Below, piece by piece: positions 1-51,268 of a stretch of DNA of 51,268 nucleotides. The stretch's first letter is position 1; each line of letters opens with the position of its first letter. Source of the stretch: a virus (taxonomy: Duplodnaviria > Caudoviricetes); the IMG/VR virus record IMGVR_UViG_3300022751_000238, positions 1-51,268 of that record. One strand, written 5' to 3'. Made by a program: the position numbers and the translations under genes. The notes beneath the pieces were generated by a model. That model saw only the letters and a program-made list of their open reading frames with translations, was not told where the DNA came from and did no database searches.

Positions 1-264
1 ATGCAAGAATTGATTCTTTTGCTCAATGTCGTAATACTTCCGCTTTTTATAAAAGCTTGTAAAGACTACAAAGAACCTGTTGTTATTCAGAATGGAACAT
101 TCCGGCCCAAAGGATTTGAAGAAAAATCAGGTAAAGTGCTGGACGAAAATGACAAGACGCAGTTTGCTGATGTCGCACAGCCGATCCACATCGTGCTTGC
201 CGGTGATCAGACCTATTATTTGCCGAGCTATCTGGACGGGACAATCAGTAAGCTGACGTATTAA
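1..264 (+). CDS. hypothetical protein (possibly partial or decayed)
   Basis: 87-aa ORF at the window edge with a hydrophobic N-terminus; no recognisable family. Confidence 0.3.
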   Translation: MQELILLLNVVILPLFIKACKDYKEPVVIQNGTFRPKGFEEKSGKVLDENDKTQFADVAQPIHIVLAGDQTYYLPSYLDGTISKLTY

Positions 265-494
265 AATAAGACTCGACATTCCATTAACTACATTCCGAAC
301 ATCACAGTGAAAGACAGTCTTGATTCCCCTCCGGTTCTAAGCAACATGCAGTGGGCTATTTTAGTCCAGTTGCCAGAGTCGGCAAAACACTATTTTACAG
401 AAATATGACATCTAATTTGGCTGGACTATTGGATATCCGGGATAACCTGGTTTAAATATAAAAGAAGTTTTTCTTATATCTAAATAACTCAAAA

Positions 495-2621
495 ATGAAA
501 AAACTATCTACCTCCATTTTTCTGATGCTTTTGTGGTTCCAAGTGAGCGCGCAATGCCCCCTGCCTGGGAGTATTGATCTTAACTCTCAGGCTGATATCA
601 ACAACTTTCAAACCTTATATGGGTCATGCCCCAACCTGATTATCGATGGAAATCTGCGGATTAATGCGAGTGACGTTACCAGTCTGCTGCCGCTTGTCAA
701 TCTGAAAGGAGTGACCGGTAATCTGGAAATAACCAACAGCGCGGAGCTCCTTTCGCTTGCCGGGCTTGGGAATCTGGAGTATACAGGTAACGGGTTATAT
801 ATTTCTGGCAACGCCAAGCTGTTCAACCTCAATGGCCTGGCAAAACTCGAACAGATTGGACAAGATCTCAATATCGACAATAATGCTTTACTAAGTGACA
901 TCAGCGGTTTGAGCGCGCTTGCCGTTGTTGTTCGGTCTATGTATATACAGAACAATCCAGAACTGGTGATTCCGGGTACGTTCGCCGAATTAACCGATGT
1001 AGGCGATGCGATGTATATCCAGGACAATACGAAAATGACAAACCTGCCTAATTTTCCCAAAATGGTAAATTTTAGTGGTAACATACGAATTTTATCTAAT
1101 CCTGTACTGACTAGTTTAACAGGACTCTCGGCGCTGGAAAACTTGGATGGTGGCCTCGAAATCACCAATAATTCTTCACTGGTCAACCTCAATGACCTCG
1201 CAAAAATCGAGCAGATTGGAGGATATCTCCAAATTATCAATAATGATTCACTGGTCGATATCAGCGGGTTGAGCGCACTTACCTCCGTTGGCAAGTTAAT
1301 GTACATAGGGGGCAATGATAAACTGGTGACTCCGGGCACGTTCGCTGAATTAACCGGCGTAGGGGTTATGCTGTTTATTGAAGGTAACGCCAAAATGACG
1401 AGCCTGCCCAATTTCCCGAAACTCAAACAGATAGGAGAAGATCTCTATATTGTAGGTAATGCTTTACTTGTCAACCTCAATGGCCTCCCGAAACTCGAAC
1501 AGATTGGAGGAGATCTCAATATTTACACTAATGCTTCACTGGTTGACATCAGCGGGTTGAGCGCACTTACGTCTGTTGTCAAATCTATGTATATACGGCA
1601 TAATTCTGGGCTGGTGACTTCGGGTACGTTAGCCGAATTAACCGACGTAGGCAGTACGATGTACATCCAAGACAACGCCAAAATGAAAAGCCTGCCAAAT
1701 TTCCCTAAAATGGTCAATTTTAGTGGTACTATACAAATCTTCAATAACTCTGTGCTGACCAGTTTGGCTGGACTCTCGGCGCTTGAAACCATAGGACTTG
1801 GTATCAGAATCAGTAATAACCCTTTACTCACCAGTCTGAACGGACTTGAAGGGCTCAAGCAGGTAAATCAATACTTTCAGATCAGCGGAAATAACACGCT
1901 TAGTAATATAAGCGCTATCCAGGGCGTTGCCATATCGGAAAACCTGGAAATTTCAAGCAACCCGCTTCTAAGCACCTGCGCAATCGTTTCTGTTTGTTCC
2001 TTACTCAGCACATCGCCGGATCAGATATCCATCGCAGCCAACGCAGCAGGATGCAATACATTTGAAGAAGTTCAGGAAGCTTGTGAAGCAGTTCTTCCGG
2101 TTACCCTGGTCAATTTCTCAGGGAAAATGAACGCCGAAGGTTTTGCTTATTTGGAATGGAGTACCTCTTCCGAGACCAACAGCGATCATTTCGTGATTGA
2201 ACACAGGAGTCCTGAAAACGAAAAATGGTCGGCCTTAGGAAAAGTACCTGCCAAAAGGGAAAGTAGTTCACTGGCCACCTACGACTTCAATCACAACCGG
2301 CCGATGAGCGGTGAAAATCTGTACCGGTTAAAAATGGTCGATGCCGACCAGACTTACGCTCACAGTCGCATCATCAGTATTCGAAGCAAGGATTTTTCAG
2401 ATCTGTATGCCTATCCCAATCCCGTTACCAATAAACTGCATTTCAGTGACTCAGGTGTAACTCAAATATCTTTATTTGACGCAGGTGGTACGCTCAGGCT
2501 CAAAAAGGATCTGACCGATCAAAAGGAGGTGGATTTGAAAAATCTGCTGCCGGGAAGATATCTGCTGAAAGCCCAAACAACGGACGGACGGCTGTATACA
2601 CAGAGCGTTTTAAAGGACTGA
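495..2621 (+). CDS. T9SS-secreted protein with receptor L-domain/LRR-like repeats
   Basis: Signal peptide ending VSA-Q; many ~24-aa 'L..I.G.L.I.NN..L..L.GL' repeats; 'LPVTLVNF' Ig module; C-terminal 'YPNP...GRYLL' T9SS type A sorting domain. Confidence 0.88.
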   Translation: MKKLSTSIFLMLLWFQVSAQCPLPGSIDLNSQADINNFQTLYGSCPNLIIDGNLRINASDVTSLLPLVNLKGVTGNLEITNSAELLSLAGLGNLEYTGNGLYISGNAKLFNLNGLAKLEQIGQDLNIDNNALLSDISGLSALAVVVRSMYIQNNPELVIPGTFAELTDVGDAMYIQDNTKMTNLPNFPKMVNFSGNIRILSNPVLTSLTGLSALENLDGGLEITNNSSLVNLNDLAKIEQIGGYLQIINNDSLVDISGLSALTSVGKLMYIGGNDKLVTPGTFAELTGVGVMLFIEGNAKMTSLPNFPKLKQIGEDLYIVGNALLVNLNGLPKLEQIGGDLNIYTNASLVDISGLSALTSVVKSMYIRHNSGLVTSGTLAELTDVGSTMYIQDNAKMKSLPNFPKMVNFSGTIQIFNNSVLTSLAGLSALETIGLGIRISNNPLLTSLNGLEGLKQVNQYFQISGNNTLSNISAIQGVAISENLEISSNPLLSTCAIVSVCSLLSTSPDQISIAANAAGCNTFEEVQEACEAVLPVTLVNFSGKMNAEGFAYLEWSTSSETNSDHFVIEHRSPENEKWSALGKVPAKRESSSLATYDFNHNRPMSGENLYRLKMVDADQTYAHSRIISIRSKDFSDLYAYPNPVTNKLHFSDSGVTQISLFDAGGTLRLKKDLTDQKEVDLKNLLPGRYLLKAQTTDGRLYTQSVLKD

Positions 2622-2755
2622 TGAGGCGACTTGGTGGAATCTAATCGCGTCGCAAGCGCCTGACCATTTGCCCCCCTTTTACAAATTGGGGCAAGCCTGT
2701 TGTATATAGTTCAAAAACTCAACAAACCGATTCACAATTTAGAGTATAAACTCAA

Positions 2756-5700
2756 TTGAAAAATTTCATGAAAACATATATACAAACATTTGTGCCTCCT
2801 TTTTATGGCGGCTTTAAAGCAAAAGTACTAAACAAATACCGCGCAATTCGCAGTTTTGTCAGTTGTTTTTCAATGTCTGAAAATGCATTTTACACCTTTT
2901 TCTTACAAAGATTATGGCGGTCTTTATTATGTTTGACCTTGTTTCTTTCGGCTGCTGGAGACAGTATTTACGCACAAAGCTATTGCGCCTCCACTGGAGG
3001 TTATGGAGGTAATGGTCAGGATATTTCAAATGTACAGATCGGCACGTTAAACAATACCTCCAATTGTAATTCAACAGGTGGCACAGGATCTATACAAAAT
3101 AGCTATTCGGACTACACCAATCTTGCTGCTCCGGATCTTCCGCAACTAAACCCTCTTTCCTTTTCGGTTGGTATCGCTAGTTGCAACAATTACACAAATA
3201 TCATGATTTCAATTTGGATCGATTATAACCATAATGGAAGTTTTGATGCGCCCGATGAACGCGTCTATCAGTCAGGCGCAAACGCCGATGCATTTTATAA
3301 TGTAACAGGTTCCATCATTATTCCGGAGAGTGCCTTGTTAGGCCCAACTCGTATGAGAGTAATTGCTTCGGCAAATACAAATGTAAATCCTTGCGGAAGT
3401 TATCGTGACGGTGAGACGGAAGATTATACAGTGAATATTACAGAACCAGTGTATTGCAGCGGCACACCAGCACCGGGAAGCACGTTAGCAAGTCAAACCA
3501 CTGTTTGCTTCAATGAAACCGTTGACTTCTCGTTTTCTTCGTCATCCGCAATGAACAATATAAATGCTACCGGATTCACTTACCAATGGTTTAATAATGC
3601 AGGCCCTGTTTCGGGTGCGACCAACCCTACCTATACAGCAACTATTACCAAATCCGATGATTTTTATTGTGAAGTTACCTGTAGCCAGAGTGGCCAAACA
3701 GGTCAATCCACTCCGGTTGCTATTAATTTGACACCATACACCGAATGTTATTGTGCTTCTGCTGCAGGCAGCACCACGGGTTTGGATATTTTCAATGTAA
3801 CAGCAGGAACATTAGATAATTCAACGAACGTTTCTCAAACCGGTGGGCCCGGATCGCTATTGAATCGTTATTCCGATTTTACCACCTTAGTGGCTGCGCC
3901 GGTTTTTAACCAACTAGCTACGATTCCATTTTCGATACAAGTCGCTGAAAACGGCGGTTACGCCCGAACTTCGATCTGGATTGACTACAACCACAATGGC
4001 ATTTTTGAGAGCCCGGATGAACGGGTGTATCAAACAGCAGAATCAAATTTTGGAAACTATGTGCTTAACGGCTCTTTCACGATTCCGATCACCGCTTTAA
4101 CGGGTAATACCCGGATGAGAATTATTACCAATGCCGGTCAAACGCCGGTAAGCTCTGCTTGTGGAAATTTTGGTGAGGGAGAAACCGAAGATTATTCCGT
4201 CAATATCGCGGCACCTGTTGCTTGTAGCGGCAGCCCTGCGCAAACGAACACAATTGCCACGCAACACCTCGTTTGTCCGGAAGCTAAATACACATTTTCT
4301 CTGAGCCCATCCATTAGTACTGGCGGTAATACGTATCAATGGTATAACAATGCCGGAATAATTGCCGGTGCCACAAATGAAACTTACACAGCAACCATTA
4401 CAAGTCCGGATGATTTTTATTGTGATGTAACCTGTCCAACGGGAGAAAAAACAACAAGATCAATTCCTGTTTCTGTCCTGACATGTTATTGCACTTCTAC
4501 TGCTGACGTTAATGGGGGGCTGGATATTTATAATGTAACAGCAGGAACACTAAATCATTCAACTACCCCTTTTGAAACCGGAGGGCCGGGATCGATATTA
4601 AGAAGTTATTCTGACTTTACAACCTTGGTGGATGCACCGGTGTTTAATAAATTAGCCACGATTCCATTTTCAGTAACGGTCGGCGGAGGTGCCACTTATA
4701 TCCATACCGCCATCTGGATTGACTACAACCGTAATGGCGTTTTTGAGAGTCCAGCTGAATATATATTTCAAGAAACAGGTTTTGCCGGGTATACTGCAAC
4801 TGGTTCCTTCACAATCCCCCAAACCGCATTAACAGGTGTGACCCGTATGAGAATAGTTACCAATGAAGGTAATCTGGCAATAAATTCCGCTTGTCAAAAT
4901 TATGGTCCGGGAGAAACAGAAGATTATCTGGTGAATATTGCACCATCACCGCCTTGCAGTGACTTTCCGCCACAAACTAACGCAATAGCTACTCAAAACC
5001 CGGTTTGTCCGCAGGTGAGCTTTACTTTTTCACTCAGTCCTTCTATCATTACTTCAGGCAATACCTATCAATGGTATAATGATGCGGGCCTGATTGCTGG
5101 CGCTACTAATGAAACTTATACCGCGATCATTTCAGGTGCGGATAATTTTTATTGTGATGTAACCTGTCCCAACGGTGAAAACACAACCAGATCAATACCA
5201 GTTGCTGTGAAAGAGCCCTACCTTTACTGTCCTTGCAGCTCTGTTTCCAATGATCCGGAAGCTGAGGACATATTTAATGTAACGATTGGCGAATTAAATA
5301 ACTCCTCTAATTGTGGTTCAACCGGTGGTGCGGGGTCGATACTAAACAGGTATTCGGATTACACTTCCTTGGTGGCTGCTCCGAATTTTGCGAAATCAAA
5401 TACTATTCCAGTCTCTATTCAGATAGGCATTTGTAATTCTTATGAACCCAGCGCAACATCTGTTTGGATCGATTACAACCACAATGGAAGTTTTGACTCG
5501 CCTGACGAAAGAGTATATTACGCAGGAGGTAACTATTCCCCAAACTATACTTTAACGGGTTCAATCACAATTCCGGAAACTGCTTTGTTAGGTCTGACTC
5601 GCATGAGAGTTATATGCGGCAATGGAGGGATAGATGCTTCTGCATGCGGTGGTTATGGCGGTGGTGAAACGGAAGATTATTTTGTTAATATTCTTGCTCC

Positions 5701-7039
5701 GACTTGTGGTGACACGCCTACTGCTGGCAATACAGAAGTAAGTCAAAACAATGTGTGTGCCAATACAAGCATTACTTTGTCACTGACATCTCCACCAACA
5801 ATTACCAACGGAATCACCTATCAGTGGTTCAATAGTGGCGGTGCAATTACAGGTGCAACAGATGCCACCTATACGACAACAATTACAACCACAGGTAGTT
5901 TTTATTGCGAAGTGACCTGTACCAGCAGTTCATTAAAAACTTCATCGACACCTTTAACGGTAAATGTAACCCCAGTCTCCCTGCCAACATCAGCTACAAC
6001 CCATACACAAAACGTAGCTACAACGCCTCTGGTAGCCAATGATTGCCAATATATCGCCAAGGTATTACCAACAATTGGCTTTACGGAGGCTACTGTTAAA
6101 AGCTGGATTGAGACAATCCCACCGTTTAAATATGTACCAAGACATTATGAAATTACACCAGCTACCAGCCCGAATACGGCAACTGGTACGGTAACCTTGT
6201 ATTTCTCACAAGCCGATTTTAATGCCTATAATGGAACCATCACGAGCGGCTTGTTACCAACCGGCCCAACTGATTTATCAAAAATCACCAATTTCGAAAT
6301 CCTTAAATACGCAGGAACCAGTCCGACAGGCCTGAGCTATTCTGGTTCACCAACATATATCCCTGGCGAAGGAAATTCCTGGAATACAGGATCTTATACT
6401 TTTGTTTGGAATGCAACAAATTCCATTTGGGAAGTCACATTCCCTGTTTCGGGTTTTAGTGGCTTTTTGGCTAAATCAATTTCACAAGCTTTACCAGTTA
6501 CTTTAATTTCTTTCACAGGAAAAGTCATAGAGAAAGAGAATGAACTTCATTGGAAAACCAGCTCAGAAACCAATTTCAGCCATTTCGAAATCCAAAGAAG
6601 TGTGAATGCAAAAACATTTGAGAAAATAGGCACCCAGGCACCGAATGCGTCAGGCAATTATACATTCCTTGACTCGAACTCCCCCAATGGGAACGCATTT
6701 TATCGCCTCAAAATGATAGATCGGGCCGCGGGCGGTATGGATGGTACTTACAGTTTCTCAAGAATAATTGCAATAGAAAACAATGCAGAAAAAGCTATTA
6801 TTGGCAATTTCTATCCCAACCCAAGTACTGGCAAAGCATACATTGAAATTAAGGCAATAGAAAAAGGAACCTGGAACATAACTACTTATGATTTAAGAGG
6901 AAGAGTAATCTCATCTAAAAGTAAACTTTTACAAATAGGATTGAATAAAATTCCGATAGAGATGCTGAATCGTGGTTTAAATCTTGTGAAGTTTGAGAAT
7001 GGAATTATTTCTGAAACCAGGAAAGTAATAAAAGAGTAG
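2756..7039 (+). CDS. T9SS-secreted protein with four GEVED domains and Ig-like linkers
   Basis: Four 'WIDYN.NG.F...TRMR...GETEDY' repeats separated by 'TYQW.N...GAT..TY' Ig-like units; 'LPVTLISF' module and 'FYPNP' sorting domain; true start may be downstream of the TTG. Confidence 0.88.
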   Translation: MKNFMKTYIQTFVPPFYGGFKAKVLNKYRAIRSFVSCFSMSENAFYTFFLQRLWRSLLCLTLFLSAAGDSIYAQSYCASTGGYGGNGQDISNVQIGTLNNTSNCNSTGGTGSIQNSYSDYTNLAAPDLPQLNPLSFSVGIASCNNYTNIMISIWIDYNHNGSFDAPDERVYQSGANADAFYNVTGSIIIPESALLGPTRMRVIASANTNVNPCGSYRDGETEDYTVNITEPVYCSGTPAPGSTLASQTTVCFNETVDFSFSSSSAMNNINATGFTYQWFNNAGPVSGATNPTYTATITKSDDFYCEVTCSQSGQTGQSTPVAINLTPYTECYCASAAGSTTGLDIFNVTAGTLDNSTNVSQTGGPGSLLNRYSDFTTLVAAPVFNQLATIPFSIQVAENGGYARTSIWIDYNHNGIFESPDERVYQTAESNFGNYVLNGSFTIPITALTGNTRMRIITNAGQTPVSSACGNFGEGETEDYSVNIAAPVACSGSPAQTNTIATQHLVCPEAKYTFSLSPSISTGGNTYQWYNNAGIIAGATNETYTATITSPDDFYCDVTCPTGEKTTRSIPVSVLTCYCTSTADVNGGLDIYNVTAGTLNHSTTPFETGGPGSILRSYSDFTTLVDAPVFNKLATIPFSVTVGGGATYIHTAIWIDYNRNGVFESPAEYIFQETGFAGYTATGSFTIPQTALTGVTRMRIVTNEGNLAINSACQNYGPGETEDYLVNIAPSPPCSDFPPQTNAIATQNPVCPQVSFTFSLSPSIITSGNTYQWYNDAGLIAGATNETYTAIISGADNFYCDVTCPNGENTTRSIPVAVKEPYLYCPCSSVSNDPEAEDIFNVTIGELNNSSNCGSTGGAGSILNRYSDYTSLVAAPNFAKSNTIPVSIQIGICNSYEPSATSVWIDYNHNGSFDSPDERVYYAGGNYSPNYTLTGSITIPETALLGLTRMRVICGNGGIDASACGGYGGGETEDYFVNILAPTCGDTPTAGNTEVSQNNVCANTSITLSLTSPPTITNGITYQWFNSGGAITGATDATYTTTITTTGSFYCEVTCTSSSLKTSSTPLTVNVTPVSLPTSATTHTQNVATTPLVANDCQYIAKVLPTIGFTEATVKSWIETIPPFKYVPRHYEITPATSPNTATGTVTLYFSQADFNAYNGTITSGLLPTGPTDLSKITNFEILKYAGTSPTGLSYSGSPTYIPGEGNSWNTGSYTFVWNATNSIWEVTFPVSGFSGFLAKSISQALPVTLISFTGKVIEKENELHWKTSSETNFSHFEIQRSVNAKTFEKIGTQAPNASGNYTFLDSNSPNGNAFYRLKMIDRAAGGMDGTYSFSRIIAIENNAEKAIIGNFYPNPSTGKAYIEIKAIEKGTWNITTYDLRGRVISSKSKLLQIGLNKIPIEMLNRGLNLVKFENGIISETRKVIKE

Positions 7040-7067
7040 CGTTTTTAAATATTATTTCGAATCCAAA

Positions 7068-7104
7068 AAAAATAGAAATTACGTTTTTCGTAATTTCTAT
7101 TTTT
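7068..7104. terminator. bidirectional intrinsic terminator
   Basis: aaaaatagaaattacg-ttttt-cgtaatttctattttt perfect inverted repeat just after the GEVED gene. Confidence 0.75.
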
Positions 7105-7319
7105 AACAATCTAATTGATTCCAAGAAATTGAAATATCATCTGCTGTATGGAGAATTCGGATACACGGACCAGAGGATTCCACAGCAGAATGACCACTTT
7201 GAGAAATCGTTTAACCCTAGTGTATTTCTTTATTATTCAATCCTTTGTAATTAATTGCAATGTCCGATATTATATGACCTCGATTTCCGTATTCAGGTAG
7301 TCACAGGCACCGAAGTCTC

Positions 7320-7512
7320 TAGATTGTGCCCCCCACGATTATTGATAACTTTTTTATCATCCGGGAAGCGGCAGAACCACAGATAATTACAACCAGATGT
7401 CTCTGCTGAGAGGCCCATGTGTTCCAAAAAATTCAAATGCTGGCAAAAAGCCTGAGCGGGGTGTATCAATCCAAGGAAATTCATCGAAGAATACTATGCA
7501 TTTTTTGGTCAT
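7320..7512 (-). pseudogene. frameshifted fragment of an AAA ATPase (archaeal-ATPase-like family)
   Basis: Minus strand reads KKCIVFFDEFPWIDTPRSGFLPAFEFF / WNTWASQQRHLVVIICGSAASRMIKK / VINNRGG across frameshifts, i.e. Walker B plus the 'CGS' sensor motif. Confidence 0.75.
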
Positions 7513-7524
7513 TTTCAAAAACAA

Positions 7525-7557
7525 AAAACCCTGTAAATGTTTGATTTACAGGGTTTT
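7525..7557 (-). terminator. hairpin downstream of the tRNA 3' fragment, containing an IHF-consensus match
   Basis: aaaaccctgtaaat-gtttg-atttacagggtttt 14-bp stem; minus strand of 7534-7546 reads AATCAAACATTTA, matching WATCAANNNNTTR. Confidence 0.6.
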
Positions 7558-7580
7558 GATGCTTTTTGTTACTGTATTTT

Positions 7581-7604
7581 GCAGAGAGAGAGGTATTGAA
7601 ACCC
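7581..7604 (-). other. prophage att site: displaced tRNA-Ser-like 3' end
   Basis: Reverse complement GGGTTTCAATACCTCTCTCTCTGC resembles a tRNA T-arm/acceptor 3' end (GGGTTCGAATCCCTCTCTCTCTGC); no D or anticodon arm upstream; lies at the host/phage boundary. Confidence 0.75.
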
Positions 7605-7648
7605 TTGTCGCAACTAATTGGTAGTGAGCTTATTTTGCATTCGCAAAA

Positions 7649-7672
7649 CTATGGCGTAACCTATCCCGTAAC
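7649..7672. repeat. 12-bp tandem repeat, candidate integrase arm-type sites
   Basis: ctatggcgtaac / ctatcccgtaac, ~45 bp inside the att fragment. Confidence 0.5.
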
Positions 7673-7674
7673 CG

Positions 7675-8094
7675 CTATGCAGTTTCTCCCATTTCTGGAA
7701 TTAACCGCATAACATTACGAGATGCTCTTAATTTGATTACACCGTTATGCTTTCCCAGCAAATCCATTAACTTTTCAATTTGTCGATCCTTGACATCTAA
7801 TTGATTTAATAGGCGTTTGAATTGCTCCTCCAATGAGGTTAAATGTTCCAGCAAATAATTAGAATCATTTCCACCTTCACCAGTATTTGTGTTATTCCAA
7901 CGATTTAAAAAATCCTCCTTTGTTACACCTAATGCAGCAGACCATCTTTCGATTTCATTATCAGAAAAAACCATCTTTGCATAGCTCTGGTAAACAGCTT
8001 GTCTACTAACCGACATTTTTTCGCCAACCTCTTTGGCTTTCAAGCCTTTTTCATCGATAATTTGCTTGACAATCATTCCTGCGGGAATTTTCAT
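7675..8094 (-). CDS. XRE-family HTH phage repressor (CI-like)
   Basis: 'GLKAKEVGEKMSVSRQAVYQ' HTH, C-terminal coiled coil, divergent from the early operon; no S24 peptidase domain visible. Confidence 0.8.
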   Translation of the reverse strand: MKIPAGMIVKQIIDEKGLKAKEVGEKMSVSRQAVYQSYAKMVFSDNEIERWSAALGVTKEDFLNRWNNTNTGEGGNDSNYLLEHLTSLEEQFKRLLNQLDVKDRQIEKLMDLLGKHNGVIKLRASRNVMRLIPEMGETA

Positions 8095-8217
8095 AACACT
8101 TATCTATTTATATTTACAAATAAAATAATTCTCTTTACGTTTCAATTGCAAATATTGACATTTGAAACGTAATTGTCAAGCCATTCACACAAAATGTAAA
8201 CCACTTAACATAAAAAA

Positions 8218-8243
8218 TCCCGTAAACTCTTAGGATTACGGGA
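8218..8243 (-). terminator. intrinsic terminator of the 8269-8841 gene
   Basis: tcccgtaa...ttacggga stem followed by a T-run on the minus strand. Confidence 0.6.
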
Positions 8244-8268
8244 CTCAGGAAGGTCTGATCGAAAGTTT

Positions 8269-8841
8269 TTAAAAATCAGTTTCTTTTTTGCCCGTTCCTG
8301 CCATTATTTTTTTTAGCTTCTCAATTTGTTTCAAAACAGTCTCATCAGTCCCCTCCTTTATTTTGTTCCATTGCCAGTTTGAAGGCATCATTTCAGAAAT
8401 TATGCTTTTAGCTCCTGATTTTTTATTTTCCAATGGCCCACAGGATACTACCTTAGGAAGCCCATCTGAATCATGAACGAAATCAGTGAATGTGTATTTG
8501 TATTTATCGTCTTTTACAATTATAGTGATAGTGTAACTAACTGATCCAACCTCAAATTTATTATTAAGGGGTGGATTATTAACCTTCACTGGATTATTAA
8601 CCTTTCCTAATAGCTTTCCAGTCTCTTTATCTTCAAGTTCCAATGCAATCTTAGTAATGCCGGTGCCAGTCACATACCAAGTTTTTGCTCTATTGTACAA
8701 GTCATCCTTTTTAATGCCTGGCGCATCTACCACCTCGGTGTAAGTAATTTTTTGAGTCTCTTGATCAATCGGAAATTTTTGTGCGTGTGAAATTGATGAT
8801 GTTATCAAAATAACGGAGAGTAGTAAAAATTTAATTTTCAT
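8269..8841 (-). CDS. exported DUF4468-like protein, candidate superinfection exclusion
   Basis: Signal peptide SHA-Q; 'ITYTEVV..PG..KDDLYNRAK.W', 'DKETGK', 'KDDKYKY.F' pattern; located between repressor and cro. Confidence 0.65.
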   Translation of the reverse strand: MKIKFLLLSVILITSSISHAQKFPIDQETQKITYTEVVDAPGIKKDDLYNRAKTWYVTGTGITKIALELEDKETGKLLGKVNNPVKVNNPPLNNKFEVGSVSYTITIIVKDDKYKYTFTDFVHDSDGLPKVVSCGPLENKKSGAKSIISEMMPSNWQWNKIKEGTDETVLKQIEKLKKIMAGTGKKETDF

Positions 8842-8890
8842 TTAATGAATTGATTAATAAATAGTTAAGATATATGTGAAAAATAATAAA

Positions 8891-8931
8891 TATAATATCT
8901 TGACATTGTAAATATATTATATTTACATTTG
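8891..8931 (+). promoter_or_regulatory. early lytic promoter with overlapping palindromic operator
   Basis: 31-bp imperfect palindrome TATAATAT-CTTGACA-T-TGTAAAT-ATATTATA (8891-8921); TACATTTG at 8924-8931 matches the Bacteroidota -7 box TAnnTTTG. Confidence 0.7.
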
Positions 8932-8987
8932 AATCGTAATAACAATTCAAGCGCAATAATAGCGAAATACTTTAATAACCCACGAGA

Positions 8988-9236
8988 ATGAATATCTCCG
9001 TAGACAAAAAAAGGACGCCACTTGGCGAGGTGCTATTTAAGCTGCCAGACTGGCGGCGAACCCATATTAAGGGTAAACTTTTAGAAAAGGGGCTGACTGA
9101 GGGGAAATGGAGAGGAATTTACGAACGTGTCGAAGCACACATGCTTCCAGATTTCGTCCGCGAGGTTATTTTGGAAGAGCTTCCAGAAGCCGAAAAATTA
9201 TTTAAAGTGCCAAACATATTTTTCGACGAAAAATAA
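8988..9236 (+). CDS. Cro-like small DNA-binding protein
   Basis: First gene of the early operon, divergent from the repressor; helical 82-aa protein. Confidence 0.55.
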   Translation: MNISVDKKRTPLGEVLFKLPDWRRTHIKGKLLEKGLTEGKWRGIYERVEAHMLPDFVREVILEELPEAEKLFKVPNIFFDEK

Positions 9237-9272
9237 TTCCAGACTTTTTCAGTAAACCCCAAATAAACCATC

Positions 9273-9440
9273 ATGAAAGACATATATGCTTTAATCGGTG
9301 TCACCATGCTTGTACTTCTAGGCGGATCAATCGCTGAATATGTAGCAAACCATAAAGGTTTTTTTACCGCGGTGGGTATCACCATTTTCGCTGTTATTTT
9401 CATTTATAGCGTGATCAAAAGCGCAAAAACAAGTAAGTAA
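9273..9440 (+). CDS. small 2-TM membrane protein (55 aa, not in ORF track)
   Basis: MKDIYALIGVTMLVLLGGSIAEYVANHKGFFTAVGITIFAVIFIYSVIKSAKTSK; stop overlaps the next ATG. Confidence 0.65.
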   Translation: MKDIYALIGVTMLVLLGGSIAEYVANHKGFFTAVGITIFAVIFIYSVIKSAKTSK

Positions 9441-9565
9441 TGGAGCTTTATTTGTCAATCACCCTTTTTGCTGCTGCTTTTTTCGCCTTGGGATACGTGT
9501 ATGGCCAATACCGGGAAATGGTTCGTCTGAGCAAATTGGAAAAGGAAGGAGGAGACGAGCTATGA
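9440..9565 (+). CDS. small single-TM protein (41 aa, not in ORF track)
   Basis: MELYLSITLFAAAFFALGYVYGQYREMVRLSKLEKEGGDEL; TAATG and ATGA overlaps on both sides. Confidence 0.65.
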   Translation: MELYLSITLFAAAFFALGYVYGQYREMVRLSKLEKEGGDEL

Positions 9566-9834
9566 CGAACCGCGAAAAGTTTCTGGCTGGTGCAATATTC
9601 AAAGTTGGCACATCAAATGAGGAATTCCGGTTACAGCCCAAAAACGGCGAATTTTCAAACGATATCATCCAGGTTAATGTCTCATCTATCTGTTATGATT
9701 TTAAGGATTTTTGCGAGGTATCCCACCATTCTGAAAAGGGTTTCATTTACGTGATATCAGCATTCGGAAAACCTCATATTGAAGCACTGTTATTTGAAAA
9801 TATGATTTTTCACCAAGAAAATGAAATGTCATGA
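9562..9834 (+). CDS. phage early hypothetical protein
   Basis: ATGA-coupled within the early operon. Confidence 0.6.
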   Translation: MTNREKFLAGAIFKVGTSNEEFRLQPKNGEFSNDIIQVNVSSICYDFKDFCEVSHHSEKGFIYVISAFGKPHIEALLFENMIFHQENEMS

Positions 9835-10157
9835 AAGAGCACCTTTTTAACTGGATGGAACTGGATCAGGTTTGTCCACAGCCAACGGCTTGGCATTACC
9901 AATGGGTAGAAATAAATCTAAGGCTTCACGCCTACGTCAGATACCGAAATGAAGGCACGCTCGATGGTATGATCAAGCCATTTGTCGAAACTCTGGCCTA
10001 TGTGTCGGAGATCGGAAGCGGATCGGGATGGGAATGGCGTGCTTTCAAGCACGTTGATGAGCAGGTCAGAGAATTGGACATTCCCTACCCACAACAATAT
10101 TATCAGATTACTCTTCAAACCGAAGAGAAGATCCTGAAAGAGCTTAACGAAAGTTAA
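9831..10157 (+). CDS. phage early hypothetical protein
   Basis: ATGA-coupled within the early operon. Confidence 0.6.
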   Translation: MKEHLFNWMELDQVCPQPTAWHYQWVEINLRLHAYVRYRNEGTLDGMIKPFVETLAYVSEIGSGSGWEWRAFKHVDEQVRELDIPYPQQYYQITLQTEEKILKELNES

Positions 10158-10233
10158 GATTTAGAGGAGGGTTTACATGCGATTATTCCGGTCGGTTTCG
10201 ACCGGAAATAATTTCCCCCAAATCTATAAAAAC

Positions 10234-10304
10234 GAGGGCATGGCGCAACGGTAGCGCGTTTGGTTCCACACCATTCTGTCTGGGTTCGAATCCCAGTGTC
10301 TTCA
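10234..10304 (+). tRNA. atypical tRNA or tRNA-like gene, anticodon CCA
   Basis: Acceptor GAGGGCA/TGTCTTC, D stem GCGC/GCGC, T arm CTGGG-TTCGAAT-CCCAG; anticodon stem has only 3 pairs, loop TTCCACA; no encoded CCA end. Confidence 0.7.
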
Positions 10305-10423
10305 CGCGGTAGGGCAGACGCCTTTTAGGCTGAACTACAAACCTCTGATCCGTGACAAGGTGACTCTTGTCACGGGGTAAGGGGAAATTTTGCAAAACGT
10401 ATATTATTCAACGTGTATTTTTG

Positions 10424-11953
10424 ATGCTTAACCGAATTGATATGAGTGATGTTATGCGCAGAGCCACAGCGGCTTTCAATGCGCACGACAATGCATGCCC
10501 AATGGCTGAACACATTCGCAAAAACAAAGATTTGACAGAAACATTGGTAACTCGGCGCGTAGGGCTAATTCCCGAAGCGATCACAACCACGTTTCACACC
10601 ATTTTGTCCGAGTACGTGTCCGATTACAACAACCAGATTAAGATAGCTCCTGACGGAACCTATCACCTGGGACATTTACCCGCCCTTCGCACCAACTGCG
10701 TAAGACTAGGTTTTAAGTGCCGTATCAGCGACCGTTCTGTACGTAACCATATAGATCGTTTGATCGATTTGAAGTTCCTGACAAAGGAATTTCACGGCAG
10801 TAAAAAGGCATTTGAGCTGTGGATAAACCCAGAAATTTTGTTTGGCGAGACTGAAATTTCCGATTCAAAAAAAGCTCAAAACGCCCCAAAAAACGCCCTT
10901 TTTGGCGAAAATCAGAAAAATTTTCCGCATATCTGTACCTATGTAAAGCCTTTAGAAAAGGAAAAAGGGAGTGCGGACATGTTGAAAAATCAACATGGGT
11001 TTAATTTATACGGAGAGAACAATTACGGAGAGGCGGGTGAAGCAGACAGCTCTGTCCAGCCCGTAGACGATGCCGATACAGAGCGTAGAGAAGAGATTGG
11101 GGGCGGCGGCGAAATTTTGAGCCGTGAGCAGATCGCAGCCAGAAACGATCAGGAGCGCCGCGCAAAGGCTACAAAAATGCTGGATGCTCGAAAACCACAA
11201 ATGCCGAAGGGATTAAAACAGAAGCACATAGAATACCTTTTGGAATTTTGGATTCATGCTTTGCGCGTTTTATACACAGGCCGCGAATTCTCGGTCGAGC
11301 AGAAAACAAAAGCAATTGCCGCAATCTGCGCAGGTGTTTATAACAACTTTGAGGACGAAAGAAACGATCAGCAATGGGTTGATTTTCAGGTACACCAACT
11401 TTCAAAACTGGATAAAGCAGGCAGATATTACGATAATAATCCCGGTGCCTACAAATGTGACCCTTATGCGGTCTTTGTTCCAGGCAAAGGTTACTTTGAC
11501 AACGCAAATACGAACGGTTTCATAGGAATTGAGGGCTGGATTAAGAAAGATTCTGAAAGATTAGCAATAAACCGCAGTGCCCACACAACCAAGCGCGAAC
11601 TTGCCAAACAAACCCGATGCGAGCGCCTTTTGCGCATGGCCAGACGCGATTTCGAAAACCTTCGCGCCGGAACCAAGCTAAGAATCGAGGTTCAATACAT
11701 GAACCAACTCGCTCTTTTCAAGTTCTATAACACCGTTTTTGCCGGAATGGGACAGGATTGGCAGGAGAAATTCTGCAACCAGTATCTCTACCAGCAAAGC
11801 ATTGACTTCGCAAAGCCACAATTTGCCAAACCACGCCGCCAGCAGGAGCTTGCCAGAAGAAAACAAGCCAGCCACGTAAGTACCGCTGTCGTTCAACTGA
11901 TTGATGAATTAAAAGACTGGAATTATGACGGATACGGGTATGACGTCGACTAG
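10424..11953 (+). CDS. putative replication initiator (N-terminal winged HTH)
   Basis: 'LGFKCRISDRSVRNHIDRLIDLKFL' wHTH, charged linker, helical C-terminal domain; largest early gene; ORF track starts at TTG 10367. Confidence 0.6.
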   Translation: MLNRIDMSDVMRRATAAFNAHDNACPMAEHIRKNKDLTETLVTRRVGLIPEAITTTFHTILSEYVSDYNNQIKIAPDGTYHLGHLPALRTNCVRLGFKCRISDRSVRNHIDRLIDLKFLTKEFHGSKKAFELWINPEILFGETEISDSKKAQNAPKNALFGENQKNFPHICTYVKPLEKEKGSADMLKNQHGFNLYGENNYGEAGEADSSVQPVDDADTERREEIGGGGEILSREQIAARNDQERRAKATKMLDARKPQMPKGLKQKHIEYLLEFWIHALRVLYTGREFSVEQKTKAIAAICAGVYNNFEDERNDQQWVDFQVHQLSKLDKAGRYYDNNPGAYKCDPYAVFVPGKGYFDNANTNGFIGIEGWIKKDSERLAINRSAHTTKRELAKQTRCERLLRMARRDFENLRAGTKLRIEVQYMNQLALFKFYNTVFAGMGQDWQEKFCNQYLYQQSIDFAKPQFAKPRRQQELARRKQASHVSTAVVQLIDELKDWNYDGYGYDVD

Positions 11954-11994
11954 CTAGAATAATCATTTTTTTAATATAGTAAACTCTAAAACGT

Positions 11995-12333
11995 ATGAGA
12001 ACCAATCAAAAGCAAGACCAGCCGCAAGCTAAAAAGAGAATGTCGCCCGAAAATCAAGAGCTTCAAAAAAAGAAGGCCAGCTGTTACATGGTCATCAAAT
12101 TTAAGGACGGACGCACTTGGAGCAGATGGAGCAACGAACACAAACAGCCGTGGATACTGAATATCGGTGACGGAATCAATGAAATGTTCAGGGTATTTGA
12201 TAAGTATTTCCTGCACAATGCTGAGTCTGCGGCCATCTTCGATACCAGAGTGTACAAGGACGTTGGCAAACACAATAAAATTTATCAATACGATAAAGGA
12301 TGGAAGCTGGTTCAGCCGGTTGCACCTTGGTAA
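11995..12333 (+). CDS. phage hypothetical protein
   Basis: Clean ORF after the replication gene with an A-rich start context. Confidence 0.65.
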   Translation: MRTNQKQDQPQAKKRMSPENQELQKKKASCYMVIKFKDGRTWSRWSNEHKQPWILNIGDGINEMFRVFDKYFLHNAESAAIFDTRVYKDVGKHNKIYQYDKGWKLVQPVAPW

Positions 12334-12359
12334 ACTTCTAACTTAACTCCCCAAAAACG

Positions 12360-12704
12360 ATGCAATTCCCTGTAAAAATTCGCCTTGCAAAACATGAGGC
12401 GGAAGCTCTGACTATGTACGTTAGTAATAAGTCGACCGGAATATTGACGAATCCGGAAGTACGTAACGACCTGATTGTCTTGGCTGAGTTCTATATGAAG
12501 CTTTCCACAAAATACAGAACGCACCGAATGAAGGCCACAACGAAGCCAGTCGTTTACACGCTTCCGCTCAGTGTTGCCAGAATCCTGCATCTACGGTTTC
12601 AAAAGGAAGAAATCAACCCAGCTTTACAGATTGTCCTGGCAAGTCTGGATCAGGAACTCACCAATATGAGTATGAAACCCAAATTTCCAATAACGCTGAT
12701 ATGA
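12360..12704 (+). CDS. phage hypothetical protein
   Basis: Clean ORF in the early operon. Confidence 0.65.
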   Translation: MQFPVKIRLAKHEAEALTMYVSNKSTGILTNPEVRNDLIVLAEFYMKLSTKYRTHRMKATTKPVVYTLPLSVARILHLRFQKEEINPALQIVLASLDQELTNMSMKPKFPITLI

Positions 12705-12850
12705 TGAACGCCATCGCCTTAATTCTCCGACTGGGTTATGCTCTTCTCTGGTTTGTTGCCTTGATTTTGACTGTCATCATCGAGACAATATTTCTGATCC
12801 TGTTTTACACCGTGTACATCCTTTACAGCTTAATCCCAAGGCGATGGTAA
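12701..12850 (+). CDS. small hydrophobic protein (49 aa, not in ORF track)
   Basis: MMNAIALILRLGYALLWFVALILTVIIETIFLILFYTVYILYSLIPRRW; ATGA overlap. Confidence 0.55.
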   Translation: MMNAIALILRLGYALLWFVALILTVIIETIFLILFYTVYILYSLIPRRW

Positions 12851-12904
12851 CCATCATTTTTCTAGTGATCCTCTATTACACATCCAGAAACAATAGTAAA
12901 CCTC

Positions 12905-13054
12905 ATGAATAAATATTTGTACTTCTTTCTCTACTGGTCAATTGCATCGGTATTAATCGCAGTGCTTTTTATGGAGCTGCTCTTATCCGTTCCAATCGCC
13001 TTTGTAGAAGCACTGGAAGGTTCTATTTATTACCATCTAACTAAAAACGCATGA
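12905..13054 (+). CDS. small hydrophobic protein (49 aa, not in ORF track)
   Basis: MNKYLYFFLYWSIASVLIAVLFMELLLSVPIAFVEALEGSIYYHLTKNA; stop overlaps the methylase ATG. Confidence 0.55.
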   Translation: MNKYLYFFLYWSIASVLIAVLFMELLLSVPIAFVEALEGSIYYHLTKNA

Positions 13055-14085
13055 ACGAGAGCACCTCCTACTTTGGTGGTAAATCCGGAAGCGGAACTTA
13101 CCAGACTATCATAAACCAAATACCACCGCACCGTCTTTATGTTGAACTGTTTGGCGGAATGCTAGGCATTTACAGGCATAAGCGGCCAGCGCAAACAAGT
13201 ATTATCATCGAAAAAGATGCCAATCTGATAAACCGGTATAAGGAAAATTTCAATATACCTGCTGAATATGGCACCGTAATGTCACTGCTAAACTTTGCCA
13301 ACAATAGAAGATCGAACGGTGTAAAGTGTTTTGAAGGCTGTGCATTAGAGCTGTTTGAATTCTCAGCTGCTTACACCGCCCTTAATAACGAGGATGTTTT
13401 TATTTATGCTGATCCGCCCTATCCGCACGAAACCAGAAGTTCATCGACTAGGTATAAAAACGAAATGACGGATGAGCAGCACAAAGAGTTACTTGAAACC
13501 CTGCTTTCCATACCAGATGCGAAGATTGCTTTAAGTACCTATCCAAACGATCAGTATTATGAATTCTTTCTGGGAAGAAATGAGTGGCGATTTATCGAAT
13601 TTGAAAGCCATACACGTGGCGGTATGGCGATCGAGCAGTTATGGATGAATTATCCCGAACCAACTCAGCTCCATGATTACCAGTACCTGGGCGAAGACTA
13701 CCGCGAGCGCGAGCGGATCAGCCGGAAGCTGAAACGCTGGGAAGCAAAGTTTCAGGATCTTGCACCGCTTGAACAGATGGCAATGTTGCAACGATTAAAT
13801 AAAACCTTGGATACGTCTACCGAAAAGCAGGCATATCCCCAAATTAAACCATCAGGATCTGCCGTGGAACGGACTAAATTAATAGAGAAGTCTATTTCAG
13901 AAACGGCAGAATTGACGTTGTATCGAGCTGCTGGAATGTATGAGCGAGGAATGAGTCTCGACGAAATTGCAGCTGTCTACGATATGAGCTACAATAGACT
14001 TACCGCTGAACTTCGCCGCCGTGGACTTTGGGAGCCGATCGCGAAAATGATCAAGAAGCGCAGATTTGCAGAAAATCGGTCGTAA
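13051..14085 (+). CDS. D12-class N6-adenine DNA methyltransferase with C-terminal HTH
   Basis: YFGGKS, VELFGG (motif I), ADPPY (motif IV), EQLWMNY; C-terminal 'YERGMSLDEIAAVYDMSYNRL' HTH. Confidence 0.85.
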   Translation: MNESTSYFGGKSGSGTYQTIINQIPPHRLYVELFGGMLGIYRHKRPAQTSIIIEKDANLINRYKENFNIPAEYGTVMSLLNFANNRRSNGVKCFEGCALELFEFSAAYTALNNEDVFIYADPPYPHETRSSSTRYKNEMTDEQHKELLETLLSIPDAKIALSTYPNDQYYEFFLGRNEWRFIEFESHTRGGMAIEQLWMNYPEPTQLHDYQYLGEDYRERERISRKLKRWEAKFQDLAPLEQMAMLQRLNKTLDTSTEKQAYPQIKPSGSAVERTKLIEKSISETAELTLYRAAGMYERGMSLDEIAAVYDMSYNRLTAELRRRGLWEPIAKMIKKRRFAENRS

Positions 14086-14190
14086 TAAAATAGTTCAGGA
14101 TCCTATCGCCAGTTCAGCCGGTGTGATATCGCAACGCCAGCATTGATGGTATGGACTGGTAAGCATTCATTCTCTAGTCAAATTACATTT

Positions 14191-14574
14191 ATGAAAACTC
14201 TAGATGTCTTATTCGTGGGTAAAGAAACATTCGAGCAGATGTACAAAATTTCCTGTTGCTCACACATCTCGGAAGGAAAGTCAATTCCAGGAACCATCTT
14301 CCACTTAAATAAAGAATACATAATTACTGGCTTCATTGGAGATGGCCACAATGGTTTCCATACTTTTTTCGGATGCGAAGTGGTGGATTTAAGTATTTAT
14401 GATAGGCCCCTGAAACCGCTTAGCTATGGAATTCACGGAGCCGAAGTGGATGCAGGCAGCAGGGAAAGAGGCTATACCGGACTGCTGATCAGATTCGGGC
14501 CTCGCGCACTCGTCTGCCTGGATCAGGTTGATTTCAAAGCCAGTCACGAATTGAAACAACTAACTCTTTTTTAG
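14191..14574 (+). CDS. phage hypothetical protein
   Basis: ORF ending QLTLF (clamp-binding-like motif); ATG 14191 preferred over TTG 14143. Confidence 0.6.
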   Translation: MKTLDVLFVGKETFEQMYKISCCSHISEGKSIPGTIFHLNKEYIITGFIGDGHNGFHTFFGCEVVDLSIYDRPLKPLSYGIHGAEVDAGSRERGYTGLLIRFGPRALVCLDQVDFKASHELKQLTLF

Positions 14575-14576
14575 CT

Positions 14577-14909
14577 ATGCGAAAAAAAACTGCCAAACCT
14601 ATGACCTCAATAATTTCACACTGTTACTACATGCTCAAAGAGCAGGGCGTGTACGAAAATTTCCAAAAAGCGGTAGAAGAAAGCGTAAAAGCACGTGAAA
14701 ATTTCCAAAAAGCGCTAAATATTGATCTGGACGTGCCATACTTCCCATATCCGAAAATAATTGAAGGATCAGAATCGGATAATATCAATAGCGATTTTCG
14801 CTACCTTCACGGTCATGAACCGAATATTCCGAGTTATACCATCCGCTTTGAGATCGATCCTTTGGGCCGTCGCGAATCTCCTATTTTTCCTGCTTATGAT
14901 GCATTTTGA
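14577..14909 (+). CDS. phage hypothetical protein
   Basis: Starts 2 nt after the previous stop; short internal repeat ENFQKA x2. Confidence 0.55.
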   Translation: MRKKTAKPMTSIISHCYYMLKEQGVYENFQKAVEESVKARENFQKALNIDLDVPYFPYPKIIEGSESDNINSDFRYLHGHEPNIPSYTIRFEIDPLGRRESPIFPAYDAF

Positions 14910-15018
14910 CCGTCAGCCTGATGGAGACTTCTTAGCGGAAGTCTTCAAAAAAGTTTTCCTGATCAGCATTATTATGCAGATCCTTTATGCAGTAGGTTTT
15001 ATTAAATCCAATAAATAA
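14896..15018 (+). CDS. small single-TM protein (40 aa)
   Basis: MMHFDRQPDGDFLAEVFKKVFLISIIMQILYAVGFIKSNK, the 3' part of track ORF 14761-15018. Confidence 0.45.
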   Translation: MMHFDRQPDGDFLAEVFKKVFLISIIMQILYAVGFIKSNK

Positions 15019-15053
15019 AGCTAACAAAAAACTGAAATCTATTGCCGTTTCTT

Positions 15054-15887
15054 CTACGATCTGATATCCCTTAGGACATCCATTACCACAGGCATCAATT
15101 CTGATCTACGGTAATGCATTCCGTGTTTTGCCGACAATATTTTCTGAACCTCAATTGCCATTGCATCTGAGCTAAACGGCTCATTAAGCTCATAGCTTTC
15201 TAAGACCTCACGGGTAATATTTTTTACAATTTTGTAGGATTGGGAAGAAGAAGGTAGGCTAGTGTATTCTGTATTGAAGTCCATATTCTTAAGTGATCTT
15301 ATCTCTCTTGCTAAAAATTCGATCTGACTTATGATATAATGACCTTCCGAGACTTCTGTTTTCTGAATGGATGTAGGCTTTATGGTTTTTCCAAAACTTT
15401 TTAAGAAAGGAGAATAATTGTCTTCCGTCTTCGAACGGCTATAAGTTGCCTCAATTCTTTTAGCGAGTTCTCCCTTAAATTTGACAATTTCGTTAAATCT
15501 TAATGAAGAAGGGTATACTAAATGTTCCATTACTCCTGTGTCAAATGAATAGCCCGTTATTTCGTCTTTAATAATAATTGTGGCTTTGTCGAAGGCTAAG
15601 CGCATACCTAACTCAAACATTACATTTGGATTTTTTGAACTCACATCACAAATCACTATGTCGTTTGAATAAATATTTGATACGATTCTTTCATGAATTA
15701 GGCCCATCGCCAAGTCATCACTAACCAACTGGGCACTAAATTCGGTAGTTTGCACTGCTTCAATTAAGATATTAAGAACATCTTTCCAATGATCCGCTGT
15801 ATATTCGACTGACCCAGCAATGGGCATAATGATACCGCATGTTTTTTTTTCAACAGCTGGCTTGATCTCTCTTTCAGAATTAGGCAT
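15054..15887 (-). CDS. nucleoside 2-deoxyribosyltransferase-like (NDT/TIR-like) protein
   Basis: 'CGIIMPI', 'DIVICDVSSKNPNVMFELGMR', 'FD' motifs; AT-rich and antisense to the phage core genes. Confidence 0.8.
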   Translation of the reverse strand: MPNSEREIKPAVEKKTCGIIMPIAGSVEYTADHWKDVLNILIEAVQTTEFSAQLVSDDLAMGLIHERIVSNIYSNDIVICDVSSKNPNVMFELGMRLAFDKATIIIKDEITGYSFDTGVMEHLVYPSSLRFNEIVKFKGELAKRIEATYSRSKTEDNYSPFLKSFGKTIKPTSIQKTEVSEGHYIISQIEFLAREIRSLKNMDFNTEYTSLPSSSQSYKIVKNITREVLESYELNEPFSSDAMAIEVQKILSAKHGMHYRRSELMPVVMDVLRDIRS

Positions 15888-15955
15888 AAGTTTTTAATAA
15901 AATATTTTTGTAAATAACTGCTAATTTTTTTTCCTAATCGGCATTAGTCATGTTT

Positions 15956-17272
15956 CTACGAAAGATCAATGTTTGAATTAAATTTCTCTGACTTCATTGA
16001 ACAACGATTGTAATATTCTCCATTGTGATTGAAAATATTTAGAAAAATCAATTCAATGTACCAAAGTGCCAAAGTTCTCACATCATTCATAATATCTGTA
16101 TTCATTCTCTCATGCTTACCCTTATTGTGAACTAAATTATTTCGCACGTATGTAATTACCGCTGGCCCATCCATCCCATTAAAATGTTTTTTACCTATTT
16201 TGTCCAATTCAACTGGCACAGAAAGCTCTATTTTTAATAGTGAAAGCAATATCCTGATTTTGTTTGCCGCGGATAGACTATCTCCTTCCTTACCAATTAT
16301 GACTTTCCTTTTTTCAATCAAAATCCAGTTACATAGCAGTTCCAAGCAAGTTTGGGCAGCAATTATTGATATTTCAAACTGTCCTGAATTCTTGTTAGAT
16401 TCGTAATAATAATATGTGGACATTTCAAGAAAACTCTTAATATCCTCATTTTTCCAAAGCATTTGATATTTCTTCCATATCGAAGTATAATCTATACTCT
16501 CGCTTGTATTATAAAAGCTTGAAAATACCCTAGCATACGAGTCTACCTGCTGACTCGAATAATCAGTCCATAACTCTTTTCCATTTTTAAAGCCCCTTAC
16601 AAGCACTGCTGATGTTCTACTTCCATTTAAAAAACTCAAGAATTGATTGAAGCATTCAAACACTTTTGCAACATCCTTAAAAAACAATTTACCCTGCTTC
16701 TTCTTTAAAAATCCGATGTAAAGAATTGCATACCCGCCTCGTTCTCTCAATAAATCCGATTGCAACTTGGAATAACTTGATACCTTTTGAATTTCTATCT
16801 CATATTTATCGTCATCAAATTTTATAAAATGACGATATTCAATAGTTTTCTCACTTCTTACATCTTCATGAACTTCTGTAAGATTTGCCAGATTTGGAAT
16901 AGAAAACCATATTGTATCAACTTCACTATCTCGCTTCAAATAGTCGGAATGAGCAAAAACTTTTCCCCCTATCTGGTTCTTTGAGTTTGCCCAGGTCATC
17001 ATAGCTTTCCCAACTACCATTTCACCAATTTTTAGCAAACGTTCACCTTCAAACGCATTTACTGGGATTTCATATTCCCCTTCAAACACAATACCAAAAG
17101 TTGGAAACCAGCTGAATTCAATAATTCCAATCAATGAATTTTCATCACTTTCATTTCCAATTGAGAATTTACCCTTTTCAATCAGTATCCTATCATTTGG
17201 TGTAAGAGTTAAGAATGCTCCTCCTTGCCCGAAATTTATTTTTCTATCCTCATAAAAACTTCTTAGTTCCAT
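15956..17272 (-). CDS. ApeA-like HEPN RNase
   Basis: beta-rich N-terminal half, helical C-terminal half with 'QTCLELL' and the HEPN Rx4H motif RNNLVH. Confidence 0.72.
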   Translation of the reverse strand: MELRSFYEDRKINFGQGGAFLTLTPNDRILIEKGKFSIGNESDENSLIGIIEFSWFPTFGIVFEGEYEIPVNAFEGERLLKIGEMVVGKAMMTWANSKNQIGGKVFAHSDYLKRDSEVDTIWFSIPNLANLTEVHEDVRSEKTIEYRHFIKFDDDKYEIEIQKVSSYSKLQSDLLRERGGYAILYIGFLKKKQGKLFFKDVAKVFECFNQFLSFLNGSRTSAVLVRGFKNGKELWTDYSSQQVDSYARVFSSFYNTSESIDYTSIWKKYQMLWKNEDIKSFLEMSTYYYYESNKNSGQFEISIIAAQTCLELLCNWILIEKRKVIIGKEGDSLSAANKIRILLSLLKIELSVPVELDKIGKKHFNGMDGPAVITYVRNNLVHNKGKHERMNTDIMNDVRTLALWYIELIFLNIFNHNGEYYNRCSMKSEKFNSNIDLS

Positions 17273-17342
17273 TGCATTAAAATATCGCGATTAAATACTA
17301 ATTCCTAAGTTACAAAAAAAGGATAAGGGATTACAAAATCCC

Positions 17343-17377
17343 GTCCTTTCTCCCCTACCAGCCAAAGCCCAACTTCG
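17343..17377 (+). promoter_or_regulatory. late promoter copy 1
   Basis: GTCCTTT-N21-AACTTCG. Confidence 0.75.
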
Positions 17378-17394
17378 TAAAAACAATCAGCGAA

Positions 17395-17721
17395 GTGGCT
17401 AAACAAATAATCAAACGGAAAATAGCGATGGCATCGATCCGCTCGGATGATGCTACCGGCAGACCGACTGTTCATTCGATCAAATACCGAAAGAAGGATG
17501 GCACAGTCGGCTATAAAAAACGTGTGACCAAAAGTTTCCGCCTTCTCCCTGGCTCAGGCAAATTCCGTGGCAATATCAATTTAGGCCACGAGTTCCAGTT
17601 CATCAACCTGGACGAACCTCCTGATTCAGACAAATATCATTTCAGAATAAAAATTGACAATCTCATCGAAGTAGATGGGATGGTAATTGATCACACCAAC
17701 GGCGAAAACAAACAATGGTAA
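17395..17721 (+). CDS. small basic protein preceding portal
   Basis: GTG start right after promoter 1; beta-rich 'SIKYRKKDG' SH3-like pattern. Confidence 0.65.
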   Translation: MAKQIIKRKIAMASIRSDDATGRPTVHSIKYRKKDGTVGYKKRVTKSFRLLPGSGKFRGNINLGHEFQFINLDEPPDSDKYHFRIKIDNLIEVDGMVIDHTNGENKQW

Positions 17722-18989
17722 CCCAACTCTCCCCTACACTCTTCATGCTTAATGAAGGTAGCAACAATGGTGCTATCCTTCAACTTACCGGATCTCGCGA
17801 CGCCAGTTTTGGCGGTGGATTTTGGTCAGACCGTTACGACCACCTCGATCACGTCCGCTGGGGCGCAGGCGACAACCAGCCGAACGTGATGCGCAAGGCG
17901 ATCGAAAAAAACACCACCGTGCAGTCGCTTCTCGAATCGCTTCGTGATATGATCTACGCTTCAGGCGTTGGATTCTTCACAAAGCAGATGGTTGATGGCA
18001 AACCTCAAATTACAGAGTACACTGATCCGAAGCTCGAAGAATGGAGCTGGGCGACCGATTTGCAGGATTACGTCATCACTGCCATTAATCAGCGTGTGGA
18101 TAATGCCAACATTTTCACCAAATGGCGTTACGATCCTTTGCAGGACTGGTTTACGCTTTCGGTACTGGATTCCTTTAAAACGCGGATCGGAAAAGCAGGC
18201 GGCTTTCACGTCAACCCCTACTTTGGTTTTGCCAATTTTCAATCACTGGCAGATACCGAAAAACTAAAACCCTTCAACAGGCTGGACCGGGAGTTCAACA
18301 TCAAAAACACTGTTACCGCTTCCCACTCGAAAACGAACATCCCCGGCCAGCCCTTTTATTCTTTCGCCTCCTGGTGGTGCGCAGAAGAAGCGATCGAGCT
18401 TGCAAACCTGATCACGGCCTTTCACAAAAATGGAATTCTGAACGGCTACAACATCAAGTATCTGATCCGGATGCCTTCGGATCACTTCGACCGCGACGGT
18501 ACAAGGTCAGTCGACAGCAAAGAATCCAAGGCGCGTTGGAGCAAGTTTTCCGATAATCTTTCGGGCTGGCTCGCCGGTCAGAAGAACGTCAACAAGACGA
18601 TGCTGATCAAATACCTGCGCGGAAGTGATGGTAAAATGATGGACAATGTCGACGTGCAGCCACTGAAAAACGAAATGTCTGACGATGCCTATGACAAGGT
18701 TTGGAAAAAGTCTGACCAGAACATCGCCAATTCGGTCGGTATCCTGCCGACGCTTGCCGGTGTAAACCCAGGCTCAGGTAATGACTCGGGATCACAGATC
18801 AGGGTCATGGCCGAATACCAGCAGCACTTCCGAACACCGATCCACCGCCACGCCGTGCTGAAAGACATTAATACCGCGCTGCGCATGATGGGCTACAAAG
18901 ATGTATTCGCAGGCTTCAAAGAAGTTCAACTCACCACCCTTGATAAAAATCCTACCGGCAGCGAGGCTGTTGTAAACCACTCTATATAA
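17715..18989 (+). CDS. phage portal protein
   Basis: 424 aa; 'WGAGDNQP', 'PFYS..SW', 'HKNGILNG', 'GQKNVNK', 'SGSQIR' pattern of PBSX/Bacteroidota-type portals. Confidence 0.8.
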   Translation: MVTQLSPTLFMLNEGSNNGAILQLTGSRDASFGGGFWSDRYDHLDHVRWGAGDNQPNVMRKAIEKNTTVQSLLESLRDMIYASGVGFFTKQMVDGKPQITEYTDPKLEEWSWATDLQDYVITAINQRVDNANIFTKWRYDPLQDWFTLSVLDSFKTRIGKAGGFHVNPYFGFANFQSLADTEKLKPFNRLDREFNIKNTVTASHSKTNIPGQPFYSFASWWCAEEAIELANLITAFHKNGILNGYNIKYLIRMPSDHFDRDGTRSVDSKESKARWSKFSDNLSGWLAGQKNVNKTMLIKYLRGSDGKMMDNVDVQPLKNEMSDDAYDKVWKKSDQNIANSVGILPTLAGVNPGSGNDSGSQIRVMAEYQQHFRTPIHRHAVLKDINTALRMMGYKDVFAGFKEVQLTTLDKNPTGSEAVVNHSI

Positions 18990-19972
18990 TGATTGTCAAT
19001 TCAGAAATTTTTAAAGCCCAGCTCGGAGGCATTCAGAGCAAAATAAATTTCAACACGGTTGAAACCTTCATTATATCAGCAGAACGCAATTTTAGAAAAA
19101 TCGTAGGTAAAGAGCTTTACGATTTCCTGAACGAAATCGATTTCAGTGCTCCGGAGCCTGGAACTGATCCGATCGTACTGAAAGAGCTTCTGGAAATATC
19201 CCAGGGGTGTATTAGCTGGGCGGCTTATGACCTGGCTTTACCGCACCTTAAAATCCGTGTCGGCGATCTGGGTTTAGTCAAAAATTCAGCCAATCAGACC
19301 GTAGCGGTCACCAAATGGGAGTACGTCGATACCCGCGAAGCAAACCTTGCGATGCAGGACATCATGTGGGAATTCTTCTGGGAAACGATCGAAGAATTGC
19401 AACCCGATGTATGGACAGCCTCCGAGGCTTACAAAGAAAGAAACCAGTATTTTCTGCGATCGGCAGACGAGCTTACAAAATACATCGCCCTGGTAGGAAG
19501 AAACAGAAGACTTTTTGCGCAGCTCGAACAGTTTATTCGCCGCGCAGAACAGGTTTATATTTCCGATGCTGTCACCTCCGGAGTTTTCGACCGGCTCAAA
19601 ATGCGCTGGATGGATAAGGATACACAGCTGACACCGGTGGAGCTGATGCTCGTCGAGAAGATCCGCGAAGCACTGGCGTATCTGACCCTTCATGAAGCTT
19701 ATCCATATCTGCCGATCAAGATCGATGAAAACGGTGTCAGGGAAGCGCGCAAATGGGACGGAACCTCAAATGAAAACCCCGCAGATCCTAAGTTTAAAAA
19801 CGCCCAAAGAAACCAGCTCTGGCAGGATGCCCAGCTGTACATGGGACGTTTGAAAACCTTTATGGACAGCTACTCCACCGCCGATCAATTCCCTGAGTAC
19901 TTCACCGCCAATCTGAGCGGGCCTGAACAGGAAGACGAAGACTTTACCTATAAATCCCACGTTTTAATTTAA
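18989..19972 (+). CDS. DUF6712-like head-completion protein
   Basis: Two-fold internal helical repeat ('FI..AE......G..L'), directly after portal. Confidence 0.6.
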   Translation: MIVNSEIFKAQLGGIQSKINFNTVETFIISAERNFRKIVGKELYDFLNEIDFSAPEPGTDPIVLKELLEISQGCISWAAYDLALPHLKIRVGDLGLVKNSANQTVAVTKWEYVDTREANLAMQDIMWEFFWETIEELQPDVWTASEAYKERNQYFLRSADELTKYIALVGRNRRLFAQLEQFIRRAEQVYISDAVTSGVFDRLKMRWMDKDTQLTPVELMLVEKIREALAYLTLHEAYPYLPIKIDENGVREARKWDGTSNENPADPKFKNAQRNQLWQDAQLYMGRLKTFMDSYSTADQFPEYFTANLSGPEQEDEDFTYKSHVLI

Positions 19973-19982
19973 CCCATCCTCT

Positions 19983-22562
19983 ATGAAAAAAATGCTTTTA
20001 TTGCTCCTGATGCTCTATTCAGGAGTCCAGGCGCAGACGATCAACTTGTCAGACTACGCAAAAAAGTCTGACTTTGATAAGCTGACAAACAAGGTTGACC
20101 GCCAGCAAAAGACGATCGACAGTTTGACGGCTATGCTCACGGGCGGCGTTGTCAAACCGCCTGTAGTATTGAAGAAATGCCCGAAAGGCCCGACTATCGT
20201 TGAAATTAGAAATGTGACCAGCAAAGGATTTGAAATCCAGTTCGATGCTGACAGTGTTTTTAATATGAAGTACACGGTGACGGGTGCGAAGGTTTACATC
20301 GACAGCATAAAGCCGACCAGAAACACTTTCGCAGTAATTTTCCCGACCCAGTTTCCAAACGGTGCCTACACATTCAGTATCGAAGGGATCAACTGCTCAG
20401 GTTCAAATTCCCGCATTTTCACCATCGCCGGTGGAGTCGATCCACCCAGCGCAGCCGATTGTAAGAAGCAGCCGACATTCAAAATCAACGGTTTCACAAA
20501 TCAGGCTGCAACCGTACAATTTGATGCGGACGGGTTAAAAACACTTACCCTATCGCTCGTTCAGGGAACTGAGACGATTAGAACCGTTACCTACAACCCC
20601 GACGTCAATACCTTGTTTTTTCCTTTCGGAAAGGTAATTCCGGCAGGAAACTATAAGATCAAACTTACGCCGGTTTCCTGTACTGCTGATGTAACAAATC
20701 AGGAATTCACGATCAAGAGTGAAGATACGGGCGCGGTCGATCCGCCTGTCGAGACTGATCCCGGTGCAGCTGATTACAAGCGGATCACCAAGGGCATGGA
20801 AGAGCACATGTCCATCACGCGGCGCACGGTTGGTGATCTGGATTACATCACCGACAATACCGCGAATCCGCTACAATCCGGCCACAAATACCATTATATA
20901 GCAGGTGCGCAGGTTATTACACAGTCCACTCCATTAAAAGATTACCCTTTTGCCCGCAACAACGGTTTCAGGATCGTTAAGTTTAACAAGAAGGATGGCG
21001 TTCAATCGATGAACGAGTGGCCCGGGCAGAATGAAGATGGCAATGTACCTGGTGGATATTACAAAAACGATGCTGGGCAAAGCTTTTCGTTTAACTCTTC
21101 GGCAGCTGTCGAAACCGGGGCTTTCACCGGTTCGCAATCAGGCTTCAAAAATCATTTCCCAGCCGGGTATAATCCCGCACTGGATATGCCACAGTGGCTT
21201 GATCTTGTACCAGAGCTGAAACTTCCAAAAGGTCACTTTTTTGTTCTTAGTAAAGGAGACTGGACGGTTGACCAGGTTCTTAAAAAGGGTATAACCCACA
21301 TACGCCATAACGAAATACCAAGGCTGAACGGTGACGAAACATTGGCTTTGCAACTGCGGATGCAGGGTGTAACATACAATGACGTCCCTATCTCCACGCA
21401 AATTTTCGGGGGAGTTCCAAACAATCCAAGCGACGCGCAAGTGGATGCGATGATCGCACGGCACGCATACCCGGACGCCCTATGGATAGGTGAAACCCAG
21501 GAGCAAACACACGCCATAAAACCCGAATCACGCTGGCTTTACAAGTTTAACGCCGGTATAACAGCAAACCAGAAAAAGAACTTTATTGATAAGGGCATAC
21601 CAGCTCTTAACTGCTTTAATTATTTCCAGTTTTGGCCTAAAAGCTACCACCTCGGACAAGTTTCTGCGGACTCGTCAAAGGCGATGTTCCGCTATCCGCT
21701 TGATTTACTTCCGTATAGCAATTTCAGCCCTGGTGCGCCGCTTTCATCCACAACTTTAATTATGGAGGCTGTATATCTCGGGGCGCCGGATATACAGGAC
21801 GTTCAACCCTTTGATCTAGCCTATAAGCTATCATTAATCAAGCATCTGGGTTATGAATCCGGAGCTTTTAGCGCGGGAGAACATGAATGGAGACCTAACA
21901 ACATGTACTGGGTTCAATACCCTGAGGGCAAGTATTTTTCAAAAAGCAAAATTGCGTTAGATCCGAATACGCTTATCACTGCCGCTTTTTTCTCACAGGT
22001 ATACGGAAAGGTTTTTGTTTTATGGGGCGGAATCGGAAAAATAAATGCTGGTAAAATAGTTGATGATCTTACCTCGGAACCAACCTATTGGAAACCCAAT
22101 GGATCGGATGATCTTAAAGGCAGTACATTAAATCCTGACCCAAACGCAGGAAACTACACAAGGTGGGTTACAAGCCCTGATTTTCCGCATAGCCGCAGGG
22201 GTGGAATAGGATACTTTGGATACAATGGAAGTAGCGACATAGCGCGTTTTGGCTTGCAAGTTTATGCGGATACCTGGGGACAGATACCCGAAGATGGTTC
22301 TAAAAATTTCCTGTCATATAGACTAGACGGAGGTGAATGGATTAATGCAGTAAATGAGTACGTCGACGAAATTGTTAATGCACGGCATGGTAAGCGCGGA
22401 ATCGTTCATTCAATCCATAAAGCTGGGCAAATCGCATGGTTTTACATAAACCCGTTTGCCGACAATCTATGGCACAATTTGGAAGTGCGGTTCCCTAATG
22501 GCCGTACAGTGAAAAACAGGGTCGCTGGAAACGGGATTCACGCCAAGCTTGAAAGCTTGTAA
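19983..22562 (+). CDS. exported protein: coiled coil + two Ig-like repeats + large globular domain
   Basis: Signal peptide VQA-Q; repeats 'C..P....QFDAD' x2; Pro-rich linkers; aromatic-rich C-terminal domain. Confidence 0.7.
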   Translation: MKKMLLLLLMLYSGVQAQTINLSDYAKKSDFDKLTNKVDRQQKTIDSLTAMLTGGVVKPPVVLKKCPKGPTIVEIRNVTSKGFEIQFDADSVFNMKYTVTGAKVYIDSIKPTRNTFAVIFPTQFPNGAYTFSIEGINCSGSNSRIFTIAGGVDPPSAADCKKQPTFKINGFTNQAATVQFDADGLKTLTLSLVQGTETIRTVTYNPDVNTLFFPFGKVIPAGNYKIKLTPVSCTADVTNQEFTIKSEDTGAVDPPVETDPGAADYKRITKGMEEHMSITRRTVGDLDYITDNTANPLQSGHKYHYIAGAQVITQSTPLKDYPFARNNGFRIVKFNKKDGVQSMNEWPGQNEDGNVPGGYYKNDAGQSFSFNSSAAVETGAFTGSQSGFKNHFPAGYNPALDMPQWLDLVPELKLPKGHFFVLSKGDWTVDQVLKKGITHIRHNEIPRLNGDETLALQLRMQGVTYNDVPISTQIFGGVPNNPSDAQVDAMIARHAYPDALWIGETQEQTHAIKPESRWLYKFNAGITANQKKNFIDKGIPALNCFNYFQFWPKSYHLGQVSADSSKAMFRYPLDLLPYSNFSPGAPLSSTTLIMEAVYLGAPDIQDVQPFDLAYKLSLIKHLGYESGAFSAGEHEWRPNNMYWVQYPEGKYFSKSKIALDPNTLITAAFFSQVYGKVFVLWGGIGKINAGKIVDDLTSEPTYWKPNGSDDLKGSTLNPDPNAGNYTRWVTSPDFPHSRRGGIGYFGYNGSSDIARFGLQVYADTWGQIPEDGSKNFLSYRLDGGEWINAVNEYVDEIVNARHGKRGIVHSIHKAGQIAWFYINPFADNLWHNLEVRFPNGRTVKNRVAGNGIHAKLESL

Positions 22563-22567
22563 TTGTA

Positions 22568-22602
22568 GTCCTTCCAAAGGATGAAATCCCAGGCAAACTT
22601 GT
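22568..22602 (+). promoter_or_regulatory. late promoter copy 2 (lysis module)
   Basis: GTCCTTC-N21-AACTTGT. Confidence 0.65.
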
Positions 22603-22636
22603 GTTCCGAAACGAAAATCATACCAAATCAAAATCT

Positions 22637-22984
22637 ATGAAAAAGATCGGACTGTTTGTCTTGGGCATCCTTATCGCCCTGGCCATTTTAATTATTATCA
22701 AATCATTCATTAAAACCTCTCAGCCTATCATTTCAAATCATGAAGACCTTCGGGACACAATCTTACAGCAATCGCAGATGGCAACGATGCACCGCGATTC
22801 TGCTGCTTTCTACGACAAGGCTTCTTCTGAGTCGTTTTCGAAATATGTTTCTGTTATGGCTTCTGATACTGCCGCTTGGGCAGGTCTTCGGGCAAAATAC
22901 AGATACGAGCTTAGATCAAAAATACGAGCAAGCTCTGCTGGACACAGCGATTCGCTACGAGCTGCTAAAACCGGTGGTTTTTAA
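22637..22984 (+). CDS. i-spanin-like protein
   Basis: MKK + N-terminal TM + helical periplasmic part; first gene of the lysis module. Confidence 0.55.
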   Translation: MKKIGLFVLGILIALAILIIIKSFIKTSQPIISNHEDLRDTILQQSQMATMHRDSAAFYDKASSESFSKYVSVMASDTAAWAGLRAKYRYELRSKIRASSAGHSDSLRAAKTGGF

Positions 22985-23183
22985 TCTTCAAAAATCTCAT
23001 GAACACCTTAACAAAGAAATTCTCGCCCTTCGAGCTGAAAACGGGCTTTTGTACTTGCAGCTACAAATGCAAAAAGAGCAGTATGAAAAGCTGCTCGCTG
23101 TTGAACGCGAAAAACGCAGAAAAAAGGTTATCAAAGCCTTCTTTCTGGGTTACATATCTGGAAAACTCACCCCTCCCTATTAA
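22845..23183 (+). CDS. second spanin-like protein, overlapped in +1 frame
   Basis: Signal-like MFLLWLLILPLGQVFG-Q, coiled coil, basic patch and hydrophobic C-terminus; ORF is open from 22740. Confidence 0.55.
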   Translation: MFLLWLLILPLGQVFGQNTDTSLDQKYEQALLDTAIRYELLKPVVFNLQKSHEHLNKEILALRAENGLLYLQLQMQKEQYEKLLAVEREKRRKKVIKAFFLGYISGKLTPPY

Positions 23184-23184
23184 T

Positions 23185-23718
23185 ATGAAAACTTACTTAG
23201 AAAGCTATTTTTCGGCAATGACCCACCATTTAAACTTTATTTCAGAGAATTTCTTTTCCGTTACGCTTTGGGCACTTGTTGCAGGATTGGCGGCATGGCT
23301 ACTGGAATTCATCGAAATGTATGTTTTTTCTGATTTCAGGTATCTTGTATTCCTGCTGCTAATGATTGCCTACGATGCATTTGCGGGAATTCAGAAACAA
23401 AAATACCTGCACAATCTGGACCCGGTCAAACACGCTCCTGCCAGCGCGAAGATTTTTAAAGATAAAACCTTCTCAAAGCTGATGTACTACATCTGCGTTC
23501 TGGCTTCCCTTCATGGCCTTGCCCACCTTCAAATCAAAGGCGTGGAAGTATCTATTTTTAACGCCTTCGAATATGCCGCGCTGATCACGATCATTGCTAC
23601 CGAGTTCTGGTCTGTTCAGGAAAACTATGCCGAAATGGGAAAGAAAACGATCCTGCTTTTGGCTTACGACGCAATAAAAAGCTACGTCACTACTAAAAAG
23701 CCTGTTGATGGAAATTAA
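23185..23718 (+). CDS. holin
   Basis: 3-4 TM segments, 'D...G..K' and 'EFWSVQEN...MG' motifs, immediately before the endolysin. Confidence 0.8.
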   Translation: MKTYLESYFSAMTHHLNFISENFFSVTLWALVAGLAAWLLEFIEMYVFSDFRYLVFLLLMIAYDAFAGIQKQKYLHNLDPVKHAPASAKIFKDKTFSKLMYYICVLASLHGLAHLQIKGVEVSIFNAFEYAALITIIATEFWSVQENYAEMGKKTILLLAYDAIKSYVTTKKPVDGN

Positions 23719-24163
23719 GATCACGCGCCGGTGGGAAGGTGAAAACACGACCCTGAGCATGATGAGCGCTTTCGGTTTTATAAGTCTTTACGTGCTCGAA
23801 GACAAAGACCGCAGGCTCACATCTGATATGTCGTTAGAGAAGATCAGGGAAATTAAGGTACACGGGCGCACCGCCATTCCTGTCGGCAGGTATAAAGTGG
23901 ACATTACTTATTCCAACCGTTTCAAGCGGAAGATGCCGATTTTGATCGGTGTGCCTGGCTTTGCAGGAATCCGGATTCATGCCGGTAACACCCATCAAAA
24001 TACGGATGGTTGTCTACTCCATGGCTTAAAGTATGGATTAGAAAACGGAGACTACATGGTCGGAGAGAGCCGTGTGGCTACCGCTCGTTTGCAATCGCAC
24101 ATTGCAGCGGTGCTGGCCAAGGGAGAGGAAGTATGGATAACTATTGAATCGAAATATGAATAA
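23708..24163 (+). CDS. endolysin, DUF5675-like peptidase
   Basis: 'TAIPVGRY', 'GIRIHAGN...TDGCLL' His/Cys motif. Confidence 0.8.
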   Translation: MEIKITRRWEGENTTLSMMSAFGFISLYVLEDKDRRLTSDMSLEKIREIKVHGRTAIPVGRYKVDITYSNRFKRKMPILIGVPGFAGIRIHAGNTHQNTDGCLLHGLKYGLENGDYMVGESRVATARLQSHIAAVLAKGEEVWITIESKYE

Positions 24164-24186
24164 AATAATCATTAAAAAGTCTCAAT

Positions 24187-25047
24187 ATGCAGCAAGTAGT
24201 TATCAGCGGTCAGGTTTTCAAGCTTCCTGAAAATTGGCAAGAGGTCGAACATAAGCACCTGACCGAGCTGCTTAAAAATTTATATGTGCTGCCTGAATCC
24301 GGCAGCACATATCATACCATTTTACGGATCGTGCTGGGTTATGATCAGAAGCAGTGGAAAAAGCTGATGCAGCATTTCTTTGGCGCGAAGCGATCCGAAG
24401 AACAAAAGAACCAAAGTACCGAAGCGTTGACACAGGTATTAAATATGGTTTCTTGGCTCTGGACTTCGGAACTGAATACAGCTCCTTTTAAGAAATTCAA
24501 AGTGAATGGTCAGTACTGGCATTTATTCGAGGAAGGTTTCCGGAGCATGACATTCGGCGAGCTATCCGATGCCTACATCCATGCACAAGCTTTTATCAAA
24601 CAGCTTGTAGAAGGTGAAGAAAGACTAAATATGCTTGTGGCCAGTGTTTGCAGACCAGAACGTAAGGGAAACTACAAAAATGATCCTAATTGGAACGGCG
24701 ACGACAGAGAACCTTACAATCAGCATATCGCCATCCAGCGCGCTAAATTTTTGAACGGTGCCTTCATGGAGGAAAAAATACTTGTGATGGTTTACTTTAT
24801 GGGATCAGTAAAAGAGTTTTTCTCGTTTTTCGATCTTTTTGACAGCGATGAATCCGCTCCGCCCGTTCCAGAAGAATTTCCAGGCCAATCCATGATCAAA
24901 AATCAACATCTGCTTTCGCAAAAACAAGTTTTTGGCGCAATGAAAGCAACCAAATCTGCCAATGTACACGATGTTTTCCTGTTTTTAGAGGAACACAATA
25001 AAGACGTTAAAGCCGAAATCGCTAGAAACAAAACAAACCAAAATTGA
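24187..25047 (+). CDS. putative tail assembly protein
   Basis: 'LPENWQEV' and 'MTFGE' motifs seen in Bacteroidota prophage morphogenesis genes; assignment is positional. Confidence 0.45.
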   Translation: MQQVVISGQVFKLPENWQEVEHKHLTELLKNLYVLPESGSTYHTILRIVLGYDQKQWKKLMQHFFGAKRSEEQKNQSTEALTQVLNMVSWLWTSELNTAPFKKFKVNGQYWHLFEEGFRSMTFGELSDAYIHAQAFIKQLVEGEERLNMLVASVCRPERKGNYKNDPNWNGDDREPYNQHIAIQRAKFLNGAFMEEKILVMVYFMGSVKEFFSFFDLFDSDESAPPVPEEFPGQSMIKNQHLLSQKQVFGAMKATKSANVHDVFLFLEEHNKDVKAEIARNKTNQN

Positions 25048-25049
25048 CT

Positions 25050-25520
25050 ATGACACCGACCGATACTTTATTCTGGCAATACCTTTTGCCGATTCTGGAA
25101 GCGCAGAAAACTGCGTATGGCGTAACGTACATTGAACTGTCCGATAGCAATGGGATGGACAGAATGATTGAAGACTCCGTATCCGAAAATGTTTACCCGG
25201 GAATTTTTGTGATGCGTCCCCGGTACATGACCAAAAAGGTTGAAAATCACATTCTGATGGCTGAGTTTAACACTGTTTTTTATATCTGGTGTAAGGAGCC
25301 ATCCAACGAACGTGCAGATCAGGACAAAGCATACGATCATGCCGAAACGATTGCCACGTCCATTATTCAAAAACTCCAGCACGATAGCCGGAGTTATCAA
25401 AACTTTCTGGATTTTGATACCATCCAAATTGAACCGGTTATGTATAGTGGTGCAGATGCAAGCTTTGGTTATGAAGTAAAGATGCGCCTTGGACTGGCTG
25501 CGAATAATATGTTCTGTTAA
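25050..25520 (+). CDS. putative tail terminator/completion protein
   Basis: ~157-aa acidic alpha/beta protein with a gpU-like pattern. Confidence 0.5.
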   Translation: MTPTDTLFWQYLLPILEAQKTAYGVTYIELSDSNGMDRMIEDSVSENVYPGIFVMRPRYMTKKVENHILMAEFNTVFYIWCKEPSNERADQDKAYDHAETIATSIIQKLQHDSRSYQNFLDFDTIQIEPVMYSGADASFGYEVKMRLGLAANNMFC

Positions 25521-25538
25521 AATTTCTCTTAAAAATAT

Positions 25539-27386
25539 TTACTTTTTACCGTATTTTCTAAATGCGAAAATGAACTGATATATAAAATAAGCACTGAGAA
25601 TCCTACCGACGAAGTCCCAGAACCGAGATGCATAAGTTATTTTCAATTTGACGACTTCTGGGATATAATCAGCTTTGTGAATTGGAAAGAGGAATTCGGG
25701 AAACAATGACAGAATTTCTTTAAAATTATCTATTTGTTCCTCATTCGGCTTATAAATAATTAGCCCATAACCAAGTGAAATATTATGGATAATATAGACA
25801 ACACTCATCACAAACATTAATAGCCATAGTGCCCGCCACCAATCTGTACCAAAGTTATTAGAGTATTTATTTGTAAATAAAGTAGCATAATCGCGGAATT
25901 CTGCCCACGTCTTTTTTCTTGTTAATTGATTTAAAGACTCGTAGTGAGCGTTAAGTTCCAAGGCTAAATATTCGTTACTTTTGACAGAGTCACCGCGACT
26001 TTCATAAACCTTTTTCAGTTGAGCGTATCCAATCTGAATATCTCTAAAATCACCTTGCAATGTAGCTGGCATATCAGTACCAGCAAGGAAAATCTCACTA
26101 ATCTTCGATGCTTTTATTTCCATCGACATTTCTGAAAAGTTACAGGAAATGAAATTTATCTTACCCAAATCAGAGTTCAAAAGTTTAAAGTCTGACTCTT
26201 GTGTTTCCAGCTGATCAATTGATATTTTGTGACTTTTCAACAAATCAAAATACTCCGACGATAATACAGAAACTAAGGACTTGGTAATTCGTGGTTGATA
26301 CTCTATCCCCGAAATGTAAACATTAGAATTATTATTAAATGAAGCAAAATTAATAGACGAAACCGTAAATCCTTCCAATACAATTGTAGGCTTATCCTTG
26401 TCAGCACCCTGCTGGAATGTCCCATTGATTAAACTCAGCTTATTAATATGCAGTGGATGCTCGCTAACACCAGTCACATTCAAAGTATTAAACTTCGCGA
26501 GTTTGATTGGAAGGATAAGGTGATCAATTGTAGCCTCCGAAATAACAATCTCATTAATACTAACTGCTCCAAAAGCCAAATGCCCAATATTGCATCCATT
26601 TTCAATGATAACCTTACCTTTTGATCCACTTTTTTGAAATTCTAAACTTTCCACTGTTATCTTACTAATGTTGACATCACCAAAATTGGAATTTATTATA
26701 ATTTCTTTAAATATTGAATCACTAAGGTTCAGCTGATGCAAAGACTCAAAGTTTAAGATTGGTATACTGCAAGAGTCAGTTGTAGTAAAGTCAATGACCT
26801 TTGAAATATTTGATTTATTAAGAATGGTTCGTTTTAAATCCAAATATTGAGCATAAGTTATGTCAAGTTCGTCTACAGTTACATTTTTCATTCTTATATA
26901 CTGTCCTGATTCTACCGCAATTTTAGCAATGCTAAAATCTTCATTCGATTCATCCTGTTCAATTACCAAGTCTAGTAATTGCCCATTTCCGTCTATTTCT
27001 ATACTGCCGATATGTAAACTGTTTTGAGCTATTATTTTGGTTGCCATCCTATACATGTTGCTATCGTTAGGAGGCAAAAAATTATTTAAAATCCTGTTGA
27101 TGTAGCAATTCACGAATTTAATGGAGGCTTTAGTATTGTCATGCTCCCATTTCTCAATAATTTTTATAATAACATCGGATTCAAAATGACAATCGATAAA
27201 CTCGATATTCACCCAACTAACCAGCGCAAAAACAACAATCTTATCATCAAATCGGATTTTTTTTGCTTTCACCGTCGAAGTTTGATTATCAATCGTGATC
27301 TGTGCTTCATAATCGAAATTTTGCGTATCCTGAATGTTCGATAAAAAGTGATTCCATTGATCCTGAGATAAGATATATCTGTTCAT
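25539..27386 (-). CDS. beta-helix (pentapeptide-like) repeat protein with C-terminal membrane domain
   Basis: Long I/L/F-spaced repeats, 'YAQLK..Y', 'SNNFGTDWWRAL', TM-loop-TM ending AFRKYGKK; ATG 27386 preferred because the longer track start overlaps promoter 3. Confidence 0.75.
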   Translation of the reverse strand: MNRYILSQDQWNHFLSNIQDTQNFDYEAQITIDNQTSTVKAKKIRFDDKIVVFALVSWVNIEFIDCHFESDVIIKIIEKWEHDNTKASIKFVNCYINRILNNFLPPNDSNMYRMATKIIAQNSLHIGSIEIDGNGQLLDLVIEQDESNEDFSIAKIAVESGQYIRMKNVTVDELDITYAQYLDLKRTILNKSNISKVIDFTTTDSCSIPILNFESLHQLNLSDSIFKEIIINSNFGDVNISKITVESLEFQKSGSKGKVIIENGCNIGHLAFGAVSINEIVISEATIDHLILPIKLAKFNTLNVTGVSEHPLHINKLSLINGTFQQGADKDKPTIVLEGFTVSSINFASFNNNSNVYISGIEYQPRITKSLVSVLSSEYFDLLKSHKISIDQLETQESDFKLLNSDLGKINFISCNFSEMSMEIKASKISEIFLAGTDMPATLQGDFRDIQIGYAQLKKVYESRGDSVKSNEYLALELNAHYESLNQLTRKKTWAEFRDYATLFTNKYSNNFGTDWWRALWLLMFVMSVVYIIHNISLGYGLIIYKPNEEQIDNFKEILSLFPEFLFPIHKADYIPEVVKLKITYASRFWDFVGRILSAYFIYQFIFAFRKYGKK

Positions 27387-27401
27387 TTTTAAGTGGTTTA
27401 A

Positions 27402-27436
27402 GTCCTTCCAAGGTAGTAACTTATTATTCACTTTTG
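27402..27436 (+). promoter_or_regulatory. late promoter copy 3
   Basis: GTCCTTC-N21-ACTTTTG. Confidence 0.7.
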
Positions 27437-27453
27437 GAGAAAAATCATCTTCT

Positions 27454-29481
27454 ATGATTGATGCCATAGCCACTGACCAGTCTTACCTGCCGCTAAAATT
27501 TAGCCGTAATAAGCTTACCCATACCATTGAGGCCGCTGATCCTGCCCTTACCAGCAGGGTCGGCCTGAAATATTACCTTCAAATTCAGGTTCCTGAATTT
27601 CCCTTCTCTGAAAACTTTGAAGAACTGCACACCTCCGAAGGCCGCGAGACACCGGTAAACAACCAGTCTGGCGTTCAGGTTTTTTCCGGTGCCGAGTTCC
27701 GGTTCAACTCCGGACGTAACGGCAAAATTGACGGGCTTCTCTCCTACACCAAGCCACGACAAAAGCAAAAACAAATGAGTGTTTCGCTTTCGCAGACCAT
27801 GGCCTTTCGACTGAAAGAGCAGATCGTGGGCGGCGTCCCTGCCGTCGATATTACAAACGAGCTACCCAAAATGTACGCGATCAAGGCCGGTCTTGCCAAC
27901 GAAGATTTTTACGCTTACGGTGATTCGTTCTGGAAAAACTGGCAGATCGGGCAAAGGCAATTTTTGACATGGCAGCCCAACTACAAAAGTATTTTTGAGG
28001 ATCAGGAAGAATATTTGCAATTCGTTTTGAATTTTACGCCAAAGCCGCAGGTGCTCAAACTGCGTTATCAATCCTACGATAATGACGGTGTCAGCTCGGA
28101 TGCTATCACAGCGATGTCCCTGGCTAATCCTTTGCTGTATTCGGTGATCACCTGCCCCGTGGGTATGGAAGCACTCGCCATTCCTGCCGATGCAGCCAGG
28201 TACGACGTGTGGTTAAGTAATGAACAGGACAAACGCGTAAGCGAAGTCCGTAGCTTCTTTGTTGATCATTCCCATGAAGAGTTTGATCGAAGCATCCTTT
28301 TTGTTAATTCCCTGGGCGGATGGGATACGCTGCGTCTTACCGGTCAGGCGCAAAGAAGCCTTAAAGTAGTGCAGTCGACTGCCGAAATCGAACGGCCAGC
28401 AGATGCCGGCGTCGATTTCTCGGAGCTGAAAATTATCAGCATCGAGGGTGAGTACGATTTCCAGATCAGCACCGGCTACCTAAAACGTGATGCAATCAAT
28501 TATTTGCGCTACCTGGACGAGCTGCTTCTTTCGGAGGAAGTATACCTGATCACCGACAAAGGGCATAGGCCGCTTCAACTCACCACGACGGCGATGGTCG
28601 ATCAGGCGGACAATCAGGATTTGATTGCACGCACGTTCAATTTCAGGATTTTGGACACCGTCGAAAATTACTCGGATTTACCAGCTGCTGAACCTACCGA
28701 ACCGCGCGCTACGACATGGCGCGGTGTGAACCTTCGTCAGGTACTTGACGGCTACGGAAAGCGAACCGGTTTTTTGGCGTTTGAGCGTCTTGAAAAGGTG
28801 TATCTGGACAATAACAGCACCGTAAAACCTTACGCTGTAAAGGCCAATACTCAGGGAGATCCGGATTATATCGAACCGGTTCTGGATAGCACGATCGAGG
28901 CCGGATCAACGCCATTTCCTAACGTGGCCATTTCGCGGCTTGGAACATTTAAACGGGATAACTGTGCTTCGACACACTTGGGCGGACCGGCAACAATAAC
29001 GGTACCGGCCGGAACCTACGGCGGAGAAAAAGAAGGTGATGCCGATGCACTTGCCGAAGGCAGATATAACAGCCTGAATACGCAGAGCTATGCGAATACG
29101 TCTGGAACTTGTACACTCAATAATGTTCCGATCAAGCTTGGTATACGGCATTTCTTCCCGATGAACCTTCAAAACCAGATAATTGGATCGCCCGATTTTG
29201 GACCTGTTGTAAACCTTCGGATATCCGGACAGGAGATCATTCCTAACTCTGTGGGTTCAAATCCTACGACCACACGTTTATCAGAACAGGTTTACGAGCC
29301 AGGTATCTACAATTTTATTTTACAAGTGAATTATGGCGGCTATCCGAGACGACCATGTAAACTTAAACTACCGACGAAAAACCGCGAAGTAACTGTTAAC
29401 GAAGCAGGTTATTTCATGTTCGACAATGTCGTCGTAAATAGTTCAGATGCCCCACTAATCTTTGAAGTAACTCCTGTATGA
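27454..29481 (+). CDS. tail tip protein with DUF5977-like domain
   Basis: 'FVNSLGGWDT', 'LLLSEEVYL' distal-tail motifs; 'FKRDNC...G....TVPAGTY...ADALA...YAN..GTC' DUF5977-like module. Confidence 0.7.
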   Translation: MIDAIATDQSYLPLKFSRNKLTHTIEAADPALTSRVGLKYYLQIQVPEFPFSENFEELHTSEGRETPVNNQSGVQVFSGAEFRFNSGRNGKIDGLLSYTKPRQKQKQMSVSLSQTMAFRLKEQIVGGVPAVDITNELPKMYAIKAGLANEDFYAYGDSFWKNWQIGQRQFLTWQPNYKSIFEDQEEYLQFVLNFTPKPQVLKLRYQSYDNDGVSSDAITAMSLANPLLYSVITCPVGMEALAIPADAARYDVWLSNEQDKRVSEVRSFFVDHSHEEFDRSILFVNSLGGWDTLRLTGQAQRSLKVVQSTAEIERPADAGVDFSELKIISIEGEYDFQISTGYLKRDAINYLRYLDELLLSEEVYLITDKGHRPLQLTTTAMVDQADNQDLIARTFNFRILDTVENYSDLPAAEPTEPRATTWRGVNLRQVLDGYGKRTGFLAFERLEKVYLDNNSTVKPYAVKANTQGDPDYIEPVLDSTIEAGSTPFPNVAISRLGTFKRDNCASTHLGGPATITVPAGTYGGEKEGDADALAEGRYNSLNTQSYANTSGTCTLNNVPIKLGIRHFFPMNLQNQIIGSPDFGPVVNLRISGQEIIPNSVGSNPTTTRLSEQVYEPGIYNFILQVNYGGYPRRPCKLKLPTKNREVTVNEAGYFMFDNVVVNSSDAPLIFEVTPV

Positions 29482-30875
29482 TCAGATTAAACGGTTTTGA
29501 GGTATTCGTACCCGCGAAACAAAGCATAAATTATCAGCTTGTAAATCCGAATTTGCTTTATGACTCCATTCCAAGCAGTCAGGCAAGTATCCCGGTTTTT
29601 CCAGCGGTGAAAACAAACTGTGCAATCTTCGATTATTGGGAAGAGCCGCAGGCCGGTTCATACCTGCCCGAGATGCATTACGAGCATTTTGAAAATGGCG
29701 AGCTGATCCGTGAAGGCTACTTCCTTTTGACAGAGGCTTCGCGGGAATCCGGCTACAAAGGTGCATTTACCGACCGGCTGGGTCTGTTCTTTGGTGACTA
29801 CCAAAACCTTTCTTTGCAGGAGATTGATTTCGGTACCATACCGCTACCTATACCGTTGACACCGGTGGTGAATGATCAGGGAAATGATCAGGCAGCTTGC
29901 TTTCCGACGATAATCAACGAAAATTTTTACGGCGCAAATGGCGGTACGGTTTTCTATGCCGGAAAGATCAACGATTATCAGGATGGTGAATATGTTTTTA
30001 GTCCGGAGGTTCCTCAGTTCTTTGTGAACTGGGTACTTAGAAAAATAGGCACAATTACCGGTACGAAAATCAGCGGAAGTTTTTTGACCCATCCGGTTTG
30101 GAGTAAACTGATCCTGGCTAATTTGCGCGAAGTCGAAACCGGGCTGATCACCGTCAAAAATCACCTTCCAAACTTTTCGATTGTTCAGTTTATTTTGGAA
30201 CTCCGCAAAATTGCCAATCTGAAATTTACTTTTAACTCGGTAGAGAAAACTTTAAAAATTGATTTTTGGGACGATTCACTGCGCGCTCCTACGGAAATAG
30301 ACTGGTCTTCAAAGGCAACTTTCGGAGAAAACAAAATACCCGAAACCAATACAAGGATTCAGCTGAGTATGACCGTAGACAATAATGATGCGCTGGCGAA
30401 GGACAAACCGGATAAATTCGCAGACTATATTTCGCCGGAAGTGATCGGCACTGGAAATGGTATTGCAAAGATGCCATTCCAGTTTTCGACGATGCTTACT
30501 GATCCTGCGAGCGGACTGCCGATCTGCAAACAGGAAGGCCAAACCAGCCAGTTTGCACAGGATGCAAAGCCATGGGCCCCGCGGCTGCTGTTCTGGCATG
30601 GCCTTTTAGAAACTTACCCTGTAGCATCGCCACAATTGTCGGGAATATCTTTATTTCCTGCAGATTTAGCGCAGACAACCTGGAAGGAAACAATCACACT
30701 GCGCCAGCGTCAGTTTTATTTAAATAAAAACTTTATAATCAACGAAGCCGACATCGCACTGCTTGATTTCTCAAAGAAATACCATGTCGACGGCGTTGAT
30801 TATATCATCGCTCAGCTTAACGTGGGTGTGCCTGTGAAAAACGTTGCAACGGCTTTATTGATTGGGGGTGTTTGA
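29478..30875 (+). CDS. tail hub/baseplate-like protein
   Basis: 'NP...SIP.FP...N..IF', 'HLPN.SI..FI..L', 'PRLLF.HG' pattern; ATGA-coupled. Confidence 0.6.
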   Translation: MIRLNGFEVFVPAKQSINYQLVNPNLLYDSIPSSQASIPVFPAVKTNCAIFDYWEEPQAGSYLPEMHYEHFENGELIREGYFLLTEASRESGYKGAFTDRLGLFFGDYQNLSLQEIDFGTIPLPIPLTPVVNDQGNDQAACFPTIINENFYGANGGTVFYAGKINDYQDGEYVFSPEVPQFFVNWVLRKIGTITGTKISGSFLTHPVWSKLILANLREVETGLITVKNHLPNFSIVQFILELRKIANLKFTFNSVEKTLKIDFWDDSLRAPTEIDWSSKATFGENKIPETNTRIQLSMTVDNNDALAKDKPDKFADYISPEVIGTGNGIAKMPFQFSTMLTDPASGLPICKQEGQTSQFAQDAKPWAPRLLFWHGLLETYPVASPQLSGISLFPADLAQTTWKETITLRQRQFYLNKNFIINEADIALLDFSKKYHVDGVDYIIAQLNVGVPVKNVATALLIGGV

Positions 30876-30916
30876 TTTTTTATTTTATACATTGTAAAGA
30901 AAAAAAATCTCCAATA

Positions 30917-31726
30917 ATGAAGAAGACTCAAATCCATCAATTTAGGCGAACATGTATTTTCTGTGGCGGTTCCGGAAAACTGTCAGAAGAGCACGTAATA
31001 GGTAACTGGATCAGAAAGGTTATTCCGCGAGTGCAGACTGAGTATAAGAGTTATAGAACATCGTTAGACTTTTCTAATGATAAAGTGCAAGTACAGCCAA
31101 TGACAAAAATAAAGCAAGGTCATCCAGGTACAATAAGACTGAAAATTGTATGTGAAAAATGTAATAATGAGTGGCTTAGTGCCAATTTCGAGACACCTGT
31201 AAAGCCAGTAATTACTAAATTATTAATGGCTAATGCAACAGAACTTGATGCTAACGAGCAACGTATAATTTCATTGTGGATGGTCAAAACTTGTATGGTA
31301 GGCGAATTTATTAGCCCAACAACTAGGGGAATACCGGCAACGGATTTGACCTACCTTAGAACCAATAACACCATCCCTGATGGATGGTTTGTATATATCG
31401 GTAAATATAGAGGAATGGATAATTTCCAATACTTGCATACAAGATTAACTATTCTCAGCCCGGAATTAGAGAAAAAATCTACAATAGCAGAAATCGCAAA
31501 AATGGCGAATTCACAACGAACGGTTATAGTGCTTGGTGGGTTAGTTCTGTGTGCAATCAATTGCCCGTTAGCATCTGTAGCAAATTTCAACAAATATATG
31601 TACGATAAATATTTTGAAATTATTTGGCCACCAACCAAGGGAATAATAAATTGGCCATCCAGAATACCTCTGGACGACAACCAACTAATGAGAGACATCG
31701 AAGGTCAAGATCTTCGTCCAATATAA
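30917..31726 (+). CDS. HNH-like zinc-finger nuclease (accessory)
   Basis: CIFC...SEEHVI...VCEKCNN His-Me finger; AT-rich. Confidence 0.75.
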   Translation: MKKTQIHQFRRTCIFCGGSGKLSEEHVIGNWIRKVIPRVQTEYKSYRTSLDFSNDKVQVQPMTKIKQGHPGTIRLKIVCEKCNNEWLSANFETPVKPVITKLLMANATELDANEQRIISLWMVKTCMVGEFISPTTRGIPATDLTYLRTNNTIPDGWFVYIGKYRGMDNFQYLHTRLTILSPELEKKSTIAEIAKMANSQRTVIVLGGLVLCAINCPLASVANFNKYMYDKYFEIIWPPTKGIINWPSRIPLDDNQLMRDIEGQDLRPI

Positions 31727-31912
31727 TGCCTGTATTTTGATAGTGTATCAACCAGTCATTGGACATAGAACGTAGTATTAATAAGGTAAATCTGCCTTTG
31801 AAACGTACTCCGGTAATCCGACGGCTTTAATGATGGTGAAATGTTAGCATCAGAACTAAAATAACCATCATGCTTGTTACCGTTTTTTCACAAACTAAAC
31901 CAAGAGCAAAAT

Positions 31913-32371
31913 ATGATCTATAAAAGTCCATTAAAGGTTGATGAGCCAGGAGCTCAGCTTCCAGACTTTACAAAATACAGAATAGGTAATGCTATTTATT
32001 ACCATGTAAGTCCAATTACTGGTAGCTCCAATCCTAAGCGATACGTAGGTAAAATTATTGAAATTCATGAAGATCAAGACCCTAAGTTCGTAACCTTCAC
32101 TCTTACACCTCTTGATCCAAAGTATCTAAATCCGGAATTTTATGAAATAGTAATTGAGGATATACGCCTTACAAAAGACGTATTAGATGCACTAAAAATC
32201 CCATCTTCACAACTAGATTTAATTCCTGAAGATCTCAGACCAAATCATTTACACACATTTCAAAACATCTGTGAATTTGAAACTGGTCAACTGATACCTT
32301 TAGATGGACTTACTACTTGGTCAGAGTATCCAGGAGTCGACCTCCATCATATTTCAAATAAAGATAATTGA
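31913..32371 (+). CDS. hypothetical protein (accessory)
   Basis: 'RIGN...IRLT...HLHTFQN...TG' pattern common in Bacteroidota phage small proteins; AT-rich. Confidence 0.55.
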   Translation: MIYKSPLKVDEPGAQLPDFTKYRIGNAIYYHVSPITGSSNPKRYVGKIIEIHEDQDPKFVTFTLTPLDPKYLNPEFYEIVIEDIRLTKDVLDALKIPSSQLDLIPEDLRPNHLHTFQNICEFETGQLIPLDGLTTWSEYPGVDLHHISNKDN

Positions 32372-32378
32372 TTAAGAC

Positions 32379-32418
32379 AAAAGTGGAAGTTGGAGTCAGT
32401 TCTATCTTCCACTTTTTT
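32379..32418 (+). terminator. intrinsic terminator
   Basis: aaaagtggaag...cttccactttttt. Confidence 0.65.
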
Positions 32419-32458
32419 ACTAATTCTCCGAGATTTAAATCGAAATTCATACGTTTTC

Positions 32459-32493
32459 GTCCTTTCTACTGCTGCTTAACCACCGCAACTTAG
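32459..32493 (+). promoter_or_regulatory. late promoter copy 4
   Basis: GTCCTTT-N21-AACTTAG. Confidence 0.75.
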
Positions 32494-32519
32494 CTATCGT
32501 AAAATAATGCGATAGCTAA

Positions 32520-33149
32520 ATGGCCGACTTCACAAATAATCCTATTCAGGAAAAGCTATATACCGAGCTTGCTGCGCGGATAGAAAAACAGCTTAAACAA
32601 GCTGTACAGGAAGCAAATCTGAACGATACCGGTGATCTGGTGAATTCGATCAGGGCAGGATCAGTCAAAATCGGTGATAAGACAATTTCAACCAGTGTGG
32701 TTTTCAGTGCCCTTCTCAGATTAAAGGATATGAAAAACCTTTCCTACTCGACCATCCCGCCCCTTGCACCATTAATCGACTGGGTAGAACGGATCGGCCT
32801 TAGCAATTTCGTCTACGTCCCTGGCTACTCCAAGGGTGTAAAGAAGCTGACTGAAAGTGAACAGATATTCCGGATTGCATCCGGTATCCAGTATCATCTC
32901 AAAGCAAGCCCGAACGTAAAACGCGGCTACCGTGGAATATACAATGATGAGCTTTTCAAAAAAATAATCCCTGAATTCATCGAAGCATTACGCGCTTCTT
33001 CGGAGGTATGGGCGAAAATGAGCATTGAAGAAGCCATGGGTTTTGAAGTGAGTATCCCCACTCCTTCCGAAGAAATTAACGCTGGCCGGATTCAGGCCGC
33101 GTGGAATGCACGTGATACTAAAATCGCCAGAGAATACGATACAAAATAA
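32520..33149 (+). CDS. neck/tail completion protein (HK97 gp10-like)
   Basis: 'DTGDLVNSI' motif and 'PP..PLIDWV'. Confidence 0.65.
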   Translation: MADFTNNPIQEKLYTELAARIEKQLKQAVQEANLNDTGDLVNSIRAGSVKIGDKTISTSVVFSALLRLKDMKNLSYSTIPPLAPLIDWVERIGLSNFVYVPGYSKGVKKLTESEQIFRIASGIQYHLKASPNVKRGYRGIYNDELFKKIIPEFIEALRASSEVWAKMSIEEAMGFEVSIPTPSEEINAGRIQAAWNARDTKIAREYDTK

Positions 33150-33158
33150 CCCTCAAAA

Positions 33159-36100
33159 ATGAACGGAGATGTAATTGAAGTTGACGTCCGAAGTAACTCC
33201 AAGCAGTTGCAGGATGATCTTACAAAAGCAAAAGATAGGGCAAAAGAACTCAGGAAGGAGCTTGCCGATATCGAAAAAACCAGTGGAAAAGGCTCGGACG
33301 AATGGAAAAAATATAAGGCTGAATTAAAAGAAACGCAGGAGCAAGCGGCCAAACTTACCAAGGAACTTAGAAATATGGATGTCACCAAAATGACATTCTC
33401 CCAGCTCAAAACATACGTAAACGACCTTAACAAAGAACTAAAAAATATGGTGCCGGGATCGGCACAGGCAACTGCCCAGCTAAAAAAAATAGGCGAAGCA
33501 GAAGCGCAGTTCAAGAAAGTATCTGATCAGGCAAAAAAAATAAAGGATGAAGCCGCCGACCTTGGACAACCTGGTTTATGGGGGAAAATCACTTCCGGCG
33601 TAAAGTCTATTGGAACTGCCTTTCAGGCCATCATCGCTTTGCAGATCATCCAGTGGATGGTTGATATCGGTAAGGCAGTTTTTACAACAACCGCCACTTT
33701 TGAGAAGTATGAAAAAGTACTTACAACGGCTTTGGGTGGTCAGAAGGAAGCGAAAGCGGCGATGGAGGCCATCAAGAAAATGGCAAAAGAAACCTCGTTC
33801 GGTGTCGACGAGCTGACCGAAGGTTATGTCAAAATGGTAAACCGTGGTCTTCGACCTTCACAGTCTGAAATGACAAAAATGGCTGATTTAGCGGCTTCAC
33901 AAGGCAAAACTTTCGATATGTTAATCGAAGGGATTTTGGACGCCCAGACAGGAGAATTTGAACGTTTAAAGGAGTTCGGTGTAAAAGCCAGAAAAGAGGG
34001 TGACAATGTTTCATTAACCTTTAACAAGCAGACTCAAACCGTAAAAAACAACGAAGAAGCCATTTATCAGGCCATTATCGCGATGGGCGCCATGACCGGT
34101 GTTGCTGGTCAGAATGCCATCATGATGGAAACCTTGGGTGGCAAAGCAAGCAACTTCGGTGATGTAATGGACTCGTTAAAAACAGCGATAGGCGATCGCC
34201 TTTCTCCAATCTTCAAATTCTTTCTCGACCTGTTGGCAGACGGAATTGAATGGCTGGTAAAGGTGATAAATGCTTCTGATCCGTTAATACAGGTCTTTGA
34301 AGACATTTTTAGCGGTGTCGGACAGCTGGCATCTTCTTTCATCAATATTTTCTCTAACGTCTTTCCGAAGTTCAATGCGTCCGGTCTTACCCTGGCAACG
34401 GTTATGCAGGGCATTGCGGTTGTATTTCGAGCTGTATTGACTCCAATTCAAATTTTCATAGGTGGATTGACAATGGTTTACGATGCTATCTCAGGCGTCG
34501 TTCAAGGGGGAAAAGCTTTGGTTCAATTTCTTGCCGGTGATTTTTCAGGCGCGGCCAAAACCTTTGAGAATTCCAAAACCAATTTTTCCAATATCTCAAA
34601 GCATGCTACCGAAAGCTACGAAAAGATAAAATCGGGCTGGACAGATGCATTCGTTACCCAGCCGAAAAAGGATTCGGTCGAAGCTGCGTTTGCGGCAGGA
34701 ACCTCTGAGACTAAAAAACAGGATTCGATCAGTGAAGCACAGAAAAAAGCAGCTGCCAAGCAGGCAGAACAAAAACAAAAAGCCGAAGGTAAAATCAATG
34801 AAATGATCGCCCAGCTTGATGCGGAACATAATCAGCTGACTGCTGATAACGCCATCAAAACGGAGGAATTTAAAATTGAAGAAAAACGCCGTAAGCGTTT
34901 GAAAGAAATCACTGATTCGATCGCTGATGAGAAAACGAAGGAAGCTGCAAGAATAGCAGTAAACCGAAATGCCGATGCCGAAATTATTGCTCTAAGAGAA
35001 AAGGACAATAAAAAAGCATTGGAACTGCTCAGTCAGATGGAATCTGAGCATTCGGTTAAAACTGCCAAGACAGCTCTGGAAGCAGAAGAAGCTAAAATTG
35101 CTGAAATCCAAAGGAAACGTCTGGCGGATATAGAGGTTTCAAAAGCTGATGAAACAGTAAAAACCCAGCTCATTGAAGCTATTAACCGAAATGCCGAAGC
35201 TTCACTGGATAAAGTCCGGGGAGAATACCGTCAGAAGCGGATTAAGGAACAAGAGGAAGCTGACCGGAAACTACTTGAACAGGGCAACTTCCTTCGAGAT
35301 CAGGAACAAAAAGCGGAAATGACTCTTTTTGACTGGCAGATCACCCAGGCACGTGGTAACGCTGACAGGATCGCCCAGATCAAAAAGGACCGGGTAGATG
35401 CTGAACTGCGCTTCACCCAGCAAAAGCTGGAAGCTGAAATGATGGCCGAAGGGCAAAAGGCAATTTCACTCATCCAAAATGATGAACAGCTCGCCGTTGC
35501 TTTAAACCAGATCGAAGATCGTCACCATGTGGCGAGTGTTGCTGCATCTAAAAAAGCGAGTGATGATAAGCTGGCGATCGACAAGGATCTGCACGAAAAG
35601 AAAGCCGCAAATTTGAAGGCTTATTCTGACATGTTCGGTTCACTGTTAGCGGATGATGTTTCCGGTTTCTTGCAGTCAGCCCAAACAATGGTTAAAGGCC
35701 ATCAGGAAGCTTGGCAGCAAAAACTCTCCGCTGACATGGCATCCTATCAACAAGGTGGTGAAATGGCTATGCAAGCCGTTGCGTTCCTGAATAATCTTGC
35801 TCAGAAAAAAGCTGAAAAGGCCATTGCCGAAGCGAACCGTGAAAGAGATGAAAAAGTCGCGATCCTCACGAATGAGCTTTCAGTAACAGAAAGCATGGTC
35901 AAAACTTCGTCAGATTATGTAACTGCGCTTAAATCTGCGGAAACAGAAAGGCTGGCCGAATTGCAACGGATTTTAACTTCTGAAACCACAACAGAGGAGC
36001 AGAAACGGGATGCTTTGAAAAAGTACTATTCTGATCAGCTTCAACAGATGAAAGCGGCAGAAGAAGCAAAAATTCAGGATCTGCAACGCCTGGCTAATCT

Positions 36101-37340
36101 TGCTAAAACGGAGGATGAAAGGCAAGCGATTGAAGCCAAAATCCAAATGGCGAAAAAAGAAAGTGAAGAGAAAATCAGGGTCGCTGAACAGGAACTGGAA
36201 GCGAAAAAGACTAATCTTTCTGAGTTACAGAATTTCACTACAGAGGTAACTAATGAAGCACTCGCCGAAGCAAATAAAGCTTCGGAAAAACAGATCACTA
36301 TCGCCAGCGACGAAGCAGAGCAAAAGGCAGATTTCAAAGCAGATCTGGAAGAAACGATCGCCGCTGAAAACCGTAAGGCGCGCGCTGTTGAGCAGGCCGA
36401 AAAAACCAAAGCCTTCAAGGCACAGAAAAAAGCTGATATCGCAACGGCACTTATAACGGGGGCATTGGCCGTACTGAAAGCACTCGCTAACTTTTTCCCG
36501 CTGAATATCATCCTGGCCGCTACGGCTGCGGTGGTAACCGGTGTTCAAATAGCCAAGATCAAAAACCAACCAGATCCTGTTTTCGCCCTGGGCGGAATCT
36601 CACCAAATCCAAGCTTCGCTGATGGCGGAACTTTGGGACATGTACCACAAGGTGGTAAACACGGAATCAGTTACGGAACCGGAGGAATCCAGCTTCTCGA
36701 CCGCGCCACTGGCCGCGATGTCGGAGAAATGGAAGGCGGCGAAGCGATTATTTCCACCAAGCAGACTGAGGCCAATTGGCCGCTTATTCAGCAAATGTTT
36801 AAAAATGCCAGAACGCCTGGTAAAACCAACACGCCGGTGATCCCGCATCCAGCGACTCCCATGGCCTTCCGTGACGGCGGAAAGTTCGAAAGCCCATACT
36901 TCGAAAGAGGGATGTATCTGTTTGGTTCCAAAAAACGTAAAGCCGAGCAAGCGGCCAAAGATGCCGAAGCCGAAGCGGCCAGAGCACAGGCGGAAGCCGA
37001 CGCGGCCATGGCGGACATGCCAAGCTTTGACAGCGGTGCGTATGGCGGCATCGACAGCAGTGATCCATCCGCCAGCGGAGATACGGCCGGCGCAGCTGCG
37101 CAGCATGAGGAAGCCAGAAAAATGGGTAAAGATCAGCTTCAAGCTATTCTGGATATTTTACAGGAAACCAAAGCTAACGGTGATGCACTTGGACGTGTAG
37201 TTTCAATCGTCGGTGATCTGAAAGGTTCTGTCAACGGAGTTGAAGGCGCGGTTAACAGTGTCCGTGATGCAGTATACAATACAAACACCCAGGGCAAGTT
37301 TGATCAGTTAATTGGTGCTATCAGCAGCATGAGTGCATAA
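33159..37340 (+). CDS. tape measure protein
   Basis: 1393 aa; coiled coils, tape-measure domain ('GEFERLKEFG'), amphipathic repeats, C-terminal FAxGG and 'EMEGGE' motifs. Confidence 0.92.
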   Translation: MNGDVIEVDVRSNSKQLQDDLTKAKDRAKELRKELADIEKTSGKGSDEWKKYKAELKETQEQAAKLTKELRNMDVTKMTFSQLKTYVNDLNKELKNMVPGSAQATAQLKKIGEAEAQFKKVSDQAKKIKDEAADLGQPGLWGKITSGVKSIGTAFQAIIALQIIQWMVDIGKAVFTTTATFEKYEKVLTTALGGQKEAKAAMEAIKKMAKETSFGVDELTEGYVKMVNRGLRPSQSEMTKMADLAASQGKTFDMLIEGILDAQTGEFERLKEFGVKARKEGDNVSLTFNKQTQTVKNNEEAIYQAIIAMGAMTGVAGQNAIMMETLGGKASNFGDVMDSLKTAIGDRLSPIFKFFLDLLADGIEWLVKVINASDPLIQVFEDIFSGVGQLASSFINIFSNVFPKFNASGLTLATVMQGIAVVFRAVLTPIQIFIGGLTMVYDAISGVVQGGKALVQFLAGDFSGAAKTFENSKTNFSNISKHATESYEKIKSGWTDAFVTQPKKDSVEAAFAAGTSETKKQDSISEAQKKAAAKQAEQKQKAEGKINEMIAQLDAEHNQLTADNAIKTEEFKIEEKRRKRLKEITDSIADEKTKEAARIAVNRNADAEIIALREKDNKKALELLSQMESEHSVKTAKTALEAEEAKIAEIQRKRLADIEVSKADETVKTQLIEAINRNAEASLDKVRGEYRQKRIKEQEEADRKLLEQGNFLRDQEQKAEMTLFDWQITQARGNADRIAQIKKDRVDAELRFTQQKLEAEMMAEGQKAISLIQNDEQLAVALNQIEDRHHVASVAASKKASDDKLAIDKDLHEKKAANLKAYSDMFGSLLADDVSGFLQSAQTMVKGHQEAWQQKLSADMASYQQGGEMAMQAVAFLNNLAQKKAEKAIAEANRERDEKVAILTNELSVTESMVKTSSDYVTALKSAETERLAELQRILTSETTTEEQKRDALKKYYSDQLQQMKAAEEAKIQDLQRLANLAKTEDERQAIEAKIQMAKKESEEKIRVAEQELEAKKTNLSELQNFTTEVTNEALAEANKASEKQITIASDEAEQKADFKADLEETIAAENRKARAVEQAEKTKAFKAQKKADIATALITGALAVLKALANFFPLNIILAATAAVVTGVQIAKIKNQPDPVFALGGISPNPSFADGGTLGHVPQGGKHGISYGTGGIQLLDRATGRDVGEMEGGEAIISTKQTEANWPLIQQMFKNARTPGKTNTPVIPHPATPMAFRDGGKFESPYFERGMYLFGSKKRKAEQAAKDAEAEAARAQAEADAAMADMPSFDSGAYGGIDSSDPSASGDTAGAAAQHEEARKMGKDQLQAILDILQETKANGDALGRVVSIVGDLKGSVNGVEGAVNSVRDAVYNTNTQGKFDQLIGAISSMSA

Positions 37341-37414
37341 ATAGCGATTTTAACGATTTTTTAATAATGGTCTTTTTTCGGTATATTGTCAACATTAATT
37401 TACTCCACGTAAAC

Positions 37415-37906
37415 ATGGTAAAAACTATTGTGGTAACACTCCCACCGCATGTAAAAAAATTCTTTCAAACTGAGTACGATGGTTATCAAAGAAAAAACGG
37501 AATGGATGAACTCCACGTTGATAAACACTCTGAACTTGGCAAATTAATTCATCTTATTTCCCGACCGATTCTGCACACCCAAAAGGTGGCAAACAAGAAA
37601 AGCCCGGGCGCATTATCGATCCGTTATTACTCTCACGTGCAAAGTATGGAGGTGCCGGTTGACAAACTTGGTATGCTTGCTTTGTACATGGAAGAAATTT
37701 TCAGACGGACGATGGTTGCCGAAGTTCGGGGTGGTCAGGAGCTAGTCGGCGGCGACTATGGCCCGCTGGTGACAATGTCTTTGCAACGCCGGGGAATCGA
37801 GCGTGACGTGGATGTGGATTACCAGACCTGCCGGAAAATTTACCGCGATCACGTGAGTAAAATAAAGCGGCGGTCGAGCAAACTTTTTGAAAAAAGTTAT
37901 GCGTAA
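37415..37906 (+). CDS. putative transcription regulator (candidate late activator)
   Basis: N-terminal 'IVVTLPPHVKKF', C-terminal helical basic 'DVDYQTCRKIYRDH'; non-structural-looking gene inside the late region. Confidence 0.45.
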   Translation: MVKTIVVTLPPHVKKFFQTEYDGYQRKNGMDELHVDKHSELGKLIHLISRPILHTQKVANKKSPGALSIRYYSHVQSMEVPVDKLGMLALYMEEIFRRTMVAEVRGGQELVGGDYGPLVTMSLQRRGIERDVDVDYQTCRKIYRDHVSKIKRRSSKLFEKSYA

Positions 37907-37971
37907 AAAGTAACGGAAATGCGCAAAAAGTAACGAAAATGCGTAATCCGTAACGAAGATGCGTAAAAAGT
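37899..37971. repeat. 20-bp tandem repeat, ~3.6 copies
   Basis: atgcgtaaaaagtaacggaa / atgcgcaaaaagtaacgaaa / atgcgtaatccgtaacgaag / atgcgtaaaaagt. Confidence 0.9.
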
Positions 37972-37988
37972 CCACCTGTTTTTATGAT

Positions 37989-38023
37989 AAAAACCGTCTA
38001 TACTATCAGTACAGGCGGTTTTT
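37989..38023 (+). terminator. intrinsic terminator
   Basis: aaaaaccgtctatact-atc-agtacaggcggttttt. Confidence 0.65.
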
Positions 38024-38057
38024 CATTTCAATTCATTGTCAAAAACCGTGTTTTTTC

Positions 38058-38093
38058 GTCCTTTCAAACGGGCTATTTTAAGCGGAAATTTCG
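38058..38093 (+). promoter_or_regulatory. late promoter copy 5
   Basis: GTCCTTT-N22-AATTTCG. Confidence 0.7.
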
Positions 38094-38096
38094 GGC

Positions 38097-38648
38097 ATGT
38101 TAGGTGCCCTCGAAAAAATTGGCGAACCGTGCCAGTCTCCCTTCAATGCCGGATTTCTCACGCATCTGTACGCGATACAGACGCAGAATCTTGTTTATGT
38201 CCATTCCCCTGGTGCTGATTCCGTTTCGCAGCCATTAAGCGCGATCGGAATTCAGCCGGGTTCAATCATCACAGAATTTCTGATCCGCACAAAAACCGCG
38301 ACGTTTTCTGAAACCATGGCCGAAAGTGCCGATGGCATCGCCTTTCAGACCTCGCTCGCTTTTCCGATGAAAGGAACGGCTGTGGAGCTAACGAACTGGA
38401 TTCACAAAAACCGCAGACGCCGTTACATCCTTTTGATGCGTGATACGCTTGGAAACTGCTACATGATGGGAAGCTATGACAACGGCGCACGTGTAAGCTG
38501 GAACCGTCAGGTCACTTCGCAAAGCCTGCATCAGCTTGCCTTCAATCTTGTCAATTGGCACCCGATACAGTTTTTACCCTCCATTGACCTGGAAAAGATA
38601 TTCCCACACCGGGAATTTGATTACAGCTTTGATTTATCCTTCTCATAA
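38097..38648 (+). CDS. virion protein (head-closure or tail-tube-like fold)
   Basis: beta-rich, 'RD..GN.Y..GS'; C-terminal FDYSFDLSF motif; precedes the tail fibre. Confidence 0.5.
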   Translation: MLGALEKIGEPCQSPFNAGFLTHLYAIQTQNLVYVHSPGADSVSQPLSAIGIQPGSIITEFLIRTKTATFSETMAESADGIAFQTSLAFPMKGTAVELTNWIHKNRRRRYILLMRDTLGNCYMMGSYDNGARVSWNRQVTSQSLHQLAFNLVNWHPIQFLPSIDLEKIFPHREFDYSFDLSFS

Positions 38649-38671
38649 CATTTCTAATTTACTCAAACTTC

Positions 38672-41600
38672 ATGGCCTGGAATTACGACGACGAAGAAAT
38701 CTACGGAATAATTGACGCAAATCTCAAAGATTCACCTCCCAACCCACCAGCGGTAAATACCGCTCCAACTGTCCGAGCACTTTTGAAATCCTACTGGTCT
38801 GCAATACGTGGACAGGTTTCCGGTGCGCTAGGTTCTACTGATTTATTATTAGAAGATGTGCAAACAAAAATTGACACTGCGTTTGCAAAAAGCGAATTGA
38901 TTTATGAACAGTTTTCATTAGCAAGTGGAATTGGTACTTATAATGCGACAACGGGAATTGCTACGATAACAGAAACTGGTGCAACTTTCACGCCATCTGT
39001 TGTTGCAAATCAAGTGAATGGTAGGTATTTCGACATTGTTGTTGCCGGAACAAAGTCAGTTACCGGAACACCCGTTGCTATGGAAATCGGCGGTGTTCTA
39101 ATCAGTCGGGGTACTAAATGGGATTACATTCCGAAGGGTACACTTCTTATTGATCCTAGAAAAAGTCCAAATTTAATTCTATCAGCTAACAGCACGCCGG
39201 AAAACTGGCTACTTGTTGGATCATCCACAGATACACAGCCTTTAATTGTAGTTCAAACACAGCCCGCTGTAATCACACTTCAAAAGGGTGTAAAGGGTCT
39301 CGGCTTTATGTATAAGGCGGTTATGCAGCCAAATTCAAGAGTGAATTATTTTTCTAACAAAATAAGTCTGGACGCTCTTCCAGTTGGGGAAAAAGTTCAT
39401 CTAGGGTATTTTAGATACCTTTCAGCAGGAACGGTTTTGAGTGCAAGTACTGTGCATAAACTGTGGCCTTTACCTGAGAATATTGACGCAAATATTACAA
39501 TGGAAACCATTGATTTGGGTGGTGGTCTTCAATATGTGCGCTCTGTTAGTCCAATAACGGTTCCGTCTTATACATCACGGTGCGAAATTAGAATCTATTT
39601 CTATGCGGCACCTGGAAGCGTTGTTGATGGTGAAATGTGGTTTGGCTCCCCGTCCCTGATTAAAACGTCAATCGCACTGGCTCCTTTGATGTACGTTGGT
39701 GGAGAAGATTTATCAAGCGTGCCAAGCCCAATGACAAGTCAAAATCTTGTTTCGTTTGCTAATTTTAGCCCAGATCAATGGATTTTAAATACAAGTGCGT
39801 CCAGTATTGGAGATAAACCCATACTATACAGGCAATCCGGGACAGTATCTTTAATTTCTTCGGTTAAAAAATTTAAACAATTCTCATTTGCGGTAAAGGT
39901 TGCGGGCATTCAATTAAATTCCAGAGTTAATTTTGTTTCTCAGATAATTAAAACAAATGAAACGATCGCGCCAGGCACAATGGTTTCATTTGGATTTTTC
40001 CTGAACGTAGATACAGGCGTTGATATATCACAAGTGGTTTGCCAAATTGTGGATGCAACAAATTTATCTGTGGGACTTATAGCCATCACAACAGAGTTCG
40101 TTAATTTAGGTAACGGTCTGCGTTATTATCGAAGTACTATTCCTGTTTCAATGCCTTCGTATGCAAGTAATCAAGCGGCGGTAGTTGCTTACATTTATAC
40201 GGGTGCTGCATCTGTTACGGGTGATATTTACTTGGCATCTCCATCGCTGGTAAAGAGCCCTCAAAAATTACAGCCTCAAAATTACTTGGGAATGGAAGAT
40301 GCCCAGTCGGATACGAGTGGGTTGCAATCCCAAATAACGGCCAATGCTTCTGATATTACCCAGGCAAATAGTAATTTATCATTAGCAAATACAAGACTAA
40401 GAAATAATTCTATTTCAGACGCTGGATTTTTAACTCAGTCAATCGGCGCTCAGTCTCTTACCTTTCCCTGGGGGTTAGGAGGGCTTGGCTCAAACTATCA
40501 AGCTCCTTTTGTTTTTGAGTTAACGCCTGATGGGCCAGCCGGCACAAGGTGTTTAAAGCAAACGCACTCAAAAAGATCGTCCGATGGTTTGCTTTCGATT
40601 TGTACAATCCATCAAACTGTGACCATCCCAGAGGATTGCAAAGGTATGTCTAAGTTCTCTTATGGATTTTGGGCGAAAAGAGATTCGCTTATGGTTAAGC
40701 CGGTTTCTTTTACCCTTACATTTTATCCAAACATAGGAGATACCACAGGATCTACAACGTCCAGCCCGGCACTTCCAGCTATGGGAGTAGCTTTGAATAC
40801 ATGGGTGTACTTGAAATTTGAAAATATAAGCGTTCCGGCTGGTACTTCGCGCATAAATATAAGGTCTGCTTTTATAGCAGATGCAGCATCTGCTGTCGAC
40901 GTAACTTGCAACCTCTGGATGCAAACATTTGAAGTTGCATTTAATTCGTCTGTGGCGAATGCAACCAATCAGAATTTTAAAATTGCACCCATTGATTACT
41001 TCAATCTTAGAGGTTTGAAATTTTGCATTTATGGAAATTCCATTGTTGCAGCTAACGTCACTACCACAAATACCCTTCTTAATGAAGCTCGTGCAATCAG
41101 TGATAGATTTCTGATGACTGTCTATGTGCGAGGAGTTGGAGGTACACGTGTTGTTGATAATAATTCAATTGCTTGGTTCGATGGTACAGGTCTATATTTG
41201 GCACGACCAGACAATGGCGGAACTCAACCGGTGGGATCATTCGAATGGAAGTCGTCTATGAGTAGCTTAGAACGTATAAACAACACTATCCCAGCTGATA
41301 CAGATATTATCCTTATACGGGGTTTAACAAATGATTATCTAAATTATCCTCTTGGAACGATTGATAGCCCGCACGACAATAATACGATCTACGGTGCATA
41401 TCAACTGATGTTAGATAGAATGTACGCACGTATTCCAAATGCTATTTTTATTCTTGCAACTCCGACACATCGAAATGGAGAAGATACTGACGTAGGCGTA
41501 GGGGCAATGGCTGGGCTTAAATTTGAGCAGGTTCGTGATGCGGTCAGAGTGATAGCAAAAAAGTACAAATATCATTTGTGCGACATGTCGGAATCTGGGA

Positions 41601-41716
41601 TCAATCAGCTAAATCATGCAACTTATTTATCTGACGGAATTCACCCTAATAGTGCAGGATACGCAAGAACGGGCGCAGTAATATTCAAGACGTTAAAAAC
41701 ACTGATCCAGTCTTGA
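38672..41716 (+). CDS. tail fibre/spike with tandem carbohydrate-binding-like domains and SGNH hydrolase
   Basis: Duplicated ~190-aa domain (NSRVN.., G.GL.Y.RS..P...PSY, SPSL.K), coiled coil, then YGNSI / G / GLTND / DGIHP SGNH blocks. Confidence 0.78.
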   Translation: MAWNYDDEEIYGIIDANLKDSPPNPPAVNTAPTVRALLKSYWSAIRGQVSGALGSTDLLLEDVQTKIDTAFAKSELIYEQFSLASGIGTYNATTGIATITETGATFTPSVVANQVNGRYFDIVVAGTKSVTGTPVAMEIGGVLISRGTKWDYIPKGTLLIDPRKSPNLILSANSTPENWLLVGSSTDTQPLIVVQTQPAVITLQKGVKGLGFMYKAVMQPNSRVNYFSNKISLDALPVGEKVHLGYFRYLSAGTVLSASTVHKLWPLPENIDANITMETIDLGGGLQYVRSVSPITVPSYTSRCEIRIYFYAAPGSVVDGEMWFGSPSLIKTSIALAPLMYVGGEDLSSVPSPMTSQNLVSFANFSPDQWILNTSASSIGDKPILYRQSGTVSLISSVKKFKQFSFAVKVAGIQLNSRVNFVSQIIKTNETIAPGTMVSFGFFLNVDTGVDISQVVCQIVDATNLSVGLIAITTEFVNLGNGLRYYRSTIPVSMPSYASNQAAVVAYIYTGAASVTGDIYLASPSLVKSPQKLQPQNYLGMEDAQSDTSGLQSQITANASDITQANSNLSLANTRLRNNSISDAGFLTQSIGAQSLTFPWGLGGLGSNYQAPFVFELTPDGPAGTRCLKQTHSKRSSDGLLSICTIHQTVTIPEDCKGMSKFSYGFWAKRDSLMVKPVSFTLTFYPNIGDTTGSTTSSPALPAMGVALNTWVYLKFENISVPAGTSRINIRSAFIADAASAVDVTCNLWMQTFEVAFNSSVANATNQNFKIAPIDYFNLRGLKFCIYGNSIVAANVTTTNTLLNEARAISDRFLMTVYVRGVGGTRVVDNNSIAWFDGTGLYLARPDNGGTQPVGSFEWKSSMSSLERINNTIPADTDIILIRGLTNDYLNYPLGTIDSPHDNNTIYGAYQLMLDRMYARIPNAIFILATPTHRNGEDTDVGVGAMAGLKFEQVRDAVRVIAKKYKYHLCDMSESGINQLNHATYLSDGIHPNSAGYARTGAVIFKTLKTLIQS

Positions 41717-41745
41717 TACTTACCTTAAACATTACCCTGTTATTC

Positions 41746-41780
41746 GTCCTTTAACCACTCCAAATTAAGCTTCTACTTCG
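41746..41780 (+). promoter_or_regulatory. late promoter copy 6 (head operon)
   Basis: GTCCTTT-N21-TACTTCG. Confidence 0.75.
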
Positions 41781-41816
41781 TATCCTCTTAATACCCAAAC
41801 GAACCCGGTACGAACT

Positions 41817-42665
41817 TTGAACGCGGAAACCTTCTCTGGATTATGGTACATGAATAAACCCTTCGCCCGCCGAATGGAAGGAATTATCCTTCCCCGGTTG
41901 GCGCAAGGTTTTGACCCAATCCCCTCCCACTTTAAACACGAAGCCGCAATTTCTCCACTCGATAAGGATGGTGATTACAGCCGGACACGAATTTACTTAA
42001 ATGACTACCTGAAACGTGGTGATGGCGATGTTGCTGTGATCCCGATGGAAGGCACGATGTCCCGAAACGGATTCTGCGGCATGGGTAACGAATTCATGAT
42101 CGATGTGCTGGCAGAAGCAGCTGCTGAAAAAGCAGTCAAAGCCGTCGTGCTGAAAGGGAACACACCTGGTGGCACCGTTGATTCCATCGAGATTTTTGCA
42201 GACGCTATCAAATCATTTCCAAAGCCGATAGTAGGCTATGTCGCTGGAAGCGTTGCCAGTGCCGGCGTATTTGCCATGAGCCAAACGGACGTGACGGTAA
42301 TGGAAAAATCCAGTGCTGCCGCTTATGGAAGTATTGGCGTACTGATGGTGCATATCGATCAAAGCCAGGCTCTGGAAAAAGCAGGGCTTGTTGTTAGGAT
42401 CTTCCGCGCTGGTGAATCGATCGACAAAGCTACTGTAAACGGCATTGAGCCGCTTACCGCGGAACTGGAAGCAGAAATCCAGATGGATCTTGACGAAGCG
42501 ATGACACTTTTTAAAGGTTACGTCAAACGTGGCCGCGCCGGAAAGCTTACTTCCGACGATGTCTTCACAGGTAAAATGTACAACTATAAAGACGCCATCA
42601 ATTACGGTCTGGTGGACCGTACCGGTGGTCTTGGCGATGCAATCCGGATCGCCCGAGCGATGTAA
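41817..42665 (+). CDS. S49 (SppA-like) prohead protease
   Basis: 'TPGGTV', 'KPIV', 'ASAG', 'GSIGV', 'GLVD' motifs. Confidence 0.88.
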   Translation: MNAETFSGLWYMNKPFARRMEGIILPRLAQGFDPIPSHFKHEAAISPLDKDGDYSRTRIYLNDYLKRGDGDVAVIPMEGTMSRNGFCGMGNEFMIDVLAEAAAEKAVKAVVLKGNTPGGTVDSIEIFADAIKSFPKPIVGYVAGSVASAGVFAMSQTDVTVMEKSSAAAYGSIGVLMVHIDQSQALEKAGLVVRIFRAGESIDKATVNGIEPLTAELEAEIQMDLDEAMTLFKGYVKRGRAGKLTSDDVFTGKMYNYKDAINYGLVDRTGGLGDAIRIARAM

Positions 42666-42688
42666 TTAAAGATTTAATATAAATCCAA

Positions 42689-43114
42689 ATGAGCAAAACA
42701 ATGAACCTATCCTCTATTATCGCAGCCATTTTCCCTGGCTCCGATAAAGTAATTTCTGAAAACTTGACTGCCGATCAGCATGCAACTTTCGCCGCAGAAG
42801 TTAGTGCGCTGAATGGGCAGCTTGAAGCGGCTATACAGGCGAACGAAACGATTTCCGCTGATCTTGTCACCAGAACAACTGAGCTGGCAACGGCAACAGC
42901 ATCCATTACAACTTTGGAAGCAAACCTTGCCACAGCAAACGCGTCAGTTTTGTCGGTAACGGCCGAGCGCGATAAATACAAAGCGCATCACGACAAAGTT
43001 TCTTCCAAGGGTGACAAAAATCCGGAAGAAGACGAAAACAGCAGACACAAGAATATGCAAGCTGGCTACAACCAGAATGCTGTTGATGTCTGGAATAAAG
43101 CCAACAGATCTTAA
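42689..43114 (+). CDS. scaffolding protein
   Basis: Coiled-coil protein between protease and capsid genes. Confidence 0.7.
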   Translation: MSKTMNLSSIIAAIFPGSDKVISENLTADQHATFAAEVSALNGQLEAAIQANETISADLVTRTTELATATASITTLEANLATANASVLSVTAERDKYKAHHDKVSSKGDKNPEEDENSRHKNMQAGYNQNAVDVWNKANRS

Positions 43115-43149
43115 TCCTAAAATTTTAACCTTATTTCCCTTCTACAATT

Positions 43150-44115
43150 ATGAAGATTTTCAATTTTGAAGCGTTCGATGCAGATTTGATGCGTACCATC
43201 GATGGTAACGGTCAGATCATTTTGGACTCTGTCGTTTACGGTGCCCAGTCCCTGGGTAACGATTTCCAGGTTCTGGTGACCCGCGATAAAGCGGCTCTTG
43301 TTCAGCTTGATGTTAAAGATGCATGGAAGCCTGCTTCTGACGGATTTGACCCTAAACAGGCACTTGATGTAAGAAGCCGGTTTGCAACGTTCAAAGAAGC
43401 TGATATCGATATGGAGATCACGCTTTCTCAAATCAAAGAAGTTTATCAGTCTTACATTGGGTGGGTTAAAGCTCCTGGTCGTACGCTGATCGAAGTGAGT
43501 GACACTCCTTTCGAAATGTTCTTTTTAAACCACATCCTTAGTACGCACTTTGAAATGCTTCGTTTGAACACGGCATGGAATGGTGTTTACAATGCCGCTG
43601 GATCCGGAGCTGGTTCATTGGTTGATGGTTTCCTTACCATGTTCACAGCTGGCCGCGGCGTTAATGGCGATATCAAAGCAGAACATGTTTTTGATGGCGC
43701 GGTAATCACTGCGCTAAATGCTTACGATCAATTCAATGGTGTAGCGGATCTGGTTAAATCGGTTCGTCCTAAAATGCTTTTGAAGGATCTGGATGTAAAA
43801 TGTAGCCTACAGGCTTACGATAACTACCGCAAAAACCGCCGTACGTTGTTCAAGGAGCATGTAGGACCTGCGGACAGACCAACGGTTCTGGATGACTATT
43901 CGAACATGAAGTTCAAGGTTGATCCAGGCTTGGCTGGTAAAGATACGATCGTGATCACTCCTCCTAAAAACCTTCTTTTTGTGGCTAATGCTGATCCGGG
44001 ACAATACCGCCTTTCTATCGTGAAGGATGTGAAATCTTATAAGATCAGTATCCGCGTTTCGCTTGGCTTTGACTACGCTACGCCTGACGAATTGTTTTTG
44101 AACGATAATATCTAA
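43150..44115 (+). CDS. major capsid protein
   Basis: 321 aa after the scaffold; 'WNG......DGF', 'TP.KNL' HK97-like pattern; followed by a terminator. Confidence 0.8.
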   Translation: MKIFNFEAFDADLMRTIDGNGQIILDSVVYGAQSLGNDFQVLVTRDKAALVQLDVKDAWKPASDGFDPKQALDVRSRFATFKEADIDMEITLSQIKEVYQSYIGWVKAPGRTLIEVSDTPFEMFFLNHILSTHFEMLRLNTAWNGVYNAAGSGAGSLVDGFLTMFTAGRGVNGDIKAEHVFDGAVITALNAYDQFNGVADLVKSVRPKMLLKDLDVKCSLQAYDNYRKNRRTLFKEHVGPADRPTVLDDYSNMKFKVDPGLAGKDTIVITPPKNLLFVANADPGQYRLSIVKDVKSYKISIRVSLGFDYATPDELFLNDNI

Positions 44116-44143
44116 GTCAAACCCTCCCTCTATCTATAAAATA

Positions 44144-44174
44144 GCTCTCCTGCATTTGCGGGAGGGCTTCTTTC
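44144..44174 (+). terminator. terminator after capsid gene
   Basis: gctctcctgc-attt-gcgggagggc followed by ttctttc. Confidence 0.65.
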
Positions 44175-44201
44175 AAAATCTCAAAAACCTTTTTCTATAT
44201 A

Positions 44202-44924
44202 ATGAAAAACCAATTTAAACTCGCGACTGCGGCTACCTCGATCGGAGCGGCTGCGGCTGTAACCCACTTCACCGGGAACGCTATGGCTGGTCTTCTTTCC
44301 GCAGCAGCGACCCAATATGCAATCCAGCAATTGACTGGAATTTCCTTGCATGATCTACAAGATGCAATGCTTTGTTCGCCACTGATCGGCATTAAAAGAG
44401 GTTGTCAAAAACAGACAATTGGTGGTTCAAAGAGACTGTATATTGTTCTTACCGAAGATTTAGAGACGGAATTCCTTACCTATGAATTAGCGAAAACTGT
44501 TGGTGAGTTCTCCGGTGCAATTCCACTGCTTGCTGGTAAAAAATTCATTGAGATCGAGGCGTGGTACGACACTACCAAGTTCGACACAGAGATGAAGATC
44601 GGCGCGGGCTTTAGCCAAGGAGTTGAGTTTAAGATCTTGGGCTACAACAAGGACATCGTCAGATTTACCTCATTGTTATGTGATACACCTGTCAATTTGA
44701 TTGTACAAGGCAATGATGATCAGCTGTATTACATCGGTCAAAAATATATTCCAATCATGCTTGAAATGAAAGGAGTTATGCCTGAGAAAGGTACTGCGCG
44801 CAAAGACGCGACCTTCACTGGTAAACAAGATGGTATGCAGGTGCCGGTATTCCCATTAAGCTCAACAGCTACTTTCGCAGTAGAGCCATTGAGCGGAGCG
44901 GAAGTTCCTGAAGGCGGCGTGTAA
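44202..44924 (+). CDS. major tail tube protein with hydrophobic N-terminal extension
   Basis: 'C...IGG.KRLYI' and 'IVQGND...Y.IG' tube-like motifs from residue ~56; Ala/Gly-rich first 55 aa. Confidence 0.65.
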   Translation: MKNQFKLATAATSIGAAAAVTHFTGNAMAGLLSAAATQYAIQQLTGISLHDLQDAMLCSPLIGIKRGCQKQTIGGSKRLYIVLTEDLETEFLTYELAKTVGEFSGAIPLLAGKKFIEIEAWYDTTKFDTEMKIGAGFSQGVEFKILGYNKDIVRFTSLLCDTPVNLIVQGNDDQLYYIGQKYIPIMLEMKGVMPEKGTARKDATFTGKQDGMQVPVFPLSSTATFAVEPLSGAEVPEGGV

Positions 44925-44984
44925 TGATCTTGGAGGCTTCATCCGGAGCCTACATTTATTTTTTATCTATTTTTCTTTATCACA

Positions 44985-45248
44985 ATGAATACAACAGAAA
45001 CAACAGAAGCACCAAAGACTTACGAACTGGCTCCGAAAGCCGAAGGTCATGAGTTTGTTAACGGCAACACCAAACATCTAAGCAAAATGAATCAGAAAGA
45101 TTTAGAAGTGCTTTTCAAAAATGGTGATGCCCGTGTAAGAGAAAAAAAAGTGACCGTGGCAGCTTCGACTCCTGAGCCTAAAAAGATCGTTGCAAAAGCT
45201 ATTGCTCCGGAAGCTAAACCCGCAGTTGTAGCAGCTCCCAAAGCATAA
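44985..45248 (+). CDS. small protein with Ala/Lys/Pro-rich tail
   Basis: Clean ORF with good start context. Confidence 0.65.
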   Translation: MNTTETTEAPKTYELAPKAEGHEFVNGNTKHLSKMNQKDLEVLFKNGDARVREKKVTVAASTPEPKKIVAKAIAPEAKPAVVAAPKA

Positions 45249-45284
45249 GCAGCCGCCATTCATTCATTTTCAATTTTCATAACA

Positions 45285-45713
45285 ATGAATATAAAACAGT
45301 TAAAAGCGGATTATCAGCTGGCTGAGCTCCGCTTAAACTCAGACAAATCTGAGAAAAACCAAACGATCTTTAAACAGGCAAAAAAGGAGTACGAAAGTGC
45401 TTTGAAGTCTGCTACTAGGGGATTGTTGATATCTGAGCCTGTCATAACGGACAATGACATAGCCAGAGGGAAAAAATTGGTAGATGCTTTGAAAACAGCG
45501 AAACCAGCAACTTTGCCAAAACCAGCGGCTTTGCCAAAAAACGAAAACCCGAAAATTGAACCGGTTTCTGGGGAAAATCAAAAACCTGACACTTCGGCCG
45601 ATACCCAGCAGAATGGCGATGCGTCCGGGCAAAATGAGCAGTTGCCGGCAAATACCGAGACTTCTGGCGATGCGGGATCTGAACCTGAAAAAAAAACGGA
45701 AGTGAATCCGTAA
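45285..45713 (+). CDS. hypothetical protein, 0-frame product of a probable frameshift gene
   Basis: Ends EPEKKTEVNP across an A9 run. Confidence 0.7.
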   Translation: MNIKQLKADYQLAELRLNSDKSEKNQTIFKQAKKEYESALKSATRGLLISEPVITDNDIARGKKLVDALKTAKPATLPKPAALPKNENPKIEPVSGENQKPDTSADTQQNGDASGQNEQLPANTETSGDAGSEPEKKTEVNP

Positions 45714-46162
45714 GCGAAGAATCCAAAGCACATCAAAAAGAGCAGCTTCTTGCGCATGCCAACAGGCTGCACATGGAAGCTGCTCTTTTATCTAATACCC
45801 TGCACGAGTACCGTGATGACGATGTGGAAGGTGTCAGGCCGGTAATTGCCAAAATAGATTCCATCCGTCAGCAATGGAGGGAGGTAATGAAGACAATCCA
45901 ATATTTTGATAAGACCGGCACTTTGCCGGAACCCAAAACCGAGCAATCTATTTTCACGCCCCTGGCTACAAAGGCCGGCGTCGCAGAATTACAGCTCGAA
46001 CTGAACCGGATAAATGTTAATATTTCCAAGCACACCAGAAAGCTGGAACTGACACCTGATCACCGGAAAGCGGAACAATGGCTTGAAGACCTGGCTAAAC
46101 TTGAAGCCCTCAAACTTGAACTCAGACAAAACATTACGACCCTGAACTATGCGTCAACATAA
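45689..46162 (+). CDS. -1-frame extension (helical protein preceding small terminase)
   Basis: Frame is open from 45689, right after a TGA, through the track ORF 45773-46162. Confidence 0.65.
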   Translation, partial: KKNGSESVSEESKAHQKEQLLAHANRLHMEAALLSNTLHEYRDDDVEGVRPVIAKIDSIRQQWREVMKTIQYFDKTGTLPEPKTEQSIFTPLATKAGVAELQLELNRINVNISKHTRKLELTPDHRKAEQWLEDLAKLEALKLELRQNITTLNYAST

Positions 46163-46727
46163 CAAATACCTCGAAAAAGTATATGAGGAAATGGACATTT
46201 ACCGCCAACATGTTTTTGATGGCAAAGAACTCACCATCAAACAGCAGGAGACCTATGGCAAACTGGAAATTATGCGTGGATGGCTTCTGGCAGGTCTTTC
46301 GGATGTAGATTCGATCAAACTGGCCAAAACGGATGAGCGTGTCCAGCTTCAAGATCGAAGAGCCAGGGAATTGCTGGCTATGACTTACGAACTGTTCGCT
46401 GAGCTGCGCCAGCTTCGAAACCGCGACGGCATCAAGTATATGTACTCCGAGCTTTTCAGGAAAGTGGCCGAAAAAGTAATTCAGGACTACGAAACACTCA
46501 GGGACTCCGGAGCTGATCCGAAAGCCGCCGCCGCGTTGATCCGGGAATATCGTGGAATTATAAAGGAAGCTGCTGTCATCGACGGAGCTTACGATACCAG
46601 CAAAATCCCTGATGATGCTAAGAAAAAACCAACCAAAATCGTGATCAAACGAAAAACGGTAATCAATAACGGAATTGTGGAAAAAGACGAATTAACAGAA
46701 CAGGCAAACTATGAAATCGGGAATTGA
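46149..46727 (+). CDS. terminase small subunit (putative)
   Basis: Helical/HTH-like 192-aa protein overlapping the terL start. Confidence 0.65.
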   Translation: MRQHNKYLEKVYEEMDIYRQHVFDGKELTIKQQETYGKLEIMRGWLLAGLSDVDSIKLAKTDERVQLQDRRARELLAMTYELFAELRQLRNRDGIKYMYSELFRKVAEKVIQDYETLRDSGADPKAAAALIREYRGIIKEAAVIDGAYDTSKIPDDAKKKPTKIVIKRKTVINNGIVEKDELTEQANYEIGN

Positions 46728-48204
46728 ATTAATTCAGGAAATTGAGGTCAATGACAAGCAAGCCGATTTCATCGAAGGCATTTTCTATGGTCTGACTGCC
46801 GAAGGAACCAAAACAGCAACCATGATCGGTGGTATAGGTTCTGGGAAATCTTTTGCAATGGCGCTTTTAATGTTGGTCAGCAAAGAAGAACTTCCAAAGG
46901 CAAAAGGTCAATTTGCCTGCGCAACAAAAACCCAATTTCAAAGGGCGATTTTCCCGGGTATTAAATCTGTATGGGCTGAAAACTTTGGGATCAGAGAATA
47001 CAATTTCAAAACCGGACAAGGTGATTATGCGCTTTGGCGTAAACCGCCAGACGATTGGGAAAAGCCTTGGCAGGAACCTGACAACTGGGAAAATTGCATC
47101 ACTTTTCCCAACGGTTGGGTTATTGAGGTCTGCGGATACAAAATGCTTTCTGATCTGCATCGAGGAAGAAATGACGATTTCGCATTTATGGATGAAGCTT
47201 TGATCTTTAAACGTGAATGGCTGAAAATTCTGGAAGGTCGTATCCGTGCCAACAAAGGTAAATTCGATTCACCGATGCACTGGCTTGTTTCCATTTTCTC
47301 TTCACCACCCTACGGCTCCGGAGGGGATTGGATGTTTGATACGGAAGAGCTTATGCGCGAAGAACCGGATCGCTATCTGTTTATGCAGATTACCACCAAA
47401 GACAACCTTATGTTTTTGCCGGGCAATTATGTAGCCAACTTAAAAAAGAAGCTCACCAAATTAGAGTACGGCGTGGAAGTGGATGGTAAACGGCTGAGCA
47501 AGATGCCCAAATCATTCTATTCAGCATTGGATGACAGGCACACCGAGATCGATGAAGAAACCTTCTATGATCCCAACCACCCACTGGTCACGGTGGTCGA
47601 CTTCAACGCCCATTTCACCAGCTGCGGCAACTGGCAGAACTTTGGTAAGGGCAATCATTGTGTGAAAGGAATCTTTGTTCATGAACCAGAGCCAGATATG
47701 GACATGAGCCAAACCCTTGCCCATGAGGTAGTGGAAAGGTTTATAAACCATCGTAACAAAACAATCTACATCACCGGTGACCGCAATGGTCTAAATGCCA
47801 GTGCCAGTAGTAAGAAGAACCCTGATGGTACATGGATCACCTTGTTCGATGAGTATGCTCAGGTCTTCATTGATGCAGGATGGACAGTGATACTGTGCCC
47901 GCTTACCTATAACCCATTGAAGGATGAGATACATGCACTGATGCAGAGCATCCTGTCTGAGACAAGGGAGGATGGAGTATATGCCCGCTTCCATCCTACC
48001 GAGGCGAAGAGCGTCACAGTTAGTATGCAGCGTGCACCCATCACCGCTGACTATAAGAAGGACAAGAGGAGCGAGAACAAGAAGGGTGAAGACCAAGAGT
48101 ATGCGACCCACCTAAGTGATACGACCGACTACTACTTCGCCTGGCTGCTGCAAGGTGGACTGATGAACGGAGGAGACACCAGCTTCGATATTGAGTTCCA
48201 TTGA
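46711..48204 (+). CDS. terL: terminase large subunit
   Basis: Walker A GGIGSGKS, Walker B FAFMDEA, nuclease acidic motifs VVDFN, ITGD, HLSDTTDY. Confidence 0.92.
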   Translation: MKSGIELIQEIEVNDKQADFIEGIFYGLTAEGTKTATMIGGIGSGKSFAMALLMLVSKEELPKAKGQFACATKTQFQRAIFPGIKSVWAENFGIREYNFKTGQGDYALWRKPPDDWEKPWQEPDNWENCITFPNGWVIEVCGYKMLSDLHRGRNDDFAFMDEALIFKREWLKILEGRIRANKGKFDSPMHWLVSIFSSPPYGSGGDWMFDTEELMREEPDRYLFMQITTKDNLMFLPGNYVANLKKKLTKLEYGVEVDGKRLSKMPKSFYSALDDRHTEIDEETFYDPNHPLVTVVDFNAHFTSCGNWQNFGKGNHCVKGIFVHEPEPDMDMSQTLAHEVVERFINHRNKTIYITGDRNGLNASASSKKNPDGTWITLFDEYAQVFIDAGWTVILCPLTYNPLKDEIHALMQSILSETREDGVYARFHPTEAKSVTVSMQRAPITADYKKDKRSENKKGEDQEYATHLSDTTDYYFAWLLQGGLMNGGDTSFDIEFH

Positions 48205-48246
48205 AAGACCCCCGTCCCCCCCCTACCCCATATCGAAAAATGCCCC

Positions 48247-48282
48247 GCCCCCCTCAAGGTCTGCCCTCGAGGGGGGCTTTCA
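48247..48282 (+). terminator. GC-rich hairpin after terL
   Basis: gcccccctc-N13-gaggggggc followed by tttc. Confidence 0.5.
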
Positions 48283-48472
48283 TATATTCGGAAAATTTTT
48301 TTTTGGAAATTTCCAAAATGTCAAAGGGCGGGCTTGATCTGCCGACTTTTCACCTAAAAAAACAGATTTAAATTTTTTGTGATTGATTTTCAGCCGGTTG
48401 GCTCTGGATGTTGCAAGGAAAAGGTGCAACTTTTTATAAAGATACAAAATTCTATTGATATACAGCCATTTA

Positions 48473-48507
48473 GTCCTTTCTGATGCGTCCAAATCGCACT
48501 CTTTTTG
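48473..48507 (+). promoter_or_regulatory. late promoter copy 7
   Basis: GTCCTTT-N21-CTTTTTG. Confidence 0.65.
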
Positions 48508-48526
48508 TCAAAAAACAATTAGAGAC

Positions 48527-48982
48527 ATGAAGACAATCAAAAAAACTTGGGATGAGATTACCAATGCATTTTGGAAAACACTTGTAAAACTGCTGGACGC
48601 AGTTGAAAGAATTAACTGGGACGTCGTGGGCGGGAGCCTTATTATTTCCGTGCTGATTTTTTTTGCCGCTGACGTCATAGCGGGAAAAACAGTTCGAACT
48701 AATGGGGTCGTGGTCGACAAAGTTTACACACCTGAACGAGACTACATGTCACTCGAGACAAGAACCGATGGCAACGGAAAAGTTTATCAAGAACTCGTTC
48801 ACCATCATGATCCGCCACAGTGGAAATTTATCGTACAGGACAATTCAGCAGATATTGTAAATGTCTGGTGCTCCCGTTCAAATTATAATAGAACGCCGAT
48901 CGGAACCCAGATTCCAATTCTGATAAGGTATGGTAAATGGACTCATTGGGTATTTCTACGGTATACACTTGAATACCACTAG
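48527..48982 (+). CDS. single-TM protein with OB-fold-like soluble domain
   Basis: One TM segment then 'GVVVDK.Y.P' beta domain; ATG 48527 follows promoter 7. Confidence 0.6.
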   Translation: MKTIKKTWDEITNAFWKTLVKLLDAVERINWDVVGGSLIISVLIFFAADVIAGKTVRTNGVVVDKVYTPERDYMSLETRTDGNGKVYQELVHHHDPPQWKFIVQDNSADIVNVWCSRSNYNRTPIGTQIPILIRYGKWTHWVFLRYTLEYH

Positions 48983-49052
48983 ACCAGAATTCTTTCGTAT
49001 GAAAAAGAAAGCAATAAAGCTCTATATTTACGCTTCTGAAAAATTAAGAAGT

Positions 49053-49439
49053 ATGACAAATTGGAATGAAATATTAGAACATGCATCGAGCCAGGGTTAT
49101 AGATCCAATATTGTGAAACCACTGTTCGGGATGTCAATAGTTCTATTTCTAGCGTCGGCACTTTTCCTCTTTCTTGGGTCAAATCTATTGGCCTATGTTT
49201 CTTTTGGAATGGCAGGATTAACATTTATAACCTTCCTGATTAGTTATTTCTACTGTTTATTTAAAAATCCGGATCTCCTTCGTTCTGAAAAATATAACTT
49301 AGAAAAAACTGCTATTGAAAAAGTAAGCTTGTCCGGTGATAGTTTAACAAAAGGAAAACTTCTGCCACCGAATATGGATTATGTCAAGGTCGAATCAACG
49401 ATACAGACTAGAAATGAAATTAAGAATTTAGAAGAATGA
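49053..49439 (+). CDS. 2-TM accessory protein
   Basis: 'RSNIVKPL'-TM-TM-'KNPDLLRSE'; AT-rich; ATGA-coupled to the next gene. Confidence 0.7.
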   Translation: MTNWNEILEHASSQGYRSNIVKPLFGMSIVLFLASALFLFLGSNLLAYVSFGMAGLTFITFLISYFYCLFKNPDLLRSEKYNLEKTAIEKVSLSGDSLTKGKLLPPNMDYVKVESTIQTRNEIKNLEE

Positions 49440-49786
49440 AAACGTATTTGATAATTTTAAGTGATATTCCAACAAATGACTCTGATGCGAAATTTGGTAG
49501 TTTTATTGAAAAATATAAACTGGAATATTGGAGATATACAGCATTGAACTGGATAATTTTAACGCCCGATGATATTATTTCGACAGTAATCCTATCTGAA
49601 ATTGTGGAAGCTTATGGACCAATTTTCTCATGTGTTTTGGACATCAAGATTAACGATGCATTTGGGATTCTTCCTACAACTATGTCGCAGTTAGAGAGTT
49701 CGAATCCATTTAACTGGTTTGAAATTGTGCAAGGTCCGAAATTTATTCCGAGGTGGCTTCGAGAGCCTATTGCAGAGAGTAAATGA
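49436..49786 (+). CDS. small alpha/beta protein, possibly Cas2/VapD-like ferredoxin fold
   Basis: 'MKTYLIILSD...YWRY...WII.T' beta-alpha-beta-beta-alpha-beta pattern. Confidence 0.5.
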   Translation: MKTYLIILSDIPTNDSDAKFGSFIEKYKLEYWRYTALNWIILTPDDIISTVILSEIVEAYGPIFSCVLDIKINDAFGILPTTMSQLESSNPFNWFEIVQGPKFIPRWLREPIAESK

Positions 49787-49795
49787 TTTTATCTA

Positions 49796-50101
49796 TCAAA
49801 AAACTTTTGAATTAATAACATTCGCAATTACCCAATGCTTCATCTTATTGGCTAGGTAGGTCTTTTGTCTGGATTCTTCCGGAGACTCCAAATAACGTTT
49901 ATGTTCAACAATAAACGCGCGGTCAATGATAAGAAATTCTTTATCTGCATTATCAGCCATGTATTGATCTCTTTCTTCCAAAGAATCAAAGCGTTTAATT
50001 TCGGCGATAAATGATGGCTCCTGAGTGTGTACTATATAAGCAGCTCCTGGCGAAGCTGCTTCATTCTTTGCAATTAAAAACTTAGGTACATTCTTCTTCA
50101 T
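49796..50101 (-). CDS. hypothetical protein
   Basis: 'PKFLIA.N...YIVHT..P.FI' pattern; ATG 50101 overlaps the upstream gene end. Confidence 0.65.
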   Translation of the reverse strand: MKKNVPKFLIAKNEAASPGAAYIVHTQEPSFIAEIKRFDSLEERDQYMADNADKEFLIIDRAFIVEHKRYLESPEESRQKTYLANKMKHWVIANVINSKVF

Positions 50102-50336
50102 CGATCCTCGATCTGGCGTATAAAATAAAGCTGACTTTATCGCGAGGATCGATTGGAGATTGAATAATATAAAGCTCTCTGAAACCATTATATTCTACCA
50201 AATAATGCGGTATGAACAATGACTCCCTGATGTAAGCAGGTACATTTCTTTTCTTCCAACGCTCACCTTTGGTAGCGATAGAGGCAAAGTGCTTACTCCC
50301 AAGCTCCTTGCCGGATTTGATAGCATTTTCTTCCAT
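50082..50336 (-). CDS. hypothetical protein
   Basis: Preceded on the minus strand by the exact -7 box TATATTTG (50384-50377). Confidence 0.6.
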   Translation of the reverse strand: MEENAIKSGKELGSKHFASIATKGERWKKRNVPAYIRESLFIPHYLVEYNGFRELYIIQSPIDPRDKVSFILYARSRIDEEECT

Positions 50337-50407
50337 GATTTTCTGTCGTTTTTTAGTTGCTGAGCCTGCAACGTTTCAAATATAAGTCATTTTTTTGACG
50401 CTTTTGC

Positions 50408-50442
50408 GTCCTTTTTTTGACGCTCGGATTTCCCTCCTTTTG
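50408..50442 (+). promoter_or_regulatory. late promoter copy 8
   Basis: GTCCTTT-N21-CCTTTTG. Confidence 0.7.
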
Positions 50443-50464
50443 CTGGCTAACCAATTAATTAGCC

Positions 50465-51268
50465 ATGAAAACTGAAATTCATTTAAAAACTCCAATCGGA
50501 TATTACGGAGGAAAACAGAAAATGTTACCTCATATTCTGCCGAAAATCCCTGAGCACAAATCCTACATAGAGCCATTTTTCGGAGGTGGAGCCGTCTTCT
50601 TCGGAAAGAAGCCCAGCAAATTCGAAGTTGTAAACGACATAAACCATCGTTTAATAACCTTCTACAAAGTCTTAAAATATGATTTTGATGAAATTCAGAA
50701 CCTCATTGACGAGACTTTTCACTCGCGAGCGCAACATAAGGAATCCGATTTGCTTTACATTTCACAAATGGATTTGGTATCTAACCCGGTCGGCTGCGCC
50801 TGGGCAGTGTGGACACAAACAAATATGGGCTTCTCAAAGATGATGGGCAAAGGTTTCGGCTACGATCGCAAAGGCTCAGCTGCTCTCAGCAATTTTAATC
50901 GAAAGAACAATTTTACTATTCAACTTAAGGATCGTTTTAAACGAGTAACAATTGAAAGCTACGACGTACTAAAGGTTATTAAAGCATACGACAGCCCTGA
51001 CGCTTTTTTTTATCTCGATCCGCCTTACGTAAGCTCTGATCAGGGACACTACGCTGGCTACACACTAGATAATTTCAGGCAGTTACTTGATGCCTGTGTA
51101 AATATGAAAGGTAAATTTTTACTCAGCAGTTATCCGGAGCAGATCCTTTTAGAATACAGGGAAAAATATGTCTGGAAGTGCGAGGATCACCAGAAGAAGT
51201 TAGCCGTTGATGGTAGAAGAAAGGGAGCCAGGACAAAAACAGAATGCTTAACCTGGAATTACTCATAA
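50465..51268 (+). CDS. D12-class DNA adenine methyltransferase
   Basis: PIGYYGGKQ, EPFFGGG, VVND, LDPPY, ECLTWNY. Confidence 0.9.
   Translation: MKTEIHLKTPIGYYGGKQKMLPHILPKIPEHKSYIEPFFGGGAVFFGKKPSKFEVVNDINHRLITFYKVLKYDFDEIQNLIDETFHSRAQHKESDLLYISQMDLVSNPVGCAWAVWTQTNMGFSKMMGKGFGYDRKGSAALSNFNRKNNFTIQLKDRFKRVTIESYDVLKVIKAYDSPDAFFYLDPPYVSSDQGHYAGYTLDNFRQLLDACVNMKGKFLLSSYPEQILLEYREKYVWKCEDHQKKLAVDGRRKGARTKTECLTWNYS

Follow-up and report, generated by a model that had tools for sequence, protein, structure and literature searches.

Complementarity between promoter and start-codon regions suggests a promoter-coupled translational lock in a Bacteroidota prophage

Why should the promoter region of a phage operon be complementary to the start codon of that operon's first gene? 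We addressed this question in a Bacteroidota prophage of the Caudoviricetes, analyzing a window of 51,268 nt (positions 1 to 51,268 of IMG/VR record IMGVR_UViG_3300022751_000238). Eight promoter-like sites lie 5' of plus-strand operons in the window, each consisting of a GTCCTT[T/C] block followed after 20 nt by the 8-mer nAnnTTnG (8/8 sites); six carry GTCCTTT and two, sites 7 and 8, carry GTCCTTC (Table 1). Relative to the predicted transcription start site (TSS), the first block occupies -39 to -33 and the box -12 to -5, and we infer that the sites are promoters of the Bacteroidota type. The TSS was placed by combining published Bacteroidota promoter geometry with an orthologue group whose ATG keeps a constant distance to the promoter. 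In that geometry the box is described as T-12, A-11, T-8, T-7, T-6, and G-5 with 4 to 5 nt to the start site (PMC6847099), and a second study describes a box at -12 to -5 (PMC9723704). A search of five provirus records for sigma-70 region 2 and region 4 domains gave no match.

A first-pass annotation had reported inverted repeats at six of these sites, with the 5' arm on or beside the -7 box and the 3' arm at the start region, and had interpreted them as a translational lock coupled to the promoter. Coordinates and minimum-energy structures agree on all six repeats. As that annotation anticipated, long RNAs fold and occlude the start region in silico, and those truncated at the predicted TSS leave it accessible: the start region takes 5.3 to 15.9 kcal/mol to open in the long RNAs of the five leadered claimed sites (1, 2, 4, 5, and 6) and 0.3 to 3.9 kcal/mol in the TSS-truncated RNAs of the window (12.0 versus 2.9 kcal/mol at site 1, 15.9 versus 3.3 kcal/mol at site 2), and no truncated leader was more structured than its shuffles. 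The two non-ATG start codons are backed by relatives: L024 has a GTG together with a conserved N-terminus at the counterpart of GTG 17395, and in the position of TTG 41817 relatives have GTG or ATG, with synonymous changes downstream.

Table 1. Promoter-like sites and inverted repeats of the window, with whole-segment folding (shuffles as good, of 200) and targeted duplex results
Feature	Coordinates	Strand	Elements	Folding	Duplex p
Promoter site 1	17343..17382	+	GTCCTTT 17343-17349; -7-like box CAACTTCG 17370-17377; predicted TSS 17382
Hairpin 1	17367..17399	+	5' arm GCC..ACTTCGT 17367-17378 (-15 to -4); 3' arm GCGAAGTGGC 17390-17399 over GTG 17395-17397	MFE -11.0; z -4.49; 0/200	0.001
Promoter site 8	22568..22607	+	GTCCTTC 22568-22574; box AAACTTGT 22595-22602; predicted TSS 22607; first gene ATG 22637	z +0.06; 101/200	0.994
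Promoter site 7	27402..27441	+	GTCCTTC 27402-27408; box CACTTTTG 27429-27436; predicted TSS 27441; first gene ATG 27454	z -0.21; 63/200	0.176
Promoter site 2	32459..32498	+	GTCCTTT 32459-32465; box CAACTTAG 32486-32493; predicted TSS 32498
Hairpin 2	32490..32519	+	12 pairs; arms 32490-32501 (-8 to +4) / 32508-32519; ends 1 nt before ATG 32520	MFE -18.0; z -4.76; 0/200	0.002
Promoter site 3	38058..38099	+	GTCCTTT 38058-38064; box GAAATTTC 38085-38092; ATG 38097 exactly at predicted TSS
Inverted repeat 3	38089..38115	+	5' arm 38089-38098, holding A and T of ATG 38097; 3' arm 38104-38115 within CDS	z -1.24; 25/200
Promoter site 4	41746..41785	+	GTCCTTT 41746-41752; box CTACTTCG 41773-41780; predicted TSS 41785
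Hairpin 4	41777..41814	+	8 pairs; arms TTCGTATC 41777-41784 (-8 to -1) / GGTACGAA 41807-41814; loop 22 nt; 2 nt before TTG 41817	z +0.01; 91/200	0.010
Promoter site 5	48473..48512	+	GTCCTTT 48473-48479; box TCTTTTTG 48500-48507; predicted TSS 48512
Hairpin 5	48499..48524	+	interrupted stem, 4+4 pairs, 2 internal mismatches; arms 48499-48508 / 48515-48524; 2 nt before ATG 48527	z -1.25; 21/200	0.046
Promoter site 6	50408..50447	+	GTCCTTT 50408-50414; box TCCTTTTG 50435-50442; predicted TSS 50447
Hairpin 6	50438..50471	+	7 pairs; TGGCTAA 50444-50450 (-3 to +4) / TTAGCCA 50459-50465, incl. A of ATG 50465; outer UUUU/AAAA stem	z -3.29; 3/200	0.007

The arms could pair by chance or composition, a T-rich -7 box facing an A-rich leader. 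Whole-segment folding of each site against 200 dinucleotide shuffles leaves room for this reading: only sites 1, 2, and 6 individually beat their shuffles, and by this measure sites 3, 4, and 5 are no stronger than theirs, with hairpins 4 and 5 weak by energy. A targeted duplex test, in which the -7/TSS region was paired with the start region and compared with 1000 start-region shuffles, gave p<=0.05 at all five leadered claimed sites and at neither of the unclaimed promoters, 7 and 8. Extended to 35 promoter instances, which come from the window and from 13 related records (proviruses or metagenomes), fall into six orthologue groups and, being from related genomes, are non-independent, the test reached p<=0.05 in 22/35 and p<=0.01 in 13/35.

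The five sequence controls, the non-promoter gene starts, and the motif-predicted host promoters all show null behavior. At p<=0.05, replacing the 5' partner yielded 2/34 (spacer region) and 3/34 and 1/34 (two upstream regions), replacing the 3' partner with coding region yielded 1/34, and motif-free gene starts of the window yielded 3/22, 2/22, and 0/22. Host promoters, predicted by motif alone on a Dyadobacter chromosome (360 kb), yielded 1/22, 4/51, 9/89, and 2/37, with a median p of ∼0.5. Moreover, the arms co-vary, orthologous sites pairing more strongly when both arms come from one genome than when they are combined across genomes: same-genome arm pairs total -342.5 kcal/mol, against a mean of -245.8 ± 13.4 for permuted orthologous pairs, and none of 20,000 permutations within orthologue groups matched the observed sum (p ∼5e-5). 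Real pairs thus stand apart from composition-preserving shuffles and from every control, and chance pairing, already disfavored by the permutation, is scarcely tenable.

The site 1 motif also occurs 5' of orthologues in L024, L025, and L027, that of site 2 is kept 5' of seven orthologues, and 10 relatives retain that of site 4 in front of their protease gene. The arms of hairpin 2 differ in L002, L016, L018, L019, L020, and L021 (covariation p=0.0002), and the TACGA-type 3' arm of hairpin 4 recurs in relatives at a shifting distance from the start codon (covariation p=0.0002). Site 6 pairs at p<=0.13 in 4/6 genomes, with orthologue duplex p values of 0.002 (L007), 0.063 (L013), 0.124 (L002), 0.839 (L001), and 0.781 (L016), and shows no covariation (permutation p=0.20). 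The site 7 orthologues gave 0.168 (L016), 0.131 (L017), and 0.011 (L020), and a search for orthologues of hairpin 5 found none. The earlier proposal that structure rather than sequence is conserved therefore stands in that pairing is kept with differing arms, but it does not extend to site 3, where the -7/TSS region was paired with codons 3 to 11 in a separate test: the window gave p=0.027, p<=0.05 was reached in 2/12 instances, and the repeat is window-specific.

These differences also bear on whether the repeats act as DNA, either bound by a dimeric regulator or forming a cruciform that modulates promoter activity. The overlap of the 5' arm with the -7 box is the position expected of an operator, but arms that differ between sites and genomes offer no common protein site, and the inter-arm distance at orthologous sites ranges from 4 to ∼33 nt, which an RNA loop tolerates and a dimer footprint does not. 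We regard a DNA-level role as very unlikely.

The complementarity is anchored at both ends. In 21/34 instances the 10-nt segment that pairs best with the start region begins 6 to 13 nt before the predicted TSS. Among instances whose leaders are at least 20 nt long (n = 16), the signal is highest at offsets -7 to +2 and is gone for windows wholly downstream of the TSS. The partner of the start region thus spans about -8 to +3 relative to the predicted TSS, and across leader lengths of 13 to 35 nt the 3' arm follows the start codon and the 5' arm follows the TSS. Transcription might in reality begin upstream of the 5' arm, placing the hairpin in every transcript, either as a constitutive repressor opened by a factor (an activator like Mu Com at mom, a helicase, or temperature) or as a stabilizing 5'-terminal stem. 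The TSS is a prediction from sequence, and the negative search for a phage sigma factor in the five provirus records would allow whatever reads GTCCTTT a geometry different from that of host promoters. Against this, the spacing between the two conserved blocks is constant, the second block fits the -7 consensus described at -12 to -5 (PMC6847099), and the complementarity, centered on -8 to +3, takes in conserved box positions; a TSS upstream of the box fits badly because the 20-nt spacer there is not conserved. The site 3 gene also argues against an upstream TSS, its ATG standing at offset +39, the predicted +1, in 9/11 orthologues (the remaining two have +37 and +41). With its ATG at the predicted TSS, the site 3 mRNA is therefore probably leaderless, in place of the lock first proposed for it. 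We consider an upstream TSS quite improbable.

The best reading, which we hold to be probable though well short of certain, is a lock of the T4 e/soc/I-TevI type. The stretch spanning roughly -8 to +3 is complementary to the first gene's start-codon region, 13 to 35 nt downstream, so that RNA initiated upstream would carry both arms and form a hairpin burying the start codon. Candidate sources of such RNA are read-through from the preceding operon, accessory genes, and host DNA. RNA from the operon's own promoter would contain little or none of the 5' arm and leave the start region open, and translation of each operon's first gene would be restricted to RNA made from that operon's promoter. 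The hairpin should block translation because the host phylum lacks Shine-Dalgarno pairing and initiation needs an unstructured region; in Flavobacterium johnsoniae, secondary structure of the initiation region is reported to tune initiation (PMC6847099).

The evidence supports this lock in part. The motif and the complementarity, with its position, conservation, and covariation, are seen in the sequences, and promoter function, the TSS, upstream-initiated RNA, and an effect on translation are predicted. The lock is absent at site 8, is not significant at site 7 in the window, and reached p<=0.05 at 0/6 leadered promoters of another, more distantly related prophage of the Dyadobacter genome (best values 0.058 and 0.070). 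Site 1 lies behind genes on the opposite strand, and sites 2 and 3 lie behind terminator-like hairpins with T runs, which counts against read-through at these places. The hairpins might instead form in read-through RNA with another role, such as protecting the 3' end of the upstream message, processing, or pausing and termination, occlusion being a by-product. Their location at operon boundaries favors this, and sequence evidence reveals selection for pairing, not its purpose. The 3' arms, however, are followed directly by start codon and coding sequence and not by a T run, and the canonical T-run hairpins stand separately upstream of sites 2 and 3. Anchoring of one arm to the start codon and the other to the TSS would be superfluous in a 3'-end stabilizer, and stems of 6 to 12 pairs are short for RNase III substrates. 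Such another role in RNA is, in our view, unlikely.

As the first-pass annotation noted, T4 provides a precedent, which two reviews describe for e (lysozyme), soc, 49, and I-TevI: an inhibitory helix forms on early or middle read-through RNA, and the late promoter lies in its 5' strand; I-TevII/III, segB, and mobE of Aeromonas phage Aeh1 are described with a like arrangement (PMC3014915, PMC2988022). The proposed lock would share with the T4 cases, as reviewed, a helix that sequesters the initiation region, an own-promoter transcript lacking the 5' strand, and an arrangement kept in related phages. It differs in lying in an unrelated lineage (the nearest cultured large terminase subunit, of Polaribacter phage Leef_1, is 27% identical), in burying the start codon and its flanks, not a Shine-Dalgarno sequence, in a host phylum without such pairing, and in recurring at most first genes of operons in the morphogenesis region rather than at a few scattered genes. 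The 5' arm here is a host-type -7 box region, whereas in T4 it is a TATAAATA box read by gp55. The eight promoters also share one motif, so that read-through from one operon into the next would coincide in time with the unlocked transcript, and a T4-style early/late rationale does not follow from them.

Compared with the Bacteroidota primary-sigma promoter (-33 TTTG / -7 TAnnTTTG), the phage box nAnnTTnG fits -12 to -5 with T-8, T-7, and G-5 mostly kept, and a T-rich block ends at -33 at fixed spacing, in line with the geometry described (PMC6847099, PMC9723704). Unlike that promoter, the phage version has a longer, strongly conserved upstream block (GTCCTTT, not TTTG), T-6 is often C, and TA at -12/-11 is found mainly in the leaderless group. 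Leaderless messages are a minority in Bacteroidota (5.5% in F. psychrophilum; ∼3.7% of UTRs <10 nt in B. thetaiotaomicron). The site 3 gene resembles them in having its ATG at the predicted +1, and it differs from them in general in that this arrangement is conserved for one gene across a phage lineage.

The window record is classed as a provirus, and its bases 1 to ~9000 encode proteins that carry sorting domains for type IX secretion, which is a Bacteroidota trait. From 17.3 kb on, nearly all genes lie on the + strand and include those for a holin-like protein and a DNA methyltransferase; PHROGs and Pfam gave no name for most of the phage proteins. Among named relatives, a prophage in Dyadobacter diqingensis is closest (protease identity, 84%), and the nearest terminase of a cultured phage is only 27% identical to that of the window. 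The related prophage of L001 resides in D. diqingensis YIM B04101. Relatives were found by profile-based scans; single-protein scans of viral contigs and a first metagenome scan returned none. Gene order varies among them: the methyltransferase operon, at the right end of the window record, directly precedes the site-2 operon in the related stretch L016 (G002). A 1,014-aa protein with a C-terminal GDSL lipase/acylhydrolase domain, in place of which L001 carries other genes, probably represents a variable module of the tail or for host recognition. A 644-aa open reading frame (ORF) that separates two + strand operons lies in sequence of low GC content (0.37) and matches nothing in Pfam or PADLOC; it may be an accessory gene. 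PADLOC analysis of six accessory ORFs of the window yielded one match, a weak one (E=1.7e-4) between a 277-aa ORF and a model for TIR-type defence effectors.

Coordinates of promoter-like sites and other features in the window, with the whole-segment folding z score and start-region duplex p value of each promoter-like site
Feature	Position	Strand	First-gene start codon	Folding z	Duplex p
tRNA-Trp	10234				
277-aa ORF	15054-15887	-			
Terminator-like hairpin	17327-17342				
Site 1, GTCCTTT	17343	+	GTG 17395	-4.49	0.001
Site 8, GTCCTTC	22568			+0.06	0.994
644-aa ORF	25539-27473	-			
Site 7, GTCCTTC	27402			-0.21	0.176
Site 2, GTCCTTT	32459	+	ATG 32520	-4.76	0.002
Tandem repeat	37899-37971				
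Site 3, GTCCTTT	38058	+	ATG 38097	-1.24	
1,014-aa GDSL protein	38672-41716				
Site 4, GTCCTTT	41746	+	TTG 41817	+0.01	0.010
Head maturation protease (PHROGs/Pfam)	41817	+			
Large terminase (PHROGs/Pfam)	46711	+			
Site 5, GTCCTTT	48473	+	ATG 48527	-1.25	0.046
GACG-containing direct repeats	50390-50430				
Site 6, GTCCTTT	50408	+	ATG 50465	-3.29	0.007

Exact GTCCTTT occurs six times on the + strand (sites 1 to 6), and the variant GTCCTTC occurs twice (sites 7 and 8). All eight are intergenic, lie immediately upstream of an operon-first gene, and are separated by 20 nt from a downstream 8-mer matching nAnnTTnG. The same two-block motif, at equal spacing, precedes orthologous genes in related proviruses down to ~50% terminase identity. 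According to two Flavobacterium reports, the -7 element there spans -12 to -5, 4 to 5 nt before the start site (PMC6847099, PMC9723704), and from this geometry we predicted +1 to lie 39 nt after the first G of GTCCTTT. Compared with the Bacteroidota sigma-A consensus TAnnTTTG (-12 to -5), the boxes fit nAnnTTnG, with TA kept in the leaderless group described below. The Bacteroidota -33 TTTG is not matched: GTCCTTT is followed by c, t, or a, and its TTT ends at -33 without the G. Searches of five provirus records found no sigma-70 region 2 or region 4 domain, and GTCCTTT is likely read by the host's RNA polymerase, which a phage activator bound to the GTCC extension may assist. Scans for sigma-70 and terminator consensus sequences gave no more matches than shuffled sequence and were not used as evidence.

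Two promoters have additional neighboring elements. A 6-pair hairpin (GGGATT..AATCCC) abutting GTCCTTT of site 1 scores as terminator-like on both strands and may end the divergent minus-strand gene 15956..17272. GACG-containing direct repeats flank GTCCTTT of the methyltransferase promoter; in the window, TTTTTGACGCT occurs twice, and its first copy also pairs with the GTC of the GTCCTTT box in a small hairpin. Similar repeats are found in L001 (about 17990-18030) and L002 (about 19080-19120) and may represent an operator specific to the methyltransferase operon.

At site 3, the ATG of gene 38097 falls exactly at the predicted +1 in 9 of 11 orthologues (window 38058-38099; L001 7511, L002 6552, L007 550, L011 1199, L013 1595, L016 15516, L018 15569, and L019 15591) and 37 and 41 nt, instead of 39 nt, after the first G of the motif in the remaining two. 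Because of this placement, the mRNA is probably leaderless, and conserved as such. The fixed ATG agrees with the start site expected from the published geometry and thus serves as an internal calibration. A look-up of RNA runs matching window 32301-42300 found none. TA is present at -12/-11 in 7 of the 11 orthologues and absent in the window itself. Leaderless mRNA is uncommon in Bacteroidota. In L016 (3353), an orthologue of gene 24187 likewise has its ATG at the predicted +1. Directly after the stop of gene 37367..37906, and upstream of a terminator-like hairpin and the site 3 promoter, lies a tandem repeat whose 20-nt unit (ATGCGTAAAAAGTAACGAAA) is present in 3.7 copies, the last of which is conserved in L001 and L002; the repeat may be a protein-binding array.

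The first-pass annotation had placed an inverted repeat at each of sites 1 to 6, with its 5' arm on or beside the -7 box and its 3' arm on the start region. Minimum-energy folds recovered all six at the expected positions, covering or abutting the start codons. Compared with 200 dinucleotide shuffles by whole-segment folding, the stems of sites 1, 2, and 6 were stronger than expected, and those of sites 3, 4, and 5 were not. The site 3 repeat is also not conserved (P ≤ 0.05 in 2/12 instances). Leaders truncated at the predicted transcription start site (TSS) had no structure beyond that of shuffles (z, -1.42 to +0.81). Accessibility was computed as the energy needed to open positions -9 to +5 at the start codon, with long RNAs extended 79 nt upstream. 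At the five claimed sites that have leaders (1, 2, 4, 5, and 6), opening cost 5.3 to 15.9 kcal/mol in the long RNAs versus 0.3 to 3.3 kcal/mol in the short, TSS-truncated RNAs (0.3 to 3.9 kcal/mol for all short window RNAs), in agreement with the proposal that read-through leaders are occluded and leaders begun at the promoter are open. Relative to 100 shuffles of the upstream part, the opening energy was significant (P ≤ 0.05) in 12/32 instances.

Other roles for these hairpins were considered. As intrinsic terminators they should end in a T run; instead, the start codon and coding sequence come after their 3' arms, and none of the six is among the terminator-scan matches. A stem at the 5' end of the transcript would need a TSS about 8 nt further upstream, against which the box geometry argues, and the 5' arm lies mostly upstream of the predicted +1. 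The possibility that the 3' arm is the -7 box of an antisense promoter was ruled out by the lack of a minus-strand GTCCTTT at the needed distance. For the protease gene, ATG 41850 was likewise rejected as an alternative to TTG 41817, since both L001 and L002 have GTG at the corresponding position, with synonymous changes downstream.

Pairing between promoter and start region was measured directly as the best duplex between the 20 nt from -17 to +3 and a start region that began at most 14 nt ahead of the start codon's first base and ran to 8 nt past it, compared with 1,000 start-region shuffles. All five leadered claimed sites of the window gave P ≤ 0.05, and the two unclaimed promoters did not (table). 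Across the window and its relatives, 22 of 35 instances reached P ≤ 0.05 and 13 reached P ≤ 0.01; the leaderless group was tested separately, and L009, nearly identical to L008, is counted here and omitted from the 34 instances used below. Controls behaved as null, the counts at P ≤ 0.05 being 2/34 for the spacer as 5' partner, 3/34 and 1/34 for two regions upstream of the motif, and 1/34 for coding sequence (+20 to +41) as 3' partner. At 22 window gene starts lacking the motif, three pseudo-TSS distances gave 3/22, 2/22, and 0/22. Motif-predicted host promoters in 360 kb of Dyadobacter chromosome gave 1/22, 4/51, 9/89, and 2/37 (median P, about 0.5), and a stricter, earlier run of this control gave 0/14.

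When a 10-nt window was slid from -70 into the leader, the best partner lay 6 to 13 nt upstream of the predicted TSS in 21/34 instances. Among instances with leaders of ≥20 nt (n = 16), duplex energy averaged about -1 to -2.7 kcal/mol in windows starting at -40 to -11. It peaked at -5.0 to -5.1 kcal/mol when the 8-nt windows covered offsets -7 to +2 and fell to -1.2 kcal/mol in the first window wholly inside the transcript. The 5' arms are located at -15 to +4 relative to the predicted TSS, and leader length varies from 13 to 35 nt. The 5' arm therefore keeps its place relative to the TSS, and the 3' arm relative to the start codon, despite the variable leaders.

Related proviruses preserve the pairing while the arm sequences differ; compensatory changes in such relatives were a check proposed in the first-pass annotation. 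At site 2, all eight genomes have a hairpin with differing arms, including GCCAACG/CGTTGGC in L002, TTGCCATTG/CAATGGCAA in L020, where the ATG is within the 3' arm, and TTGCGCCAT/ATGGCGCAA in L021. The 3' arm found repeatedly at site 4 is of the TACGA type, complements the TTCGTA box, and varies in its distance from the start codon; in L008 it is extended to an 18-pair hairpin in which the ATG is also paired (z, -7.03). The 12 instances folded from the relatives were picked by eye and are illustrations, not a sample. A MAFFT alignment of the eight site-2 leaders left the 3' arms out of register because their distance to the ATG varies, so we compared cognate with cross-genome arm pairs by permutation instead of using RNAalifold or pair counts. 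Same-genome pairs summed to -342.5 kcal/mol versus -245.8 ± 13.4 kcal/mol for permuted orthologous pairs, and none of 20,000 permutations reached the observed value. By group, P was 0.0002 for sites 2 and 4, 0.040 for site 1, 0.041 for site 7, and 0.196 for site 6, where pairing is absent in L001 (P = 0.84) and L016 (P = 0.78). In L026 and L028, the site-1 gene lacks the promoter altogether and directly adjoins the gene before it.

The Dyadobacter genome contains a second prophage of this family (G006:C2:110001-150000; L047 and L048), which is more distant, with a protease 44% identical. It carries eight GTCCTT[T/C] promoter-like sites, and two of its genes are probably leaderless, with the ATG at the predicted +1. 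Among its six leadered promoters, none reached P ≤ 0.05 (best, 0.058 and 0.070).

Given TSSs placed by motif geometry, the best-supported reading, which we consider somewhat likely, is a promoter-embedded translational lock of the T4 type. In silico, a helix sequesters the initiation region; with the predicted TSS, each gene's own promoter is embedded in or adjacent to the 5' strand, which its transcript would therefore lack; and the structure is kept in related phages except the distant second Dyadobacter prophage. Under such a lock, the -7 box of each operon would double as an anti-start-codon strand, and the first gene of every morphogenesis operon would be readable only on RNA from its own promoter. 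RNA entering from the host, an accessory gene, or the preceding operon would be silent for that gene, and the site 3 operon would reach the same end by being leaderless. The chances are about even that this temperate Bacteroidota phage lineage uses promoter-built translational insulation across its whole regulon, with leaderlessness serving at site 3.

If correct, this would extend a mechanism of a few T4-group genes to most operon-first genes of an unrelated, uncultured Bacteroidota prophage lineage. It would place start-codon occlusion in a phylum that initiates without Shine-Dalgarno (SD) sequences and suggest a general way to gate translation where SD pairing is absent. The paired signature of promoter box and complementary start region would also serve to predict TSSs and true start codons in uncultured phages without RNA data, here supporting one GTG and one TTG start, and engineers of Bacteroidota could use it as a compact means of making translation promoter specific. 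It raises the question of what the lock guards against, given one motif common to all promoters. Because all eight share that motif, the sequence does not establish that the T4 contrast between early and late transcripts applies here; the lock may insulate operons from each other or from host or accessory-gene read-through.

The T4 precedent invoked by the first-pass annotation (e, soc, and I-TevI) is borne out by two reviews (PMC3014915, PMC2988022). As described there, T4 e, soc, 49, I-TevI, I-TevII/III, and segB and Aeh1 mobE form an inhibitory helix when transcribed as longer early or middle RNAs, and the position of a late promoter leaves the 5' strand out of late transcripts. The helix effect at T4 e is about 100-fold, and related phages keep the helix/promoter arrangement (PMC3014915, PMC2988022). 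In the open-access literature searched, we found no such system described for phages of Bacteroidota or for any others apart from the T4 group. The logic is common to T4 and the proposed lock of the window, and the phage lineages and host phyla differ. Unlike in T4, there is no SD in the window's host phylum, so the start codon would be the target of the lock; the 5' strand is a host-type -7 box; and the arrangement is used across most operons.

Follow-up and report, generated by a model that had tools for sequence, protein, structure and literature searches.

The 3′ end of the late operon was analysed in a 51,268-nt stretch of prophage DNA (hereafter the window). The locus comprises terL, encoding the large terminase, a gene overlapping its start, and a non-coding region beyond its stop codon; tape measure, tail fibre and head protease genes lie upstream of terL. 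The features are as follows.

46149..46727, plus strand: small terminase (TerS) candidate gene (192 aa), directly upstream of terL and overlapping its start, conserved in 14 relatives
46711..48204, plus strand: terL, large terminase of 497 aa (Pfam Terminase_6N), final gene of a long late operon
47791..48111, minus strand: antisense ORF of 106 aa, codon-aligned with terL, a by-product and not a gene
47796..48203, no strand assigned: stretch free of AAA/TTT, from the gap scan, synonymous shuffles and A-tract list
47926..48140, no strand assigned: depletion core common to relatives, from observed/expected ratios in 19 sequences and recurrent gap limits
48208..48232, plus strand: C-rich spacer with repeated TACCCC-like motifs, present in Dyadobacter-type but not Runella-type relatives
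48247..48277, plus strand: G+C-rich hairpin with a T-rich run after it (formed by inverted repeat I2, whose 13-nt arms are 92 % complementary)
48277..48333, no strand assigned: conserved non-coding element, putative terminase recognition site or cos flank, made up of box 1 (CTTTCATATATTCG, 48277–48290), an A4T9 tract (48292–48304), a palindrome (GGAAATTTCC, 48305–48314) followed by AAAATG, and a G-box (AAAGGGCGGGC, 48323–48333)
48345..48395, no strand assigned: A-tract-dense stretch, tracts roughly 10 nt apart by reading of the tract list
48423..48435, plus strand: conserved box 2 (GGTGCAACTTTTT), about 90 nt past the G-box in nearly all aligned relatives

TerL was assigned by its match to PF03237 (Terminase_6N; E 3.1e-6; score 27.4 bits, cut-off 22), a Walker-A-like GSGKS motif was present in the TerL of all relatives, and the protein was 27 % identical to the product of the last gene of Polaribacter phage Leef_1. 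Pfam and PHROG searches with the product of the preceding ORF (46149..46727) gave no match. Its AF2 model (pLDDT 74.7) showed weak fold matches to the small terminases of G20c and P74-26 (Foldseek E 0.5–0.9; VIA Z 6.4–6.7 over 110–116 residues), which point to a probable small terminase. The hairpin at 48247..48277, with a terminator-like match at 48263–48277, is likely to be the terminator of the late operon.

The preliminary description of this DNA had reported that AAA and TTT are absent from 47796–48203, and the count confirmed this: among the 3,926 AAA/TTT trinucleotides of the window none starts within 47794–48203, the flanking ones being at 47793 and at 48204, where the trinucleotide overlaps the TGA stop of terL. 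The gap of 411 nt (47793–48204) is the longest in the window, followed by gaps of 190 and 129 nt. With A-tracts defined as AnTm of length 4 or more, the tract-free span covers 439 nt (47797–48235), the next longest in the window being 262 nt. The codon-shuffle null suggested at the outset excluded chance expectation, as none of 20,000 synonymous-codon permutations within terL reached the observed gap (mean longest gap 105 nt, maximum 293 nt); the last 136 codons of the permuted genes contained a mean of 20.5 AAA/TTT, with a minimum of six and never zero. When codons were shuffled inside the zone only, keeping its own codon usage, 81 of 20,000 shuffles contained no AAA/TTT (P = 0.004), so that codon order, too, avoids tracts formed across codon boundaries. 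Among the 19 long ORFs of the window, terL was the only one with a comparable drop in its last 100 codons. The AAA/TTT depletion at the 3′ end of terL is not due to chance.

Codon choice changed accordingly along the gene. Lys is always AAG (9/9) and Phe always TTC (6/6) in codons 363–497, exactly as had been described, and the contrast drawn with the 5′ part also held, since Lys is encoded there by 21 AAA and seven AAG and Phe by 13 TTT and 11 TTC. For Glu, 22 GAA and seven GAG in the 5′ part gave way to one GAA and eight GAG in the zone, and AAT is missing from the zone altogether. No other ORF of the window was found to use codons in this way.

Prophages with close relatives of this terL are carried by cultured Dyadobacter diqingensis (L007, terL 93 % identical), D. 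beijingensis and D. soli. The gap scan was extended to related terL genes, using 18 non-redundant relatives (TerL identity 43–93 %, loci of 4–7.5 kb). In 15 of the 18 the longest AAA/TTT-free run of the locus lay within the last 470 nt of terL; in two others the run overlapped these 470 nt, and in one it lay elsewhere. The gap usually extended from about −300 to −60 relative to the terL stop. Across 19 sequences the observed/expected ratio of AAA+TTT was 0.20–0.57 in alignment columns 460–519, compared with 1.2–1.7 in the 5′ two thirds. The span of 47796–48203 is therefore tract-free in this phage, but the conserved core is shorter, at about 47926–48140. Homologues at 23–34 % identity, from hosts of 35–61 % GC, were depleted in the same direction, as exemplified by one in which AAA/TTT fell from 9.5 to 2.0 per 100 nt (L103).

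Between relatives, synonymous sites differed at 50–60 % of conserved codons. The proportion was lower only in the last ~75 codons (0.31–0.35 vs 0.5–0.6), and even there four-fold sites varied freely and only two-fold codons were fixed at C/G. A sequence-specific synonymous constraint element was rejected on account of these free four-fold sites; the alignments indicate that the constraint acts on a class of sequences and not on one sequence. BLASTN matches of more distant relatives covered only the 5′ part of terL, and the 3′ DNA was not more conserved. The relatives compared have otherwise reached saturation at synonymous sites, and the comparison indicates that the depletion is maintained by selection.

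Pooling the 19 sequences, the share of AAA among Lys codons fell from 0.60 in the 5′ part to 0.20 in the core, that of GAA among Glu codons from 0.54 to 0.19, that of TTT among Phe codons from 0.68 to 0.27 and that of ATT among Ile codons from 0.47 to 0.13. GAT and TAT codons fell as well, and ATA and CTA rose. In trinucleotide terms AAA (observed/expected 0.34), TTT (0.45), AAT (0.45) and ATT (0.35) were depleted in the core, whereas ATA (0.86), TAT (0.84), GGG (0.85) and CCC (0.78) were far less affected. AT-only tetramers without a TpA step fell from 51 to 7 per kb, compared with 40 to 21 per kb for those containing one. Since AAT and ATT are down like AAA and TTT while ATA and TAT are tolerated, the rule is one of DNA A-tracts and not of AU-rich sequence in general. 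From within-block shuffles, 203 and 211 cross-codon AAA/TTT were expected in two 5′ control blocks, and 279 and 280 were observed; in the 3′ block the count of 68 fell below the expected 85.8. Runs of A and runs of T on the sense strand dropped to a similar degree, which is the expectation for a property of the duplex. The effect is at the level of oligonucleotides and not of codons, and its signature is that of DNA A-tract avoidance, not of GC content, codon optimization or RNA folding. The suggestion that a DNA-shape signal is superimposed on the coding sequence was thus borne out in part, by the A-tract-avoidance signature and by the selection seen across relatives.

Downstream of terL the picture is reversed: the 439 bp poorest in A-tracts in the whole window adjoin 110 bp that are among its richest (48286–48395), with a coverage by A-tracts of 0.48 that ranks within the top 0.15 % of stretches of this length. 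The conserved element begins about 70 nt (70–100) downstream of the terL zone in this phage. It was 80–100 % identical over 31–66 nt even where TerL identity was only 41–60 %, and it was aligned in 27 usable sequences. In every relative examined, from 93 % to 23 % identity, the element or a recognizable variant of it was located 5–140 nt beyond the terL stop; in the variants that follow terL homologues at 23–34 % identity the palindrome stayed symmetric. The genes downstream of the element varied among relatives while the element stayed with terL. It therefore lies next to the terminase genes and co-evolves with them, a criterion for cos, and is probably a DNA-packaging site; the region could instead be regulatory. 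Box 2 is a candidate promoter or second arm of the packaging site. Matching sequencing runs (10) were all in the form of assembled contigs, and four were compared with the window: one contig of 45 kb spanned the stretch without joints, ends or pile-ups, and two tiny contigs shared just 48272–48350, with different flanks. Among metagenome contigs no end position common to them relative to the motif was found. An exact-motif scan of these contigs gave 32 matches, of which about 12 had the full architecture, the others being chance matches inside coding DNA. In one contig the element occurs without terL (L054), and the 500 nt preceding it, probably host DNA, showed no clear tract-free zone.

We tentatively interpret the last 250–440 bp of terL as a zone from which A-tracts are excluded by selection at the DNA level and which flanks the packaging (cos) region, although we put this at somewhat less than an even chance. 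The packaging region, itself very dense in A-tracts, would begin about 70 nt past the stop. The terminase, most likely a TerS ring, and/or a DNA-bending protein of the host would read the packaging site partly by DNA shape, the cue being A-tracts beside G/C by analogy with HK97 TerS. DNA that threads the motor just before or after the cut would stay free of A-tracts, so that over the final few hundred base pairs the true site alone would signal by its shape, and false stalling, false binding or mis-cleavage would be avoided. The switch to AAG, GAG, TTC, AAC, GAC, TAC and ATC/ATA, together with the avoidance of cross-codon tracts, would arise because the DNA of the zone also encodes the nuclease domain of TerL. 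A bolder generalization, which we regard as rather unlikely, is a shape-silent 'runway' in some cos phages: several hundred coding base pairs next to the packaging site would be purged of A-tracts, such that a TerS ring scanning the DNA while the motor decelerates toward the end of the genome would meet its first A-tract only at the true cos.

A cause at the level of RNA seems unlikely. In this case the 3′ part of the late mRNA would avoid A/U-rich single-stranded stretches, as a protection against endonucleolytic cleavage or spurious ribosome loading. Translation starts in Bacteroidota rely on A-rich unstructured leaders rather than on Shine–Dalgarno sites, and the zone is rich in ATG trinucleotides (34.5 per kb vs 18.7 in the window). 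In addition, terL is the final gene ahead of the terminator hairpin, and the effect is on oligonucleotides and not on tRNA usage. The position of the zone also fits: gap limits were nearly constant whether the spacer after the stop was 10 or 120 nt in relatives, so that the zone is fixed relative to the protein and not to the element, and a cause bound to terL, as mRNA or gene, fits too. However, AUA and UAU are tolerated while AAU and AUU are as depleted as AAA and UUU, A-runs and U-runs fall equally, and the ends of the other long ORFs of the window show no drop. Nor was there excess structure: compared with synonymous shuffles, folding energies were ordinary in six of seven sequences (z −0.6 to +1.3, |z| < 1.4; −3.7 in L012), and an Rfam search returned only RsaJ (E 0.25), far under its gathering score. 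A structured RNA element was rejected on these grounds.

A neutral or mutational origin is improbable. The 3′ part of terL would then be a compositional island, left by an old mosaic junction or by GC-biased gene conversion or repair from recombinogenic cos ends. Phage termini are entry points for recombination, the shift steepens toward the 3′ end (the A/T-ending share of two-fold codons runs along terL from about 0.55 to 0.44 and then 0.17–0.27), and overall GC3 rises from 0.57 to 0.69 in the 19 pooled sequences. Nevertheless, four-fold GC3 is unchanged between the 5′ part and the 3′ zone (0.63 vs 0.64, P = 0.62), whereas two-fold GC3 increases from 0.47 to 0.75 (P = 1e-44), and this contrast largely refutes the explanation; with no GC rise at four-fold sites, a compositional island or GC-biased conversion tract was rejected. 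The rise of ATA and CTA, the persistence of the pattern from 93 to 23 % identity and across hosts of such different GC content, the divergence of synonymous sites and the lack of greater DNA conservation in the 3′ part also speak against it.

Avoidance of errors is a quite improbable cause. Slippery A/T runs would be purged only near the 3′ end, where a frameshift would leave TerL almost complete but with an incorrect C-terminus, and such a protein could poison the pentameric motor. This would account for the tie to the coding sequence, the 3′ gradient, the avoidance of cross-codon runs and the use of AAG AAG in a Lys-rich segment of the zone. It does not account for the depletion of AAT and ATT, which are not homopolymers, as strongly as AAA and TTT, or for the fall in GAT and TAT. 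GGG and CCC are not specifically depleted, so general homopolymer avoidance was rejected. In addition, the A-tract-free state passes the stop codon, to 48235 in this phage and for 114 nt beyond the terL stop in one relative (L002).

It is very improbable that local codon changes serve to tune how fast or how accurately the ribosome elongates through the nuclease domain. The shift is confined to two-fold split boxes, which are read by modified wobble tRNAs, and the zone spans the catalytic C-terminal motif region of TerL. The direction of the shift is mixed, however, when compared with highly expressed genes of the host type (host of a 93 %-identical prophage), in which AAG, GAG and ATA are non-preferred and TTC and AAC preferred. 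Host-type EF-Tu has 19 AAA/two AAG and 22 GAA/seven GAG, L7/L12 has 15 AAA/one AAG and 16 GAA/no GAG, RpoB/C likewise prefer AAA and GAA, and ATA occurs 0–3 times per gene; the zone uses AAG, GAG and more ATA, and a translationally optimized segment was rejected. Accuracy at conserved residues was rejected as well, because variable and invariant alignment columns shift alike: in the 5′ ATPase domain the invariant columns have no such bias (0.58 vs 0.54), and in the core the shift extends to variable columns (0.27). Nor would this cause account for the cross-codon context effect.

That the 106-aa minus-strand ORF (47791–48111) constrains the terL codons is scarcely credible: although nearly coincident with the zone, it has no Pfam family match, its codons are exactly complementary to those of terL and its frame requires only that TTA, CTA and TCA be absent, the relatives have 37 codons of these three kinds in the core (19 sequences), which shows that it is not conserved, and it would not account for the avoidance of AAA/TTT.

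If the reading as an A-tract exclusion zone is correct, recognition of the packaging site in this lineage rests on a short cos core and on a long shape-blank flank, encoded through the codons that an essential gene uses. This would be a natural example in which selection on DNA shape overrules the codon preferences of the host. The flank would then serve as a marker by which the genome termini of uncultured prophages of Bacteroidota could be recognized from sequence alone, it would allow a direct test of the scanning/stalling model proposed for the HK97 small terminase, and synonymous recoding or refactoring could break packaging without any change to a protein. A runway, if it exists, would act in cis on packaging over an extended stretch and would be defined by what it lacks, namely one class of DNA shape; it would be detectable from the sequence by a local switch of two-fold codons, and could be exploited by satellites that copy just the short cos core. 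Should the exclusion-zone reading prove wrong, the zone would remain a conserved and unusually clear-cut instance of oligonucleotide-level selection in coding sequence, in need of another explanation. A literature search, in which few subscription journals were covered, found no report of an A-tract-free or codon-shifted terL 3′ end beside cos.

Packaging signals laid over terminase genes are known from the pac sites within coding sequence of P22 (gene 3), SPP1 (gene 1) and P1 (pacA), which are likewise cis-acting. Those are short, sequence-specific sites in terS-type genes of headful phages, whereas here a class of sequences is absent from 250–440 bp inside terL and four-fold sites are free. 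Lambda cos (cosQ–cosN–cosB, with bending sites) resembles the region in being multipartite, in the accessory elements on its flanks and in its bent DNA, and the G-box presumably resembles the G-rich cohesive ends of lambda in composition. In lambda, however, the terminase genes follow cos, whereas here they precede the putative cos, and the A/T-tract density at the ends of its genome is ordinary or high, with 40 AAA/TTT in the first 400 nt and 19 in the final 400 nt (mean 19.3).

In HK97, TerS recognizes cos through a 9-bp A-tract and one G as DNA threads its ring, and its authors proposed stalling at this A-tract (PMC11331095). The element described here has similar A-tracts beside G/C (A4T9, AAATTT, AAAA and AAA, each abutting G/C). 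The HK97 site, as given there, lies 15–29 bp downstream of the cut, beside terS at the left end, whereas the present putative packaging element follows terL at the opposite end of the late operon. The final 400 nt at the right end of HK97 contain 15 AAA/TTT (mean 17.8) and no A-tract-free zone; since lambda and HK97, both cos phages, have no such zone at either end, an A-tract-free flank is not a general rule.

A DNA-level search of cultured phages with terL plus its flank gave no match, and a protein-level search gave only five records, at or below 27 % identity. The only cultured relative is Leef_1 (Helgolandviridae), a siphovirus with integrases in which the terL homologue is also the last gene. 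Its 'Cos 3′' ends were predicted by PhageTerm and were not experimentally verified (PMC8776804). The terL of Leef ends 83 nt from the end of its record, and we infer that the record begins at the PhageTerm terminus, so that the predicted cos ends would fall just after terL. The Leef_1 genome differs in its 30 % GC and in lacking the palindrome and the G-box, but motifs like box 1 and AAAATG follow its terL stop, and the 3′ third of its terL shows a mild depletion of AAA/TTT, from 10.3 to 6–7 per 100 nt.

The large terminase gene, terL, is the last gene of a long + strand block that also encodes the tape measure, a tail fibre and the head protease. The late-gene order at 33159–48204 is unusual, running tape measure, tail fibre, head protease, several unknowns, terS and terL; the 192-aa gene overlapping the start of terL probably encodes TerS, judging by its position and weak fold matches.

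46711–48204, + strand: terL, large terminase, 497 aa, Pfam Terminase_6N above the cut-off

Reading of 47400–48600 and a count over the whole window placed the last AAA before the tract-free 3′ part of terL (the zone) at 47793 and the next AAA or TTT at 48204, where it shares bases with the stop codon of terL. Neither trinucleotide occurs between them, as the preliminary description had stated. The resulting gap of 411 nt is the longest in the window (42.7 % GC; 3,926 AAA/TTT over 51,268 nt), the next two being 190 and 129 nt. When A-tracts were defined strictly, as AnTm of at least 4 nt with no TpA step, the tract-free run was 47797–48235 (439 nt) and the second longest in the window was 262 nt; this second run, at 28036–28297, lies within a 675-aa ORF (27454–29481). 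From codon 363 onward Lys was always AAG (9/9) and Phe always TTC (6/6), exactly as described earlier, and the contrast drawn with the 5′ part of the gene also held (Lys, 21 AAA and 7 AAG; Phe, 13 TTT and 11 TTC). Glu usage reversed from 22 GAA and 7 GAG to one GAA and eight GAG in the zone, which contained no Asn AAT and lacked the AAT trinucleotide in every frame.

Chance was ruled out by shuffling synonymous codons. Over 20,000 shuffles of terL, longest gaps had a mean of 105 nt and a maximum of 293 nt (vs 411 nt observed), and the last 136 codons never held fewer than six AAA/TTT (mean 20.5). When shuffling was confined to the zone and its own codon usage was kept, only 81 of 20,000 shuffles were free of tracts; codon order therefore also avoids tracts at codon borders. 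Zone-like codon usage was absent from all other ORFs of the window, the putative capsid gene included, and terL alone among the 19 long ORFs showed a drop of this kind over its last 100 codons.

Conservation of the depletion is the strongest evidence for selection. Relatives of this TerL sit in prophages of Dyadobacter, Rhabdobacter, Runella, Flectobacillus and Siphonobacter and in IMG/VR contigs, with a D. diqingensis prophage TerL showing 93 % identity. Five identical relatives, five that were >90 % identical at the DNA level and one with a mis-delimited gene (L031) were dropped, leaving 18 with 43–93 % TerL identity, each compared over a locus of 4–7.5 kb. In 15 of the 18, the longest AAA/TTT-free run of the locus fell within the final 470 nt of terL or extended beyond its stop codon; it overlapped those 470 nt in loci L028 and L030 and lay elsewhere in one (L029). 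When 19 sequences were aligned by codon, the observed/expected ratio of AAA+TTT was 1.2–1.7 over the 5′ two-thirds, about 1 in the following fifth and 0.20–0.57 in columns 460–519 (window 47926–48103). Three remoter Bacteroidota homologues (34, 32 and 23 % identity, the second from another D. diqingensis prophage) were depleted in the same direction, and in the one from a host of 35 % GC the number of AAA/TTT per 100 nt fell from 9.5 to 2.0. Synonymous divergence was reduced in the last ~75 codons only (0.31–0.35 vs 0.5–0.6), where four-fold sites were free to vary and two-fold codons were almost fixed at C or G; the constraint excludes a class of sequences and maintains no particular one. One terL relative (L005 / L093, an IMG/VR contig of 28,410 nt) matched residues 1–355 alone before its frame stopped early, its 3′ part, exactly the zone, being either truncated or recombinant.

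Codon fractions and GC3 (pooled usage) in the 5′ part of terL and in the 3′ core, the part of the zone kept across relatives (about window 47926–48140)
Lys AAA: 5′ part 0.60, core 0.20
Glu GAA: 5′ part 0.54, core 0.19
Phe TTT: 5′ part 0.68, core 0.27
Asn AAT: 5′ part 0.38, core 0.21
Asp GAT: 5′ part 0.54, core 0.30
Tyr TAT: 5′ part 0.50, core 0.29
Ile ATT: 5′ part 0.47, core 0.13
Ile ATA: 5′ part 0.12, core 0.34 (rise)
Two-fold GC3: 5′ part 0.47, core 0.75 (P = 1e-44)
Four-fold GC3: 5′ part 0.63, core 0.64 (P = 0.62)

The codon shift was restricted to split (two-fold) boxes. Gln, His and every four-fold family showed no shift between the 5′ part and the core, which rules out a simple GC island as well as GC-biased conversion. 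Translational optimization was rejected because highly expressed host genes favour AAA and GAA: in the host of the 93 %-identical prophage, AAA/AAG was 19/2 in EF-Tu, 15/1 in L7/L12 and 79/24 in RpoB/C, and these genes preferred GAA and scarcely used ATA. Accuracy at conserved residues was rejected because invariant and variable columns behaved alike, A/T-ending codons falling from 0.58 to 0.17 in the former and from 0.54 to 0.27 in the latter.

The constraint goes beyond codon choice. Against shuffles made within each block, AAA/TTT spanning codon borders were in excess in two control blocks of the 5′ part (279 vs 203; 280 vs 211) and in deficit in the 3′ block (68 vs 85.8). Across the 5′ two-thirds of terL in 19 relatives (window 46711–47700) cross-codon observed/expected was about 1.35, an excess indicating that A/T tracts are positively favoured outside the zone. 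Trinucleotides in the core followed an A-tract rule, with AAA (observed/expected 0.34), TTT (0.45), AAT (0.45), ATT (0.35) and TTA (0.42) depleted and ATA (0.86), TAT (0.84), GGG (0.85) and CCC (0.78) much closer to expectation. Per kb, AT-only tetramers lacking a TpA step dropped from 51 to 7 but those containing one only from 40 to 21; on the sense strand, runs of A and runs of T were lost alike. Because TpA was tolerated, the strands were treated equally and G/C runs were not specially avoided, these patterns point to a property of duplex DNA, the narrow-groove rigid A-tract, rather than to AU-rich RNA or slippery homopolymers, in keeping with the DNA-shape signal over coding sequence proposed in the preliminary description. 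Comparison with synonymous shuffles gave no sign of selected RNA structure in six of seven sequences (|z| <1.4), the relative locus L012 giving −3.7.

Downstream of terL the following features were identified.

48208–48232: C-rich spacer holding two or three TACCCC-like repeats, separating the terL stop codon from the probable terminator hairpin
48247–48277: G+C hairpin with T-rich tail, after the C-rich spacer
48277–48333: conserved non-coding element comprising box 1 (CTTTCATATATTCG), an A4T9 tract, a palindrome (GGAAATTTCC, perfect over 18 bp), AAAATG and a G-box (AAAGGGCGGGC)
~50 nt directly after the element: closely spaced A-tracts
48423–48435: box 2 (GGTGCAACTTTTT), ~90 nt beyond the element

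The C-rich spacer was present in Dyadobacter-type relatives and absent from Runella-type ones. The element was common to all relatives and box 2 to all or nearly all of them, and variant forms, retaining box 1 and a palindrome, were found 3′ of terL homologues at 23–34 % identity. The element was 80–100 % identical across 31–66 nt where the TerL proteins of relatives were only 41–60 % identical, and the genes beyond it varied. Symmetric variants of the palindrome were seen (GGCAATTGCC, GGTAATTACC and GTGAATTCAC), as expected for a putative dimer-binding site. For A-tract coverage, 48286–48395 ranked among the highest 0.15 % of the window, so the 439 bp poorest in tracts adjoin 110 bp that are among the richest in them.

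Three observations indirectly support the element as a putative packaging site. The first concerns Polaribacter phage Leef, a siphovirus that alone among cultured phages has a related TerL (27 % identity) and for which PhageTerm predicted ‘Cos 3′’ ends, a prediction that its authors describe as unverified (PMC8776804). No gene follows the terL homologue in the Leef_1 record, where its stop codon lies 83 nt from the end, much as terL ends the late block here; these 83 nt carry box 1-like and AAAATG-like motifs, and we infer that the predicted terminus was chosen as the start of the record. Secondly, the element accompanies terL over very deep divergence while other neighbours change. Thirdly, metagenome contigs L048 (1–5036) and L054 (1–5323) carry the element and box 2 without terL, beside genes for a DnaG-type primase, a VapE/DUF5906-type protein and S24 repressor-like proteins, the element of L054 abutting a RimK-like ATP-grasp gene. 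These contigs are possibly phage satellites borrowing a helper's packaging site, or possibly prophages with an attachment site just before the element, which would look the same. Counting against a packaging site, metagenome contigs shared no end position relative to the element, and contigs assembled from ten sequencing runs gave no indication of virion ends.

In HK97 the small terminase ring reads cos by DNA shape (a 9-bp A-tract plus one guanine), DNA threads the ring channel, and motor stalling is proposed for cutting (PMC11331095). Were the terminase of this phage to read its site in much the same way, A-tracts would be selected out of the adjoining DNA, which passes through the ring as packaging slowly ends or begins, so avoiding false recognition. 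By this analogy the zone may be an A-tract-free flank sparing the terminase such errors, a tentative reading that falls somewhat short of probable; it would explain why the zone lies on one side only, why the depletion grows towards the site, why it obeys the A-tract rule and why host codon preference is overridden. Lambda and HK97, unlike the terL end here, have no such zone, and Leef terL has only a mild one. The limits of the zone track the protein and not the distance to the element, which keeps alive a constraint acting on the mRNA; we consider this unlikely, as TpA tolerance and the equal loss of A- and T-runs do not point to AU-rich RNA. Avoidance of slippage at homopolymers is less likely, the absence of special avoidance of G/C runs speaking against it, as is neutral composition, given the unmoved four-fold GC3 (0.63 vs 0.64); translation kinetics and an antisense ORF are also less likely sources of the pattern. 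The nearest known arrangements to the proposed A-tract-free flank are the multipartite cos sites of lambda and HK97 and those pac sites that lie inside terminase genes; a coding flank of several hundred bp defined by A-tract absence was not found in the literature searched. The pattern stands out, is conserved and lends itself to direct testing; its packaging role is putative.

The window is an IMG/VR provirus record, of which the left 10 kb (1–10305) looks like host DNA; it encodes two large proteins with type IX secretion C-terminal sorting domains and ends in a tRNA gene that is a likely attachment site.

10234–10305: tRNA-Trp

A low-GC block (0.31–0.37) at 48455–49990, holding small ORFs without family matches and not conserved in relatives, looks like a variable (moron-like) insert. 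Conservation in relatives resumes from about 49995 onward and includes a D12-class adenine methyltransferase gene (50465–51268); D12-class N6-adenine methyltransferase domains thus occur in two genes of this one prophage, the other at 13051–14085.
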